Source: an uncultured Bifidobacteriaceae bacterium (GTDB lineage Bacteria; Bacteroidota; Bacteroidia; Chitinophagales; UBA10324). Taken from it: a stretch of 64,000 bases of DNA. The notes under the pieces are model-generated. The model was not told the DNA's origin. It saw only the letters and a program-made list of their open reading frames with translations, and ran no database searches. Location of the stretch: the NCBI GenBank assembly GCA_964424455.1, contig CAYRJA010000003.1, forward strand, positions 4,186 to 68,185. The letters run 5' to 3'. The position numbers were made by a program, and so were the translations under genes. This document shows positions 1-64,000 of this stretch, piece by piece (the first letter of the stretch is position 1; every line of letters begins with the position of its first letter).

Positions 1-1201
1 AAAGTTATTTATAGCACCCGGAAATCCGGGCACTGCACAATGTGGAGAAAATGTAACACTTTCTCCAACCGACTTTAATGCTGTTGGAAACTTCTGCTTA
101 ATAGAGGGGATTGAAATGATAGTAGTTGGTCCTGAAGATCCGTTAGTAAAAGGAGTTTACGATTATTTTCAGTCTGATGAAAAATTAAAACATATTGCAG
201 TGATTGGTCCTTCAAAAGCCGGAGCACAGTTAGAGGGAAGTAAAGCTTTTGCAAAAAAATTTATGCAGAAGTATGGAATCCCAACTGCTGCTTATCATTC
301 ATTTAATGAATCTCAGATAGACGAAGCAATTGAATATATAAGTAAGCAAACTCCGCCGGTTGTATTAAAAGCAGACGGATTAGCTGCAGGCAAAGGAGTA
401 ATCATTGCTCAGTCAACTGATGAAGCTGAGGAAATGCTGACAGAGATGCTGGTGCATGACAAGTTTGGAGAAGCCGGCAACAAAGTAGTGGTTGAACAAT
501 TTCTGAAAGGTATTGAAGTATCTGTTTTCGTATTAACAGATGGAAAAAATTATTTGCTTCTGCCCACTGCAAAAGATTATAAACGGGTGGGTGAAGGTGA
601 TACCGGATTAAATACCGGAGGAATGGGAGCCGTTTCACCGGTACCGTTTGCCGATGCTGCATTTATGAAAAAGGTAGAAGAAAGAATTATCCGTCCGACT
701 ATTTCGGGACTGCAGCAGGAGAAAATCACCTACAAGGGTTTTATTTACTTTGGTTTAATAAAGGTTAACAACGAGCCGTTTGTTATAGAATACAATTGCC
801 GGTTGGGTGATCCGGAAACGGAAGCAGTATTGCCACGCATTAAAACAGATTTGCTTGAGCTGTTTTCTGCTGTAACGGATGGAACACTCTCCAAAAAGAA
901 AATCGAAGTTACAGATGAAGCCGCTGTAACCATTGTTCTTACATCAGGCGGCTACCCCGATAAATTTGAAAAAGGAAAAGAGATAGCCGGTTTAGACAAA
1001 ATATCAAAGTCAATTGTATTTCATGCCGGAACCACTGAGAAAAACGGAAAACTGCTGACCAATGGCGGCAGAGTGCTGACTGTAACATCCTTTGGAAAAA
1101 ATATTAAAGAAGCGTTGGTACTGTCTAAAAAGAATGCTTCAATTATTTTTTTTGAGAAAAAATATTTCAGGAAGGATATTGGATTTGAATTTACCGAATG
1201 A
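1..1201 (+). CDS. purD: phosphoribosylamine--glycine ligase (GAR synthetase), 5' end outside the window
   Basis: The frame is open back to nt 2 (..LFIAPGNPGTAQCGEN.. precedes the listed Met), so the gene starts outside the window. ATP-grasp PurD motifs are present: VVGPEDPLV, KADGLAAGKGV, EYNCRLGDPE, GGRVLTVT. Confidence 0.95.
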   Translation, partial: KLFIAPGNPGTAQCGENVTLSPTDFNAVGNFCLIEGIEMIVVGPEDPLVKGVYDYFQSDEKLKHIAVIGPSKAGAQLEGSKAFAKKFMQKYGIPTAAYHSFNESQIDEAIEYISKQTPPVVLKADGLAAGKGVIIAQSTDEAEEMLTEMLVHDKFGEAGNKVVVEQFLKGIEVSVFVLTDGKNYLLLPTAKDYKRVGEGDTGLNTGGMGAVSPVPFADAAFMKKVEERIIRPTISGLQQEKITYKGFIYFGLIKVNNEPFVIEYNCRLGDPETEAVLPRIKTDLLELFSAVTDGTLSKKKIEVTDEAAVTIVLTSGGYPDKFEKGKEIAGLDKISKSIVFHAGTTEKNGKLLTNGGRVLTVTSFGKNIKEALVLSKKNASIIFFEKKYFRKDIGFEFTE

Positions 1202-1202
1202 T

Positions 1203-1225
1203 AAATCCACTTGCAGGATTTTTTT
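1203..1225 (+). terminator. weak rho-independent terminator candidate after purD
   Basis: The stem aaatcc (1203-1208) pairs with ggattt (1216-1221), with a 7-nt loop, followed by a T-run to 1225, directly after the purD stop. The stem is short and AT-rich. Confidence 0.3.
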
Positions 1226-1313
1226 CAGCAACCTTACTTATTAATATCAGAGTGATTACTATTCATCTGTAACATTATTCACAAATGAAATGAAAGATAT
1301 TGCACTCAAAGTA

Positions 1314-1871
1314 TCATTTGCGAATGTATTCCGTGTATCCTTGAGATTTACAGATAGCAGAAAAATACCGGATGATTTCGTCTTCATTTGTTTTCGTATA
1401 GAATACCAACTTGCTGGTGTCTCCTGCAAAGGAGGTATATTGCATCAGAGGAAAGTATTTTCTCAGAAAAGACAGAGTTGTATCGCTCTTTTCCCCTGTC
1501 AGAATCACAGGTGTTCCGATAAATCCTGTTGGTGTTTTTTGTATGGTGTAACAGGTCCAAAAACCCTTGGCGGCTCTTTCTGAAATAAAATAGTAATTAT
1601 TGTATTTTGAGAAAGTGAATGTGTCGCACAGATTGTAAGTTTCTGCTCTCTTAGTATGTAAGATAATCGAACCGCTCTTCACTGTTACCAACCCGTTGGA
1701 ATCCCTTTTCATCACTCCATCTCTTTTCTTCCAATCATAGCTTTGATATTTTCCGGTCAATTCTTTCGGAATCTGTTGAAGGCGACTGCCGGGCATGCGG
1801 TCGAAATAAATATTTTCACAACTTGTTACCGGTACAATGAGTATTAACAACCAAAGAATATTTTTTCTCAT
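1314..1871 (-). CDS. hypothetical lipoprotein
   Basis: The 185-aa ORF has an N-terminal signal peptide ending in a lipobox-like LIVPVTSC. No recognisable domain. Confidence 0.6.
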   Translation of the reverse strand: MRKNILWLLILIVPVTSCENIYFDRMPGSRLQQIPKELTGKYQSYDWKKRDGVMKRDSNGLVTVKSGSIILHTKRAETYNLCDTFTFSKYNNYYFISERAAKGFWTCYTIQKTPTGFIGTPVILTGEKSDTTLSFLRKYFPLMQYTSFAGDTSKLVFYTKTNEDEIIRYFSAICKSQGYTEYIRK

Positions 1872-2204
1872 AGCTAAATCCTTAAAATAATAACAAACTC
1901 AAAATACAAGTTTACTAAATTCAAATAATAAATTACTGCATAGTAAATAAAAAAGAGACGGGGATAAAGGAAAAGGACAAAATCTTCCCGATTTATATTT
2001 TCATTTCAATGTAACAGGTGTTACACTGAAAAATTCATAGAACAAAAATCAAACTTAACTGACACAACAAATAGTGTTACAACCATTGCATGCAGTTGCC
2101 TGTGAATATTTTACCTGAATGTATTAAGAAAATTGTCTTTTTTTACTGTGTTTGTTACATTTATCTTTTGAGATAATTTTTCTTTCATCCAAAAAATTTC
2201 GGAA

Positions 2205-5114
2205 ATGAATAAACTATTCAAATTCTCATGTGCTTTATGTTTGTTGCTGGCACACTTTGCTGCAAATGCGATCATTTACACGGTGAATTCTAACGGCGAC
2301 TCAGGAACCGGTAGCGGTACCTCAGGTGATTTACGCTACTGCATTATACAGGTAAACGCTACAGTTGCAGGCGCTCCGCATACCATTCATTTTAATATAC
2401 CGGGAACTGCTCCTTTCATTATTTCAGTCAGTAGTGATTTGCCTGCTGTAACACGTGCCGGTACTGTGATTGATGCCACCACACAACCGGGTTTTAGTCC
2501 GGCCAATATTCCGGTAGTTTACATTGAAAGCGGCAGTGGAGGTGTCAATGGTGTATGGGTAAACAATGCAGCTAACACTGAGATTTACGGATTGCAGATT
2601 TACAACTTTGATAATGGCATTTATATTTCAGGTGATGCAGCAGACGGATTTATAATCGGCGCACCAAACAAAAAAAATGTAATCAACCGCTGTAACTACT
2701 ATCACATCTTTATAGAATCGGCTGACAACGGAGCGATTCAAAGCAATAACATCGGCTGCGATCTTACAGGCACATTCGGTTATACTCCTTCGCAGGCTTG
2801 GTATTCGCCCAACGGGTTGTATTTTTTAAACAGCGCCAATAACAACATGATTGGAGGTGTGGTAACAGGGGAAGGTAATATTATCGCCGGAAGCGCCGGC
2901 GCGGCGGTTTATATCGGTGAATATGCTACCAGTGACCCATCAACAGGGAGTTCAGGAAATATTTTTTACGGAAACACTATTGGTGGCAGCGGTACCGATA
3001 TGGCATGGTGGTCGTGGGCATTCTGGATTGATGGCAATTCCGATAATAATATTATCGGCGGTGTGTTACAGGGGCAAGGCAATAATCTATCGAACTCCAC
3101 TACAGGTTACACTGCAAACAGCTATGGAAACTTGGTTGTGGGAGTTAATGAAAAAGATGCGACCGGTAACCAGGTTCGTGGGAATAATATGGCTTGTGCT
3201 TACGGCTATGGAATCGTGCTGGCAGGAAGTGCCGGAAGTAACGGGAATAATAATATTCAGCCACCGTTGATTGATTCGCAGATGGGTAATTTGCTGAACG
3301 GAACGGCGCCGCCCAACTCAACTGTAGATTTTTATACCGGCAGTCTGTGCAACGATGTTTACGGAGAATGTAAGAGTGAAACTTACCTGACGACTGTTAC
3401 AACTGATGGATCAGGAAACTGGAATGCGGATTTGAGCGGACTATCCCTCACCTGCTCTACCGATATTACTGCGGTAGCCACTACGGCTGCTGATGGAAGT
3501 TCCCCATTTGCTCATTGTTTTTCCTTCTGTCCTGTTGTATCGGATTTTTGCGATGTTAACGGAAATGTTGCCATCTACTCTAATTACGATGGGGGAATTG
3601 TAGAAATAAATGTTGATCAGAATATTCCGAATCTGAAAATCTGTGTCTGTACCTACGAACCGATACAGGTTACGATTGCAGGTCCGTATGTTTCCAATGT
3701 TACCCAAGTGGTTTACGCTGGTTTTAATTCCAATCAGAATAACAACAACTGCGGACAAGGAAATTTCCCTACTTCTATTACAGGTGTTGACCCGGGTATT
3801 GTGACCATTAATCCGCCCAATACCCCTCCTGAGGTAGGATACATTCCCGCACACGGTAATGGTACAGGATCAATATATGGGGGTGTGGTAGGTGCCTCCG
3901 GCTCTTGTGATACAATGACATTTGCCGGAGGTGGTAATACACCGGACGAAATAGTTTACTATTTTCTAAGTGTAACAGGAGGCACTTTATTATTCCACCG
4001 GACTCAGTATGATTGTTGGATGGATGTCACAATTAATCTTTCTGACGGCGGCAATTGCTGTATTCTTCCGGCAATCCTTCCGGGTGGATGTACCAAGCCA
4101 TCAGCTGCTTCCGCTATCAGTGGACATTCTTCTGTTTGTACAGGAGAAACAACCGGATACTCCGTTCCTTCCATTCCCAATGCAACCGGATATATGTGGA
4201 TACTACCTCAAGGAGCAACCATTACTGCCGGAAACAACACAAATAATATCTCAGTAAACTTTTCTACAGCAGCTACAAGCGGCTATATCAGCGTGAAAGG
4301 CAGTAACGCCTGCGGAACCGGCGATTCCTCCTTATTAAATGTAACAGTGAATACGGCTCCTGAAGCGGGAACTGTTACAGCTTCGCGTGATACGATTTGT
4401 GCAGGTACGCCGGCAATACTTTCCGTTTCCGGAAACTCAGACCCTGTATTATGGCAATCGTCTTTATCACAGAATAATTTTTTAACGATTGCAGGAGAAA
4501 CAAATAGCTCATATACCGGTGTTCCGTCCCAAACTACTTACTATCGTGCTTTCGCCAATAATGGAAACTGCGCGGATACTACAGCAATCTATGAGATTGT
4601 GGTGAAGCCTTCTCCTGCCGGTAGTTTCAGCTATAATACTTCCGGATTGCAGGTGGCATTTAATTCATCCGGAAGTTCAGGTAATATCACCCTCTACGAA
4701 TGGGATTTCGGTGATAACACACAGAAAAGCAATGATGAAAATCCTGTTCACATTTACTCCATTGCTGATACTTTTCATGTTTGTCTCACTGTAGAGAACG
4801 GCTCAAATTGCTCCTTCACACTTTGCAGAGATATAATCACAGAAGATCTTACCGGGACAGAAATACATTTTCAAAACAATGATTGTACGATTTTCCCCTC
4901 CGTCGTGAAAGATAAACTAAGTTTAAACTGCGCTTCATCAGGGGAAAAATTCGTTGAAATCAAAAATATACTTGGACAAACGCTATTAGTCTATGCAATA
5001 GATACACATCATAAAACTAAAATAGATGTCAGTGGTTTATCCGCGGGAGTGTATTTAGCAGTAATAATAAAGTTCGGTAAAAGCACAATCGTCAGGAAGT
5101 TTGTGAAGGAATAG
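2205..5114 (+). CDS. large secreted beta-helix/PKD-domain protein with type-A T9SS C-terminal sorting domain
   Basis: Signal peptide MNKLFKFSCALCLLLAHFAANA. Iterated NN(I/M)IGG..G.GN parallel-beta-helix-like repeats. PKD-like module (YEWDFGDNT..NPVHIY). The last ~75 aa (FPSVVKDKLSL..LSAGVYLAVI..) resemble a Por/T9SS CTD. Confidence 0.8.
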   Translation: MNKLFKFSCALCLLLAHFAANAIIYTVNSNGDSGTGSGTSGDLRYCIIQVNATVAGAPHTIHFNIPGTAPFIISVSSDLPAVTRAGTVIDATTQPGFSPANIPVVYIESGSGGVNGVWVNNAANTEIYGLQIYNFDNGIYISGDAADGFIIGAPNKKNVINRCNYYHIFIESADNGAIQSNNIGCDLTGTFGYTPSQAWYSPNGLYFLNSANNNMIGGVVTGEGNIIAGSAGAAVYIGEYATSDPSTGSSGNIFYGNTIGGSGTDMAWWSWAFWIDGNSDNNIIGGVLQGQGNNLSNSTTGYTANSYGNLVVGVNEKDATGNQVRGNNMACAYGYGIVLAGSAGSNGNNNIQPPLIDSQMGNLLNGTAPPNSTVDFYTGSLCNDVYGECKSETYLTTVTTDGSGNWNADLSGLSLTCSTDITAVATTAADGSSPFAHCFSFCPVVSDFCDVNGNVAIYSNYDGGIVEINVDQNIPNLKICVCTYEPIQVTIAGPYVSNVTQVVYAGFNSNQNNNNCGQGNFPTSITGVDPGIVTINPPNTPPEVGYIPAHGNGTGSIYGGVVGASGSCDTMTFAGGGNTPDEIVYYFLSVTGGTLLFHRTQYDCWMDVTINLSDGGNCCILPAILPGGCTKPSAASAISGHSSVCTGETTGYSVPSIPNATGYMWILPQGATITAGNNTNNISVNFSTAATSGYISVKGSNACGTGDSSLLNVTVNTAPEAGTVTASRDTICAGTPAILSVSGNSDPVLWQSSLSQNNFLTIAGETNSSYTGVPSQTTYYRAFANNGNCADTTAIYEIVVKPSPAGSFSYNTSGLQVAFNSSGSSGNITLYEWDFGDNTQKSNDENPVHIYSIADTFHVCLTVENGSNCSFTLCRDIITEDLTGTEIHFQNNDCTIFPSVVKDKLSLNCASSGEKFVEIKNILGQTLLVYAIDTHHKTKIDVSGLSAGVYLAVIIKFGKSTIVRKFVKE

Positions 5115-5167
5115 CTTTATTATTCTGTTGTGCATTTAATCTGATGAATGCTTCCAATAAATCCTTG

Positions 5168-8100
5168 TTACTTAATAAGAGTAATAGTTCCTTTTCTAAT
5201 CTGTTGCGTGTCGTCCTGAAAGTTGGCTATAATATAGTAGGCATACGCTCCGGCTTGTTCCAGTTGGTTATTGAATCTGCCGTCCCATCGCTTATTCATA
5301 TTATCAGATTCAAAAATTCTTTCTCCCCACCGGTTGTAAATAGCGATATAAATATCCTTGAGGTTAGTTCCATAAAAATTAAAGTCGTCATTTATTCCGT
5401 CATTGTTCGGCGAGAATGCATTGGGAATATAGAGTGCATTTTCTTTTGACATTATTTCTACCACTCCTTCCTGAGTGCATCCTCCTGCATCTGTTACAAT
5501 TACAGAATATGTTCCTATTGCCAGATTGTTTGCCATCTGGGAATTCTGCACTGGGTCTGTACTCCATAGAAAGGAAAAGGGAGCTTTTCCTCCTTCAACA
5601 TTTACAGCCGCTGTTCCGTCGCTTGCGCCGTAAGTAACCCCTGTAATTTCAAAGTTAAGAGCTAAGGGACCCGGTTCAGCTATGATTGCACCGGTATCCG
5701 CAGTACAGCCATAGTTATCTGTTACAGTGATGAGATAAACTCCGGGACTGAGATTATTAGCCGATGCAGTAGTTTGTACCGGATCCGTATCCCATTCATA
5801 AGTATAGGGCTGTGTGCCTGAAGAAACGATTGCAGTTACGGAACCATTGTCTGCACCAAAGCAGGTAATGTCATTTTGTGTTACAGTCAGAACCGGAAGC
5901 TGATGAACACTTACCATAACTGTATCATAATTTTTACAGCCGATACTGTTGGATGCCGTAATAATATAATCTGAAACTTTCGCCGGTGTAACGGTGACCG
6001 TTTGGTTAGATGAAATAATAGCGCCTGATTCCGACCAGGAATAAGCGGTTGCATTAATACCAGTTGCGATGAGTGTGGCGCTTTGTCCTTCGCAAACAGC
6101 CGTATCATTTCCTGCGTTGACTGTCGGCTTGGGCTGAACTGTTACAGTCTTGTTTCCGTTCGCCTGACCACATTGATTCAATGCGGTTACACTGATGTTT
6201 ATATTTCCTGTTGAATCAAATATCAATGTATATTCATTGTTAGACTTGTCTAATTCAACTGCTTTATTACTCTTTGATTTCCATGAATTATCCCAATCGT
6301 AATAGGTCTTATCTATGAACGGTACTTTAAATTTAACGGTATCTCCCTGGCATACCGGCGATGGTCCTGTAATAGTCGTTTGAGGCGTTGTCAGTATATT
6401 CACCCAAACGGTATCGGACCATGGACTAAAACAGCCATTATTATTTTCCCGTGCATTAAAGGGATATTTGCCCGGCTTGAAACTTTTTGGAAAAGTTATC
6501 AGAATATCAGGATCGTACCAATCTAATGGATCTCCGAAATTCAAAATCGGTGATTGCCACTGATAAGCGCTGTTAAAATTAAATGGCCAGATATAAAAGT
6601 CGGCTACATCGCCTGCGCATATTACAGAATCCTCAATTCCTACAACCGGAGGCGGAGCAATTTTTCCGATAGTTAAGTGTACTAATGTTCCCAGCGTATC
6701 TCCCGGGTTACTCGAATTTGTTGCTATTAAACGCATGTAATAAGTGCCGGTTCCCGGATAAGGAAGAACCTTGAGCAAATCAGGATAATTAGGAACAGAG
6801 ATGGTAAGACTTCCATTGGAAGTGGCAGTTACTTTTCCAAATACTCCGGTATTAATAATTGCATAGGTCTTTGAATTGATTACCTGAATTTTAAACTCGT
6901 TACCCGCAGCGTAAGTTGATTTATTCCCAAGATTATTAATTGTAACAGTGATGGTGGTATCGGCGCCGCTTGTATCAGTAATACACAACTGAACATCTTC
7001 CATGTCATTGGTTTCCATGTCGCAGCGTTTAATACAGAAAGGACCAAAGTAATCTGCAGGAGCAGAAGAAGTTGCCACGGGATTAGTTGAAATTACCCGT
7101 ATATAATATCCGCAGCCGGCAGGTACTACAGGAACTTTACCGCTTACCGTTCCAGGAGGAGAACCTAAATTAGGATCATAAGTGTTGGCATCCGGTGATG
7201 TTCCGATAATGCTGGGTGTGGTAAAATTTCCATTGGCATCGGATAGCTGTGCGATATACTTATTACTGGAAAGATACGCTCCGGTAGAAAAAAACGGAAC
7301 CTCAATAACACTGTTTACACAAACTGTATCCGGTCCTTTTGTAACAACCGGTTGTAAAGTTTTAATGGTGTTAGGACATTTCTTCACCTCAAAACAAATA
7401 CTCGCACTTCCTGTAATCTGCGGAGGGGGAGACATCCGGCTCATTCTGATTTTATAACAAGTTCCCGGAGTCAGACTGCTGGGAACACCTGCCATCTGGA
7501 ATGAATTGGTTTGTCCTGTTCCGATATAAAAAATGTACGGAAGCATATTACCGCTAAAATTCCCTGAAGCATTAGATATTTCCATTTGATAATTTCCGGC
7601 ACACAACGGTCGGGATAATTGAATGCTAACGGATATATTATCTCCCTGACAAACGGGACTGGGAGCCACGCTTGAAATATTAATCTGAACCGGATTATTA
7701 ACATTGTCATAAGTGCCAACGACAAAAATATCGTCCACACCAAACGAAATTTTATTTGCTCCTCCGGCGCCTGAATTTGTCCATCTCCATCCAAATCTCA
7801 GGTCATTCTGATTTTCAAATGCAGGATCTGTAACATCTTCGTACCTCCAAAGATTAGATCCATTATACTGCGGCTTACCTATCTGTGTCCATGAAGTTCC
7901 TCCGTTAATACTGTAATACAATCTTCCATAATCTGTTGGCGAACCTTCGCCTATCCAGAAAAAGGCAAGGTGAATATTAATTAATCCCACAGTACAGAAA
8001 CTGGTTCCCATCTGCGCAAAATTGTCAGATGCATTAGAGGTATTGTAGTTTGCATTGGAAGTGCCCGGCGCTGAATTGGCATCATGAATGTGTAAATAAT

Positions 8101-8365
8101 TACTGGTAGGAGCCTGAGATATTGTACCACCGGCTACCTGATTCTGATCAGGAGTATTAGGATAAATTCCGTTACCGTTGTACTGATTATTTACAATCCA
8201 TTTATTATTTCCTGTGTTGGATGCCGGTCCGCCCGAATTCAGAACGAATGAATTAGATGGACTATTAAAATCTTCCTGATATAGCTGAATGGTAATCTGT
8301 GCTGAAGTATATTTAAAGCATAGAAGAGTGATAAAGATACCTGTTAGGCGTATAAATGACTTCAT
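5168..8365 (-). CDS. SprB-repeat cell-surface protein with gliding-motility-associated (type-B T9SS) C-terminal domain
   Basis: Signal peptide. SprB-type repeats (ITCFGADNGSVTA..QPYTYEWDTDP and GASDGTAAVNVEGGKAPFSFLWSTDP). C-terminal IPNAFSPNNDGINDDF..YNRWGERIF..WDGRF..AGAYAYYI, the signature of the CHU_C/type-B CTD. Confidence 0.85.
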   Translation of the reverse strand: MKSFIRLTGIFITLLCFKYTSAQITIQLYQEDFNSPSNSFVLNSGGPASNTGNNKWIVNNQYNGNGIYPNTPDQNQVAGGTISQAPTSNYLHIHDANSAPGTSNANYNTSNASDNFAQMGTSFCTVGLINIHLAFFWIGEGSPTDYGRLYYSINGGTSWTQIGKPQYNGSNLWRYEDVTDPAFENQNDLRFGWRWTNSGAGGANKISFGVDDIFVVGTYDNVNNPVQINISSVAPSPVCQGDNISVSIQLSRPLCAGNYQMEISNASGNFSGNMLPYIFYIGTGQTNSFQMAGVPSSLTPGTCYKIRMSRMSPPPQITGSASICFEVKKCPNTIKTLQPVVTKGPDTVCVNSVIEVPFFSTGAYLSSNKYIAQLSDANGNFTTPSIIGTSPDANTYDPNLGSPPGTVSGKVPVVPAGCGYYIRVISTNPVATSSAPADYFGPFCIKRCDMETNDMEDVQLCITDTSGADTTITVTINNLGNKSTYAAGNEFKIQVINSKTYAIINTGVFGKVTATSNGSLTISVPNYPDLLKVLPYPGTGTYYMRLIATNSSNPGDTLGTLVHLTIGKIAPPPVVGIEDSVICAGDVADFYIWPFNFNSAYQWQSPILNFGDPLDWYDPDILITFPKSFKPGKYPFNARENNNGCFSPWSDTVWVNILTTPQTTITGPSPVCQGDTVKFKVPFIDKTYYDWDNSWKSKSNKAVELDKSNNEYTLIFDSTGNINISVTALNQCGQANGNKTVTVQPKPTVNAGNDTAVCEGQSATLIATGINATAYSWSESGAIISSNQTVTVTPAKVSDYIITASNSIGCKNYDTVMVSVHQLPVLTVTQNDITCFGADNGSVTAIVSSGTQPYTYEWDTDPVQTTASANNLSPGVYLITVTDNYGCTADTGAIIAEPGPLALNFEITGVTYGASDGTAAVNVEGGKAPFSFLWSTDPVQNSQMANNLAIGTYSVIVTDAGGCTQEGVVEIMSKENALYIPNAFSPNNDGINDDFNFYGTNLKDIYIAIYNRWGERIFESDNMNKRWDGRFNNQLEQAGAYAYYIIANFQDDTQQIRKGTITLIK

Positions 8366-8516
8366 GTAAGATTAAAAGAAGGGAGAAAAGTAGGTATTAA
8401 TTAATGTATGACAAAATATAATCTGTCATCGCTGCTTTTAGAAAAACATTGATACATACAAAACAACACCTAATTATCATTTTTTTCCACTAAGTGATAA
8501 TGCTTAATTTTAGCGG

Positions 8517-10811
8517 GTGAAATTTTATTTTCTTGTTTATTTATTGCTTGCGTATGCATCTGTAACAGCTCAGCAATTGCCTATTGGAGGATGGAAAGAA
8601 TATTTATCCTACGGAAGTGCAGTTGCTGTAACATCTTCCAATAATAAAGTTTATTGCGCCACCACTCTCGGTTTGTATTCGGTAAGTCGCGAGAATGGTT
8701 CTTACGAGCGTTACAGTAAAATTACAGGACTGTCAGACATCGGATACAGCACTATCGCTTTTGACAAAAAGCATCAGCTTCTTTTTATAGCTTATTCAAA
8801 CAGTAACATTGATATAATGACTGCTGACAGTATCATTAATATTCCTGACATCAAATTGAAAAATATTATCGGTGACAGAAATATTTATGACATCTTTTTC
8901 GATGGTGACTATGCGTATCTCTCCTGCGGCTTCGGTATAGTAGTGATTAATCTGCTGAAGAATGAAATAAGCGATACTTATATCATTGGCGCTAATGGCA
9001 ACAGTATCAGAGTAAACCAAATCTGTGCAGATGAAAATAATTTTTATGCTGCAACAACAAGCGGCGTTTTATCTGCCAGCAAGAAAAGCTCTAATCTTGC
9101 TTACTATGCAAACTGGACAAATATTTCAGGCGCTGACGGACTTTCTGCCGGTGAAGCAAAAAGAATTCTTTTCACTGACGGAAAATTTTACTGCTCTGTA
9201 AAAGATACGCTCTTTGAAAAAAACGGCTCTGCATGGAATAAGATTTTTTACCATAAGGATTGGATAATAAACTCTATTAACAAAGGCAGAGATGGAATTA
9301 TTCTTTGTCAGAACAATTCAGGAATTACAGATGCAAAGCTTACGCTTATTTCAAAAACAGGAGAAGTTGATTCTGTCCGTCACAGCTATTTTATCAAAAA
9401 TCCCCTCTCCGTTCATCAGGATGATAATGGTACATTCTGGATTGCTGATTTTTATACCGGACTGATTTTTCTCGATAGCAAAAGCACTTTCTCATTAGTA
9501 CCCAACGGGCCCGGAACTCCAAAGGTGAGTGACATTGCTATTTACAATCACACTGTATATGTAGCACCTGGCGGCGTGAGCGACTGGGGGTATTTATACA
9601 ATCGCGATGGTTTTTTTGTGCGCGAAAATGATAACTGGTTTACCTTTAATCAGTATGCTGATCCTAAGATGGATTCTATCCTTGATATTTTTATTGTAAC
9701 AGCTAATCCCAAAAACGGAAATGCTTGTTTTGGTTCTTATGGCGGCGGATTAGTGGAATACAATCCCTTTGGCATCTTTAACCTGTATAAGCAAAACAGT
9801 AGTTTACAACCGCCACAAGGTGACCCGAACTCTTATCGTGTGTCAGGGATTGCTTTTGATAACGATGCAAATATGTGGGTATCCAACTTTACTGCACCCA
9901 AACCGATTTCTTTAAGAACTGCCGATGGGAAATGGTATGCGTTCCAACCGACAGTTGAAAATGCAGGAGGTATGTTGGCTCAGGTGATTGTTGACAATAA
10001 CAACTACAAGTGGTTTGTACTTGCCCGCGGCAACGGAATATTAGTATATGACAGCGGCAATGATGTTGCTTCTTCTGCCGACGACCGTTACAAAAAATTA
10101 GGAATGGGAATAGGCAAAGGCGGACTGCCCAATCTGTTTGTTAATTGTCTTGCAGCAGATAAAGACGGACAAATCTGGGTAGGCACCGATCAGGGAATCG
10201 CAGTTTACTATTGTCCTTCAGAAATTTTCACCTCTTCGGGTTGTGATGCCCAGCAGATTTTGGTGAAAGAAGATCAGTACTATAATTATTTACTGGTGAA
10301 TGAGGTGATTCATGATATAGAAGTGGATGGAGCCAACCGTAAATGGATTTCAACTGACAACGGAATATTTCTGATGTCGGCAGATGGAATGGAACAAATT
10401 TATCACTTCACCGAAGCGAACAGTCCGTTGTTTTCAAATTACACTACTTCGATTGCACTGGATGATAAATCAGGAGAAGTTTTTATCGGAACAGAAAAAG
10501 GAATACAGGTTTTTCGCTCTGAAGCAATGAATGAAGAAATTTCTACCTGCAAACCTTTTGTGTATCCTAATCCTGTTCGTGAAGATTACAACGGAGTGAT
10601 TGCCATAAAAGGATTAGTCAGCGATTCGGAGGTGAAGATTACGGATATAGCCGGCAACTTAGTCTATCAGACCAAAGCGCTCGGCACACAGGCAATATGG
10701 AACGGGAAAACACTGACTGGCGAAAGAGCAGCTACGGGAGTTTATCTCGTTTTTGCTGAAAGTCCCGACGGAACGCAGTCATGTAAAACCAAATTAGTGT
10801 TGATTAATTAA
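8517..10811 (+). CDS. beta-propeller protein with type-A T9SS CTD; PorZ-like architecture
   Basis: GTG start and a signal peptide ending AYASVTAQQ. About 680 aa of propeller-type repeats of the two-component-regulator propeller family. C-terminal FVYPNPV..KITDIAGNLVY..TGVYLV.. CTD. Size and layout match T9SS PorZ, but homology was not verified. Confidence 0.5.
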   Translation: MKFYFLVYLLLAYASVTAQQLPIGGWKEYLSYGSAVAVTSSNNKVYCATTLGLYSVSRENGSYERYSKITGLSDIGYSTIAFDKKHQLLFIAYSNSNIDIMTADSIINIPDIKLKNIIGDRNIYDIFFDGDYAYLSCGFGIVVINLLKNEISDTYIIGANGNSIRVNQICADENNFYAATTSGVLSASKKSSNLAYYANWTNISGADGLSAGEAKRILFTDGKFYCSVKDTLFEKNGSAWNKIFYHKDWIINSINKGRDGIILCQNNSGITDAKLTLISKTGEVDSVRHSYFIKNPLSVHQDDNGTFWIADFYTGLIFLDSKSTFSLVPNGPGTPKVSDIAIYNHTVYVAPGGVSDWGYLYNRDGFFVRENDNWFTFNQYADPKMDSILDIFIVTANPKNGNACFGSYGGGLVEYNPFGIFNLYKQNSSLQPPQGDPNSYRVSGIAFDNDANMWVSNFTAPKPISLRTADGKWYAFQPTVENAGGMLAQVIVDNNNYKWFVLARGNGILVYDSGNDVASSADDRYKKLGMGIGKGGLPNLFVNCLAADKDGQIWVGTDQGIAVYYCPSEIFTSSGCDAQQILVKEDQYYNYLLVNEVIHDIEVDGANRKWISTDNGIFLMSADGMEQIYHFTEANSPLFSNYTTSIALDDKSGEVFIGTEKGIQVFRSEAMNEEISTCKPFVYPNPVREDYNGVIAIKGLVSDSEVKITDIAGNLVYQTKALGTQAIWNGKTLTGERAATGVYLVFAESPDGTQSCKTKLVLIN

Positions 10812-10814
10812 GGT

Positions 10815-11543
10815 ATGTTACAGCATACGCGCGGCATTGTATTCAGGTCGGTTAAGTACGGCGAAACAAGTCTGATAAGTAAAGTTTATACCGAACAATT
10901 CGGTATTCAGTCTTATATCATAAAGGGCGCCCGTTCAGGTAAATCGAAAACAAAGGCAGCGCTGTTACAGCCGCTGTCGTTGTTGGATATGCAGGTTTAT
11001 CACCGCGAGAATAAAAATATAAATCATCTGAAAGAGATAAACCCTGCTGTCATTTTTACTTCCATTCCGTTTGATGTGCTGAAAAGTTCTGTTGGGATTT
11101 TTATTATTGAAATTCTGTTACAGACCATAAAGGAAGAAGAAAAAAATCCGACACTCTTCAACTTTTTATTTGACACAATAAAAGAGTTGGATAACCAAAA
11201 AGATTCGGTTAAAGATTTTCATTTATTGTTTCTGATTCGCCTTTCAAAATTGCTTGGCTTTTTTCCATCGGGGAGTTTTTCAGACCGCAATAATTATTTC
11301 GATTTACAGGAAGGCATTTTTACTTCATCTCCTCCGCCTCACCCTTTATTCCTTTCCGGTGATTCCGCTCTTGTATTTTCTGAACTGATTCAATCTGCTG
11401 TAACAGGAAAGAAAAATTCAAACCTCAGTGGTGTAAAAAGAAAAGAACTGTTAAACAATTTGCTAACCTATTACAGTCTGCATATTTCAAATTTTAAAAA
11501 CATCCGTACGGTAAGAGTATTGGAAGAGGTGCTGGCGGGGTAA
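10815..11543 (+). CDS. recO: DNA repair protein RecO
   Basis: The 242-aa protein has a typical RecO N-terminal OB-fold start (TRGIVFRSVKYGETSLISKVYTEQFGIQSY) and typical size. Confidence 0.85.
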   Translation: MLQHTRGIVFRSVKYGETSLISKVYTEQFGIQSYIIKGARSGKSKTKAALLQPLSLLDMQVYHRENKNINHLKEINPAVIFTSIPFDVLKSSVGIFIIEILLQTIKEEEKNPTLFNFLFDTIKELDNQKDSVKDFHLLFLIRLSKLLGFFPSGSFSDRNNYFDLQEGIFTSSPPPHPLFLSGDSALVFSELIQSAVTGKKNSNLSGVKRKELLNNLLTYYSLHISNFKNIRTVRVLEEVLAG

Positions 11544-11837
11544 ACCGGTGTGGTGCAAGTATTGGTAAGAGTAGAAATGCAAAAGCAAAAAACTGAAAGG
11601 GTAATTATTGATAACCGCAGTGCATAAATACGTATGAGCAATTGAAACTACACAAAATACGATACGATTTATAATCTATGTTTCTTGCTTAATACAAATC
11701 ATTGCCAATGGATTGATTAGGTATTAAAGTGTTTTTGACAGTTTGAAGAGTTGCGTATATTTACGAGTTACCTGCAACCCGTGACGACCGTGCTAACTTA
11801 AAACTGACGACAAGAAACGAACAACTAAAATCAAAAT

Positions 11838-13595
11838 ATGAATCTTAGAAAATTTGAACCAGACGACTTTTCATCCTTTCAAGGAGAGATTGAGAAATCA
11901 AAAAATCTAGTTGAGAGAACTTTAAACCTGACTTGGTTTTATGTTCAAGCAAGATTCAGAATTCCAGAAAAGGAATTTAAAACTTATTACAGCGTTGACG
12001 GCTCAAATGACGGTGGTATTGATTGCTTCTTTCAAGAGGGCAACACTTTTTATTTGATACAATCTAAGTATCACGAGCGTTCACAACGAGAGAGTTTGAA
12101 TAGTATTACACATGAGTTGCAAAAAATTGAAAAGACATTGATTGGAGAAAACTCCAATCATTACGCTGCTGACTTTGTAAATGCTTTAAGACGGGCATTG
12201 GACAACCCGAACTCATACCTTGAAATTATTTGGCTGTCAACAAATGAAGTGAGTGAGAATATTAGAAAGGATTCACAGAATTTTTTGAACGGCATTTTAG
12301 GGGATCGTAATTGGCAGGTTAACGCAGACATCAACTTCATTGACAGATACGCTTTAGAAAGTGTAATCTATGATATTAAACATGGCTATGTTCCTCATAC
12401 AGGAAAAAAGGAAATTACTTACGAGCCAGGAGAATGTATGACGATTGATAAAGACAGAAGCAACATTGAGTCTATCGTAATAAATGCAAAGGCAATTGAA
12501 GTTATAAGATGGTTTGAGAGTTCAAGAGATATTGAAAAGTACCTTCAAAAAAATGTTCGTGAATCAATCGGAGAAAATGCAATCAATAAAAAAATCAGAG
12601 AGAGTTTTAAGACAGACCCAAACTTGTTTTGGTATAAGCACAATGGAATAATAATTTTTGCTGATTGGTTAGAAGTAAATCCAAATAACAGAAAGGTTAC
12701 TATCAGAAATCCTCAAATTGTAAATGGTGCACAGACAATTTCTCAACTTTACAAAGCGTATGACGAAAACAGAACTGAAAATAATCCAGCTAAAGTTTTA
12801 GTAAGAGTTTATCGTTTGCCATATGAAGATTCCGAAACTTACAAGAGAAGCATTGACATCATTTCTGCACTTAATTCTCAAAACAAAATCAAAGCGTCTG
12901 ACTTGCATTCAACTGACCCAAGACAGGTAATGATTGAGAACCGAATTAATGAATTAGCACAGCGATATAAATACCATAGGAAAAGAACAGAGGGCAGTAA
13001 AATGTCAAGCCCATTCAATATTAAAATGACTGAATTAGCTCTTTGCTTTTATGTTTCAGAGTATAAAAAACCTGACGAAGGTGTTGCAGGAGGAATTGAA
13101 TCTTTTTTTGAGGAAGACAAAAGATATTCAGAAGCATTTCCAGAAACTCAAATTAAAAAACCAATCACAAACAAAGTTGACCACATTGTTTTCAAGTATA
13201 TTGACAGTTGGAGATTATACTACTTCATTGACAGAAAATTTTCTTATGAGATTACACAAAAGCAGGGCGAGTTGTGGGCTTTTATTTATTGGTATGTTCT
13301 TGTTGACAGTTACAACCAATTACAAGATTGGAAAGAGAAAGTATTTGACGGAACTTGGAGAGAGTGGATTGATTTTACTTCAAGCAATTATTTTGAGAAT
13401 GGAATGATTAAATACTTGAAGCCAAGATACAAAGTTTATTTTGACATGCTGCCAAAAGCAGAATCAGACCCGAGAAACTTCTACAAAAGCACAACAGGAA
13501 GAAATAAATTTCTAAAGAATAGTGGTAGCTTCAATCAGTTCAAAAGTGCGATGAACAAGGTGTATCAGCAGTTCAAGAAATACAATGACGAATGA
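11838..13595 (+). CDS. AIPR-family abortive-infection protein with Mrr-like N-terminal nuclease motif
   Basis: 585 aa. The N-terminus DGSNDGGIDCFF..FYLIQSKYH matches the Mrr-cat type D..(Q/E)xK motif. The central IVNGAQTISQL motif is as I recall for the AIPR family (Pfam PF10592). Not searched; the call is from memory of the family. Confidence 0.65.
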   Translation: MNLRKFEPDDFSSFQGEIEKSKNLVERTLNLTWFYVQARFRIPEKEFKTYYSVDGSNDGGIDCFFQEGNTFYLIQSKYHERSQRESLNSITHELQKIEKTLIGENSNHYAADFVNALRRALDNPNSYLEIIWLSTNEVSENIRKDSQNFLNGILGDRNWQVNADINFIDRYALESVIYDIKHGYVPHTGKKEITYEPGECMTIDKDRSNIESIVINAKAIEVIRWFESSRDIEKYLQKNVRESIGENAINKKIRESFKTDPNLFWYKHNGIIIFADWLEVNPNNRKVTIRNPQIVNGAQTISQLYKAYDENRTENNPAKVLVRVYRLPYEDSETYKRSIDIISALNSQNKIKASDLHSTDPRQVMIENRINELAQRYKYHRKRTEGSKMSSPFNIKMTELALCFYVSEYKKPDEGVAGGIESFFEEDKRYSEAFPETQIKKPITNKVDHIVFKYIDSWRLYYFIDRKFSYEITQKQGELWAFIYWYVLVDSYNQLQDWKEKVFDGTWREWIDFTSSNYFENGMIKYLKPRYKVYFDMLPKAESDPRNFYKSTTGRNKFLKNSGSFNQFKSAMNKVYQQFKKYNDE

Positions 13596-13686
13596 CAGTG
13601 ATACAGGTGCAAACTTCTTATAAAGCTTTGTGCAGAAATCTAACTGACCTTCTTCGGACAGACAATCGGGCAGCAGGTAACAGCAC

Positions 13687-13791
13687 CTTGCCAAAAGTGG
13701 CGGTTTCGTGCTTCGTAGGACATTTTTGTGGGTATATAAACTTTAGTGCTTCGTAAGAAAGTGAGTGCTGAAAATCGCCACCTTCGGCAAG
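13687..13791. repeat. imperfect 20-bp inverted repeat (17/20) enclosing a 65-nt loop with an internal direct repeat
   Basis: cttgccaaaagtggcggttt (13687-13706) pairs with aaatcgccaccttcggcaag (13772-13791). The loop contains gtgcttcgta twice (13708-13717 and 13746-13755). The structure lies in the AIPR-downstream spacer. Confidence 0.7.
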
Positions 13792-13843
13792 CTGCCAACC
13801 GTTATGCCTCATGCTAAAAAGACAGACAACCAATAAATAAACT

Positions 13844-14641
13844 ATGGACAAACTGAAAATAAAAATAGTTTCTCTCGGACAACTTCCATTCAAGTTTGAC
13901 AAGAAAAGAATTGAAAAATGGAAATCTAACGTTTTTGAAATTGTTGGTGAAATTGAGACTTTGAAATTACCGTCAAAGACGGGGACAGATTCTCATAATT
14001 ACAGTGACAAAAATCTTGCTGAAAGTTTACCTGAAAAATTTAACGCAGACATTTTAATTTCAATGACAAATGTGCCACTTGAATATAATTGGTATTTGAG
14101 ACGACTTTCAAATAACAGAGTTTGTTTCACCATTTTTTCAAATGGCGGATATTCTAAGACCAAATAACATTCCACTCGAAAATTTTGCTCTTAGACTTAT
14201 TTATTCGATGACTTTAATTTACAGAAGACACGGTGACACTTTGCCGGACTCTGCTACTTCAACAAACTTTACACAAACACAGAAGGTTGTTTATTTGACT
14301 TTAATGGTATAAAAAGTGACGTAATATATTCGACTATAGGTTACCGGTTCGCCGTACGGATCTTTAATGGTATAAAAAGTGACGTAATATATTCGACAGT
14401 AAAGCCGACCTTATGTGACGATTGCGTTTCACGTCTTCAAAAAGAAAAAGTAACGAAAGAGACTGTTGACAAAGTAAAGAAAGAGCTTAAAACCATTGAT
14501 AAGGATTTATATTTCAGGGTGACAGACTTTATGAAAGAGAAACCATTTTTATCATTGACCATTTCTGCTTTGACTGCAATTTTGTTGGGTATTTTAGGCT
14601 CAATAATTTACGACAAATGGATAAAATTATTGCTCGAATGA
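13844..14641 (+). pseudogene. disrupted gene for a C-terminally membrane-anchored CxxC protein (two frameshifts plus a 63-bp in-frame insertion)
   Basis: The listed ORF 13844-14167 stops shortly after a T6 run (~14133-14138). The reading continues in frame 0 (MADILRPNNIPLENFALRLIYS..). It returns to the original frame from ~14237 (..TEGCLFDFNGIKSDVIYST..LCDDCVSRLQ..) and ends in a TM helix (LTISALTAILLGILGSIIY) with the stop at 14639-14641. The frameshifts could also be homopolymer sequencing errors. Confidence 0.55.
14299..14397. repeat. 36-nt perfect direct repeat separated by 27 nt (63-bp period) inside the disrupted gene
   Basis: ctttaatggtataaaaagtgacgtaatatattcgac occurs at 14299-14334 and again at 14362-14397. 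The unique 27 nt between the copies is tataggttaccggttcgccgtacggat. Confidence 0.9.
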
Positions 14642-14996
14642 AAGAAGCACGAAGGCATAACATCGTATTGGCAATCTTATCAGCTCCGAACAACCGTCTG
14701 TGCTTAACCGAAAGTTATCGCTCCGAACTTTTCGGCAAAGCCGTTTGGCTATCGCTTCGCAAAATATAAAGAGAAGCAACACATGCACACAAGCCAACGC
14801 TTCAGTTGCTTCACAGTGCAAGCCACCGCACAGCGACAGTGCAAGGGTTCGTGCAACCTCTGACCGACAGAGCATTGAATGTAAATCGCCTTGAACAAGG
14901 TTTCTGCAAACTTGAAACTGTATCGCTTCGGACGAAAAGCAAGGTAGTTGATAACATAAAGACTTACTTATATTTCAGTAACAAAATTTAATAACT

Positions 14997-15413
14997 ATGT
15001 GGTGGGTTTATGCAATTCTATCAGCTTTTTTTGCTTCACTAACTGCCCTTTTTGCAAAGATTGGCGTAGCAAACATCAATTCTAATTTGGCAACAGGCAT
15101 ACGCACTGTTGTTGTTTTAATAATGCTTTGGTGCATTATACTTGCAAGAGGAGAAGCAAAAGGAATTAACTCTTTATCAAAACTGAATGTGGCTTTTCTC
15201 GTTATGTCAGGTATTGCAACAGGTTTGTCGTGGTTGTTTTATTTTAAGGCGTTACAATCAGGAAATGTATCACAAGTGGCGGCTATTGACAAACTAAGCG
15301 TGGCTTTGACAATCATTTTAGCTATTACTTTTTTAGGCGAAACATTGACGCTGAAAGCCGCTATTGGTGCGTGTTTAATTATTGCAGGGACTCTGGTAAT
15401 GATTATAAAGTAA
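14997..15413 (+). CDS. small EamA-domain (DMT superfamily) membrane protein
   Basis: 138 aa with 4-5 predicted TM helices. Single EamA-type half (..DKLSVALTIILAITFLGETLTLKAAIGACLIIAGTLVM). Confidence 0.7.
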   Translation: MWWVYAILSAFFASLTALFAKIGVANINSNLATGIRTVVVLIMLWCIILARGEAKGINSLSKLNVAFLVMSGIATGLSWLFYFKALQSGNVSQVAAIDKLSVALTIILAITFLGETLTLKAAIGACLIIAGTLVMIIK

Positions 15414-15721
15414 CCGACAAATGATAGTCCCAACAATTCACGACAGACAGTTTACGGTCTCAAAAGAATATCAACGCAAAACCCGAAAGTCAGTTCCGAT
15501 ATGGAGTTCGCTGAATGTACCACAGCCCGGATAAAATACAGAAATTATAATTATTAATAACCACAACATTATAGCTGCTGAAATATTCTTTATGAATTTC
15601 TGTGGCTTTGGGGTATTTGTGGGTTAGCGGCAAACGTATTGCAACCGGTTGAATTTTAACCGGCTGAACTTTTTCCCGACTTTTTAGAATCTTTGACAGA
15701 ACTAAAAGTAGAAAAGACTGA

Positions 15722-16900
15722 ATGAGTGGTGACAAAACAATATCAAACCCGAAATATACTTTACGTCAACTTGTGTTGTATTTTCTCAAGCTCGGTTATT
15801 CAGGTTTTGGCGGACCCGTTGCGTTGGTAGGTTATATGCACAGGGACTTAGTTGAGAAACGGAACTGGATTTCGGAGGAAGAATACAAGGAAGGATTGGC
15901 ACTTGCTCAACTTGCACCTGGACCACTTGCAGCACAACTTGGAATGTATATCGGCTTCGTTCATTACGGAGTTCTTGGTGCTACGCTTTGCGGACTTGCA
16001 TTCGTCATTCCATCTTTCATTATGGTAGTGCTGATTGGCATTGCCTACAAAGTTTATGGAGGACTACCATGGATGCAAGCAGTTTTTTATGGAGTAGGCG
16101 CAGCAGTAATCGGCATTATTGCCATGAGCAGTTACAAACTCACAATAAAATCAGTAAGTAAATTAAACTTTGCTGACATCAAAACGAAATGGATTCTCTG
16201 GCTTTTCTATTTAGTAGCAGCAATAATTACAGTCATCACTCAATCGGAGGAAGTTTTACTTTTTGTCGCAGCAGGGTTACTTTACATGCTTATTAAAGCT
16301 CCACCAATGCTTCTGCAACGAAACACAAATTCAATCTTACTGACAGGATTAGGATTCTGGCAATTTGAATGGAACACTCTTGGACAAATTACTTGGTTCT
16401 TTACTAAAGCTGGTGCTTTCGTTTTTGGTAGCGGACTTGCCATAGTTCCATTTCTTCACGGAGGTGTTGTAACAGAATATCATTGGCTTGATGAAAAACA
16501 ATTTGTTGATGCAGTTGCAGTCGCAATGATAACCCCGGGTCCCGTTGTGATTACAGTTGGTTTCATCGGTTATTTAGTTGCAGGTTTCCCAGGTGCTTGC
16601 ATGGCAGCATTGGCAACTTTTCTTCCGTGTTATTTGCTGACAGTGATTCCGGCGCCTTACTTCAAAAAGATTGCTAAGAACGCAAGTATTAAAGCTTTTG
16701 TTGACGGAATAACGGCAGCAGTTTTCGGTGCATTAGTTGGAGCAGTAATTATTATAGGCATTCGTAGTATCACCGACATTCCGACAGCATTAATTGCTAT
16801 AGCAAGTGTTCTTGCAATCATCTACATCAAAAAAGCCCAAGAACCTTTTATCATTCTTGTTGCAGCAGTCATTGGACTAATACTTAAATCGCTTCTATGA
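15722..16900 (+). CDS. chrA: chromate ion transporter (CHR family, long-chain)
   Basis: 392 aa. LGYSGFGGPVALVGYMHRDLVEKRNWISEEEY..LAQLAPGPLA, with a second half-repeat ..FVFGSGLAIVPFL..VAVAMITPGPVV, typical of duplicated CHR domains. Confidence 0.85.
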   Translation: MSGDKTISNPKYTLRQLVLYFLKLGYSGFGGPVALVGYMHRDLVEKRNWISEEEYKEGLALAQLAPGPLAAQLGMYIGFVHYGVLGATLCGLAFVIPSFIMVVLIGIAYKVYGGLPWMQAVFYGVGAAVIGIIAMSSYKLTIKSVSKLNFADIKTKWILWLFYLVAAIITVITQSEEVLLFVAAGLLYMLIKAPPMLLQRNTNSILLTGLGFWQFEWNTLGQITWFFTKAGAFVFGSGLAIVPFLHGGVVTEYHWLDEKQFVDAVAVAMITPGPVVITVGFIGYLVAGFPGACMAALATFLPCYLLTVIPAPYFKKIAKNASIKAFVDGITAAVFGALVGAVIIIGIRSITDIPTALIAIASVLAIIYIKKAQEPFIILVAAVIGLILKSLL

Positions 16901-17174
16901 AAGAATCTACTAAACATTTGACGGCAGAAATGAATGTGAGGACAACGACAGCCCCTAACATGGAAACTTTATCAAAATAACCTGATGCCGCTTCTAAAAA
17001 CCAACACGAGAAAAAACCTCACATGAAAAATTCTATCCCTGGAGGATTTCTTTTTCGGAATCCTCCGTCAATCATAGAATTAATATGTGTTCATAAGAAA
17101 CATAGTGTAGAAAATGTTACAGCAAGACGAATATGAATAAATGAACTATCACTGAGATATTACGCTCCTATACG

Positions 17175-17402
17175 GAGTCCCCTGAGTGTGACATGGCTTA
17201 GACAAACATCCATCGTTGATTGCTAAGATGCTTCTTTCATTAGTGTGACAGTAAGCACTGTCATCCCGAGTGCAGCGAGGGATCTCATCGTTAAACAATG
17301 AGATGCTTCCTTCGTCAGCATGACAGGATAAATGAGTGGGTTCCTCCTTCGTCGGAATGACAGCGAAAACATATAGAGATTCCTTCTCAGTCAGTGTGAC
17401 AA
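17175..17402. repeat. cluster of about 6 degenerate ~25-nt units (consensus roughly GATKCYTCYTTCGTCRGYATGACAG), one of them inverted
   Basis: Units lie at about 17175-17196, 17227-17251, 17258-17286 (inverted: ctgtcatcccgagtgcagcgagggatctc), 17302-17326, 17338-17363 and 17377-17402. Units 2 and 3 form a hairpin (tgacag/ctgtca). The region is non-coding. Confidence 0.75.
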
Positions 17403-17415
17403 AAAATTATTCCGG

Positions 17416-18192
17416 CTATAGCGGAGAATCTTTCGCTGACGATAAAGGTGTTACAGTTGGCAGTCCCGGTACTCCAAAAATTTCCATGTGTAATGAGTCT
17501 TTATCGTAGCCGAGTGTGGCAATTCTCTTCCGTGCTTCATCGGTCATGTTTCTCCATCCGCATAAATAAAAATCAGCCGGACGCTTATCTGCAAAGATTT
17601 CTTCATACACTTCGTGAACATATCCTTTTCTGCCATTGTATTCAGGAGAGTTTTCTCTCGATAAAGTGAAAATAAATTTGAAGTTCGGTATATTCCTTTC
17701 CATCTCTTCCATTTCTTTTCTGTACAATAAGTCTTTCAGATATCGTGTTCCGAAAATCAGATAGATATTTTTTGTAAGTCGCGGACGCTTATATAAATCC
17801 TGAAGCATGGAATGAAACGGAGCAATGCCCGTACCGGTTGCTACGAAACAAATATCCGTTTCAATTTTTTCCGGTAAAGTAAACCGTCCCTGCGGACCTT
17901 TGAATGAAAGTACTGAACCAATACTGACTTCCTTCCATAGATACTGAGAAGCTGCGCCGTGTTCTGCATAAACGATAACCAACTCAAACTCATTTCCGTT
18001 AGGAGCAGAAGCAATGGAATAACTACGCTGCCTCTGATTTTTCCTTTCACCAAAAGGGAAATCAAATGTGATGAACTGTCCGGGTTTAAATTGAAATTCT
18101 TCTACCTCAGGAACACGGAAGAAAAACCGTTTGGTGTTTCCGGTTTCATCCAGAATATTCAGTACTTCGGCATTCAGCCACTTTTCTTTCAT
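17416..18192 (-). CDS. ferredoxin-NADP reductase-type FAD/NAD(P)-binding oxidoreductase
   Basis: 258 aa. RSYSIAS (RxYS FAD motif) and GTGIAPF (NAD(P) motif), with plant-type FNR-like two-domain size. Confidence 0.75.
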   Translation of the reverse strand: MKEKWLNAEVLNILDETGNTKRFFFRVPEVEEFQFKPGQFITFDFPFGERKNQRQRSYSIASAPNGNEFELVIVYAEHGAASQYLWKEVSIGSVLSFKGPQGRFTLPEKIETDICFVATGTGIAPFHSMLQDLYKRPRLTKNIYLIFGTRYLKDLLYRKEMEEMERNIPNFKFIFTLSRENSPEYNGRKGYVHEVYEEIFADKRPADFYLCGWRNMTDEARKRIATLGYDKDSLHMEIFGVPGLPTVTPLSSAKDSPL

Positions 18193-18434
18193 TCAGGTAA
18201 ATTAAATTTTGCTTTCAGAATTTCTTAGTAACACAAAGAAAGGAACTAAAATTCCTTTTTAAGATAAACTGATTTAATAATTCTGTAACTCATTTATCAT
18301 TTACCCTGATAGGTCGCTATTGTAATTTCAGAAAACACAACCGATAACGGATTCATTTTTACATATCCTGATTTTCAGAGTAGCTTCACTTTTTCTGTAA
18401 AGTTTCATTTACATTTATAGAAAATATTCATTGT

Positions 18435-19976
18435 ATGTTAGTCAAAACCTATGGCAGTGCGGTTTACGGTATTGATGCACAAACCATCACAGTGGAAATT
18501 TACTATGGCAGCGGCGACCTGAAATATTTAATGGTGGGAATGGCAGAACAAGCAGTGAAAGAAAGTCTGTACCGTATTGAAGCTGCCTTTAAGTATCATG
18601 ACAAAAAAATGCCAAGGCAAAAATTATTAGTCAATCTTGCGCCGGCAGATATTCGAAAAGAAGGTTCGGCGTATGATTTAACTATTGCCGTTGGTATTCT
18701 TGCTGTAACAGAGCAGATGAATAATGAGCGGTTGAAGGATTATATAATCATGGGTGAGCTTTCACTCGACGGGAAAGTGCAACCGATTAAAGGCGCTCTG
18801 CCGATTGCCATTCAGGCGCGCAAAGAAGGATTCAAAGGATTTATTCTTCCCAAACAAAATGCACGCGAAGCAGCCATCGTAAACAACCTTGAAGTATATG
18901 GTGTTGATGACATAATGGAGGTGGTGGATTTTCTGAACGGAGATAAAGACTTGGAACGTGTGGTGATTGACACACGAAAAGAGTTTGCAGAATCGCAGAT
19001 GAATATTGATCTGGATTTTGCAGAGGTAAAAGGTCAGGAAAACATTAAGCGGGCGCTGGAGATTGCAGCAGCAGGCGGACATAATGCCATTCTGATAGGA
19101 CCGCCGGGAGCCGGCAAAACAATGCTGGCAAAACGATTGCCTACTATTCTTCCTCCGCTTACTTTGAATGAAGCATTGGAAACAACAAAGATTCATTCAG
19201 TTGCCGGAAAGTTAGCCGCCGAAACTTCTTTGATATCTGTTCGTCCGTTTCGTTCGCCTCACCATACAGTAAGTGATGTGGCGCTGGTGGGCGGCGGCAA
19301 TTATCCGCAGCCCGGAGAAATTTCTTTAGCTCATAACGGTGTTTTGTTTTTAGATGAACTTCCTGAATTTAAAAGAACTGTTCTTGAAGTATTACGGCAG
19401 CCGATGGAAGAAAGGCGGGTTACCATTTCACGCGCGAAATTTTCAGTGGACTATCCTGCAAGTTTTATGTTGGTGGCTTCCATGAATCCGTGTCCCTGCG
19501 GCTACTACAATCATCCGGAGAAGGAATGTGTTTGTGCTCCGGGAGTAGTTCAAAAATATCTGAACAGAATTTCGGGTCCACTATTAGACAGAATTGATTT
19601 GCATGTGGAAGTAACACCGGTTGCATTTAATGAACTTTCTTCTAAAAGAACGTATGAGAAAAGTGAATCCGTCCGCACACGGGTGGTGAAAGCAAGAGAT
19701 ATTCAAACCGAAAGATTTAAAAACAATAAAGGAGTTTTTGCAAATGCTCAAATGGGAACAAAGCAGGTTCGTGAGATTTGTAAAATAAATACCGCAGGAG
19801 AAACTTTACTAAAAACGGCTATGGAAAAATTAGGATTATCTGCCCGAGCTTATGACAGAATCTTAAAAGTATCGCGTACGATTGCAGATCTGTCGGCGAG
19901 CGATGAAATTAAAATTGAACACCTTGCCGAAGCAATTCAATACAGAAGTTTAGACAAGGAAAACTGGGCAGGGTAA
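18435..19976 (+). CDS. comM: YifB/ComM family Mg-chelatase-like AAA+ ATPase
   Basis: 513 aa. Lon-like N-domain, Walker [20 protein letters not shown], and the C-terminal ChlI/MCM-like region. Confidence 0.9.
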
Positions 19977-19981
19977 TTCCT

Positions 19982-21178
19982 CTATAAGAAACGGGAATAT
20001 AGAAATCCCACCACTAATGCCAGCACTACCAAAACAGGCGGTTGTATTTTGGTCAGTGACAGTAACAGAAAAACTGTTACAACCACCACAATATTTATCC
20101 AGAAAAACTCAAGGCTGCTCCACAACACTACTGCTGCTCCTAATACTAATCCTGTTGCCGCCGCATTTACACCTTCCAATGAACGCTTAATGAAACGATA
20201 GCTTTTCAGATAATGCCAAAAGGGATAAATGAAAAACATCAGCAGAATGCTTGGCAGAAAAATTCCAACCGTTCCTATGAAGCAACCCAGCAACTGATAA
20301 TGCACTCCGAAATTTTTCAGCGCCATTCCTCCTGCATAAGTGGCAAATGCAAACGATGGACCCGGTACTGCCTGATTAAGTGCATAGCCGGAAATAAATT
20401 CGTTCGCAGTAAGATAGTTTCTGTGTTTGACATACTGCTCAAACAACATAGGAACTAAAACCTGTCCGCCTCCATAGGTGATAGTTCCGAAACGGATAAA
20501 GTTTTCAAATAAAACTACCGGACGGAATTTTGTAATGGCTCCGAGTACAGCAGCCAACAAAAAAATCCCGAGTAACAGAGCTAAACTCAGCGATGAACTT
20601 CGCCAGTTAATTTTCGGACGGTCTTTTAAAGGAGGGAATTTTGCATGGTTAGTAATATTGGTAATTACTCCACTAAGAATCAGCACTACCGGAAATATCC
20701 ATGGCGAAGTGAGAACAACAGAAGTAAGCAACGCCAGTACCATAATAACAATACCGGTATAATTTTTTATTACAGCAGAGCCGATGTTGAATCCTGCATA
20801 AGCAATGATGCCGATAGCAAGTGGCTGAACAAATTGTAAAAAGTCAAGAGAGAAACCCTGCTGCTCAACCATAGTAAAGCCCAGCGTAAGCGCCGTCATG
20901 ATTATAGTAGCCGGTAAAATCCAAATTAGTAAAGCAAGAATTGCAAGTACTGTTCCTCCACGCTTTAAAGAAATGGCTGTAATAATTTGTGTGGAGGAAG
21001 GACCGGGGAGCATCGAACAGAATGCCACCATTTCCATTAACTCTTCTTCGGTAAGGAAATTTCTTTTCTTAACAAACAATTTCAACATCATAGATAGGTG
21101 AACCTGCGGTCCACCGAAAGCTGTTACACTGATAATCAGAACATCTTTCAGATACAGGATGTTTCTGCCGCGAAGCAT
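19982..21178 (-). CDS. chrA: chromate ion transporter (CHR family), second paralogue
   Basis: 398 aa. AFGGPQVHLSMM..FLTEEEL..CSMLPGPSSTQ, with second half ITYGGGQVLVPML..NQAVPGPSFAFA. Confidence 0.85.
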   Translation of the reverse strand: MLRGRNILYLKDVLIISVTAFGGPQVHLSMMLKLFVKKRNFLTEEELMEMVAFCSMLPGPSSTQIITAISLKRGGTVLAILALLIWILPATIIMTALTLGFTMVEQQGFSLDFLQFVQPLAIGIIAYAGFNIGSAVIKNYTGIVIMVLALLTSVVLTSPWIFPVVLILSGVITNITNHAKFPPLKDRPKINWRSSSLSLALLLGIFLLAAVLGAITKFRPVVLFENFIRFGTITYGGGQVLVPMLFEQYVKHRNYLTANEFISGYALNQAVPGPSFAFATYAGGMALKNFGVHYQLLGCFIGTVGIFLPSILLMFFIYPFWHYLKSYRFIKRSLEGVNAAATGLVLGAAVVLWSSLEFFWINIVVVVTVFLLLSLTKIQPPVLVVLALVVGFLYSRFL

Positions 21179-21179
21179 C

Positions 21180-22136
21180 TTACACCTTTTCCTTTTTTAA
21201 ACCGATTTCCACTAATCGTTCATTGAGATACTCTCCGGCAGTGATATCGTCATATTTTTTAGGGTTGTCAAAATTCACACAGGATGGCAGGCAATTCAGT
21301 TTCATTTCTGAACGCGGATGTAAAAAGAATGGAATGGAATAACGGGAAGTTCCCCATTTTTCCTGTGGCGGGTTTACAACGCGGTGAGTGGTTGATTTCA
21401 GGTAATTGTTGGTTAATCGCTGTAACATATCTCCTACATTTACTACAATCTGTCCGGGTAATGCTGTAACAGGTGTCCACTCATTTTGATTATTTAGAAT
21501 TTCCAATCCTTCCGCCGAAGCCCCAACTAAAAGAGTAATAAGGTTAATATCTTCATGCTGCTCTGCGCGAAGAGCGGATGCAGGATCTTCAAAAATTGGC
21601 GGATAGTGAATGGCGCGGAGAATACTGTTGCCATTACGGATCTTATCATCAAAATAATCTTCCTGCAGTTTCAGGTAATCTGCTATTGCACGCAGCAGGT
21701 GCCGTCCACAATTCTCAAAACTATGATAGGCATGAATACCTGCTTCGTTGAAGCCGGGCAATTCATCCACCCAAACGTTATCAGGGTATTCTGATTTAAT
21801 CGGATCATTGTCTATTACAATTTGTCCAAACTGCCAGAACTCTTTCATGTCCGCTACACTACTTCCTTTGGCATGCTCTCTGCCAAATGGCGTATAGCCG
21901 CGTTGTCCTGCTAAATCTTTTTTTTCATACTTCAGCTTTAATTCTTCCGACAAAGAGAAAAATGCTTTTATCTCTCTATATAAATCCTCAATAAGCATTT
22001 CGCTTATACCATGATTTTTTACTGCTACAAAACCCACTTCACGATAGGCATCGCCTAATTCTTTTACAAAAGCAGTCTTCTTTACAGGATTCTCTGAAAG
22101 AAAATCAGCAAGGTCAACAACAGGAATATTTGCCAT
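21180..22136 (-). CDS. 2-oxoglutarate/Fe(II)-dependent oxygenase (isopenicillin-N-synthase family)
   Basis: 318 aa. N-terminal DIOX_N-like region IPVVDLADF. His-x-Asp..His region (AEQHEDINLITLL .. STTHRV). Confidence 0.8.
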   Translation of the reverse strand: MANIPVVDLADFLSENPVKKTAFVKELGDAYREVGFVAVKNHGISEMLIEDLYREIKAFFSLSEELKLKYEKKDLAGQRGYTPFGREHAKGSSVADMKEFWQFGQIVIDNDPIKSEYPDNVWVDELPGFNEAGIHAYHSFENCGRHLLRAIADYLKLQEDYFDDKIRNGNSILRAIHYPPIFEDPASALRAEQHEDINLITLLVGASAEGLEILNNQNEWTPVTALPGQIVVNVGDMLQRLTNNYLKSTTHRVVNPPQEKWGTSRYSIPFFLHPRSEMKLNCLPSCVNFDNPKKYDDITAGEYLNERLVEIGLKKEKV

Positions 22137-22235
22137 AGAATTGAAATTATTTAGAGTTACTTTTTTAAACAGTTACGAAAGATAACATAATCTTCAGGAC
22201 AAAAATAAAATTGTGTTTCTGAAAACAGAGACTTT

Positions 22236-23354
22236 CTATACAAAAGAAAATCTTTCTTTCCATTGTAAAAACCACTTTTCATAATAGTTGTAACTCAACC
22301 CTGCAATTATAATAGTTAATGCTAACGCAAGTGCGGGAAGCACAACCATATACTGTAGCGGCTGATACAGAAAATTAAAATGCAGAAGAATATCCTTTGA
22401 GATTTTTATAGCTAACGGATGAAAACAGTACAGCCCATAAGAAATTTTTCCAAGCCATGAAAACAGTTTTATGTTTCCGGCTTTGAAAAATGAGTTAATA
22501 CAAAAAGTCTGTTCAAAGATGATAAACACGAATAACGCACCGAGAATGGAGCGCTCAAAGATTACTGAGAGCGGTGACTGAAAAAACAAATTGTATCCGC
22601 AGAGAATAGCAATTATGAAAAGGTATATGATAATTATCCATTGCTTAGACAATGAAGCGAGTGCATGAAAAGGTTTATTTCTGTAAAAGGATAAATAGGC
22701 AATCAATCCTCCAATCGCAAAATCACTTAGTATGCTGAAAGTGTGCAGATAAATAATTTTCTCATTATGTATGTATGCTGCTCTGAATCCTATACTGAAA
22801 ATAATAAGTAGTATAAATACCCATTGAATTTTTTTATAAAAGATTTTAAATAAAACAGGACAGAATAAATAAAACTGCTCTTCTATAGCGATAGACCACA
22901 GTACAGCCAGCATGGGTGAATAGGGAACAATACCTTTTATCATTTCAAAGTTGGCGAAGAAGAACAGATAGGAATAAACATGAGCGGGTTCATGGTAACT
23001 TTTTCCTAAGAATGAAAAAAGAAGTGGTACTGTATAAAACGAAAGCAAAACAATTCCGAAATAGAGAGGCCAGATGCGTAATGTGCGGCGCACATAGAAT
23101 TTTAAAATATTATTTCTTCCGGTTCTTTCTCTCTCTGAAAAAAGTAAGTAGATAATCAGGAATCCTGACAACACAAAAAAGAAATTTACTCCGAGCACTC
23201 CCGTCTTAGAAAAATCTCTCAGCCACTGAGTAAATGGTGTTGTATAAAATCCGGGAACATAAACTGCCCATGAATGAGCTATAAATACACTGAAGAACGC
23301 AAAGAAGCGAAGTGCATCAAGATTAGAGAAGTAGATTTTATTCTGTGCGTTCAA
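22236..23354 (-). CDS. acyltransferase family 3 membrane protein
   Basis: 372 aa, about 10 TM helices. N-terminal LDALRFFAFFSVFIAH motif typical of Acyl_transf_3. Confidence 0.8.
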   Translation of the reverse strand: MNAQNKIYFSNLDALRFFAFFSVFIAHSWAVYVPGFYTTPFTQWLRDFSKTGVLGVNFFFVLSGFLIIYLLFSERERTGRNNILKFYVRRTLRIWPLYFGIVLLSFYTVPLLFSFLGKSYHEPAHVYSYLFFFANFEMIKGIVPYSPMLAVLWSIAIEEQFYLFCPVLFKIFYKKIQWVFILLIIFSIGFRAAYIHNEKIIYLHTFSILSDFAIGGLIAYLSFYRNKPFHALASLSKQWIIIIYLFIIAILCGYNLFFQSPLSVIFERSILGALFVFIIFEQTFCINSFFKAGNIKLFSWLGKISYGLYCFHPLAIKISKDILLHFNFLYQPLQYMVVLPALALALTIIIAGLSYNYYEKWFLQWKERFSFV

Positions 23355-24894
23355 TTTTCTTCAGCACTGAAATTTTCTCCATGCCGTCGCGGGTGAAGAT
23401 AATCCCTTTATTCCTTTGATATGTTTTTAAAAAATCCATTGCCTGTTGTTCATCTTCAATCGTTCGCAAATTCCGGTGAGCATAATAAATCAACTGCGGT
23501 TCGTCCGGGATGTTCTGAATAAAAATTACTTCATCCGATTTTGAATTTTCTGCTATAAACATTCCTTCAGTTTTATAAATATCATACCGGTTACCGCTCT
23601 GTGAAATCTCACCGGGGCGATTGATATAATAAAAGATAAGTACTCCGAAAACCGTTGTCAGTGCAACTGTTACAATTTTGTTCAGTGCGGAAATCTGATT
23701 TTTTATTTTGTAAAACATCCATGAAATAATTACTGCTATAAATGGAGAGCTTTTTAACATAAAAAAGTCAAGTGCAGAAGCTTTAAGGAAAATCAGATGG
23801 TGTAACAGTACCGGAAAGAAAAGGAAAACAACTATCCTTCTGAATATTTTAGCTTCGCTCGCTTCAGAAAATATTTTCTTTCCAAACGCAATCAAAAGCG
23901 ACACAATCAACAAAATTTCAGGAAGAAATCCGATGATGTAGTTTTTAATTATTGCCAATGTATCTGAAAAAAATACCGGCAATCTGAAATGCTCAGAATA
24001 TCCACTACGGGTAGTATAACGATGAACGGCAATATCAATGAAGGAATTAAACCCATTGATTAAAGAATATTGATACACTGTAACAGCAATAGCTGACAAA
24101 CATGAAACAGTTAATACAGCAGAAATCAGGAAATATTTCTTGCTCGTTTCAATTTTAAATAAGCAATAAACAACTGTTACAACTGTAAATGTGAATCCGA
24201 GGTATTCTGTATAGTTGAGAAAGAAGTTAGACAGAAATAATATTACGAGCCATTGGAGAGAACTAAGTTTTCCCTTCGACTGTATTCTTAGAAAAATAAA
24301 TACTGTGAGCAGCCAAAGTGTAACAGCAGGCATATCGGTCATATACACATTGCTGTGAAACCATAATGCACAGGGATTAAAAAGATGAAAGGTTACTGCA
24401 ATAATTCCCGGTACAAAAAGATTCTTTTCTTTCCAACCGAACAGTAAACAAACTATCTGATACAGAAGAAAACATTCTGTCAGATGCAAGAGCAGATTAA
24501 AGATTTGTAATGACAGCGGAACAACCGGAAGACTAAACACCTGAAAAATCAGATAGGGAAACAGATAGGCAAATGGCGGATAACTTTGATAAAAGTCATT
24601 GCCGTTTTTATCAAATTCGCCGAGTGTCTGGTTATTTATGAATTTATTGGCTTCCCCCGGATAATTCATGATTGGATTAAAGTGATTTTTCACCAATCCA
24701 TCTTCTCGCCAGATTTGCATAATCCGTAATACATGGGCTGTTACAAATTCATGATGATTGGAAAGGGGACGGTTGATGATGGGTATTCTTACTACGACCG
24801 AAATGGCAAAGAGTAATAAAATCAAATAGCGCGGAGTAGTAATCTTCATAGATGTCTCTGTAAAAATAAAGAGAATCATCATTCTGTTAATCAC
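23338..24894 (-). CDS. multi-pass membrane protein, ArnT/PMT-like (GT-C fold) glycosyltransferase candidate
   Basis: 518 aa with more than 10 TM helices, a size and topology like GT39/GT83 enzymes. The true start may be the Met at 24849 (MKITTPRYLILLLF). It overlaps the downstream acyltransferase by 17 nt, which suggests an operon. Confidence 0.5.
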   Translation of the reverse strand: MINRMMILFIFTETSMKITTPRYLILLLFAISVVVRIPIINRPLSNHHEFVTAHVLRIMQIWREDGLVKNHFNPIMNYPGEANKFINNQTLGEFDKNGNDFYQSYPPFAYLFPYLIFQVFSLPVVPLSLQIFNLLLHLTECFLLYQIVCLLFGWKEKNLFVPGIIAVTFHLFNPCALWFHSNVYMTDMPAVTLWLLTVFIFLRIQSKGKLSSLQWLVILFLSNFFLNYTEYLGFTFTVVTVVYCLFKIETSKKYFLISAVLTVSCLSAIAVTVYQYSLINGFNSFIDIAVHRYTTRSGYSEHFRLPVFFSDTLAIIKNYIIGFLPEILLIVSLLIAFGKKIFSEASEAKIFRRIVVFLFFPVLLHHLIFLKASALDFFMLKSSPFIAVIISWMFYKIKNQISALNKIVTVALTTVFGVLIFYYINRPGEISQSGNRYDIYKTEGMFIAENSKSDEVIFIQNIPDEPQLIYYAHRNLRTIEDEQQAMDFLKTYQRNKGIIFTRDGMEKISVLKKIERTE

Positions 24895-24983
24895 AGATCA
24901 GGGATAATTCTTTTGCTAAGTGCAATTGCGGGTATCATTATCTGGAAGATTACAGAAAGAACTCCGGTTGCTGAAAAAAGAAA

Positions 24984-27683
24984 TCAATATTGCCCCCACG
25001 AAGAACTTCTTTTACTCATCTTTAAGTCCTGTAACACTGCGGACTTAACATTCAGAGTTAAGAAATACCCTTTGCGAGCGCCAAACGGAATCCATCGGAT
25101 ACTCATTTGCCAGCAGTGTAAGTCGCGGTAGAGTTCTATAGTGGAATAAGAAAAATTTTTGTTGGTCAAGTCATAATTCAGTGAGCCGGTTACTTTCCAA
25201 TTAGCAGTTACCTTCATGTCGAAGTTCATAGTAGCTGTCTGAGTTATTGTAAGAGAATCATCTCCGTGTACTTTTATTTTTCTTAATGAGAGCGTATAGT
25301 AAAGGGAAAAGTTCCATGGCACATTAAAATCAATATAATCGTCAGGATTATTCCGAATCATTTCTAACTCATCCGGATTTCCTGTAGAGGTTCTTTTCGA
25401 TTTACTTTTTGAATTCAGGTTTCCGCCCATACTAAGATTTGCAGCAGTCAGTCGTGCGGGACGATTATTCTCATTCCATTCAAATTTATTTAATCGTCTT
25501 CCCAAAGAATCATTGATGTATGGATCGAAAGAAGAAGAGAAGTTGAGATTAAGTTTATCGAATATGGTTGTTCTTGCTGTTACAGTAAATGGGGTAAGTT
25601 GAAACGAGTCCACAGCAAAATTGTAGGAACTGCGGATAGCAAAACTTTCCAACAGTTTGATTTTCCTTTCCTGTTTCACAGAGTCTTTCTTTGAAAAGAC
25701 TTTCATTTCTAAATTATTGTCTATCCCGAAATTAATTCCGCCAAACTTTCCGCCCGGAGGTCCGCCATATATTCCGTTTGTAAAAATTGAATACTGTGAT
25801 GTATTACCAAAAGTATCCGTTTGAACACTGCGGTAATAACCCCATTTGGGCGCACTGAAATCAGGTTGATAATTAAAACTCATATTCGGCATAAGCACAT
25901 GGCGGATGGCTTTCAACTTTCCTTTCTTGAAATTCACAACACCGTAAACTTTTGTACTCAGCGAAACAGTGGCATTGTAATCAAAGCCCTGAGCAAATCC
26001 CTTTACTGTATCTGTTACAACTCTGTTGGAATCAGCATCCCAAATTTTACGGATGGATTTCAGATACATCACCTCGTTAAGATTGATGCTTGGAGAAATA
26101 TTAAAGAATTTCAGTATCGTAAAAGAAGTGTTAATGGGAACAGAGTGTTTGAATCCATTGGAGAAATTGTTGAGAGTACCCGGTTTGAATAAATTGGAAT
26201 CCACTGACTGCAAATAATTTTTTGCATCTGCGCGATAAGAGAAACTGATTCTTTCATACCACTTGGGAGTACCGGTTGAAATTTTTCTTTTGAACGGAGT
26301 AATTCTCGACACATTAAAGGAAACGCTCGGCAAGCCAAGTGTTACAACTCTTGTTTGTGTGCTTTGTGAATGATCAAGATTGAGTGAAAGATTCATTTTA
26401 TCATTCAGCGACCGCTGGTAAGAAACAGAAGACTGAAATGTATTATTTAGGTAATCGCCTGATGAATAAGTATAAGTTTTGTTATATCCTGATGAACCAA
26501 AATTCACAGAGGAACTGAACCGGCTTTTAGGATTTGACTTTGCATCCTGATTATATGACCACCTCACATTGAAATCTCTTCGGATAATCGGCTTGAAAGG
26601 TGTTTCGGAATTTATGTCGAAAGTCCGGGTGTTACCATAATTCAAGTCAATGTTTCCACCATACTTGTAGCGCTTTTTGTAGTTGGATGAAAGATTCAAC
26701 TTCCAGCTTCCTCGTGAATAAATATCTCCGCGCACTGCAAGATCTACATAATCGTTAATGGCGAAATAGTATCCGCCGTTGGAAAGAAAAAAACCCAAGT
26801 CCTGCCGTTGACCGTATTCCGGAAATAAAATCCCGGATGCTCTGCCTTTGTGAATGGGAAAAATAGCAAATGGAACAAACAGCGGCGTGGGAATATCTTC
26901 TATCACTAAGTTAGCAGGACCGCTCACAATCACTTTATCGGGAATCACTTTCATGCGCGAAGCATTAATGTAAAAATCAGGATGATCTTTGTAGTTACAG
27001 GTAGTGTAGGCATTTCCTTTGGCGAAATAACTGTTATCCGGATTTTTCTTTACCACTTTACTGTGGATATAGCCGCCTTCTTGTTCAGTGAGTAAGTCGG
27101 AAACTTTCCCCTTTTTTGTTTTGAAATTGAACATGATTTTCTTTGCTTCAAAAGCTTCATCACCTTGTTCAAAAAACGGCTCACCTGAAATTTTACCTGT
27201 TACAGAATCTGTTTTTCCGGTGGCTGTAACAATATTATTCCCCCAGTCAAATTCTATGTAGTATGCTTTCAGTTTAATATCCTGATAAGTAACCTGTGCG
27301 TTGTTGTATAAAAAGACTTTTTGATTTGCTACATCATAAATTGTAGAATCATCTGCACGATAATTTACCTTAGCATCCAGCATGTCTTTGGAAACTTTCT
27401 TATCCTGCTTTTTTATAGTATCCCCTTTTAAAGAATCATTTTCTATAGTGAAAAGTGAAATATCACTTAATAAATTCTCAACCTTTCCAATAGAAACATC
27501 CAAATACACGCTCCTGAAATAAGGATAAGCACAAACACTGTCCAAACTAACTGACATTGTCAGCATTGTAAACAATAAAATGAGGAAAGCAAACCGGAGG
27601 TTATAAAATTTCAAAAGACTATCAGGTCTAATTTTGCGTTTACATAATAATGTCATTCTGAACGAAGGAAGCAACCCTTTCAT
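24984..27683 (-). CDS. lptD: putative LPS-assembly outer-membrane protein (LptD/OstA-like, long Bacteroidota form)
   Basis: 899 aa. Signal-anchor region. OstA-like N-terminal part (..YYIEFDWGNNIVTATGK..). Long C-terminal region with alternating beta-strand-like pattern ending in an aromatic residue (..SSSWGQY). The exact start is uncertain (Met at 27683, 27656 or further in). Confidence 0.55.
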   Translation of the reverse strand: MKGLLPSFRMTLLCKRKIRPDSLLKFYNLRFAFLILLFTMLTMSVSLDSVCAYPYFRSVYLDVSIGKVENLLSDISLFTIENDSLKGDTIKKQDKKVSKDMLDAKVNYRADDSTIYDVANQKVFLYNNAQVTYQDIKLKAYYIEFDWGNNIVTATGKTDSVTGKISGEPFFEQGDEAFEAKKIMFNFKTKKGKVSDLLTEQEGGYIHSKVVKKNPDNSYFAKGNAYTTCNYKDHPDFYINASRMKVIPDKVIVSGPANLVIEDIPTPLFVPFAIFPIHKGRASGILFPEYGQRQDLGFFLSNGGYYFAINDYVDLAVRGDIYSRGSWKLNLSSNYKKRYKYGGNIDLNYGNTRTFDINSETPFKPIIRRDFNVRWSYNQDAKSNPKSRFSSSVNFGSSGYNKTYTYSSGDYLNNTFQSSVSYQRSLNDKMNLSLNLDHSQSTQTRVVTLGLPSVSFNVSRITPFKRKISTGTPKWYERISFSYRADAKNYLQSVDSNLFKPGTLNNFSNGFKHSVPINTSFTILKFFNISPSINLNEVMYLKSIRKIWDADSNRVVTDTVKGFAQGFDYNATVSLSTKVYGVVNFKKGKLKAIRHVLMPNMSFNYQPDFSAPKWGYYRSVQTDTFGNTSQYSIFTNGIYGGPPGGKFGGINFGIDNNLEMKVFSKKDSVKQERKIKLLESFAIRSSYNFAVDSFQLTPFTVTARTTIFDKLNLNFSSSFDPYINDSLGRRLNKFEWNENNRPARLTAANLSMGGNLNSKSKSKRTSTGNPDELEMIRNNPDDYIDFNVPWNFSLYYTLSLRKIKVHGDDSLTITQTATMNFDMKVTANWKVTGSLNYDLTNKNFSYSTIELYRDLHCWQMSIRWIPFGARKGYFLTLNVKSAVLQDLKMSKRSSSWGQY

Positions 27684-27773
27684 TTTGTTAGCAGAGGTTT
27701 GTTTGGCAGCGCTGCTCAGGTTGCACTTTATTCAGTATTGTCATTAGTGAATGCGGTAAAATTAGAACAAATC

Positions 27774-28955
27774 ATGAAAAGGATTTTTGCAGCAACTTTA
27801 TTTTTCACTTGTTTGGTGTTTCAGCCCTTCCATGCTTTGAATCACACAAAGCCGGCTTCAGGGTTTACTATTAAAACCATTGTGATTGATGCCGGCCATG
27901 GCGGACATGATTCCGGCTGCCTTGGCTCTTATGCTAAAGAGAAAGATGTAACACTTTCGATTGCATTAAAAATCGGGAAGCTGATTGAAGAAAAGTATCC
28001 GAATGTAAAAGTCATTTATACGCGTAAGACAGACAAATTTATTGAACTGCATGAGCGTGCCGAAATTGCTAACCGGAACAATGCTGATTTATTTATCAGT
28101 ATTCATTGCAATGCCAATAGCAATAAAGCGGCTTATGGTACAGAAAGTTGGGTGATGGGATTGCATAAATCAGATGCTAATCTGGATGTAGCCAAGCGCG
28201 AGAACTCAGTTATTCTGCTTGAAAATAATTATGCTCAGAACTACGACGGCTTCGACCCCAACTCACCCGAATCTTATATTATGTTTTCGCTGAATCAGAA
28301 TGCGTATCTTAATCAGAGTTTGAATGTAGCTTCAAAAGTGGAAGATGAGTTCAAACGCGATGGACGCACCAGTCGGGGAGTGAAGCAGGCAGGATACTTA
28401 GTGCTATGGAGAACTACTATGCCTGCATTACTTATTGAAGCCGGATTTCTTACCAATGCAAAAGAAGAAAAGTACATGGCTTCAATTGATGGACAGGATA
28501 AAATTGCTCGTTCCATTTTTGATGCTGTTTCCAACTACAAGAATGAGTTAGAAGGAACAAACAAACAGGAAACTGTTACAGTTAAAGAAGTAAAAAAAGA
28601 CTCACCCGAAGTTATTGTTACATCGCCGGAGGTTACGGAAGTGAAAACGGTAAATAAAAAAATAGACCTGCAACCCGAAGTAAAAAAGGAACAAGAAACA
28701 GTAACACCGTCCGGTCAGCTTACATATAAAATTCAGATTGCAGCCGGCGCTCATAAAGCAAGCAGTAATGATGCGAAGTACAAACAATTCAAGGATTTAG
28801 ATTATGAACAAATTAAACAAGGGCTGTACCGCTACTTAGTGGGTAATTACACAGACCTTTCTGAAGCGGAAAGCCGCCTTGAGCAAATTAAGGATATGGG
28901 ATTTAAAAGCGCCTTTATTGCAGCATACAAAAACGGAGTACGAGTACCTAATTAA
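27774..28955 (+). CDS. N-acetylmuramoyl-L-alanine amidase with C-terminal SPOR domain
   Basis: Amidase_3 motifs (VIDAGHGGHDSG, SIHCNA, LIEAGFLTN). C-terminal SPOR-like YKIQIAAG..GLYRYLVGNY..GFKSAFIAAY. The start is set at MKRIFAATLFF (signal peptide) rather than the upstream alternative start of the listed ORF. Confidence 0.85.
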   Translation: MKRIFAATLFFTCLVFQPFHALNHTKPASGFTIKTIVIDAGHGGHDSGCLGSYAKEKDVTLSIALKIGKLIEEKYPNVKVIYTRKTDKFIELHERAEIANRNNADLFISIHCNANSNKAAYGTESWVMGLHKSDANLDVAKRENSVILLENNYAQNYDGFDPNSPESYIMFSLNQNAYLNQSLNVASKVEDEFKRDGRTSRGVKQAGYLVLWRTTMPALLIEAGFLTNAKEEKYMASIDGQDKIARSIFDAVSNYKNELEGTNKQETVTVKEVKKDSPEVIVTSPEVTEVKTVNKKIDLQPEVKKEQETVTPSGQLTYKIQIAAGAHKASSNDAKYKQFKDLDYEQIKQGLYRYLVGNYTDLSEAESRLEQIKDMGFKSAFIAAYKNGVRVPN

Positions 28956-29024
28956 AGCAGCTTGCATTTTTTACTACTCTGAAATATGCTCTATTTTTAC
29001 CCCTGATTTTTAAAATTAACAAGT

Positions 29025-29285
29025 ATGAAAAAGATAATCTCAATAGTTATAGTCTTAATTACTGTAAGTTGCATTTCATGTACCAATACAAATGAAGATT
29101 CCTCACTTAATGAATACTACTCAACCCCAAGTAAGGAAAGAAAGCAGTATTTCAGCCGCGATACTACAAAGTTTGAGGAAGGGGCAGCATATTATCAATG
29201 CCCTGATCATCCTGAAGTAGTTTCAGGAAGAGAGGGGGAATGTCCTAAGTGTGGTTCAGAGTTGGAGATACATGAGAAGCAATAA
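29025..29285 (+). CDS. small lipoprotein with heavy-metal-binding-domain-like CxxH..CPxCG motif
   Basis: 86 aa. Lipobox (LITVSCISC). C-terminal YYQCPDHPEVVSGREGECPKCGSELE resembles the YTCPMHPE..CPxCGM motif found at the N-termini of metal efflux components. Confidence 0.55.
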   Translation: MKKIISIVIVLITVSCISCTNTNEDSSLNEYYSTPSKERKQYFSRDTTKFEEGAAYYQCPDHPEVVSGREGECPKCGSELEIHEKQ

Positions 29286-29336
29286 AATGACTTGTCTTTT
29301 AAGCCCTTTTACAAAAAATTAAACTAAAAAAATTTA

Positions 29337-29344
29337 TACTTTTG
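29337..29344 (+). promoter_or_regulatory. Bacteroidota -7 box (TAnnTTTG) upstream of rny
   Basis: TACTTTTG at 29337-29344, about 90 nt upstream of the rny ATG. Confidence 0.35.
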
Positions 29345-29435
29345 CTCACTACGCAAAATGAATCCTCTGGTATAATAGGGATTAATCAGAAAGCGTTGAT
29401 CAATTTTATGAAGCACAACGAAAAACTAACATTTC

Positions 29436-31010
29436 ATGGAAATCCAAACTTTTTATATAGCATTAGCTATAAGTGTAATTGTAGCCCTCATTGCAGGGCT
29501 GGTGGTTGGCAGAATTATCTTTGCTAAATCATCTAAGAAAGAAAAAGAGCTTGCAGAAAAAAAAGCAGCAACAATTTTAGAAGAAGCTAAAGCCCATGCA
29601 GAAAATTTAAAAAAAGACAAACTGCTTGAAGCAAAAGAAAAAATTATTCAACAGCGTGCTGAACATGATAAAGAAATCATTCAGCGAACCCGTAATGTAG
29701 AGCAGGGAGAACAACGTATTAAGCAAAAGGAGCAATCACTTAACCACCAGCGCGAAAACCTTCAGCGCAAGGAACAGGAAACCGAAGCACTTAAACAAAA
29801 TCTTACTCAACAAACGGAGTTAATACACAAGCGTAAGTCAGATTTAGATAAAGCGCAGGAAGAACACATAAAAAAATTAGAAACGGTTGCAAAACTTACA
29901 GCCGAAGAAGCAAAAGTGCAGTTGATAGAATCGCTTAAAGGAACTGCACGGACAGAAGCAATGGCTTATGTAAAAGAAATTATGGATGAAGCCAAGCTGA
30001 AAGCAAATAAGGAGGCGAAAAAAGTAATTATTCAAACAATACAACGCACGGCTGCTGAACATGCAGTTGAAAATACCGTGTCCGTATTTCATATTGACAG
30101 CGATGATATTAAAGGTCAGATTATCGGACGCGAAGGACGAAATATTCGTTCTCTGGAAGCGGCGACAGGAGTAGAGTTGATAGTAGATGACACCCCCGAA
30201 GCTGTAGTGATTTCCGGTTTCGATCCGGTTCGTCGTGAAATAGCCCGGCTGTCATTACAACGATTGGTTACTGATGGACGTATTCATCCGGCTCGTATTG
30301 AAGAAGTGGTGGAGAAAACCAAAAAGCAACTGGAAGACCAAATCATGGAAATCGGAGAGCGCACAGTAATAGAACTCGGTATTCATGGAATGCACCGCGA
30401 ACTGATTCGTATGGTAGGCCGCATGAGGTTTCGTTCTTCTTACGGTCAAAATCTGTTGCAGCACTCGAAAGAAACAGCCAATCTATGTGCAATAATGGCT
30501 GCTGAATTAGGGATTAGTCCTAAAACAGCAAAGCGGGCAGGACTGTTACACGACATTGGAAAAGTTCCAGACGAAGAAAGTGAGTTGAGTCATGCACTGC
30601 TCGGCATGAAGCTCGCAGAAAAATACGGTGAACAGGCAGCAATCTGTAACGCCATTGGCGCTCATCACGATGAAGTTGAAATGCAATATGTGATCTCTCC
30701 CATCATTCAGGCATGTGATGCCATTTCGGGTGCTCGCCCCGGCGCCCGGCGCGAAATGACGGAGAGCTATCTGAAACGATTGAAAGATCTGGAAGCGCTG
30801 GCAATCAGTTACGACGGTGTAGAGAAAGCTTATGCCATTCAGGCAGGTCGTGAACTTCGCGTAATTGTGGAAGCAGATAAAGTCAGTGATAAACAATCGG
30901 AAGACATGTCATTTCAAATGGCACAAAAGATTCAGGAAGAGATGACTTATCCCGGTCAGGTAAAAGTAACAGTGATTCGCGAGAAGCGGGCAGTGAATTT
31001 TGCTAAATAA
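29436..31010 (+). CDS. rny: ribonuclease Y
   Basis: 524 aa. N-terminal TM anchor, long coiled-coil, KH domain ([12 protein letters not shown]), HD domain (LLHDIGK .. GAHHDE). Confidence 0.95.
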
Positions 31011-31152
31011 GATATGCTGTGTGCAAGAGCAGATGAATAACCGATAATATAAAGCAGCGAAAAACAGTGTTAAAATGTCTTTAAAAAATGAGTATTTAAT
31101 TTACTTTTACGCTTCATTTTAAAAACCAATCTGGAAGGTTAAATTTATTTTA

Positions 31153-33756
31153 ATGAGTTCAGCAAAAAGTTTCGTTATTCTAATCCTCATTCTGTTTGCC
31201 TTTATGTCCAATGGACAGGTAATATGGCAAGATAATTTTAATAATGGTTGTGCAGGAAAGGGAGCATGTTCTTATTTAAGCAATACACCCTATAATAACT
31301 GGACAGTAAAAAACGGGACTACTCATAATGCAGCGCAGGGAAATGAATGGTATGTCAGTTCTTCAGAATCCGGCGGGATTGCAGCAGGAACTTGCGGAAT
31401 GAAAGATGGCACTGATGGCACTTTACATATTGCTAATGTTCCCAACTCCCCGCTTGCTTCATTGGTATGTTCGAGTGGAGATTGTGGAGCCGCTTACGAT
31501 GGAGGATATAATCTCTCTGGAAATGTAACAACAGATACCCGCGCTGTAACACCATTAATTAATTGCACAGGATATAACGGAACCATTTCTGTATCCTTTC
31601 TCTATATGGAGGACGGACAAGGCGATATAGATAATTTTACCCTTGACTACTCACCTGATGGTGGAGTAACCTGGTCCCAATTAGCTAATCCCACAAAAAC
31701 GGTTAGTACAGGTTGCGGATCAGGTGAAAGCCAGTGGACAGCATTTACCATTCCTCTGCCGGCTTCAGCAAAGGGTAATCCAAATGTTAAGATTGGATTT
31801 CGTTGGGTTAATGATAATGATGCTGTAGGGTCAGATCCATCAGTTGCAATTGATAATGTAGTGGTTTGTCAGGAATCTATCGCAGCGGATTTTACGGCCT
31901 CAGCTACTACTATTTGTATAGGCGACAATGTTAATTTTACTGACAATACTCACTCCGGATGCGGTACAGTAAAAATATACGCGTGGACTTTTCAGGGTGG
32001 AAATCCAGCAAGCTATATCGGACAAACACCCCCTCCGGTAACTTACAGCACAGCAGGAAGCTATAATGTGCAATTATTTGTTCAAGATGATCATAACAAC
32101 AGCAACACACTGTCACGGGTTGCTTATGTAAATGTTCAGGCATGTAATCCGCTATCTGTTGATTTTACAGGGGCACCAAGCAGTGTTTGTGAAAACGAGT
32201 GTGTTGATTTTAATGCTATTGTCAGTGGCGGAAAAACACCATATACTTATGCATGGTCGTTTCAGGGAGGTAACCCTGCTTCGGCGGCTATTGCCCAACC
32301 ACAATCGTGCTATGCTACGGCAGGCAGTTATACTGTTCAGTTAACTGTAACAGATGCTTCCGGCAGTACTGCTTCCAAATCCATTCCTCAATACATTACT
32401 GTTACAAAATGCGGGGCAGTCCCCGTCATTGATTTTTCAGCAAATAAAACAACCATTTGTTCCGGCGAATGTGTGCAGTTTACGGATTTATCCACTAATA
32501 ACCCAACATCATGGAATTGGAGTATTAATCCCGGCTCAGGTGTAACACCACCTAATCCGCAGACACAAAACCCGAGTGTTTGCTTCAGCACTCCGGGTGT
32601 TTATGATGTTACACTTCAGGCATCTAATACCATAGGAGCGGGCACAGCCCGGACAAAAACTGCTTACATCACCGTGCAAAGCTGTGCCGCGCCGTTAGTA
32701 ACTGATTTTAGTGTGGATCCAGGTCTTTATTTATGTACAGGCGATTGTGCCACTTTTACTGATTTAAGCACGAGTGGCTCTACCATTGATACATGGTTAT
32801 GGACTTTTAACGGAGGCACCATTGCCGGTACTACCAGCAACACTTATCTGGGAAAAACACCGCCTCAGGTATGTTACGACACTCCGGGAAGTTATTCAGT
32901 TAAACTTTATTGTCATGATGAGAGTAATAATTCACAGACGAAACAGGAATTCATCACAGTAACAAACTGTACGGGAATTAATCCTAAAGGCGCTGCATCA
33001 GACTCGGTGATTTGTACAGGCAGTTGTGTTTCGTTTACCGATTTAAGCACTACAACTACAGGAGATGCAATCGTTGGATGGGAATGGACTTTTAACGGAG
33101 CAGACCCACCTAAATCAACTGTACAAAACCCTTCAATGGTATGCTATCCGACAGGTGGTGTTTATCCGATATCACTAAAAGTTTACACGGCTTCAGATGT
33201 TGATTCGTCAACACTTCCGTTTACAATAATGGTGAATGACCCGGTACCGGTGAAAACAAACTTTGATGCTGTTACAGTTGTTCAGGGAAACAGCCAGTCA
33301 ATTGTTGCATCGGGAGGCGTATCCTATACCTGGACAGACTCACCTTCCGGCACCCTTAATTACTATAGCGGGTCAAGTGTGCTTGCTCATCCGCAGGACA
33401 CCACTTCATATACAGTGACAATGACGGATGCTACAGGATGTACTTCTACAAAAACAGTAGTTATTAATGTAATTCCGCCGAATTTAGTCTGGGCTCCTAA
33501 TGCATTTGCCCCGGGCGGGCTACCGGAGAATAAGATTTTCAGAGTATTTACCTCTGGCTTGTTAAGTACAATAGAGCTAAGGATTTTTGATCGTTGGGGC
33601 GAGTTACTTTTCTCCACAACCGATCCTAATGGCTTTTGGGATGGTACTTTCAAAGGAGTGAATGTAAACTCCGGAGTTTATGTTTACTATTATAAAGTTG
33701 TTTTTCAGGATGGAACTGAGGTGAAGCAATCGGGCGATGTAACATTGCTTCGATAA
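31153..33756 (+). CDS. multi-PKD-domain surface protein with gliding-motility-associated (type-B T9SS) C-terminal domain
   Basis: Signal peptide. At least 5 PKD-like modules (recurrent F..D.S....W.W.F.GG.P). C-terminal APNAFAPGG..FDRWGELLF..WDGTFKG..SGVYVYYY. Confidence 0.85.
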   Translation: MSSAKSFVILILILFAFMSNGQVIWQDNFNNGCAGKGACSYLSNTPYNNWTVKNGTTHNAAQGNEWYVSSSESGGIAAGTCGMKDGTDGTLHIANVPNSPLASLVCSSGDCGAAYDGGYNLSGNVTTDTRAVTPLINCTGYNGTISVSFLYMEDGQGDIDNFTLDYSPDGGVTWSQLANPTKTVSTGCGSGESQWTAFTIPLPASAKGNPNVKIGFRWVNDNDAVGSDPSVAIDNVVVCQESIAADFTASATTICIGDNVNFTDNTHSGCGTVKIYAWTFQGGNPASYIGQTPPPVTYSTAGSYNVQLFVQDDHNNSNTLSRVAYVNVQACNPLSVDFTGAPSSVCENECVDFNAIVSGGKTPYTYAWSFQGGNPASAAIAQPQSCYATAGSYTVQLTVTDASGSTASKSIPQYITVTKCGAVPVIDFSANKTTICSGECVQFTDLSTNNPTSWNWSINPGSGVTPPNPQTQNPSVCFSTPGVYDVTLQASNTIGAGTARTKTAYITVQSCAAPLVTDFSVDPGLYLCTGDCATFTDLSTSGSTIDTWLWTFNGGTIAGTTSNTYLGKTPPQVCYDTPGSYSVKLYCHDESNNSQTKQEFITVTNCTGINPKGAASDSVICTGSCVSFTDLSTTTTGDAIVGWEWTFNGADPPKSTVQNPSMVCYPTGGVYPISLKVYTASDVDSSTLPFTIMVNDPVPVKTNFDAVTVVQGNSQSIVASGGVSYTWTDSPSGTLNYYSGSSVLAHPQDTTSYTVTMTDATGCTSTKTVVINVIPPNLVWAPNAFAPGGLPENKIFRVFTSGLLSTIELRIFDRWGELLFSTTDPNGFWDGTFKGVNVNSGVYVYYYKVVFQDGTEVKQSGDVTLLR

Positions 33757-33803
33757 TTTTTCTATAATTCATTAATCTGCTATTAATGGCAGACAAATAT
33801 TTT

Positions 33804-33811
33804 TATTTTTG
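33804..33811 (+). promoter_or_regulatory. -7 box (TAnnTTTG) upstream of the Gfo/Idh/MocA gene
   Basis: TATTTTTG at 33804-33811, 24 nt upstream of the ATG at 33835. Confidence 0.4.
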
Positions 33812-33834
33812 GCGCGTATTCGCAAAATTTTATC

Positions 33835-34848
33835 ATGATTATTCGCTTTGGAATTATTGGATGCGGTTATATTGGTAATCGTCATGCAAAACATATTACT
33901 GAACATCCAGAGGCAAAACTTGTAATTGCTTATGATATTGATTCCGGAATCTCTAAAGACTTTGCCAATAATTATAAAATAGAACAAGCTAAGTCGTTAG
34001 ATGATTTATTGAAAAATCCGGATGTAGATATTGTATCTGTTTGTACTCCTAACGGAAATCATTTTCAATCGGCGCTGGCAGTACTTGAAGCCCGAAAGCA
34101 TGTAATTGTAGAAAAACCAATGACACTCAAAAGTGAACATGCGGAGCAATTAATTAATGCGGCGCTTAATAATAACAAACAGTTATTCGTAGTAAAACAA
34201 AACCGATTTAATCCTCCTGTACAGGCAGTAAAGAAGATATTGGATGATGGGAAGCTTGGTAAAATATATTATGTAGTAATAAACTGTTACTGGAACCGGA
34301 ATAAAGAATATTACGAGAGTTCAAAGTGGAAAGGAACAAAAGAGATGGATGGCGGAACATTGTTCACACAGTTCTCTCACTTTGTTGATATTTCCTATTA
34401 CTTGTTTGGAGATGTGGAAAATATCAGCGGTATTATAAAAAACACGGCACATGACGGGCTGATAGAGTTTGAAGATACGGGGTCATTTACTTACAATTAT
34501 TTGAATGGAGCTTTAGGAAGTCTGAATTATACTACGACATCCTTTGAACAAAACATGGAAGGTTCTCTCACCGTGTTTGCAGAAAATGCAACAATCAAAA
34601 TTGGGGGTAAATATCTAAACGCCCTTGAATACCAAAAAACTGATGGATTTGACATTGTTGATTTACCTCAATCCGGTCCTGCCAATGACTATGGATTCTA
34701 TCAAGGCAGCATGAGTAATCACAATAAGATGATTGCAAATGTGATAGATGTGCTTAATGGAAAAAGTCAAGTCATGACCAAAGCGCATGACGGAATGAAG
34801 GTAGTGGATATTATAGAACGGATGTATAAATCCGCAAAACGTATGTAA
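33835..34848 (+). CDS. Gfo/Idh/MocA-family NAD-dependent sugar oxidoreductase (WbpB-like)
   Basis: 337 aa. N-terminal Rossmann fold FGIIGCGYIGNRHA, and EKP motif (VIVEKPM). Confidence 0.8.
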   Translation: MIIRFGIIGCGYIGNRHAKHITEHPEAKLVIAYDIDSGISKDFANNYKIEQAKSLDDLLKNPDVDIVSVCTPNGNHFQSALAVLEARKHVIVEKPMTLKSEHAEQLINAALNNNKQLFVVKQNRFNPPVQAVKKILDDGKLGKIYYVVINCYWNRNKEYYESSKWKGTKEMDGGTLFTQFSHFVDISYYLFGDVENISGIIKNTAHDGLIEFEDTGSFTYNYLNGALGSLNYTTTSFEQNMEGSLTVFAENATIKIGGKYLNALEYQKTDGFDIVDLPQSGPANDYGFYQGSMSNHNKMIANVIDVLNGKSQVMTKAHDGMKVVDIIERMYKSAKRM

Positions 34849-34850
34849 AA

Positions 34851-35621
34851 TTGAAAGAAGTTATTTTCCTTGGTGCAAAGCAAATAGGTTATTATAGTCT
34901 GGAATTTTTACTTAAAAACAGAAATCAGTTTGATATAACAATTTGTGCTGCAATCCCGGGAAGAAAGATAGGTACCGGTCAACAATATGATATCGGGAAT
35001 TTATGCAAACAATATAATGTACCTGTTATCGAATCGCTTGAAGAATTATCCAATCATCATCCGGTAGATTTTCTTATCTCTGTTCAGTATAATCGTATTT
35101 TAAAAAAACAGCATATTGAGAAGGCAAAAGAGTTGGCTGTTAATCTTCACATGGCACCACTGCCTGAATACCGCGGATGCAACCAGTTCTCTTATGCTAT
35201 TATTGATGGTAAGAAAGAATTTGGCACAACACTCCATGTATTAGATGAGTCCATTGATGGCGGGGATATTTTATTTGAGAGAAGATTTCCTATACCGGAA
35301 AATTCCTATGCACGGGATCTGTTTAAGAAGACAGATGAGGAGTCATTGACTCTTTTTAAAGAATGTGTTCCACTGCTGTTACAGGGAAAATATAAACGCA
35401 TTCCCCAGCAAAGATTGGTTGCTGACAGAGGAACCTCCCTTCATTTCAGAAACGAAATTGAAAATCTGAAACAGATAGATCTTTCATGGACTCTTGAAAA
35501 AATTCAGAAACACATTCGGGCTACCGAGTTTCCGCCTTTTGATCCTCCTTATACAATCATTAATGGAATAAAAAAAGTTGTTTCACTGAATGATGAAGGG
35601 CAGTATCAATTATTAAATTAA
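34851..35621 (+). CDS. formyltransferase-family protein
   Basis: 256 aa, TTG start. NLHMAPLPEYRGCN (the HxSLLPxxRG-type motif) and DESIDGGDIL. Confidence 0.75.
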   Translation: MKEVIFLGAKQIGYYSLEFLLKNRNQFDITICAAIPGRKIGTGQQYDIGNLCKQYNVPVIESLEELSNHHPVDFLISVQYNRILKKQHIEKAKELAVNLHMAPLPEYRGCNQFSYAIIDGKKEFGTTLHVLDESIDGGDILFERRFPIPENSYARDLFKKTDEESLTLFKECVPLLLQGKYKRIPQQRLVADRGTSLHFRNEIENLKQIDLSWTLEKIQKHIRATEFPPFDPPYTIINGIKKVVSLNDEGQYQLLN

Positions 35622-35632
35622 ATTAAACTGTA

Positions 35633-35878
35633 GTGAAGGTTCTGATTCTTTGTAATGATTTCTCTCCTCTAAATGCTATCATCACTCAGTGTTCATACAG
35701 TTGGTTTCATCAATTGAAAGAACTGTTAGATGTATCAGTTACTGTGAATGAATTTGATACGGCATTTTACACAATGGAAAGACAGACTAAAACTCTGTCA
35801 GAAATTCTATGGGCAAACTTAAATCTTCCGGCTAAAAACTTTACAGTACTTTTACTGCGAACATTATGTGCGGCATAG
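35633..35878 (+). pseudogene. short ORF resembling only the N-terminus of a GT4-type glycosyltransferase; probable gene remnant
   Basis: 81 aa. MKVLILCNDFSPLNAI..SWFHQLKE looks like a glycosyltransferase N-terminus, but the rest is missing. The 3' end overlaps the asnB start by 13 nt. Confidence 0.3.
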
Positions 35879-37710
35879 CAGGATACTACTCTCCACAACA
35901 ATCATTTACAGAACAGGATTTAAAACGAATGACGGATTCCATCAGTCACCGGGGACCTGATGCGGAAGGCTTTTTCTCAGACCGCATTGTAGGATTAGGT
36001 CATCGCCGGCTGAGTATTATTGATTTATCCACTGCTGCAAATCAACCCATGTTTACTTCAGACGGCAGATACAGTATTATTTTCAACGGAGAAATTTTCA
36101 ATTACCGTGAGTTGGCAGTTGATGTTAAACAACCATTGAAAACACATTCTGATACAGAAGTAATCATGAATCTGATTGCTGAGAAAGGTCCTGAAGTAGT
36201 GAATACTTTTAACGGAATGTTTGCCATTGCATTTTATGACAGAGTAAAGGGAGAGTTGCTTCTGTTTCGTGATCGGCTGGGGATAAAGCCGTTGTTTTAT
36301 TACCAGAATGATATAGACATTGTTTTTGCTTCCGAGATAAAAGCATTGAGAGCAATAGAAAAGATTTCTTCAGCAGCACAAATCAATCCGACAGCGATTG
36401 CCCAGTTTATGCATATCGGATACATTGCTGAACCTCGAACTATTTACTCCAACATATTCAAATTTCCGGCAGGCGCTTATGCAAGTATCACATCTTCAGG
36501 AATGGAGATAAAACATTTCTGGAAGAATGAAGAACAAATACAACCTGAAACTGTAACGGATTTACAAACCGCAAAAGCAACATTCCGTTCGCTGATGCAA
36601 AATGCAGTTGAACTGCGAATGATAAGTGATGTACCATTCGGTACATTTCTGAGTGGAGGTATTGACTCCAGTATTGTTACAGCTTTAGCTCAAACGGTTT
36701 CTGTAGATCCGGTTAAAACATTCTCCATCGGATTTAAGGAATCAAAGTTTAATGAGAGTGAATATGCAAAAAATGTTTCCCGCCATCTTCATACAGAGCA
36801 TTACGAATTTATTGTAACCTATAAGGAAGCCATTGATTTGGCTTATACGATTATTGATGTATATGATGAACCATTCGCTGATCCGTCAGCTATACCTACA
36901 ATGATTGTTTCAAAACTCGCACGTCAATATGTTACAATGACATTATCGGGAGACGGTGGTGATGAGTTGTTTCATGGATATGGAATGTACACATGGGCAA
37001 AACGATTGAGTAACCCGCTGATTAGCGCTGCAAGGAAACCCGCAGCGTTATTGCTTTCAACTTTACCACATAGGTATAAGAGAGCGGGATTCGTTCTGAA
37101 TTATCCTTCCAAAGAAAGAATCAGAAACCATATTTTTTCTCAGGAGCAATACTTCTTTAGTGAAAAGGAAATAGAAAGTTTATTAGTAAAAAAACCGAAC
37201 ACAAATTATTTTTTGAATGAGAATATGGGAGCGCTGAAGCGAAAACTTTCAGCTAAAGAAGAACAGGCGTTATTTGATATTAACCATTATTTAAAAGATG
37301 ATTTACTGGTTAAGGTGGATCGTGCAAGCATGAAATATTCTCTTGAAACAAGAACTCCCTTTCTTGATTACCGTGTGGTTTCGTTTGCACTCAATCTGTC
37401 AGAAAATTTGAAAATAAAAAATGGAGTGTCAAAGTATTTACTTAAAGAAGTGCTCTATGATTTAGTGCCTAAAGAATATTTCAATCGCCCTAAGTGGGGT
37501 TTTTCAATTCCATTGAGTTCGTGGCTGACGAATGAACTAAAACCATTACTTGAAGAAACGCTTAATGAAAAAACGGTTGACGAGTTTGGAATTGTTGATG
37601 CAAAGAAAGTTTCAGAACTAAAAAGAAGATTTCTGAATGGTGAAAAATACCTTTTCAACCGGATGTGGAATCTAATCATTCTACACCAGTGGTTAAAGAA
37701 AAATAAGTAA
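35866..37710 (+). CDS. asnB: asparagine synthase (glutamine-hydrolysing)
   Basis: 614 aa. Starts MCGIAGYY (Ntn Cys2). SGGIDSS PP-loop motif. Confidence 0.9.
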   Translation: MCGIAGYYSPQQSFTEQDLKRMTDSISHRGPDAEGFFSDRIVGLGHRRLSIIDLSTAANQPMFTSDGRYSIIFNGEIFNYRELAVDVKQPLKTHSDTEVIMNLIAEKGPEVVNTFNGMFAIAFYDRVKGELLLFRDRLGIKPLFYYQNDIDIVFASEIKALRAIEKISSAAQINPTAIAQFMHIGYIAEPRTIYSNIFKFPAGAYASITSSGMEIKHFWKNEEQIQPETVTDLQTAKATFRSLMQNAVELRMISDVPFGTFLSGGIDSSIVTALAQTVSVDPVKTFSIGFKESKFNESEYAKNVSRHLHTEHYEFIVTYKEAIDLAYTIIDVYDEPFADPSAIPTMIVSKLARQYVTMTLSGDGGDELFHGYGMYTWAKRLSNPLISAARKPAALLLSTLPHRYKRAGFVLNYPSKERIRNHIFSQEQYFFSEKEIESLLVKKPNTNYFLNENMGALKRKLSAKEEQALFDINHYLKDDLLVKVDRASMKYSLETRTPFLDYRVVSFALNLSENLKIKNGVSKYLLKEVLYDLVPKEYFNRPKWGFSIPLSSWLTNELKPLLEETLNEKTVDEFGIVDAKKVSELKRRFLNGEKYLFNRMWNLIILHQWLKKNK

Positions 37711-37749
37711 ATCGGCAGAAAAGATTTCCAACCTTTCATCATCTATTCC

Positions 37750-37757
37750 TACATTTG
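37750..37757 (+). promoter_or_regulatory. -7 box (TAnnTTTG) upstream of the GGGP-synthase-family gene
   Basis: TACATTTG at 37750-37757, 12 nt before the ATG at 37769. Confidence 0.4.
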
Positions 37758-37768
37758 TTCACACGCGA

Positions 37769-38521
37769 ATGAAACAACAGATTTACCACTCTATCATTGA
37801 AGGAAAAAAAGCAGGACAGAAAAAATTTGCTGTACTGATTGATCCCGACAAAGTAACACGCGAATCGCTGTTACAGACGGTTGACTTGTCAGTGAAAGCT
37901 GAAGTAGATTATATCTTTTTAGGCGGAAGCTTATTGGTAAATAATGTACTGAATGAGTGTGTTGAGGGAATAAAAAATGCATGTAAGATTCCTGTTATTC
38001 TATTTCCCGGAAGTGTTACACAAGTAAACAATAAAGCAGACGCAATATTTTTTCTTTCGCTTATTTCCGGACGCAATCCTGATTTGCTGATTGGTCAGCA
38101 TGTAATTGCAGCGCCTCTTGTAAAAGAAAGCGGCTTGGAGGTTTTACCAACCGGTTATATGCTGATTGACGGAGGAAGGGGAACAACAGTTTCTTATATC
38201 AGCAACACTACTCCGATTCCGGCGGACAAAAATGATATTGCAATGAGCACTGCCATGGCGGGCGAAATGCTTGGGTTGAAACTGATTTTTATGGATGCAG
38301 GCAGCGGAGCAAATCATCCGGTTAGAACTTCTATGATAAAAAAAGTCAGTGAAAGTATTTCCGTTCCACTGATTGTCGGAGGCGGAATTATAACACCTGA
38401 AAAAGCATTGGAAAGCTGCAAAGCCGGTGCGGATATTATTGTTGTGGGGAATGCTATTGAGAAGGACTTATCTCTTATATCGCGGATGTCTGATACAATT
38501 CACTCGCTGGAATTAGTATGA
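37769..38521 (+). CDS. geranylgeranylglyceryl/heptaprenylglyceryl phosphate synthase family protein
   Basis: 250 aa. FAVLIDPDK, FLGGS, ILFPGS, LSLISGRNPDLLIG, FMDAGSGA, PLIVGGGI, the TIM-barrel signature of the PcrB/GGGPS family. Confidence 0.85.
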   Translation: MKQQIYHSIIEGKKAGQKKFAVLIDPDKVTRESLLQTVDLSVKAEVDYIFLGGSLLVNNVLNECVEGIKNACKIPVILFPGSVTQVNNKADAIFFLSLISGRNPDLLIGQHVIAAPLVKESGLEVLPTGYMLIDGGRGTTVSYISNTTPIPADKNDIAMSTAMAGEMLGLKLIFMDAGSGANHPVRTSMIKKVSESISVPLIVGGGIITPEKALESCKAGADIIVVGNAIEKDLSLISRMSDTIHSLELV

Positions 38522-38602
38522 GAATAATTAACAACAGCAGACAGAAACAACAGGATTTTTTGCTGAACAATAAGCGGCTTACCGCAAGCATCAATTTTAA
38601 AA

Positions 38603-39535
38603 ATGCAGGGTAGAGTTATTAAATCCACCGGAAGTTGGTATAGTGTCTTGATGGAAGACAAAACTGTTGTACAATGCCGCATGACGGGGAAGTATCGCCT
38701 TATTGACAGACGAACTACTAACCCTGTCGTTATTGGTGATTTGGTAGAAGTGGAAATGGAAGAGGGAGTAGGAACCGGCATAATTAAAAAGGTAGTACCA
38801 AGGAGTAATTACATCATCCGCCAGTCATCACGGAACAGAACAGCGGAACATATTCTTGCAGCAAATCTTGATCAGGCAATGCTGATGGCAACATTGTCAC
38901 AGCCAAGAACTTCCACCGGATTCATAGACCGGTTTGTTGTTACAGCAACTGCTTATCACATTCCAACGACAATTGTTTTTAACAAGGCAGATATTTATTC
39001 TGAAGAAGAGCAAAAGGAACTGGAGAAACTTTCTGCACTTTACGAAAAGGCGGGTTATAGCGTGATCTTAACTTCAGCAGAAAAAGAATTTCATGTGGAT
39101 GATGTTAAGGAAATTCTCAGAAACAAAATTACACTGGTAGCCGGTCATTCCGGAGTGGGTAAATCAACACTCATCAATAAAATTTATCCCGGATTGAATC
39201 TGAAGACCGGAGAAATTTCTAATTACCATGGTAAAGGAACACATACTACCACCTTTGCAGAAATGTTTGAACTGCCATTCGGTGGATTTATTATTGATAC
39301 TCCCGGAATAAAGGAATTCGGTATCCTTGACTTTAAAGTTGAGGAAGTGTCACACTACTTTCCGGAGATGGAGAAGGTGTTACACGATTGTCAGTTTAAT
39401 AATTGTCTTCACATCAATGAGCCGAAATGTGCTGTGAAAGAAGCGGTAAAGCATGATGAAATAAGTGAGTCGCGGTACATTAACTACCGGAACATAATTG
39501 AAGAAATAAAATCAGAAGAAAAAATTTACGATTGA
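38603..39535 (+). CDS. rsgA: ribosome small-subunit-dependent GTPase A
   Basis: 310 aa. OB-fold N-terminus, circularly permuted GTPase (FNKADI .. GHSGVGKSTLIN .. DTPG), C-terminal Zn-finger CQFNNCLHINEPKC. Confidence 0.9.
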   Translation: MQGRVIKSTGSWYSVLMEDKTVVQCRMTGKYRLIDRRTTNPVVIGDLVEVEMEEGVGTGIIKKVVPRSNYIIRQSSRNRTAEHILAANLDQAMLMATLSQPRTSTGFIDRFVVTATAYHIPTTIVFNKADIYSEEEQKELEKLSALYEKAGYSVILTSAEKEFHVDDVKEILRNKITLVAGHSGVGKSTLINKIYPGLNLKTGEISNYHGKGTHTTTFAEMFELPFGGFIIDTPGIKEFGILDFKVEEVSHYFPEMEKVLHDCQFNNCLHINEPKCAVKEAVKHDEISESRYINYRNIIEEIKSEEKIYD

Positions 39536-39536
39536 G

Positions 39537-39989
39537 ATGCGCATATTGATTCAACGGGTTTCAGAAGCATCTGTAAGGATTGAAGGAGAGATTGTTTCCT
39601 CAATCGGTAACGGGTTGCTCGTGTTGCTGGGAATTGAAGAAGCAGATGCACCGGAAGATATTGAATGGCTTTCCTCAAAGATAGTTAACCTCCGAATCTT
39701 TGATGATACAAACGGAGTGATGAACCTTTCAGTGAAAGAGGTAAATGGAGAAATAATTTTAGTCAGTCAATTTACGCTACACGCTTCCACTAAGAAAGGG
39801 AATCGTCCTTCATACATCAAAGCGGCAAAACCGGAAATAGCTGTTCCGCTCTATGAAAAAATGATTCAGCAGCTTATCAAAGATTTAGGAAAACCTGTCG
39901 CTACCGGAAAATTTGGTGCAGATATGAAAGTGAGTCTGATAAATAACGGTCCTGTTACAATTTGGATAGATTCAAAGAACAGGGAATAA
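39537..39989 (+). CDS. dtd: D-aminoacyl-tRNA deacylase
   Basis: 150 aa. MRILIQRV.., SQFTL, and the NNGPVT motif (GPVT of DTD). Confidence 0.9.
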   Translation: MRILIQRVSEASVRIEGEIVSSIGNGLLVLLGIEEADAPEDIEWLSSKIVNLRIFDDTNGVMNLSVKEVNGEIILVSQFTLHASTKKGNRPSYIKAAKPEIAVPLYEKMIQQLIKDLGKPVATGKFGADMKVSLINNGPVTIWIDSKNRE

Positions 39990-39995
39990 CAGTTC

Positions 39996-41048
39996 TTATT
40001 TAATTATTTTTTCAGTAAACTGATTCCAGCCCTGAGCGGTAATATCATAAATGTTGTTCGACTTGCTAACTAACTTTATTCCATCTGTAACACTTGTAAT
40101 GTGTCCTATTACAGATAGCAGCGGATTGTTTTTTATCTTTTCAAAATCCTTTTGTGCTACAGTGAACAGCAATTCATAATCTTCTCCGCCACTCAATGCA
40201 CAAGTAGTAGGATCAAGATTAAACTTCAGCGCCATGTTGTAGGTTTCTTCCGCAACCGGAATTTTATCTTCATACAACCGGCAGCCGACCTTTGAATTTT
40301 CGCAGATGTGAAGCACTTCGGAAGAAAGACCATCGGAAATGTCAATCATTGAAGTGGGGATTACTCCAAGCTGATCAAGTAATTCCACAATATCTTTTCT
40401 TGCTTCAGGCATCAATTGCCTGCCTACTAAGTATTTCTGATCTTCCAGATTGGGTTTAACGTTTGGGTTTTCAAGAAAAATTCTTTTCTCTCTTTCCAAT
40501 AATTGCAAGCCGAGATAAGCTGCTCCCAAATCTCCTGACACACAGAGCAAATCGCTTTCTTTTGCAGTGCTTCTCAACACAACTTTCTTTTCATCTACTT
40601 CACCGATTGCTGTAACAGAAATAACCAAACCTTTGGTAGAATTGGAAGTATCTCCGCCAACCAGATCTATTTTATATTTCTCGCAAGCGTGATAAATCCC
40701 CTCATATAACTCACTTAACGCTTCCACCGAAAAACGATTGGAAGCGGCAATAGAAACTGTTATCTGTTTCGGTATGGCATTCATCGCATACACATCAGAA
40801 AGATTCACAATAACAGACTTGTAGCCTAAATGTTTTAGCGGCACATACATCAAATCGAAATGAATTCCTTCAATAAGCAAATCGGTTGTTACAACTGTTC
40901 GTTTGTTATTGAATTGCAAAACGGCGGCATCATCACCAACTCCTACAATGCTTGATTCATTTTTCAATTTAAAATTCTGAGTGAGGTGACGGATTAATCC
41001 GAATTCACCAATACTTGAGACTTCTGTTCGTTGCGTTGTTTCTTCCAT
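39996..41048 (-). CDS. thiL: thiamine-monophosphate kinase
   Basis: SSIGEFGLIRHL, GDDAAV, DLLIEGIHFD, GGDTS. The start is set at Met 41048 (MEETTQRTEV). The 64-codon upstream extension of the listed ORF overlaps the divergent gene at 41090, and a -7 box lies at 41053-41060. Confidence 0.85.
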   Translation of the reverse strand: MEETTQRTEVSSIGEFGLIRHLTQNFKLKNESSIVGVGDDAAVLQFNNKRTVVTTDLLIEGIHFDLMYVPLKHLGYKSVIVNLSDVYAMNAIPKQITVSIAASNRFSVEALSELYEGIYHACEKYKIDLVGGDTSNSTKGLVISVTAIGEVDEKKVVLRSTAKESDLLCVSGDLGAAYLGLQLLEREKRIFLENPNVKPNLEDQKYLVGRQLMPEARKDIVELLDQLGVIPTSMIDISDGLSSEVLHICENSKVGCRLYEDKIPVAEETYNMALKFNLDPTTCALSGGEDYELLFTVAQKDFEKIKNNPLLSVIGHITSVTDGIKLVSKSNNIYDITAQGWNQFTEKIIK

Positions 41049-41052
41049 AGTG

Positions 41053-41060
41053 CAAAAATA
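41053..41060 (-). promoter_or_regulatory. -7 box (TAnnTTTG on the minus strand) 4 nt upstream of the thiL start
   Basis: The minus-strand reading is TATTTTTG (plus strand caaaaata, 41053-41060). This implies a very short or absent leader. Confidence 0.35.
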
Positions 41061-41077
41061 ATGAAAGTCAGTATTGT

Positions 41078-41085
41078 TAAATTTG
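41078..41085 (+). promoter_or_regulatory. -7 box (TAnnTTTG) 4 nt upstream of the 41090 gene
   Basis: TAAATTTG at 41078-41085. It is divergent to the thiL box. Confidence 0.35.
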
Positions 41086-41089
41086 CACA

Positions 41090-41596
41090 ATGATAAATCT
41101 GACTTTTCAATATACTCCTGAAGTTTTGCAGGAAGCATACACACTTCACTACAAAAAAAACACTGTGTTACAAGGGAGACTCCTTCTGTTCTTAGGGATT
41201 TTATTAATTTGGACAGGGTTGCTTCTAATTCTGATTTCAAGAAATGAGGGAAGACAGATTCTTAACTATTCCTTTGTGGTTTATGGGTTGATTATAATCG
41301 TTGTCCATATCCGGACAATGAAAACGATAGGGAAAAGAATGTTTAAGCAACTGAAAAACTCACCTCAAACCATACAGATTGCTGTTACAGAAGAAGAGAT
41401 TACAATGAAGACTGAAAGAGGAGAAACGATTATACAGTGGGAAAATTTTCAGCTTGCAGTTATCTCAGAAACTATAGTACTTCTGTATCCGACAAAATCT
41501 TCATTTTATATCTTTTCTAAAAAAGATTTTAAGGATGATGAGTTTAACTCGTTTATTACAATGGTGAAACAGAAAATTCAAACTGTTAAACAGTAA
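41090..41596 (+). CDS. YcxB-like membrane protein (two TM helices plus PH-like C-terminal region)
   Basis: 168 aa with two adjacent hydrophobic helices (LLLFLGILLIWTGLLLILI and FVVYGLIIIVV). The layout is like the YcxB family. Low-information call. Confidence 0.5.
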   Translation: MINLTFQYTPEVLQEAYTLHYKKNTVLQGRLLLFLGILLIWTGLLLILISRNEGRQILNYSFVVYGLIIIVVHIRTMKTIGKRMFKQLKNSPQTIQIAVTEEEITMKTERGETIIQWENFQLAVISETIVLLYPTKSSFYIFSKKDFKDDEFNSFITMVKQKIQTVKQ

Positions 41597-41622
41597 TGAA
41601 TAATCACAACAGGTACTGATGC

Positions 41623-43248
41623 TTACTTAATTCGCTGAATGTTGTAAATGTAAAATGATTCTTCGGGCACAATAGAAGGTGAAAATCTATTCAATAAAGT
41701 CATTTTAACTGAATCAATAAAGACCATTTCTGTAACAGGCGTTCCGTTTGCATTCAACTGAGAGTTAGAAATGAAAATAACCGGCTCCTTTTTATTTCGT
41801 GTTAGCTTAAACACATCATCAATTACATTTTGGATAGGTAATCCGTGCTTTCGCAGATCGTCCCATTTGATAAATGTTCCGTACTCACTCCGCTCACAAT
41901 AATACAACGGCTTATCAATCCATCCGGCAACTCCTACAGCCATCATGTCGGAAAACCCAATCATCTCATATTTATTCAATTGCTCAGTCATTAAATATCT
42001 GCCGGTTGCTTCGTTTTGTGAAAAAACATTTACAACATCTGAATACCATGCAAATAAACCTGCAACCAATTGAACTAATAACAGAGGAAGCAGTATTACA
42101 TATCTAACTTTATAAATCAGATTACTGAACTGTAACAGAAAAGAAGGTATCAACTTTTGGTAAGCGTTGTCGGCAGATTTCATTTCTGCAAACCACCATG
42201 CCATAAAGAATATGATATACAGATGACCTACATAACGCAGGTAAGGGAGATAGGTGAGATAAGTAAATCCGAGGATACCGAGAGTAGCGCCTATATAAAA
42301 CAGAAATGCATTTCTATTGCGCAAAAACAAAACGGCAAAAAGCAACCATAATATAATTGAAATAGAAAAAATTTCATTGCTGATGTTCACCTGATCTTTA
42401 ATTACAACATTTGAATTCCAGAATGTAAAAGCAGAGAAAACAGGCAGAGGAATAAAAGTGCGAACCATATCAGCCATTGCAAAACGCAATCTGGTCATGT
42501 CAAAATGATCCATAAACATGATATAGTTACGGCTGTGCTCGTTAGGTTTTATCTGCCAAGCTGATAATAGTAACCCGACTATAGCTATAATTATTCCTGC
42601 AATCAGGACTGAGGGTATTTTTTGAGGGCGTGTTGCAAATAAATCTACCATCCAAATTACAAACAGGCAACCAGCTATTATCAACGCATAAATATTGGTA
42701 TTAGCCATCAGTAACAGTGTTACACTCAGGTACAATATATTTTTTGCCTTATTTTTATAAAGCGCCATAAACAATATCATGAAGAAAATTCCCGGGGCAT
42801 AGTTGCGGGCAATCATAGCATATTCAAAAATCATAAAGTATCCTGCTGCAAACAACACTTTATGTAACCTTTTGAACGGTGAATATTTAGTGAAAAGAAA
42901 AATAGTGGCTACCGCAATCAGCCCGTGAAGCAGTTGCATACTAAACGGATTATCTGTAACACTTGTGAGTACAAACAACAATAAATGCCACAATGCCGGA
43001 TGTCCTTCGTATTTCAGATTTTGGAAAAGCTCAGAAATGCTGTGACTGTCACGTGCAATCAACCACGCCTGAATTTCATCCCGCCACGGTTCATGGTAAA
43101 ATATTCCCAAGAATACAATAAGTGAATAAAGAGAAGCAATAAGCAGTGCAAAAACATTATCAGAGATAAAGAATTTTGACCTTGAATTTTCAGCCGGCTG
43201 AGCAGCAGGTACCGGTTGCTTTGTCTTTTTATGTTTTGCCTTAGCCAT
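41623..43248 (-). CDS. multi-pass membrane protein, possible GT-C-fold glycosyltransferase
   Basis: 541 aa with about 12 TM helices followed by a soluble C-terminal domain. The first loop, EPWRDEIQAW, resembles the acidic DE motif of GT-C enzymes. Confidence 0.45.
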   Translation of the reverse strand: MAKAKHKKTKQPVPAAQPAENSRSKFFISDNVFALLIASLYSLIVFLGIFYHEPWRDEIQAWLIARDSHSISELFQNLKYEGHPALWHLLLFVLTSVTDNPFSMQLLHGLIAVATIFLFTKYSPFKRLHKVLFAAGYFMIFEYAMIARNYAPGIFFMILFMALYKNKAKNILYLSVTLLLMANTNIYALIIAGCLFVIWMVDLFATRPQKIPSVLIAGIIIAIVGLLLSAWQIKPNEHSRNYIMFMDHFDMTRLRFAMADMVRTFIPLPVFSAFTFWNSNVVIKDQVNISNEIFSISIILWLLFAVLFLRNRNAFLFYIGATLGILGFTYLTYLPYLRYVGHLYIIFFMAWWFAEMKSADNAYQKLIPSFLLQFSNLIYKVRYVILLPLLLVQLVAGLFAWYSDVVNVFSQNEATGRYLMTEQLNKYEMIGFSDMMAVGVAGWIDKPLYYCERSEYGTFIKWDDLRKHGLPIQNVIDDVFKLTRNKKEPVIFISNSQLNANGTPVTEMVFIDSVKMTLLNRFSPSIVPEESFYIYNIQRIK

Positions 43249-43249
43249 A

Positions 43250-43879
43250 CTATGCGTTAAATAAACTCATTTGAGAATCAACTCCCAACAGGTTGAATGT
43301 AGTGCGATGATGTTCTGTAACACCAAATTCACGGATAGCAGCACGATGTTCAATGGTAGGATATCCTTTGTTTCTATCCCATCCATAGTTTGGATAATTC
43401 TTATGAAGTTTCAGTAAGTACTCATCCCGATGGGTTTTAGCGAGAACGGAAGCGGCAGCGATTGAAGCATAAGTCGCATCACCTTTTACGATACAGCGAT
43501 GTTCAATTGCTTTGTATTGTTTAAATCTGTTTCCGTCAATGAGTAACAACTCAGGTGTTACAGAGAGTTTATTAAGCGCCCTGTGCATAGCAAGAAAAGA
43601 AGCATTCAGGATATTAATTTCATCAATCTCTGTATTACTAACTGAGGCTACTGCCCAGGCAATAGCCTTTTCCTCTATAACAGATCGAAGCAGATTTCGG
43701 TCTTCTTCATTCATTTGCTTAGAGTCATTGAGCAGGTTGTGTGAAAATTTTTTTGGAAGAATAACGGTTGCGGCAAATACAGGACCTGCCAAACAGCCGC
43801 GACCTGCTTCATCGCATCCGGCTTCTATTTTATTTTTAAGGAAAAATTTCTTTAACAATCTGATAATTGATTTTGCCAA
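43250..43879 (-). CDS. rnhB: ribonuclease HII
   Basis: 209 aa. [14 protein letters not shown] (the DEAGRG catalytic motif) and DSKQM. Confidence 0.92.
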
Positions 43880-43977
43880 TTTAGAAAATCAGTATCTCTG
43901 AATCCGAAAAAATATTTAACACTGAAATTTTCTCTGGGAATAACTATCTATTTCAGACGACTCTCTTTATATAAAAC

Positions 43978-44628
43978 TCAATTTTGCACTTTTCCACCGT
44001 AAGCCAAATCACCGGCATCACCGAGTCCGGGAACGATATATGCTTTAGAATTCAGTTCATCATCAATAGCGCCTGTCCAAATAGTAAAATCAGTCAGATT
44101 GTTTTGTACCTTTTCCACTCCGGCTTTACTGGCAATAACACAAACAATATGTGTATGTTTGGGTTTGCCAAATTTGTAAATCTGTTTCAGAGTCATTACC
44201 ATGGAAGAACCGGTGGCAAGCATCGGGTCAACAATGATTAATATTTTGTTGTCAAGTGAAGCGCTTGCTAAATATTCTAAACGGATTTCAAAAGATCCAT
44301 CTTCCAAGTGATGACGATAAGCGCTGATGAATGCATTATCAGCATGGTCAAAATAATTGAGTACGCCTCTGTGCAATGGAAGTCCTGCCCGCAGAATGGT
44401 TCCAAGTATCGGCTGTTCTTTTAGTAAAGGAACATCCAAAGTTCCTAGAGGTGTTACAATTCTTTTGTTTTCATACTCTAATGTCTTACTGATTTCATAA
44501 GCGCAAATTTCACCGAAGCGCTCTATGTTTTTTCTGAATCGCATCCGGTCATGCTGTGTGTCTAAGCTGCGAATTTCAGAGACAAACTGGTTAACTAACG
44601 AATGTTGTTTTGAGAGGTCAACTATCAT
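43978..44628 (-). CDS. upp: uracil phosphoribosyltransferase
   Basis: 216 aa. ILRAGL, PRPP loop IVDPMLATGSS, and C-terminal YIVPGLGDAGD. Confidence 0.92.
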   Translation of the reverse strand: MIVDLSKQHSLVNQFVSEIRSLDTQHDRMRFRKNIERFGEICAYEISKTLEYENKRIVTPLGTLDVPLLKEQPILGTILRAGLPLHRGVLNYFDHADNAFISAYRHHLEDGSFEIRLEYLASASLDNKILIIVDPMLATGSSMVMTLKQIYKFGKPKHTHIVCVIASKAGVEKVQNNLTDFTIWTGAIDDELNSKAYIVPGLGDAGDLAYGGKVQN

Positions 44629-44631
44629 ATT

Positions 44632-45576
44632 TTATTTCTTTAAAATTTTCATCCACCAAGGTATATTATTTCTTCTGATGAACGGATAAAACACTTCATG
44701 TGAGCCAAAACCTTTGTAAAATTTTGAGATGGAAGAAATTTCAGAACCTTCAAAGTCGAAAATTAAATCAGAGTGCTCATATTTCTCCAATACAAAATCA
44801 ATTAACCTGAACATCGCTCCATTCTTTCTTCCGGTTTCATTGGAAGAAGGGAAAATATTAATGATGAACCTTTTTGATCGGACAAAGAATCCTGCGGCAC
44901 AAATCTGTCCATCGTTGCCTGTTACACCAATAATTTCTCCGGAGCTATTTTTCAAAACAGAATCCATCAGGTTTTTAAGTCGTTCATAGTCTTTTGACTT
45001 TATTTCATTTACCCTGTCACCTTGATTTTTTCTGAATAGTGAAATCAAAGTTTCAGGCGAAACATTATCTGTAACACTAAGATTTCCTTTCCGGGCTTTC
45101 TTTAGATTCCTTTTTGTATTTTCATTATATCCTGAAGTAATCTTACTATGATTATTATTCAGTAATAAATGATGGGTAAGTTTCTTTTTTACTGAAAACA
45201 AGTTTCCCGAATAATCATTATCTGCATTAAGATTTATTTCAATGAGTTTAAATTCTTCAGGGATGTTTTCTAAAAAGGCATTTACAAGCTCAGGAGTAAT
45301 TTTCTGAGTAGAGAAAATTCCAAGCTGCTGGGTGAAGAACGGCTGATATAAATAAGATATGCCGGCTTTCTTTTTCCATGTTAATGGGAAAACAGATTCA
45401 TAATCATTCAGTACTAAAGCATCCCAACTGTAACAGACACTGTTCAAATACCAGGAATAAGCATAGGGTAATTCATTTATAGAATGGGCTATACACTCAT
45501 CCCACTTTTTCATATCAACCCTATCTTGAGAGAGATAAAGGATTTTACTCTCGCGCATAGGCAATAAATTCTTCAA
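44632..45576 (-). CDS. FemAB-like/GNAT-fold acyltransferase-family protein
   Basis: 314 aa. N-terminal ..KKWDECI..PYAYSWYLNSV..WDALVLNDY pattern and a C-terminal acyl-CoA N-acyltransferase-like half. The start (45576, 45558 or 45513) is uncertain. Confidence 0.4.
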   Translation of the reverse strand: MKNLLPMRESKILYLSQDRVDMKKWDECIAHSINELPYAYSWYLNSVCYSWDALVLNDYESVFPLTWKKKAGISYLYQPFFTQQLGIFSTQKITPELVNAFLENIPEEFKLIEINLNADNDYSGNLFSVKKKLTHHLLLNNNHSKITSGYNENTKRNLKKARKGNLSVTDNVSPETLISLFRKNQGDRVNEIKSKDYERLKNLMDSVLKNSSGEIIGVTGNDGQICAAGFFVRSKRFIINIFPSSNETGRKNGAMFRLIDFVLEKYEHSDLIFDFEGSEISSISKFYKGFGSHEVFYPFIRRNNIPWWMKILKK

Positions 45577-46849
45577 AATATTTATTCCATCCTTTCCATA
45601 CGCTTGTCTTACTGATTAAATCGTTGTGGGCAATGAATATAAAAGTCCCCTGAACGCTTTTAACTTCATTCACTAATAACTTCAACTCTTCTAATGCTGA
45701 TTTGGGAGAGAGTTTGAGATAGTAATGCAGTGTTGAATCCATTGCGGCAAATGGAAATATCTTCAGATTGGTTTGCTCATCTTTCAACAAATCGTAGAAA
45801 TAAAAAGGAGAGGCAATGCTTGCGCGGAAACCAAGAATGGAAGCATGTCCCAACGACCAGTCTTCTTGCATACCTAATGCAATCAATGTGCGGTAGGTAT
45901 TGGGAAAAGTAATTTTCAGATAATGCTGGCGGCTACGCACAATCTGCTTTCCGGTAATGGAATTAAGCCGGGCAATTTCCATTTCTAAGTTTTTGGGCTT
46001 CGTGTTGGATGAATAGCTGGGGTGCAATCCTATTAAAAACCGCTCAGATATTTTTTTAATCCATTGACGGAGAGTTCCGCTTCTCCATGAAATGTTTTTG
46101 TCATACTTACTGTAATTTCCCATAGGGAAAAAATACACAGGATAAACTCTGTATGTGTTGCTGATGGAAAGCTGGTCTTCAAAAGTATCATACGGATCTT
46201 GTTCTTCACCGGCTAAAACACTTTTACGCAGAGTAAAAAACTCCCAGTCCCGCTTCAGCAAGGATTTAACCATAGACCCTTTCGAACGTAAAAAACCTCT
46301 CCCCTTAAAGCGAAAAGCAATATCAATATCATAAGTAAGAATGAACTGATATTCTTTGGCAGGGAAAATCAAGGAAGGAAAGAATTTCTGTAACAGTTCT
46401 TTAATGTGCAACGCATAGTGGTTTACCAGAGGTTCATTGTAAAATGCCTTGAAGTAACTAATACTCTTTTCGCCGCGAAAACGATCGTACTTGTCACCTT
46501 TGAACGGGAGGTATTCCTCATAACGGCTTACCAAAAAAAAACTTGCAGCCAGCGGGTCATAGGGAAGGTCGGCACGTTCGTGGTTAGAGAAGAGAGTAAC
46601 ACGTTTTTTATATTCCCCGTAATCCATCCGCTGCGGGTGCACCTCCTTTTCAAATAAAATGGTGTGTGGATATATATGAATACCTTCCGAAAGAATATCC
46701 TTGGTATAGTTGATTTTGGGTCCATCATAATTATAGAACTTATCTATACTCGTGGTAAAATCAACATCCACTTCCAGCAAATCTCTGAAAATCAGATCCG
46801 CTATATACTGAAGCCGCGCAGTTACCTGTATAGAATATATTAATACCAT
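45545..46849 (-). CDS. polysaccharide-deacetylase-like protein (Bacteroidota-conserved hypothetical)
   Basis: 434 aa. The N-terminal LIYSIQVTARLQYI pattern is one I recall from conserved Bacteroidota proteins. TYDIDIA and HPSY/RQHYL resemble NodB-type motifs. Not verified. Confidence 0.4.
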   Translation of the reverse strand: MVLIYSIQVTARLQYIADLIFRDLLEVDVDFTTSIDKFYNYDGPKINYTKDILSEGIHIYPHTILFEKEVHPQRMDYGEYKKRVTLFSNHERADLPYDPLAASFFLVSRYEEYLPFKGDKYDRFRGEKSISYFKAFYNEPLVNHYALHIKELLQKFFPSLIFPAKEYQFILTYDIDIAFRFKGRGFLRSKGSMVKSLLKRDWEFFTLRKSVLAGEEQDPYDTFEDQLSISNTYRVYPVYFFPMGNYSKYDKNISWRSGTLRQWIKKISERFLIGLHPSYSSNTKPKNLEMEIARLNSITGKQIVRSRQHYLKITFPNTYRTLIALGMQEDWSLGHASILGFRASIASPFYFYDLLKDEQTNLKIFPFAAMDSTLHYYLKLSPKSALEELKLLVNEVKSVQGTFIFIAHNDLISKTSVWKGWNKYFEEFIAYARE

Positions 46850-46864
46850 TTTCAGAGGCTAAAA

Positions 46865-47551
46865 TTAAGAGTAAAAAGTTTGTTTACTGTCATACATTGA
46901 TTTTATCAGCGAGGAGATATTGTACCGGATATCTTTATGCGCATTTTGTACCGCAAGCAGTGTCTCGTAAATATTTTTTATTCCAATACGGTCTGCCCAC
47001 TCAAATGGTCCGAATGGATAGGCAGTACCCAGCTTCATCCCTTTGTCAATATCCGATTCAGACGCCGTTCCTTCTTCCAATGCCCAACAGGCTTCATTCA
47101 CCAGCATAGCAATGATGCGCGGTGTTACCATTCCCACACTGTCCTTCACCTCTTTCCATTTCCAGTTGAGTTGATTACTTATGGCAGCGAATTTTCCTTT
47201 TGACTTTTCATCAGGAAAAGAAACTTCCAGCAGCTTTCTGTTAATAAATCCGGGGAGAGAATTTACGCCAATAAAAAAACATTTTACAGAAGTAACATCC
47301 TCACATATTCCCGCTAAAGATTTTTTTACTGCACAACCTAAAACCGGTTTGCCTGACAGATTTTTATATAGATGAATCCGTTCAGGGAATTCATCAAGAT
47401 TTAGGTCTACAATCAACTCAAACTCGTTAAAATAATCTTCCGTTTTATCTTTTAGCTCTTTATAAGAAGTCATCACGACTAAATCTTTTTCCGAGATTAT
47501 TCCCTGAAACTCACTTAATCGCCTGGAGCTTCCCAAAGCAAGGATTTTCAT
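46865..47551 (-). CDS. 3-hydroxyacyl-CoA dehydrogenase-family protein with degenerate NAD-binding N-domain
   Basis: 228 aa. A clear 3HCDH C-terminal domain (RIIAMLVNEACWALEEG..DIDKGMKLG..PFGPFEWADRIG). The N-terminus (MKILALGSSRRLS) lacks a GxGxxG motif. Confidence 0.6.
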   Translation of the reverse strand: MKILALGSSRRLSEFQGIISEKDLVVMTSYKELKDKTEDYFNEFELIVDLNLDEFPERIHLYKNLSGKPVLGCAVKKSLAGICEDVTSVKCFFIGVNSLPGFINRKLLEVSFPDEKSKGKFAAISNQLNWKWKEVKDSVGMVTPRIIAMLVNEACWALEEGTASESDIDKGMKLGTAYPFGPFEWADRIGIKNIYETLLAVQNAHKDIRYNISSLIKSMYDSKQTFYS

Positions 47552-47875
47552 AAATAAAAGATGGAGAATTTTTCTGCAAATCTAATCAAGCACTATTATA
47601 GTTGTTGTGTATTGCACCTGTATCATAGCCGAAGATTATTCCGGCTTCTTTCGAAGTACAGCAAATTCTCTACATAACACCCTAAAGAAAAAACTCAATC
47701 TCTTACCAAATAGAAATAAAATAAGAGAGAAAGAGTTGCGTTAATAAATATTAGCGCCTAAAGTATAATTCACAAATTATCTTTACGCTCCAGACAGAAT
47801 ATCGTGCCTTGTTATTTTCTGTTTCTCATTATTAACCGACAACACTCCGGCTGTTACAATACTAACTTTACCGAT

Positions 47876-48868
47876 ATGTCTTTACGACTATATAATCCGA
47901 TTGAAAATTTACACTTTGATGAAAAAGACTGCTTCCTCACCGGCACTGAACTTTCTGCTTCCGACGAATCTATCACCGTATTTCCTGAATGGGTGCTGAA
48001 TCGCTATAACATGGGTGATTCTAAATTCACGATGATGGATAATGTTACTTCTTTCCTGCACAAAGATTTTAAATTACCATGCTCGGAGATAGTAAGAAAT
48101 GCTTTCTCCGTATTGGATAATGAAGTACAAACCGCTTTTGACGGAGGATATGATGCCGTCCGTTCTTTGAATGAACAAAGACTTTTTCTTTGGATGGGCA
48201 GAATGGTTTACGGTGTATTGTATCATGATTTGCTGATTGAGAGAGAAAATTGCAGGAAGAGAAAATCCGAATTTAAAATCTCTCCTATTCTGAAAAAAAG
48301 GTTTGCGCTGTTTCATCTGATGCTCCAGTCGCTAATCTCGCCAATTCGTTTCGGAGGTATAAAACCATGGAACATGACGATAGTGAGACTCAAGTACTCA
48401 AAAGACATTTTCAATTATCGCGATGATAGTGTTAATCTTATTTTTTCTGTTGGTGTTAACGGCTTCGGTATAATAGGAATGTTACAGGATAACGGTATGG
48501 TGAAACAAAATGAAAAGGATATTCTGGATAAAATAGGCAGTACTATGCTGCACCCTGTTCAGTTTGAGGAACTGAAAGCAAGATTTGTTTATTCAAGATA
48601 CCTGTTACAGTACAGACCTGAATATCATATTAAACAATTTGACGAGAGCATAGTTATAGAATCTGAATCTGTAACAGTTAAAGACGTCATACCGCTGTTT
48701 GCAAAATGGGATGATAAAATGTTTGCCGATGTGCTTTCTGAATACTGGAAACCCTGGGGACTTCAGAAAAAAGATATTTATACAGCGCCCAATGCCCCCA
48801 TCAGTTTTCTGAAAGATGAATATTCTAATCAATTCATTATTCCGGAAAGTATAAAACTCCCTTTTTAG
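47876..48868 (+). CDS. hypothetical protein, no recognisable domain
   Basis: 330 aa from Met 47876 (MSLRLYNPIE). The 24 codons upstream in the listed ORF look non-coding (PCYFLFLIINRQH). Confidence 0.6.
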   Translation: MSLRLYNPIENLHFDEKDCFLTGTELSASDESITVFPEWVLNRYNMGDSKFTMMDNVTSFLHKDFKLPCSEIVRNAFSVLDNEVQTAFDGGYDAVRSLNEQRLFLWMGRMVYGVLYHDLLIERENCRKRKSEFKISPILKKRFALFHLMLQSLISPIRFGGIKPWNMTIVRLKYSKDIFNYRDDSVNLIFSVGVNGFGIIGMLQDNGMVKQNEKDILDKIGSTMLHPVQFEELKARFVYSRYLLQYRPEYHIKQFDESIVIESESVTVKDVIPLFAKWDDKMFADVLSEYWKPWGLQKKDIYTAPNAPISFLKDEYSNQFIIPESIKLPF

Positions 48869-49002
48869 CCATATATGACATCTCTAAAAAAATAAATCAA
48901 AACAGGAACGAGATAGTAATACTGCCTGTTACAATTTCGTACTTACTTAAAAAGTATATCTTCAACTGAATAGATTTTTATTAATTCTTTATCATTTAAG
49001 AT

Positions 49003-50508
49003 ATGTCAAGGACTTCAATCAAAGAAACATTAATATATCATTACGATTACATTATGATAGGAGGAGGGATTATGAGCGCTACCTTAGCTACTCTCATCAA
49101 TGAACTTCATCCCGGAAAAAGAGTTGCCATATTTGAACGGCTGGGGAAATTTGCACAGGAAAGTTCTGCTGCATGGAACAATGCAGGTACAGGTCACTCC
49201 GGATTCTGTGAACTCAATTATACTCCTGCAAAAGCAGATGGAACTATTGATATTTCAAAAGCAGAGAAAACGGTAGAGGAGTTTGAAGTATCCAAACAGT
49301 TTTGGTCATACCTGATTAATAAAGGACACATCAGTTCTCCAAGAGACTTCATTAACTCCTGTCCGCACATGAGCTTGGTTTTTGGTGAGAAGGATTCTGA
49401 TTTTCTTAACAGAAGACATAAAGCGCTTACTCAGTCGCATCTGTTTGCCCCTATGCAGTTCTCATCCGATCATAAAAAACTTCAGGAGTGGATTCCTCTG
49501 ATAATGAGAAAGAGAAAAGGCAATGAAGCATTGGCTGCTACTAAAATGGATTTAGGTACAGATGTCAACTTCGGAAGTCTGACAAACAAAATGGAACATT
49601 TCCTTACCGATGTATCGGGTGTAGATGTTTTCTTCTATCATGAAGTAAAAGATATTGAACCTGATACCAACAACGGATGGCTTCTTGAGGTAAAGGATAG
49701 AATTAATAATCACAGGCAGAAATTTACTACTGACTTTGTATTCATTGGCGCCGGCGGATATGCACTGCCTCTGCTGGAAAGTTCCGGCATAAAAGAAAGT
49801 GAAGGTTATGGCGGATTCCCTGTTTCAGGTCAGTGGTTGGTATCATATAATCAGGAACTTATTAATCAGCATCACGCAAAAGTATATACACAGGCTTCCA
49901 TAGGTGCGCCGCCTATGTCAGTTCCACATATGGATTTAAGAATTATTAACGGACAAAAAGCTCTTCTGTTCGGACCGTTTGCAGGATTCTCTACTAAGTT
50001 TTTGAAAGAGGGCAGCTACCTCGACTTACCTGAAAGTGTAAACTATAAAAACATTCGCTCTTTGTTTGGCGCTTGGTGGCACAATATTCCACTCACCAAA
50101 TATCTGATTGAACAAGTTTCTATGACAAAATCGCAACGAATAGCCGCGTTGCGGCAATTTATTAAAGACGCTAAGGAGGAAGATTGGGATTTAAAAATTG
50201 CAGGACAGCGGGTTCAGGTAATAAAAAAAGATAAAGAAGAAGGCGGCATATTAGAGTTCGGTACAGAGGTAGTGGTAAATGAGAAAGGCACATTAGCTTC
50301 TTTGCTTGGCGCTTCTCCCGGCGCTTCTACTTCTGTTTTTATCATGCTGAATATTCTCGAAAAATGCTTTCCTGACAGAGTGAAAAATGAATGGAAGGAA
50401 AAACTCTGTGAGATGATTCCTTCCTATGGTCAGCGATTATCTCAGCATCCTGAATTAACCGATAAAATCAGAAATTATACTAAGGGAAAATTACAACTGA
50501 CTTACTAA
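49003..50508 (+). CDS. mqo: malate:quinone oxidoreductase
   Basis: 501 aa. FAD fold IGGGIMSATLA, and ESSAAWNNAGTGHSGFCELNYT, typical of Mqo. Confidence 0.9.
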   Translation: MSRTSIKETLIYHYDYIMIGGGIMSATLATLINELHPGKRVAIFERLGKFAQESSAAWNNAGTGHSGFCELNYTPAKADGTIDISKAEKTVEEFEVSKQFWSYLINKGHISSPRDFINSCPHMSLVFGEKDSDFLNRRHKALTQSHLFAPMQFSSDHKKLQEWIPLIMRKRKGNEALAATKMDLGTDVNFGSLTNKMEHFLTDVSGVDVFFYHEVKDIEPDTNNGWLLEVKDRINNHRQKFTTDFVFIGAGGYALPLLESSGIKESEGYGGFPVSGQWLVSYNQELINQHHAKVYTQASIGAPPMSVPHMDLRIINGQKALLFGPFAGFSTKFLKEGSYLDLPESVNYKNIRSLFGAWWHNIPLTKYLIEQVSMTKSQRIAALRQFIKDAKEEDWDLKIAGQRVQVIKKDKEEGGILEFGTEVVVNEKGTLASLLGASPGASTSVFIMLNILEKCFPDRVKNEWKEKLCEMIPSYGQRLSQHPELTDKIRNYTKGKLQLTY

Positions 50509-50510
50509 GG

Positions 50511-52274
50511 TTAAAGCACTGTAACACTTTTCTTCATCTGCATTTCATATAACCGGGCATAGAAGCCGTTTAGCTCAAGCAGTTCTGAATGTGTGCCCAT
50601 TTCTTTCATTTCTCCATGATCAAGCACTATAATCTTGTCTGCCTTCTGAATGGTGGAAAGCCGGTGTGCAATAATGATGGATGTGCGGTTTACAATCATT
50701 TTATCAATAGCCGCTTGAATCAGTTGCTCTGATTCAGTGTCAATAGATGAAGTGGCTTCATCTAAAATCAAAATCTTAGGGTCGAATATCAACGCACGCA
50801 CAAATGAAATAAGTTGCCGTTGCCCGTTTGATAAGGTAGCGCCGCGCTCTTTTACTTCGTAATCATATCTGCCCGGAAACTTCTCAATAAAATCATGAAT
50901 ACCACAAAGCTTGGCTGCATGGATTACTTCCTCTCTTTTCACATTGCTGTTTCTCAATGTTATATTTTCCATGATTGATCCGGAGAAGAGAAATACATCC
51001 TGTAACACTAATGCAATATTTCTGCGAAGAGAATACACATCATAGTCTTTAATATTTACTCCATCAATATAAATTGTTCCTTTCTGAATTTCATAGAAGC
51101 GGTTTAAAATATTAATGATGGATGATTTTCCTGCACCGGTTGCTCCCACTATAGCAAGAGTTTCTCCCTGCTTCACTTCAAATGAAATATCTTTCAATAC
51201 AAAATTCTTTTCATCATAAGCGAACCAGACATTTTCAAACCGGATATTTCCTGCTATGCTGTTAGCTGTTACAGTTCCTGTGTTTTGCAGTTTATCCTCA
51301 CTGTCAATTATCTTAAAAACCCGTTCTGCTGCTACCATTCCCATCTGTAACGTGTTGAACTTATCTGCCAACATCCGTATCGGACGGAAAAGAAGGTTAA
51401 TACAAATGATAAATGCATTCAACTGACCGACAGAAGTATATTCTTTCAGGTATTGCCCTGCCCAGTACCAAACCAGCAACCCCATTGCTACAGCAGAAAT
51501 AATTTCTACTGCAGGAAAAAAAACAGAATAATAAAAAATAGAACGAATGTGTGCCGAGCGATGTGCTTTGTTGATTTCTCTGAACTTCTTCATCTCTGAT
51601 TCTTCCGCATTAAAAATCTGTATCACACTCATTCCTGTAATATGTTCCTGCAAAAAAGTATTGAGCCGTGCTACCTGATTACGCACATCCGTAAACGATT
51701 TACGGATGCCTTCTTTAAAAAAATAAGTTGCAATCAGCAACAGTGGAAATACACTCATACAAATAAGGGTGATTTTCCATGATGATAGAAACATAAAGGT
51801 CAGCACTACAACAATCGTAAGCAAGTCGCTGAGAATGGTGATGATACCCTCTGAGAAAATATCATTGATGGTTTCAATATCATTAATTGTTCTTGTGGTT
51901 AATACGCCAACCGGAGTCTTATCAAAATACCTTGTATTCATACTGAGTAAATGTCCAAACACCCGAACACGCAGATTCTTTATTATAGACTGACCGAGCC
52001 AAGCTGTAATAAGTGTAAAGTTGTAGGAAAGGAATCCCTGGATAAATAATACCACCAACATTACGATGGTCATATTCTGTAGCATTTTCCAGTTGCCTTG
52101 TAAAATATATTTATCTATTGTCAACTGAATCAGGTAGGGATTAAGTACCGATAATCCGGCAATAAGTATTGCGATAAGAACAGCAATGTAAAACCTACGT
52201 TTGTATGGACCTACCAATCGCAATACACGCAGCAGTAAATTAAAATCAATAACTCTATCGAGCAGTTTCTTCAT
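50511..52274 (-). CDS. ABC transporter, fused permease/ATP-binding protein (MsbA/exporter type)
   Basis: 587 aa. Six-TM domain, then Walker A GATGAGKSS, signature LSNGQRQ, Walker B ILILDEATS. Confidence 0.9.
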   Translation of the reverse strand: MKKLLDRVIDFNLLLRVLRLVGPYKRRFYIAVLIAILIAGLSVLNPYLIQLTIDKYILQGNWKMLQNMTIVMLVVLFIQGFLSYNFTLITAWLGQSIIKNLRVRVFGHLLSMNTRYFDKTPVGVLTTRTINDIETINDIFSEGIITILSDLLTIVVVLTFMFLSSWKITLICMSVFPLLLIATYFFKEGIRKSFTDVRNQVARLNTFLQEHITGMSVIQIFNAEESEMKKFREINKAHRSAHIRSIFYYSVFFPAVEIISAVAMGLLVWYWAGQYLKEYTSVGQLNAFIICINLLFRPIRMLADKFNTLQMGMVAAERVFKIIDSEDKLQNTGTVTANSIAGNIRFENVWFAYDEKNFVLKDISFEVKQGETLAIVGATGAGKSSIINILNRFYEIQKGTIYIDGVNIKDYDVYSLRRNIALVLQDVFLFSGSIMENITLRNSNVKREEVIHAAKLCGIHDFIEKFPGRYDYEVKERGATLSNGQRQLISFVRALIFDPKILILDEATSSIDTESEQLIQAAIDKMIVNRTSIIIAHRLSTIQKADKIIVLDHGEMKEMGTHSELLELNGFYARLYEMQMKKSVTVL

Positions 52275-52278
52275 TTAG

Positions 52279-53043
52279 TTAATCAAAATAATTATCAGGA
52301 TATCTCACCTCAATTAATGTTAAACCATTAGCCGGTGCAGAAAAGTTCGTCTTATCAGGCTGCCGGCTTAAAATAATTTTCTCAAAATCTTCAACAGAGA
52401 GTTTACCTCTTCCTACCTGAATCATAGTTGCCACTAATCCGCGCACCATACCGCGCAAAAACCGGTTGGCGCTTACTATAAAAATCAATTCGTTTTCGCT
52501 CTTGTTATGCTTCCATTCTGCACGGGAAATAAAACAAAGTGAAGTTTTCACCTGAGTCCGCTTCTTGCTGAATGCCATATAATCAGTATGATGAAATAGT
52601 TTTTCCGCTGCCTCATTTAACCTGTCTGCATCAATTTCTGTATAGGGATAATAATAGGCAACCGCTGCGTTGAATGGATTTTTACGGTATGAAATAACAT
52701 ATCTGTATGTTCTGCCAATGGCATCAAAGCGGGCATTACATTTTGTGTTTACAGGAAAAATATTTTTTACCACCACATCATCCGGAAGCATAAAGTTAAT
52801 CCGCCAGATAAATTTATCCGGCAACGGATTAATAGCATCAAAGTGTAAAAAATTCTGCTGTGCATGAACGCCTTTATCCGTACGGCTGCTTCCCTGTGAA
52901 GTAATTTCTTCCCGGAAAAGAATGGAGAGCTGTTCATTCAATACCTGCTGAACCGTGTAGCCCGCATTCTTCTGTACTTGCCATCCGTTAAAGTTTGTGC
53001 CTTTGTAAGCCACCTCAAGAAAATATCTCTGAAAAGGGTGCAT
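52279..53043 (-). CDS. truA: tRNA pseudouridine(38-40) synthase
   Basis: 254 aa. YKGTNFNGWQVQ and the catalytic GSSRTDKGVHA. Confidence 0.92.
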   Translation of the reverse strand: MHPFQRYFLEVAYKGTNFNGWQVQKNAGYTVQQVLNEQLSILFREEITSQGSSRTDKGVHAQQNFLHFDAINPLPDKFIWRINFMLPDDVVVKNIFPVNTKCNARFDAIGRTYRYVISYRKNPFNAAVAYYYPYTEIDADRLNEAAEKLFHHTDYMAFSKKRTQVKTSLCFISRAEWKHNKSENELIFIVSANRFLRGMVRGLVATMIQVGRGKLSVEDFEKIILSRQPDKTNFSAPANGLTLIEVRYPDNYFD

Positions 53044-53057
53044 TCCGTTTTCTAATA

Positions 53058-53393
53058 TTAAAACTGTGCCCCTTTTAATTCCAACTGCAGGGGAGGAAGG
53101 TCAATCTGAATAATATCCCAAACTACATCGTAATTCACTCCGAAATAATCATGCACTAAACGGTTGCGAAGATCTGCCATCTCTTTAAATGGAATGTGTG
53201 GATTCTTAGAGCGAAAGGATTCAGAAAAAAGTTTTGCTGCTTCTCCAATAATCAGCAAGTTTCTTATAACCGCATCCTGAGTCTTTAAATCGTCTGTTAA
53301 CTGTTCATACTTATATCCCTTCAAATATTGCTGAATGCGTGAAATAGATTCAAGAATGTCCTGTACCAAAAGTTTATCTTCCCGTTTAGACAT
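53058..53393 (-). CDS. hepT: HepT-like (DUF86) ribonuclease toxin
   Basis: 111 aa with the Rx4HxY motif RNRLVHDY. It overlaps the upstream nucleotidyltransferase gene by 8 nt. Confidence 0.85.
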   Translation of the reverse strand: MSKREDKLLVQDILESISRIQQYLKGYKYEQLTDDLKTQDAVIRNLLIIGEAAKLFSESFRSKNPHIPFKEMADLRNRLVHDYFGVNYDVVWDIIQIDLPPLQLELKGAQF

Positions 53394-53700
53394 ATTCCAC
53401 TTCTTTCAAAATTCTTTCCGCTACTTCTTTAGCCCGAATACTTTTGACTCCTGCTGGTGTAAGAATATCTACAGGTCGCTGAAATTTCTCTTCAAGATAA
53501 TCGGCAAGATTAAAAAAACGAAACCCTGCCGGTTTATTAAATTCAATTATAAAATCAATATCACTATTAGCTGTGGCTAATCCTTTCACGAAAGAACCAA
53601 AAAGTCCAACTCTCTTCACACCAAAATACTCCTGAAGGAAGGGAAGTTCTTCCTTGATTTTTTCTTTTATTAATGATTTACTCAGCATAGTTACTTGCAA
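53386..53700 (-). CDS. mntA: MntA-type minimal nucleotidyltransferase antitoxin
   Basis: 104 aa. GLFGSFVKGLATANSDIDF, i.e. the GS-x10-DxD nucleotidyltransferase motif. Confidence 0.85.
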   Translation of the reverse strand: MQVTMLSKSLIKEKIKEELPFLQEYFGVKRVGLFGSFVKGLATANSDIDFIIEFNKPAGFRFFNLADYLEEKFQRPVDILTPAGVKSIRAKEVAERILKEVEYV

Positions 53701-53706
53701 ATTTAC

Positions 53707-54903
53707 TTATACTCTTTCATAAACTACTGCTGCTCCCTGACCTACCCCCACACACATGGTTGCTAAACCATAGCGCACTTTTCTTTTCTTCATTTCATGT
53801 AACAGCGTTGCAGAAATGCGGGAACCTGAACATCCCAAAGGATGACCGATAGCGATAGAACCACCGTTTACATTTATTTTAGAAACATCCAGATTCAACT
53901 CGCGGATGCAGGCAATGGATTGCGATGCAAATGCCTCATTCAACTCAATTAAATCCAAATCATTTACAGAAATACCGGCGCGCTTCAATACCTTTTTTGT
54001 AGCCGGAACGGGACCTGTTCCCATATAAGCAGGGTCAACACCTGCAGAGGCAGATGTCACTACCCTTGCCATCGGCGTAAGATTCATTTCTTTCACCGCT
54101 TTATCCGAAGCCAGAATCAAACAAGCTGCCCCGTCATTTATTCCTGAGGAATTTCCTGCTGTTACAGTTCCACCTTTTTTAAATGCCGGCTTTAATCCTG
54201 CCAGCTTTTCTAAAGAAGTTTCCCGAGGCGGTTCATCCTTACTGAAAATCATTTCCTCCCCTTTGCTGTTGTAAACATTTACAGGAATCAACTCCTCTCT
54301 GAACTTCTGTGCCTTATGTGCGGCAGCATATTTTTCTTGTGATAACAGTGCAAACCGGTCTTGTTCTTCTCTGGAAATCTTCCATTTCTCTGCTACATTC
54401 TCCGCAGTTTCCCCCATGGAATAAGGATAGTGTATATCCGTAAGTTTTTTATTGGCAAACCGCCAGCCGATAGTTGAGTCATAAATTTCGGTTTTTCGAC
54501 TAAATCCTTTTTCTGATTTTGACATGACAAATGGCGCCCGTGTCATACTCTCTACTCCCCCTGCAAGATAAATATCTCCTTCACCGCACTTAATAGCCCG
54601 CGCTGCATCCATAACAGACTGTAACCCTGAAGCACACAGCCGGTTAACTGTAACACCTCCAACTTCTACAGGTAATCCTGCGAGCAGCGCTGCCATGCGG
54701 GCAACATCACGGTTATCTTCGCCTGCCTGATTAGCATCACCAAAAATTACATCCTCAATCCGGCTGACATCCACATTTGGATTGCGTTTGATAATTTCTT
54801 TAATCACTAATGCGGCTAAATCATCCGGACGAACAGAACTTAATGCTCCACCATACTTTCCAATAGGTGTGCGCACTACATCAATTATATATACTTCATT
54901 CAT
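53707..54903 (-). CDS. acetyl-CoA C-acyltransferase (thiolase)
   Basis: 398 aa. VNRLCASGLQ (active-site Cys), NEAFA, GGSIAIGHPLGCSG, CVGVGQG. Confidence 0.92.
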   Translation of the reverse strand: MNEVYIIDVVRTPIGKYGGALSSVRPDDLAALVIKEIIKRNPNVDVSRIEDVIFGDANQAGEDNRDVARMAALLAGLPVEVGGVTVNRLCASGLQSVMDAARAIKCGEGDIYLAGGVESMTRAPFVMSKSEKGFSRKTEIYDSTIGWRFANKKLTDIHYPYSMGETAENVAEKWKISREEQDRFALLSQEKYAAAHKAQKFREELIPVNVYNSKGEEMIFSKDEPPRETSLEKLAGLKPAFKKGGTVTAGNSSGINDGAACLILASDKAVKEMNLTPMARVVTSASAGVDPAYMGTGPVPATKKVLKRAGISVNDLDLIELNEAFASQSIACIRELNLDVSKINVNGGSIAIGHPLGCSGSRISATLLHEMKKRKVRYGLATMCVGVGQGAAVVYERV

Positions 54904-55028
54904 AATTTTATTTTAAATCGTGTTGAATACTTCTGAAATAACTTACTGATTATTCACATTATTCAGAATGACGGTCAGCAAAAATAATTTCTTTAGCCGA
55001 TTACACCGATAAAGAAGATTTCAGCAGT

Positions 55029-55036
55029 TAAATTTG
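55029..55036 (+). promoter_or_regulatory. -7 box (TAnnTTTG) upstream of the DUF4293 gene
   Basis: TAAATTTG at 55029-55036, 17 nt intervene before the ATG at 55054. Confidence 0.4.
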
Positions 55037-55053
55037 TCCCTAAAATCGTATTT

Positions 55054-55485
55054 ATGCTTCAGCGTATTCAAACTGTTTATATTCTGCTTTCAATCATAGC
55101 AACGGGGCTTTTATTTGTGTTTCCTGTTTGGACGAATGGCGCTACAGCCGGTGTTTCCATCGGAAGTATCGGCGCCGGTACGCATATCATATTGATGATG
55201 GTTTGGTTAGTTATGATATTGTTACAGTTTGTTCCTTTGTTTCTTTATAAACACAGAAAGAGACAAATTACTTTTTGCAAAGTTGGCATCTTCATGAATT
55301 TCATCTTTATAGCTCTTGCATTAATCTTTATTAACGAAGAGAAAAATCTGTTTAGTAATTTCTACATTCAGGATTTCAGAATAGGGGCTCTACTTCCTTT
55401 TGCTTCTGTTCTGTTTCTTTTCCTCGCCACTAAAAATATCAGGAAAGATGAAGAGTTAGTACGCTCAATGGACAGACTGAGATAA
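55054..55485 (+). CDS. DUF4293-like membrane protein
   Basis: 143 aa. MLQRIQTVYILLSII start and four TM helices, as in the Bacteroidota DUF4293 family. Confidence 0.6.
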   Translation: MLQRIQTVYILLSIIATGLLFVFPVWTNGATAGVSIGSIGAGTHIILMMVWLVMILLQFVPLFLYKHRKRQITFCKVGIFMNFIFIALALIFINEEKNLFSNFYIQDFRIGALLPFASVLFLFLATKNIRKDEELVRSMDRLR

Positions 55486-55506
55486 CCGTTGTCCATCCTA
55501 TCAATA

Positions 55507-56013
55507 TTACTGCTGTAACACTATCCAGCTACCGTCTGCTTTAAACTTCAGGTGCGACATGGTTAAATCTTCAGCATAAATTTTTACAGTATTGTCACCC
55601 GGAAATTCACAATGATCTTGTCCGTTAATAGTGGTGAAGAGTTTATAGTCCACTTCAAACTCTGCTTTCTTGTAAATATGAACTTCAAATGCAGCAGGCG
55701 CACTGCGATAGGCAATCAGCATTTCAGGTTTTCCGTCGCCGTCAATGTCAAATTCACTTACCTGACCATAAATATAATCCGGTGAAGGTTTCAGCATCTC
55801 TGTTTCTTTTCCATTCTTGATAAGCTTAAAAATCATTTGTCCTTCATTGTTCTGAATCAAAAGTGCAGAACCGTCTTTCAGTTTTACCTGTGTCATTTTT
55901 CTGCTTCCCTTTAAAAGGAAATCACTGTTTTTTACTCCCTTAATTATTTCCTGTGCTTGTGTGAAAGAAACAGCAGAAAATGAAATGATAAATGCAAAAA
56001 GAATTTTTTTCAT
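55507..56013 (-). CDS. secreted hypothetical protein with an FG-GAP-like DxDGDGxxE motif
   Basis: 168 aa. Signal peptide (..AVSFTQAQ) and FDIDGDGKPEMLIAY. Confidence 0.55.
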   Translation of the reverse strand: MKKILFAFIISFSAVSFTQAQEIIKGVKNSDFLLKGSRKMTQVKLKDGSALLIQNNEGQMIFKLIKNGKETEMLKPSPDYIYGQVSEFDIDGDGKPEMLIAYRSAPAAFEVHIYKKAEFEVDYKLFTTINGQDHCEFPGDNTVKIYAEDLTMSHLKFKADGSWIVLQQ

Positions 56014-56085
56014 TGAATGTATTGGATTTGAATTTCTGACTTAGAAAAAATCATGCCTGAATCAGCGAGCCAAAAATAAAAGATT

Positions 56086-56769
56086 TCATTGCATACTCAA
56101 CTTCCCGAGAATATCATCTGTAAACATTTCATTCATATTATGACTTCCAATCTGTTTTATTTTTTCCTGCGATATTCTATAAACTCTTTTTCCGCCCCAC
56201 GCTTTATTTTCAAAGGGAGAAATATCCTTTAAGTCGCTTACCGGATTTACTATAAAGAATTCTGAGCTTGGTAAAACAATCCATAAGAAAACAGATCCAA
56301 AGGAGATGGCATGCTTCACTTTTGTTTCTTTCATATCATACCCCTCTTTCATCTCTTTGCGAGCCATCTGCAATTCAACCGGCTGAAAACCGGTATCCCA
56401 GTCCAGCATAATGTCCGGCTGAGTAGAAATATTTTCATTTATTTTTTTTTCAACCAACCGGTTTCTGTCTGTACCGTTTAGTTGGATTGAGACCTTCTTA
56501 TTCAGCTCGTTCAGTCTTTGTTTCAGCCAAACATTTGCAATCAAATCTTCTATCAGCCAAGCATCAATCAGGTCATAGAGATATTCTGAAGTATTTCGTC
56601 TATCCCAGAAATACTTGTCTATTGTAAAGGGTTGAGTTTTTAAGCGTTCAATTTCTTTTTGTAATCGTTTGTCATATTGTTTCAAATATTCAGAAACTGT
56701 AACAGCATTCACATTCCACTGTTTAGGTAGTAAAGAATATTTCTGGATGAAGGAGCGCCGGTCTGTCAT
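56086..56769 (-). CDS. hypothetical protein (possible PD-(D/E)xK-like fold, unverified)
   Basis: 227 aa. The helix WLIEDLIANVW, then PDIML and VELQMARK, are arranged like an E..D..ExK nuclease core, with Q in place of K. Confidence 0.45.
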   Translation of the reverse strand: MTDRRSFIQKYSLLPKQWNVNAVTVSEYLKQYDKRLQKEIERLKTQPFTIDKYFWDRRNTSEYLYDLIDAWLIEDLIANVWLKQRLNELNKKVSIQLNGTDRNRLVEKKINENISTQPDIMLDWDTGFQPVELQMARKEMKEGYDMKETKVKHAISFGSVFLWIVLPSSEFFIVNPVSDLKDISPFENKAWGGKRVYRISQEKIKQIGSHNMNEMFTDDILGKLSMQ

Positions 56770-56897
56770 ACAATAGATTTAGAAAGGTAGAAGAATTTTT
56801 GATTTTGTATTCACTCTATTATCAGTCATATAATTGTAAATAAATATACTAAGCTGTAACACAGATGTTACAATATGGCACTTAGACAAAGTAGCCG

Positions 56898-56905
56898 TAC
56901 CTTTG
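56898..56905 (+). promoter_or_regulatory. -7 box (TAnnTTTG) upstream of ndh
   Basis: TACCTTTG at 56898-56905, 22 nt before the ATG at 56928. Confidence 0.4.
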
Positions 56906-56927
56906 TATCACACATTATATATTTCGT

Positions 56928-58232
56928 ATGCTTAATATTCCGTATTCAGAAAGTCCGCGCGTTGTGATAATCGGCGGTGGCTTTGGCGGAATTAATCTTG
57001 CCAAATCTCTTCGTAAAAAAAAATTTCAGGTCGTTCTGCTTGACAGAAACAATTACCATCTTTTTCAACCCTTGTTATATCAGGTGGCTACCGGCGGACT
57101 CGACCCCGGGAGTATCGCTTTCCCACTGAGAAAAATTCTATCGGGAGATCAGAATTCCTTTTTCAGAATCTGTGAAGTACAAAAAATTATTCCTGAAAAG
57201 AGTGAGGTTGAAACTTCTATCGGTTCACTTCACTACGATTACTTAGTAATAGCAACCGGAACTACTACCAATTATTTTGGGATGGATAGTTTTAAGAAAA
57301 ATTCCTTACCCATGAAATCTGTAACAGAGGCTCTTGACATACGCAGTTTTGTGTTACAGAATTTTGAAACGGCTCTTGACACTAAAGACAATAATGAAAA
57401 GGAAGCGCTAATCAATTTTGTAATCGTGGGCGGCGGACCCGCCGGAGTGGAACTTGCCGGAGCGCTTGGTGAAATGCGGCGTTTTGTTTTGCCGGATGAT
57501 TATCCTGAAATTGATTTCAGGAAGATGAGGGTTTATCTGTTTGAAGCCGGAGCAAGACTGTTGCCGGGTATGTCAGAAAAATCATCGGCTTTAGCTAAAA
57601 AGTATCTGGAGCAACTTAGTGTTACAGTTTTATTAAACAAACGGGTAGATGATTACGACGGCGCTAATGTGAAATTCACTCCAATGAATGACAAATCAGG
57701 GAAAGTACAGTCTATCGCAGTAAAAACCGTTTTGTGGACAGCCGGTGTGGAAGGCACGTTGATAAATGGCATTCCTGAAAATACTGTAACACGTGGTAAG
57801 CGAATAAAGGTGGACAGCTATAACAAAGTCATAGGCACAGAAAATATTTTTGCAATCGGCGATATTGCTGCAATGGAATCGAAGGAACTACCTAAAGGAC
57901 ATCCGCAACTTGCCCCTGTTGCCATTCAGCAGGGAAAAACTTTAGCAAGAAATCTTAGCTTGATAGTAGCGGGTAAAAGTAGCTCGCTTGTGCCTTTCAA
58001 ATATTTTGACAAAGGAATTATGGCAACTGTTGGTCGTAATCGTGCTGTTGCAGAAACATTAAGACTACAACTCGGCGGTTGGATTGCATGGCAGGCATGG
58101 CTGTGGGCACACTTATTATTCCTGATTGGTTTTAGGAATAAAATTGCCGTATTGTTAGACTGGATATGGAATTACATCACTTACGACAGAGCTATCCGGT
58201 TAATTATTCATCCGTTTAAAAGAGATAGCTGA
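56928..58232 (+). CDS. ndh: type II NADH:quinone oxidoreductase (NDH-2)
   Basis: 434 aa with two Rossmann motifs (VVIIGGGFGG and FVIVGGGPAGVE), and GDIAA. Confidence 0.9.
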   Translation: MLNIPYSESPRVVIIGGGFGGINLAKSLRKKKFQVVLLDRNNYHLFQPLLYQVATGGLDPGSIAFPLRKILSGDQNSFFRICEVQKIIPEKSEVETSIGSLHYDYLVIATGTTTNYFGMDSFKKNSLPMKSVTEALDIRSFVLQNFETALDTKDNNEKEALINFVIVGGGPAGVELAGALGEMRRFVLPDDYPEIDFRKMRVYLFEAGARLLPGMSEKSSALAKKYLEQLSVTVLLNKRVDDYDGANVKFTPMNDKSGKVQSIAVKTVLWTAGVEGTLINGIPENTVTRGKRIKVDSYNKVIGTENIFAIGDIAAMESKELPKGHPQLAPVAIQQGKTLARNLSLIVAGKSSSLVPFKYFDKGIMATVGRNRAVAETLRLQLGGWIAWQAWLWAHLLFLIGFRNKIAVLLDWIWNYITYDRAIRLIIHPFKRDS

Positions 58233-58732
58233 TGCACTCCGCCGACTATTGGATTGATAAGCTAAAATTACAATCGCATCCTGAAGGTGGTTATTTCTCT
58301 GAAGCTTACCGTGCGGAAGGTATAATTCCTTCATCTGTGTTGCCTGCCGGATTTAATGGTGAAAGAAATTTTTCCACTTCTATTTATTTCCTGTTACAGT
58401 ATAATCAGTTCTCCGCATTTCACCGGATTCGCTCGGATGAATTGTGGCATTTTTATTCAGGAGGTTCCTTAGATATTTCTGTCATTTATCCTTCAGGGAA
58501 ACTGGGGATTTTAAAATTAGGCAATCAACCAGAGCAGGGAGAATCTTTTCAAAGAGTAGTAAAAGCAGGGTGCTGGTTTGCATCGAGTCCGGCAAAGAAA
58601 AGCGCTTACTCACTCGTAGGATGTACCGTAGCACCGGGGTTTGATTTCCATGATTTTGAATTAGCAGAGCGAAAAAGTCTGATTCAACAGTTTCCGCAAC
58701 ACAAAGACCTTATTACACATCTTACACGATAA
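58232..58732 (+). CDS. cupin-fold protein (DUF985 family)
   Basis: 166 aa. L..HPEGGYFSEAYRA and the WHFY..G pattern. Its start overlaps the ndh stop. Confidence 0.75.
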   Translation: MHSADYWIDKLKLQSHPEGGYFSEAYRAEGIIPSSVLPAGFNGERNFSTSIYFLLQYNQFSAFHRIRSDELWHFYSGGSLDISVIYPSGKLGILKLGNQPEQGESFQRVVKAGCWFASSPAKKSAYSLVGCTVAPGFDFHDFELAERKSLIQQFPQHKDLITHLTR

Positions 58733-58753
58733 TCTGAATCTTATTTTTGCAAA

Positions 58754-59332
58754 ATGATAGTTATTGATAATACAATTATTTCAGAAGACCTGATTGACAA
58801 GCAGTTTGTTTGCAATTTATCTAAATGCAAAGGCGCTTGTTGTGTAGAAGGTGATTCCGGAGCGCCCTTAGAACAGGAAGAAACTGTAACACTTGAAAAT
58901 ATTTATGAAAAGGTAAAGCCATACATGGATAAGGAAGGAATTGAAACTATTGAAAAGTTTGGAAAATGGCTGGTGGATACCGATGGTGATTTTGTTACAC
59001 CGCTAAATGGAGGAAAAGGAAGATGTGCCTACTCATTTTTTGACAAGAATGGAATTGCCAAATGTGCAATTGAACAGGCGTATGCAGATGGAAAGATTAA
59101 TTACAAAAAACCTATCTCTTGTCATCTGTATCCTGTAAGAGTAAAAAAACATAAAGACTATGAAGCAGTGAACTATGATAAGTGGGATATATGCTCACCT
59201 GCCTGTACTCTGGGGAAAGAGTTAAATGTTCCCATATATCGTTTTGTAAAAGAAGCGCTCATCAGAAAGTACGGTGAAGCCTGGTACAAACAATTAGAAG
59301 GCGCTGTTGAATTTGCATCAGCAGGTAAGTAG
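58754..59332 (+). CDS. DUF3109-family Cys-rich protein
   Basis: 192 aa. CNLSKCKGACCVEGDSGAPLEQEE, typical of DUF3109. Confidence 0.7.
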   Translation: MIVIDNTIISEDLIDKQFVCNLSKCKGACCVEGDSGAPLEQEETVTLENIYEKVKPYMDKEGIETIEKFGKWLVDTDGDFVTPLNGGKGRCAYSFFDKNGIAKCAIEQAYADGKINYKKPISCHLYPVRVKKHKDYEAVNYDKWDICSPACTLGKELNVPIYRFVKEALIRKYGEAWYKQLEGAVEFASAGK

Positions 59333-59436
59333 CAGAATACTATAAAGATACATCTGAGTAACTGTATCTATTCCTATTTCTGTTTCTGTTTTATTCTGTA
59401 TAGCAGTAAAAAATAAAATTTACTTTCGCCTCATCC

Positions 59437-60429
59437 ATGAATGGTATTGATGAAATAAAAAAACCGATTGAACGCGAGCTGGATCTTTTTGAAACAAAGT
59501 TTCGCGAATCAATGAAAAGCAATACTCCATTGCTTGATGCCATCATGCGATATATTGTAAAACGGAAAGGTAAACAGATACGACCTATGTTTGTTTTTCT
59601 GTCTGCAAAGATCTGCCTTCCTGCTGGACAGGAAGAGAAAGAAATTTCTGAAACCACTTACCGCGGCGCTGCACTGATTGAACTGTTACACACGGCTACT
59701 CTCGTACACGACGATGTGGTGGATAACTCACTTGAGCGCAGAGGATTCTTTTCAGTTAATGCGCTATGGAAAAATAAAATTGCTGTGTTAGTCGGCGATT
59801 ATCTTCTGGCAAAAGGGTTATTACTTTCTATCAATAACAGTGATTTTGAAATGCTCAGGATAGTTTCGGATGCTGTGCGTGAAATGAGCGAGGGTGAACT
59901 GTTACAGATTGAAAAAACACGTCGGTTAGACATTAAGGAAGAGATTTATTTTGAAATCATCCGTCAGAAAACTGCTACGCTTATTTCTTCCGCCTGTGCA
60001 GTGGGCGCTTCATCATCAGGCGCTACAAAAGAAGTAACAGAAAAGATGAAGTTGTTTGGTGAAAAAATCGGAATTGCTTTTCAAATCAAAGACGATCTGA
60101 TGGATTTTGGCAGTGATGACATTGGCAAACCGCACGGAATAGACATACAGGAAAAAAAACTTACTCTTCCTCTTATTTATGCGTTGAATAATTCTTCAAG
60201 CAGCGAGAAAAGGAAAATGATAAACATTATTAAGAATCATAACAACGATTTTCAGAAAGTAAAAGAAGTGATTGCATTTGTTAACAAGAGTAGTGGAATT
60301 GAATACGCCAAAACAAAAATGACCGAATACAAACAAGATGCATTGAAAATACTGGATACTCTTCCTGTCAGCGATTCAAGAGATTCAATGGTTGAATTGG
60401 TAAATTTCACTACCGAACGAAAGAGATAA
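59437..60429 (+). CDS. polyprenyl diphosphate synthase (trans-isoprenyl, long-chain type)
   Basis: 330 aa. First DDxxD (LVHDDVVD) and second (KDDLMDF) aspartate-rich motifs. Confidence 0.9.
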   Translation: MNGIDEIKKPIERELDLFETKFRESMKSNTPLLDAIMRYIVKRKGKQIRPMFVFLSAKICLPAGQEEKEISETTYRGAALIELLHTATLVHDDVVDNSLERRGFFSVNALWKNKIAVLVGDYLLAKGLLLSINNSDFEMLRIVSDAVREMSEGELLQIEKTRRLDIKEEIYFEIIRQKTATLISSACAVGASSSGATKEVTEKMKLFGEKIGIAFQIKDDLMDFGSDDIGKPHGIDIQEKKLTLPLIYALNNSSSSEKRKMINIIKNHNNDFQKVKEVIAFVNKSSGIEYAKTKMTEYKQDALKILDTLPVSDSRDSMVELVNFTTERKR

Positions 60430-60540
60430 CCAACGCCTGAACATCGCTATTAATAATTTCTACTGTATTAATAACAACTTTTAGAGCGCCGTCTGTTACA
60501 GAAAAGGAATTATTTTTCTGATACTTGTGTCGTTATCACG

Positions 60541-61122
60541 ATGAACCATCTTGCACATATTTATTTAGCACGCTCATCTGACGAATGGATGGTAGGTGGA
60601 TTCATCGCTGATGCAATCAAAGGGAAGAAATATTTTCAATATCCTGAAGGAATTGCTGCCGGAATTCTTTTGCACCGGTTTATTGATGAATTTACGGATA
60701 CCCATGCTATAGTAAGAAAAAGCAAATCACTGCTAAGAGAGCAATTCGGGTTATTATCAGGATTAATTGTTGATGTTTACTATGATCATTTCTTAGCAAA
60801 AAACTGGAAAGAATATTCAGAGGTCCCCTTAGAAAAATTTACTGTCAACTGTTACAGTGTTTTTGAAGAACATTCTACTATCATGCCTGTACAGTATCAG
60901 AAAATGCTGCCTTATATGAAAAAGGATAACTGGCTTTTGAATTATGCCAACCTCTCCGGTATTCGTCAAGCATTTGAAGGAATGTCTAAACGAATAAAGA
61001 TTCCTAACAAACTTTATGAGGCTCCCGAAGCGTTGTTAGAAAACTATAATGAATTTGAAGAAGAGTTCAGAGAATTCTTTCCAAAGCTTTCAGCAGCAGT
61101 TGAAAAAAGAATTAATCAATAA
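60541..61122 (+). CDS. acpH: acyl carrier protein phosphodiesterase
   Basis: 193 aa. MNHLAHIYLA..GGFIADAIKG..LHRFIDEFTD pattern of AcpH. Confidence 0.8.
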   Translation: MNHLAHIYLARSSDEWMVGGFIADAIKGKKYFQYPEGIAAGILLHRFIDEFTDTHAIVRKSKSLLREQFGLLSGLIVDVYYDHFLAKNWKEYSEVPLEKFTVNCYSVFEEHSTIMPVQYQKMLPYMKKDNWLLNYANLSGIRQAFEGMSKRIKIPNKLYEAPEALLENYNEFEEEFREFFPKLSAAVEKRINQ

Positions 61123-61148
61123 AGTATCTAAGACAATATGCAGAGAAG

Positions 61149-62180
61149 TTAATTCTTCGGCTCGTTATATATCACTTGCAACAGTGTTTGTCCCACAGCC
61201 TTCATCGTATTTTTATCAATGACATTCATATTATCCTGCTGAGTGTGCCAGTGCGGAGCAAAGCCGGTCAAACTGCTTTTGTCTAACCATATTATATCAA
61301 CAGACGGTGTTCCATTTATCATATTTACATAACTGTGGTCGTCCACAATCGAAATAGCTTGCTCATTGACAAAATAATTTCCATAACCGAGTGCTGATGC
61401 CGTGTTCCATATTTTATTTACAACACTTGGTGCATACTGCATTGAAATTCCTTCCTTAGGGAACTGTGCCCCTTTGGCGCTGCTCATATCGAGAAGTATT
61501 CCATAATAAGCACGGTAGTTTGGTTTATGCGGATGCTTTGCCCAATATTGTGTGCCCAGTGCGTAAGTATCTTTCTCATTCCACTTGCTGCCTTCAAATG
61601 CAGGAGGTCCGTAATCTTCTACATCAACCAATAAAATGTCCACTCCTACGCTGCAATTTTGCTTACTGAGCTGCCGTGCTATTTCAATTAATGTGCCCAC
61701 ACTGCCGGCTGCATCATCAGCGCCATCAAATTTTTCTTTTGGATTTGTTGCATCATGGTCAGACCATGGACGGGTGTCCCAGTGAGCAAACAGTAACACT
61801 CTTTTCTGAACATTAGGATTAAATGAAGCAATAATATTTTTACATGGCACCATTTTACCGTTATAAATCTTCACTTGTACATCCTGTATTACAATATCCG
61901 GTGTGTAGTCTTTTAGTTTATCTGCCATCCATTTTGCACATACGGTTTGTTCTTTTGTTCCGGGAATCCGCGGACCAAAATCTATCTGTTTCTTTGTGAA
62001 TGCATACGCTGAATCTTCATTAAACTCAGGAACAGAAACTGTTACAACTTTCTGAGAAGATGTACTTACTGGAGGCGCCGGTCTGTTACAGTCACAGCCG
62101 GTGAGTATAAATATTAACCCGCAACCAATGGCTAACAGCCGGTTAATTTTAGAATAAAATAATGATCTGTTATTGAACAT
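61149..62180 (-). CDS. M28-family zinc peptidase / glutaminyl-cyclase-like lipoprotein
   Basis: 343 aa. Lipobox LTGCD. Metal-ligand motifs HWDT, DDAAGS, VDVEDYG. Confidence 0.8.
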   Translation of the reverse strand: MFNNRSLFYSKINRLLAIGCGLIFILTGCDCNRPAPPVSTSSQKVVTVSVPEFNEDSAYAFTKKQIDFGPRIPGTKEQTVCAKWMADKLKDYTPDIVIQDVQVKIYNGKMVPCKNIIASFNPNVQKRVLLFAHWDTRPWSDHDATNPKEKFDGADDAAGSVGTLIEIARQLSKQNCSVGVDILLVDVEDYGPPAFEGSKWNEKDTYALGTQYWAKHPHKPNYRAYYGILLDMSSAKGAQFPKEGISMQYAPSVVNKIWNTASALGYGNYFVNEQAISIVDDHSYVNMINGTPSVDIIWLDKSSLTGFAPHWHTQQDNMNVIDKNTMKAVGQTLLQVIYNEPKN

Positions 62181-62223
62181 TCAGGAATTTACTTCTTTAT
62201 GAAAATTATTTTAAAGCAGATAC

Positions 62224-63576
62224 TCAGTTTTTATACATAATCCATTTCCCCAACTCGCGAAGTGTTACTTTTTTCCCATACATTAATATTCCAACGCGGT
62301 AAATCTTTCCTGCTAACCAAACAGTGAATATAAATCCGGCAACTAAAATCAGCATGGAAGAAACTACTTGCCACATTGGTGGTTCAAATGGCAGTCGTCC
62401 ACACATAACTATCGGTGAAGTAAGCGGAAAAATAGAAGCGATAATAGAGAGCGTACTATTCGGCTGTTGTATGGTGTTTACCAGAATAATGAATGAAATA
62501 ATTATCGGAAGTGTGGCAATCAGGGAAAGCGCCTGTGCCTGCTCCTGCTCTTCACCCGCCGCAGAACCAACTGCAGCAAACAGTGAGGCATAAATCATGT
62601 AACCACCAAAGAAATAAAAAATGAATCCAAAGATGAGCAGACCGATGGGTAAATCATTCAGTTCACCAATTGCTTTGCCGAACGAATCCCATCCGCCCAT
62701 CTGCTGTTCAATCTGCTGCTGTGCCTGCTGTTGTCCTAAAGGTGATACCTGTTGCATAGGCATAACCTGCTTCTGTGCTTGCTCTAATTTACTGCTGTAA
62801 GTTATTTGCAATCCACCAAGAATAATTACAATTAAAATAATCCATGCTGCAAACTGAGTAAGCCCGACAAGTGCAATACCGATAATCTTTCCCATCATCA
62901 GTTGGAATGGTTTTACGGATGATACCATAATCTCTGCTATACGGTTTGCTTTTTCTTCCATTACGCCCCGCATAACCATTACTCCGTAAATCATAATTAT
63001 AAAATACAAGAAGAAGCCCATGATAGAGCCGATAGCCGTAGCCACTCCGGTATTGGCTCGTTTTTCTCCATCCACTCCCTGCACTGTAACACTAAGTTTT
63101 ACTCCTTCACTCAGTTGCTTAATCATTTCAGGAGATAAATCAGAATTGACTTTTGCTAATCGTTCACGTGTTACAATATCTGTCAGTTGACTTGAAATAG
63201 CAGATTGAATTCCGAATCCAATCTGTTCATCTGAAAAATATTCTACCGGCGCTGAATTATTGTACATATTGTAATCAGCAGGAATGTGAAGGATACCGGA
63301 AAGGTGTAGTCCCTTGTATGTTTTCTTCAATGAGTCAAACGGCACATTCATATACATAAAGGTGAGGTCGCCTTTATTTTCCAGCTTATCTTTAAAGATA
63401 CCTGAATCATCTGTTACAGCTATCACTTTTGACTCGGTAGAGGCTTTGTTAATCAGAATAGGTAACAGAAAAATAAGAGCAAAGCCAAGCGGCGTCAAAA
63501 AAGTAGTGATGATGAAAACCTTTTTTCTCACTCTTGTGATGTATTCCCTGCGAATGATAAGAAGAATCTTGTTCAT
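62224..63576 (-). CDS. ABC-2 type transporter permease (NatB-like)
   Basis: 450 aa. N-terminal TM helix, large extracytoplasmic loop, then five C-terminal TM helices. It lies directly downstream of an ABC ATPase gene. Confidence 0.8.
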   Translation of the reverse strand: MNKILLIIRREYITRVRKKVFIITTFLTPLGFALIFLLPILINKASTESKVIAVTDDSGIFKDKLENKGDLTFMYMNVPFDSLKKTYKGLHLSGILHIPADYNMYNNSAPVEYFSDEQIGFGIQSAISSQLTDIVTRERLAKVNSDLSPEMIKQLSEGVKLSVTVQGVDGEKRANTGVATAIGSIMGFFLYFIIMIYGVMVMRGVMEEKANRIAEIMVSSVKPFQLMMGKIIGIALVGLTQFAAWIILIVIILGGLQITYSSKLEQAQKQVMPMQQVSPLGQQQAQQQIEQQMGGWDSFGKAIGELNDLPIGLLIFGFIFYFFGGYMIYASLFAAVGSAAGEEQEQAQALSLIATLPIIISFIILVNTIQQPNSTLSIIASIFPLTSPIVMCGRLPFEPPMWQVVSSMLILVAGFIFTVWLAGKIYRVGILMYGKKVTLRELGKWIMYKN

Positions 63577-63677
63577 TAGAATATTATTGACTGACAGTTC
63601 TTTATTGAGTACCTTTTGTAAAAATTATTTATTGCTCCTATTTTATTCATGCTGCTGCTAAACAAATACCAAAATTG

Positions 63678-64000
63678 TTACTTAGTCACCTGACTTATAA
63701 ATATTTCATTAAGTGAAGGAAGAATTTCATTGTACCCAACTAAGTTGGTATTCTGATTTAATAATGAACGCAGTAAATCATTCGGCGTTCCGCTGTTGAT
63801 GCGAATTACCAATTCATGATCACGGCGAACTTCTATAGGGAAATTTTCATTTAATGTCGGTTCTGCTCCTTCATATTTTATGAGAAATTGGTTCTGCTTA
63901 AACTGTTGTTTGATGTCTTTCACTGCTCCGTTCAGAATTACTTTACCTGAATTGTAAAGTACAATATCTTCACAAATCTCTTCTACCTGTTCCATGCGGT
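63678..64000 (-). CDS. ABC transporter ATP-binding protein, C-terminal part only (gene continues past the window end)
   Basis: The ORF is open to the window edge. ..MEQVEEICEDIVLYNSGKVILNG.. is the region after Walker B and the H-loop, followed by a DUF4162-like C-terminal domain. Confidence 0.75.
   Translation of the reverse strand, partial: RMEQVEEICEDIVLYNSGKVILNGAVKDIKQQFKQNQFLIKYEGAEPTLNENFPIEVRRDHELVIRINSGTPNDLLRSLLNQNTNLVGYNEILPSLNEIFISQVTK

Follow-up and report, generated by a model that had tools for sequence, protein, structure and literature searches.

We describe here a short palindromic word, TGTWACA, that occurs 116 times over the whole of a 64,000-nucleotide stretch of DNA (the window, positions 1 to 64000) from an uncultured Chitinophagales bacterium, and that we tentatively read as a lineage-specific highly iterated palindrome that may tag self DNA in uptake, processing or recombination. 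On the forward strand the exact count is made up of 51 TGTAACA and 65 TGTTACA, and 35 of the 116 sites carry the full CTGTWACAG. A preliminary description, compiled by eye, had put the total at about 110–115, and the 28 copies that it located in positions 1–11,543 all stand at the coordinates given, its list neither omitting a copy nor adding one. It had also placed the host in the Bacteroidota, as the T9SS genes and Chitinophagales relatives bear out, and our literature searches, in keeping with its author's statement, turned up no account of such an element in Bacteroidota.

Markov models of order 0, 1, 2 and 3 predict 13.0, 10.2, 13.7 and 19.1 copies per window (the earlier rough estimate of 10–15 was therefore right), rising to 38 at order 4 and 96 at order 5. 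A higher-order Markov model had been named beforehand as a check on the excess, and at this maximal order the observed-to-expected copy ratio (O/E) does fall to 1.2. However, the motif holds 84% of the TGTAAC and 79% of the GTAACA copies in the window, and because these sub-words are about 80% motif-derived, the order-5 expectation is built from the signal itself and is unusable as a null. GC-matched relatives, used as an external control, give an 11.4-fold excess. TGTWACA is the top-ranking heptamer of the window, above all A/T-rich words, and CTGTWACAG is its top 9-mer (35 copies vs 0.5 expected), the two words reaching 1,813 and 547 per Mb, respectively. O/E climbs with word length, from 1.5 for GTAAC through 3.3 for the 6-mers, 8.9 for the 7-mer and 27 for the 8-mer to 72 for the 9-mer. 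Gaps between sites are exponentially distributed (KS p = 0.86) and the variance/mean ratio per 2 kb is 1.01, a Poisson-like arrangement of 1.8 sites per kb, or one site per 550 bp on average.

All seven positions of the word are specific. One-mismatch neighbours, rightly described at the outset as rarer, number 1–35 copies compared with 116, and the central base is restricted to A or T, each TGTSACA form being present in 6 copies. The two central forms, A and T, are about equally common (51:65, binomial p = 0.23), and in the flanks C is preferred at −1 (59%) and G at +1 (53%), both of which agree with the preliminary description. Furthermore, the two flanks are mutually independent (35 CTGTWACAG observed vs 35.8 from the marginals), which is the pattern expected of two half-sites. 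In the flank analysis of the window sites, no information content was found past positions −2 to +2. A dispersed repeat element (REP or MITE) was considered and rejected, there being no conserved sequence beyond the core.

A palindrome that is centred on W and has a single cytosine on each strand could be a by-product of very-short-patch repair coupled to a 5-methylcytosine methyltransferase, through which T:G mismatches at TGTWATA would end as TGTWACA; the effect of E. coli Dcm/Vsr on CCWGG is an established precedent, and a methyltransferase with biased repair had been among the earlier suggestions. However, the donor words are undepleted relative to GC-matched relatives (TGTAATA/TATTACA 1.42x, TATAACA/TGTTATA 1.07x), the pressure falls on all seven positions and the flanks and not on one base, and its magnitude (9–72x) is far above the Vsr effect. 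In the same comparison the one-mismatch neighbours range from 0.56 to 4x, with one-off variants mildly enriched and no single near-cognate word depleted. A Vsr-type origin is thus disfavoured, and we regard it as extremely improbable.

TGTWACA is found at 1.79 per kb in coding and 2.0 per kb in non-coding DNA, and its in-gene copies occupy the frames xxT-GTW-ACA (76), xTG-TTA-CAx (23) and TGT-WAC-A (5), a spread that had been noticed from the start. TGTAACA is missing from the xTG-TTA-CAx-type frame because a TAA stop would arise there. As 73% of coding sites are Val-Thr, and Val-Thr is over-represented (121 vs 73), the word might be suspected to be a translational or protein-level artefact of codon-pair bias, of Val-Thr-rich beta-strand proteins or of AT-rich Bacteroidota oligonucleotide composition; effects at the protein or codon level do explain dense local clusters of TGTWACA in unrelated genomes. 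However, when the synonymous codons were shuffled with protein sequence and codon usage fixed, 17.7±4 copies were expected in genes and 104 were observed (O/E 5.9, z = 21.7). The excess, for which confinement to one frame had been named as a check, is similar in the three frames (5.6x, 4.9x and 6.7x) and in non-coding DNA (7.9x; 12 vs 1.5 expected). The codon before GTW-ACA ends in T in 85% of cases, compared with 36% for codons overall, and relatives of similar GC have an O/E below 1 and spell Val-Thr as GTW-ACA only at roughly the rate expected from the codon usage of each. The shuffle, the frame and non-coding excess and the spelling in relatives refute the artefact, to which we give virtually no credence. 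The TGTWACA excess is DNA-level, as had been argued, and the presence of both orientations on the sense strand argues against an RNA-level signal.

The pressure on permissive positions is uniform and near-saturating. The motif spelling is used at 76/121 Val-Thr and 23/37 [LMV]L[QH], that is, at about 60% of permissive peptides, with an odds ratio of ~15 relative to neutral codon choice, and at similar rates whether a gene is a conserved housekeeping one or encodes a surface protein. In strong-motif lineages, Val-Thr is also inflated relative to Thr-Val.

Enrichment of TGTWACA is specific to a lineage, with strong values in the genus-level group of the window and in one sister MAG and graded values in their relatives. 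O/E is 6.0, 5.4 and 3.1 at loci L161, L165 and L082, and two contigs of the sister MAG (L081 and L424) hold 34 sites vs 3.9 expected. The weakly enriched relatives (L083/84/85/127) have O/E values of 1.3–1.9, and the next outgroup (L167-170) shows no enrichment (8 sites vs 13.8 expected). Among other Chitinophagaceae (L086-L160, about 70 loci) nearly all values are below 1, the highest being 2.3, and the median of 80 further loci, mostly Bacteroidota, is 0.42. Conversion of Val-Thr to the motif runs, among close relatives, from about 75% down to about 15%.

Sites are also retained between species. The stretch 24967..41257 is syntenic with L161 at 83% nucleotide identity and, compared site by site, has 15 sites in common, 12 in the window only and 5 in L161 only. 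This sharing exceeds that of composition-matched heptamers (Jaccard 0.38 vs 0.20, p = 0.016), an excess from one species pair and 34 sites that lends modest support at p about 0.02. Codons are better conserved inside the motif than outside it (GTW 86% vs 60%, ACA 77% vs 54%). A neutral conversion bias would yield such a conservation excess as well as selection would. Between strains that are 99.2% identical we found one recent motif gain and zero losses.

The largest motif-free gap, 11399..16468 (5,069 bp), carries a gene of the AIPR abortive-infection type (11838-13595), a stretch of about 1.4 kb that has no long ORFs, and an EamA fragment of half length (14997-15413). Its GC content is 31–37% in most called ORFs and 41% in one opposite-strand ORF of 94 aa. 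The probability of a gap of at least 5,069 bp is 1e-4 per gap, or 0.012 corrected for 115 gaps, although one Val-Thr per 924 codons leaves an opportunity-normalised test powerless here. The gap is probably recently acquired, decaying DNA. The second-largest, 51267..53798 (2,531 bp), contains truA and a HepT/MNT toxin-antitoxin pair (53058-53700). From these two deserts only, we infer that the motif is absent from recently acquired DNA. As a separate observation, the cargo found in the largest motif deserts is of the defence or toxin-antitoxin type.

Two close inverted pairs are intergenic. The first, TGTAACA-GG-TGTTACA (2010..2025), belongs to a cluster of four sites (2010, 2019, 2075 and 2153) in a 333-bp region separating divergent genes, and the second, TGTAACA-CAGA-TGTTACA (56855..56872), has divergent genes on either side; both fall in promoter-like regions. 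The densest gene of the window is recO (10815..11543, + strand; 4 sites, 5.5 per kb), a single gene on which no inference is based.

It is very unlikely that TGTWACA is a Chi-like signal, shielding self DNA and stimulating recombination through an AddAB/RecBCD-type resection complex. Chi works in one orientation, is read from single-stranded DNA and shows a skew towards the leading strand, whereas our word is palindromic, its forms are balanced (51:65, p = 0.23) despite a mostly positive GC skew across the window, and 1.8 per kb exceeds the density of known 7–8-mer Chi sites. Nevertheless, TGTWACA shares with Chi words a short length, lineage specificity and over-representation, recO, though one gene only, is the densest in the window, and an effect of this kind has been suggested for HIP1 (bioRxiv 10.1101/2024.09.10.611283).

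Under the self-tag reading, TGTWACA with its weaker outer layer (CTGTWACAG) would be a double-stranded word that is recognised symmetrically, and its simplest reader would be a sequence-specific homodimer that binds or modifies DNA. Each site would gain a small advantage or transmission bias from carrying the word, which would have spread into all tolerant sequence, mainly by synonymous third-position changes and partly through a protein shift towards Val-Thr, with recently arrived DNA lacking it. The word would probably be read methylated, through a cognate orphan methyltransferase, and the tag would give conspecific DNA an advantage in uptake, processing or recombination. Its accumulation could proceed through exchange bias (molecular drive), weak selection or both, a mode of action like those proposed for HIP1, DUS/USS and Campylobacter RAATTY methylation. 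The window and about 140 kb of DNA from the clade yielded no gene for a methyltransferase, a nuclease, competence or a candidate reader; in so small a fraction of a genome, absence of a gene is weak evidence either way. Several reports are consistent with parts of this scheme: HIPs and cognate methyltransferases are found together (PMC4390886), selection conserves HIP1 (PMC5861425), methylated HIP1 lifts transformation more than 100-fold (bioRxiv 10.1101/2024.09.10.611283), marine MAGs contain a methylated GTWAC motif without a REBASE match (PMC8919816), and natural transformation in one Bacteroidota species prefers its own DNA (PMC7965970). It is possible, though we hold it to be doubtful, that the HIP/DUS phenomenon arose independently in Bacteroidota as a genome-wide self tag with a horizontally acquirable reader, either a methyltransferase or a DNA-binding protein, that biases exchange, recombination or defence.

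Two other readings share much of this evidence. The sites might be bound by an abundant lineage-specific nucleoid-associated or chromosome-organising protein, with selection keeping thousands of them for folding or segregation; Xu, Lawrence and Durand reportedly proposed such a function for HIP1. This would suit the symmetric 7–9 bp site with independent half-site flanks, the uniform density in coding and non-coding DNA and the retention of sites between species. Furthermore, HIP1, which is conserved by selection, offers a precedent (PMC5861425), and in other Bacteroidia TGTWACA arrays serve as iteron-like binding sites, which shows that the phylum has proteins that read the word. However, known nucleoid proteins read degenerate motifs and are not known to drive exact words to about 60% of permissive codons, the spacing in the 64-kb window is Poisson-like and no candidate gene was seen in the window or the clade DNA, and we consider this reading unlikely.

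Alternatively, the word could mark methyl-directed mismatch repair or strand discrimination, its copies arising by a ratchet in which repair weakens with distance from a methylated site and near-cognate words are converted within repair tracts; Elhai is said to have made this proposal for HIPs. Such a role, which we think distinctly unlikely, calls for machinery that is hypothetical and, as far as we know, Bacteroidota are without MutH. A palindromic W-centred site is typical of type II methyltransferase targets, strand discrimination would be well served by sites as dense and even as these, at one per 550 bp, the mild enrichment of one-off variants is what decay and renewal predict, and HIPs co-occur with cognate methyltransferases (PMC4390886). 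Against this, spacing is random and not regular, no neighbour is directionally depleted, and neither the window nor the 140 kb or so of clade DNA yielded a methyltransferase.

To our knowledge, hyper-abundant exact palindromes were known from one phylum, the cyanobacteria (HIP1 and its variants). The function of HIPs has been debated for three decades, with nucleoid structure, repair and transformation as the candidates. TGTWACA is a second, unrelated case which, with another sequence, another phylum and graded intensities, offers an independent test of these ideas. The graded clade is a tractable route to the causal gene, by correlating gene content and methylomes with motif density; if the reading of an independently arisen self tag is true, simple presence/absence correlation would make it possible to find that gene, something that three decades (30 years) of work on HIP1 have not achieved. 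The word distorts not only codon choice but even amino-acid composition, dictating the form of about 60% of Val-Thr dipeptides, and this distortion matters for analyses of codon usage, selection and horizontal gene transfer in these genomes. Potentially, it could mark native vs foreign DNA and guide the design of genetic tools for an uncultured freshwater lineage.

Among known systems, Chi and CCWGG/Vsr of E. coli are likewise lineage-specific, over-represented short words tied to recombination or repair. However, Chi is oriented and strand-skewed, whereas TGTWACA is a palindrome with forms balanced within the 64-kb window; and the CCWGG/Vsr effect is small, with one specific neighbour depleted, neither of which is true here. 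The Campylobacter jejuni CtsM/RAATTY system shows how a short AT-rich palindrome could be a self mark if methylated, a plausible way, by analogy, for TGTWACA to act in DNA uptake; RAATTY differs in being abundant simply from an AT-rich genome, with no drive far beyond expectation known for it.

The uptake sequences DUS (Neisseriaceae) and USS (Pasteurellaceae) resemble TGTWACA in occurring at about 1–2 copies per kb in both orientations, in being fitted into genes via permissive codons and peptides, in being common to related species, in being missing from recently acquired DNA (here inferred from two deserts only) and in having a pattern explicable by molecular drive from biased uptake machinery. 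However, DUS/USS are asymmetric 9–12-mers with defined receptors or competence systems, and often form inverted pairs at terminators, whereas TGTWACA is palindromic, its two pairs lie between divergent genes and no competence genes are found in the window; USS are also reported to be more evenly spaced than random, which TGTWACA is not.

The behaviour of a highly iterated palindrome or uptake-like signal, proposed in the preliminary description, is supported, and HIP1 (GCGATCGC) is among the closest known systems. HIP1 proper was rejected, since the word is not GCGATCGC and the host is a T9SS-bearing Chitinophagales and not a cyanobacterium. TGTWACA is an unrelated AT-rich, odd-length, W-centred sequence of Bacteroidota/Chitinophagales, and its core O/E is lower (9x), although that of the 9-mer is comparable (72x). 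HIPs are tied together by a cognate, usually orphan methyltransferase, a gene not found in the window or the roughly 140 kb of clade DNA covered here, and HIP1 has a 10–90 kb periodicity, a scale beyond the reach of a 64-kb window. Nevertheless, both are exact short palindromes and the top word of their genome, HIP1 at 500–2,700 per Mb, TGTWACA at about 1,800 and CTGTWACAG at about 550 per Mb in the window. Both extend outwards as palindromes, have one-off variants in mild excess and show a lineage-specific, graded distribution with losses among relatives. Finally, three features of the HIP class (sensu Elhai, 2015) are seen in TGTWACA, namely abundance, occurrence in all coding frames and in non-coding DNA beyond what codon usage or peptides explain, and, with modest support, retention between related genomes above control words.

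An exact count finds 116 copies of TGTWACA in the window (51 TGTAACA and 65 TGTTACA), whose 64,000 bp have a base composition of 38.6% G+C. TGTWACA is the top heptamer, outranking all A/T-rich words, CTGTWACAG is the top 9-mer, and the nine commonest 9-mers all overlap or contain the motif. All seven positions are specific, with one-mismatch neighbours present in 1-35 copies each, and the centre is confined to A or T, with six copies each of TGTCACA and TGTGACA. In the flanks C is favoured at -1, in 59% of sites, and G at +1, in 53%; the two preferences are independent, since CTGTWACAG is observed 35 times when 35.8 copies are predicted by the flank marginals. Outside positions -2 to +2 of the motif sites no information content was found, and thus the motif is not a piece of a longer repeat. 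Every site coordinate given for 1-11,543 in the preliminary description proved exact, and these counts agree with its remarks that one-mismatch relatives are far rarer and that C..G flanks are favoured.

Markov models of orders 0, 1, 2 and 3 expect 13.0, 10.2, 13.7 and 19.1 copies respectively. The observed/expected site ratio (O/E) climbs with word length, from 1.5 for GTAAC through 3.3-3.4 for the 6-mers and 8.9 for the 7-mer to 27 for the 8-mer and 72 for the 9-mer. A maximal-order (order-5) model expects 96 copies (O/E 1.2). However, the motif interior holds 84% of the TGTAAC and 79% of the GTAACA copies in the window, so that the order-5 model is conditioned on the signal itself. With about 80% of its inputs derived from the motif, it makes no meaningful null, and we set it aside.

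Motif density is 1.79/kb in coding and 2.0/kb in non-coding DNA. Within genes, 76 sites lie in the frame xxT-GTW-ACA (x-Val-Thr), 23 in xTG-TTA-CAx ([Leu/Met/Val]-Leu-[Gln/His]) and five in TGT-WAC-A (Cys-Asn/Tyr); the second frame lacks TGTAACA because a TAA stop would arise. When synonymous codons were shuffled 300 times, with protein sequences and overall codon usage held constant, genes carried 17.7±4.0 sites in place of the 104 observed (z = 21.7), and the largest count in any shuffle was 29-31. The excess extends to all three frames (O/E 5.6, 4.9 and 6.7 in the shuffle) and to non-coding DNA, which holds 12 sites where an order-2 model expects 1.5. Together with the graded use of Val-Thr codons among relatives described below, these results refute a translation-level or protein-level artefact, to which we give almost no credence. 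Furthermore, sense strands carry the word in either orientation (46 A-form and 58 T-form sites), which argues against an RNA motif. TGTWACA is thus a DNA-level signal, as had been proposed from the spread of sites over frames and intergenic DNA, and its abundance is due neither to codons or dipeptides nor to RNA. A Chi-like signal is improbable, given that the word is palindromic and its two forms are balanced (51:65).

The strength of the pressure can be read from codon choice. Of 121 Val-Thr dipeptides in the window, 89 are spelled GTW-ACA, against 28% expected from codon usage, and 76 of these 89 pairs follow a T-ending codon, although such codons make up 36% overall; the full word is carried by 76/121 Val-Thr and 23/37 [LMV]L[QH] opportunities. 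Occupancy differs little between conserved housekeeping genes (12/23 Val-Thr and 6/8 [LMV]L[QH]) and large surface or type IX secretion (T9SS) proteins (36/56 and 4/6). Set against neutral codon choice, occupancy has an odds ratio of about 15 (ln 2.7), from which we roughly infer a weak per-site force, like that of strong codon bias or biased conversion, under mutation-selection-drift balance. In strong-motif lineages Val-Thr is inflated relative to Thr-Val, and so the pressure extends to protein sequence.

The distances from site to site in the window follow an exponential distribution (KS p = 0.86), and site counts per 2 kb have a variance/mean of 1.01. One gap is an exception, the largest desert, which spans 5,069 bp at 11399-16468 and has a probability of 1e-4 per gap (0.012 after correction). 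It contains (11838-15413) a gene of the AIPR abortive-infection type, then about 1.4 kb devoid of long ORFs, and then a half-length fragment of an EamA transporter. Most called ORFs here have 31-37% GC, and one short opposite-strand ORF has 41%. This motif-free stretch resembles a decaying defence-island insertion adjoining recO. The second-largest desert (51267-53798) contains truA and a toxin-antitoxin pair of a HepT-like RNase and an MNT nucleotidyltransferase (53058-53700). Both deserts would fit a word that builds up the longer DNA resides in the genome and that recent arrivals lack. An opportunity-normalized version of the desert test had no power, because the desert genes hold almost no permissive peptides (one Val-Thr in 924 codons).

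Several local features deserve mention. The gene densest in motif is recO itself (10815-11543), with four sites or 5.5/kb, and this density recalls the uptake sequences (DUS) of Neisseria, which are biased to genome-maintenance genes, although only one gene is concerned here. Two inverted pairs, TGTAACA-GG-TGTTACA at 2010-2025 (in a 333-bp intergenic region with four sites) and TGTAACA-CAGA-TGTTACA at 56855-56872, each lie between divergently transcribed genes; an operator-like role is conceivable, although two pairs are few. No extended context is common to the non-coding sites. Two chromate-efflux (ChrA-family) transporter genes (15722-16900 and 19982-21178) lie on opposite strands less than 5 kb apart, and neither the tRNA scan nor the Rfam scan of the window gave a match.

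The T9SS genes of the window, namely PorZ and type A and type B sorting domains, assign it to the Bacteroidota, and RNase Y places it in the Chitinophagales/Chitinophagaceae, where the nearest species-representative genomes show 76-77% identity. Closer relatives were found in public read assemblies, with RNase Y identities of 96%, 92% and 91%. A PorZ query for related genomes gave no match, and an exact-match look-up of the window's own protein gave no record. The homologues found with an asparagine-synthase query were all distant and are probably horizontally mobile, and they served solely as a background panel. On a mononucleotide expectation, O/E is 8.9 in the window, 6.0 in the 96% relative L161 (25 sites versus 4.1 expected) and 5.4 in the 91% relative L165. 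Two independent contigs (L081 and L424) of a sister genome, MAG JBBQJW01, together carry 34 sites where 3.9 are expected (P = 8e-21). The excess is 3.1-fold in locus L082 and 1.3-1.9-fold in L083, L084, L085 and L127 (22 sites where the background rate of the family would give about 6, P = 8e-7), and it is absent from the next outgroup, L167-170 (8 sites versus 13.8 expected). Nearly all of some 70 other Chitinophagaceae loci have O/E below 1 (highest 2.3), and 80 other loci, mostly Bacteroidota, have a median of 0.42. Overall, the clade carries 1,545 sites/Mb versus 136 in GC-matched relatives, an 11.4-fold excess.

The fraction of Val-Thr dipeptides spelled GTW-ACA, an index that needs less sequence than site counts, gave the same graded picture: observed and expected values were 0.75 and 0.28 in the window, 0.63 and 0.17 in L081, 0.57 and 0.28 in L161, 0.50 and 0.26 in L082, 0.39 and 0.21 in L083-85 with L127, 0.16 and 0.14 in L167-170, and 0.24 and 0.22 in other Chitinophagaceae. 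A tree built from one gene, RNase Y, joins the window group and the L081-L085 group as sisters and puts the motif-free L167-170 outside both. On this one-gene tree the simplest history would be a single origin at the base of the clade, after which the word grew stronger or decayed in sub-lineages, as is also seen for HIP1, the highly iterated palindrome of cyanobacteria.

Selective retention of HIP1 has been argued from the conservation of sites between genomes (Xu et al., PMC5861425), and we modelled a comparison of the window with L161 on that test. Over 16 kb aligned at 83% nucleotide identity, 15 motif sites are shared (two through an A/T swap at the centre), 12 are found only in the window and five only in L161. 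Identical sites give a Jaccard index of 0.38, compared with 0.20 for all same-composition heptamers (p = 0.016, in a small sample), so that sites in the aligned sequence are kept above control words. Within the motif, 86% of GTW codons and 77% of ACA codons are conserved, versus 60% and 54% elsewhere; third codon positions overall are 66% identical. Such retention would also be expected from conversion bias. Between the strains L161 and L162 (99.2% identical, 109 substitutions) none of 15 sites was lost, and the one motif change is a gain, CGTAACA to TGTAACA (AGTAACA in the window), where about 0.13 gains are expected, although so few events carry little weight. None of the one-mismatch neighbours is depleted when GC-matched relatives serve as the reference (range 0.56-4x), and several, among them TGTSACA (4x) and AGTAACA (2x), are mildly enriched, as expected of decayed copies. 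This argues against a Vsr-like process draining one specific neighbour; the methyltransferase coupled to biased repair that was suggested in the preliminary description is disfavoured in its Vsr-type form, and we consider such a by-product highly improbable.

To map the trait over 185k species, multi-site patterns were sought in two scans of genome collections and one of viral sequences. Most of the matches listed were tandem repeats in coding sequence, Val-Thr-rich surface proteins, iteron-like arrays or hairpin arrays, and screening left L424 as the only one among them with the true signature. The clostridial locus L486 was rejected, as local codon usage explains its index (0.73 observed versus 0.58 expected). 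In L491 (Bacteroidales), a single locus chosen for its site cluster, 12/26 Val-Thr are spelled GTW-ACA against 0.28 expected, and 9/12 are preceded by T. In unrelated Bacteroidia and other MAGs, (C/G)TGTWACA recurs in non-coding DNA as arrays of 5-9 direct repeats spaced 8-10 bp apart, and two such arrays often face each other (L233:2213-2908, L235:3045-3185, L220:2474-2512, L498:5993-6207 and L449:7003-7300); in L498 a further array at 5296-5308 lies about 700 bp from the first. They have the look of iterons, or of the arm-type binding-site arrays that mobile elements or replicons carry, which implies that the phylum has proteins reading TGTWACA. The high-GC loci L257:6321-6849 (from a Collinsella MAG) and L505:510-703 and 6218-7789 carry inverted-repeat arrays of about 80-bp period, GTCTCGATCTGTAACAG ... 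CTGTTACAGATCGAGAC, which are hairpin-repeat arrays; several Collinsella loci were among the matches listed in the second scan.

Seven-position specificity, a strict W centre, independent flanks, equal orientations, uniform pressure, retention and a narrow, graded phylogeny together point to a sequence-specific protein, symmetric and probably dimeric, that reads the word on double-stranded DNA. TGTWACA is very probably a HIP-like, protein-read iterated palindrome acting at the DNA level. Its reader might be a nucleoid or chromosome-organizing protein, with TGTWACA as the binding site, but we think this unlikely, and a methyl-directed repair signal or ratchet is slightly less probable still. We tentatively favour, at somewhat less than even chances, a self-DNA tag acting in DNA exchange or recombination, which would probably be read through methylation and would accumulate through molecular drive, weak selection or both. 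Palindromes of seven bases with a W centre are a format typical of the sites of type II restriction-modification systems and orphan methyltransferases. The 64-kb window encodes no methyltransferase, nuclease or competence genes, and a regex scan of 94 clade ORFs found no methyltransferase catalytic motifs; no causal gene emerged from either.

The word is more striking against the strong avoidance of many other short palindromes in the same window. CTAG has two copies in 64 kb (O/E 0.01), O/E is 0.08 for GGCC, 0.12 for ACGT, 0.22 for TCGA and 0.35 for GATC, and ATCGAT, CTTAAG, GTATAC and ACTAGT have zero copies each. CCGG is enriched 3.4x (GCCGGC 5.5x, ACCGGT 3.5x), and CCGG-containing words are also among the top words of motif-poor relatives. 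This composition suggests heavy restriction-modification pressure and a second, family-wide CCGG bias.

Our literature search found no earlier description of TGTWACA, HIP-like elements or uptake sequences in Bacteroidota, in keeping with the first impression that none was known. TGTWACA itself appeared only in OmpR-type operator consensus sequences; a related match is a methylated GTWAC motif without a REBASE match in unidentified marine MAGs (PMC8919816), which is a lead and not evidence for the genome of the window. Within the phylum, Riemerella columbina shows natural transformation that prefers self DNA, without a known motif (PMC7965970). TGTWACA comes closest to two known phenomena, namely the HIPs of cyanobacteria and the uptake sequences found in Neisseriaceae and Pasteurellaceae. 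HIPs co-occur with cognate methyltransferases (PMC4390886), and HIP1 stimulates natural transformation more than 100-fold in a methylation-dependent manner (bioRxiv 10.1101/2024.09.10.611283) and has been proposed as a phylum-wide uptake signal (bioRxiv 10.64898/2026.06.24.733823). In its sequence behaviour TGTWACA resembles the HIPs, which are defined by a link to methyltransferases, but it differs in being an unrelated, AT-rich word of odd length in another phylum.
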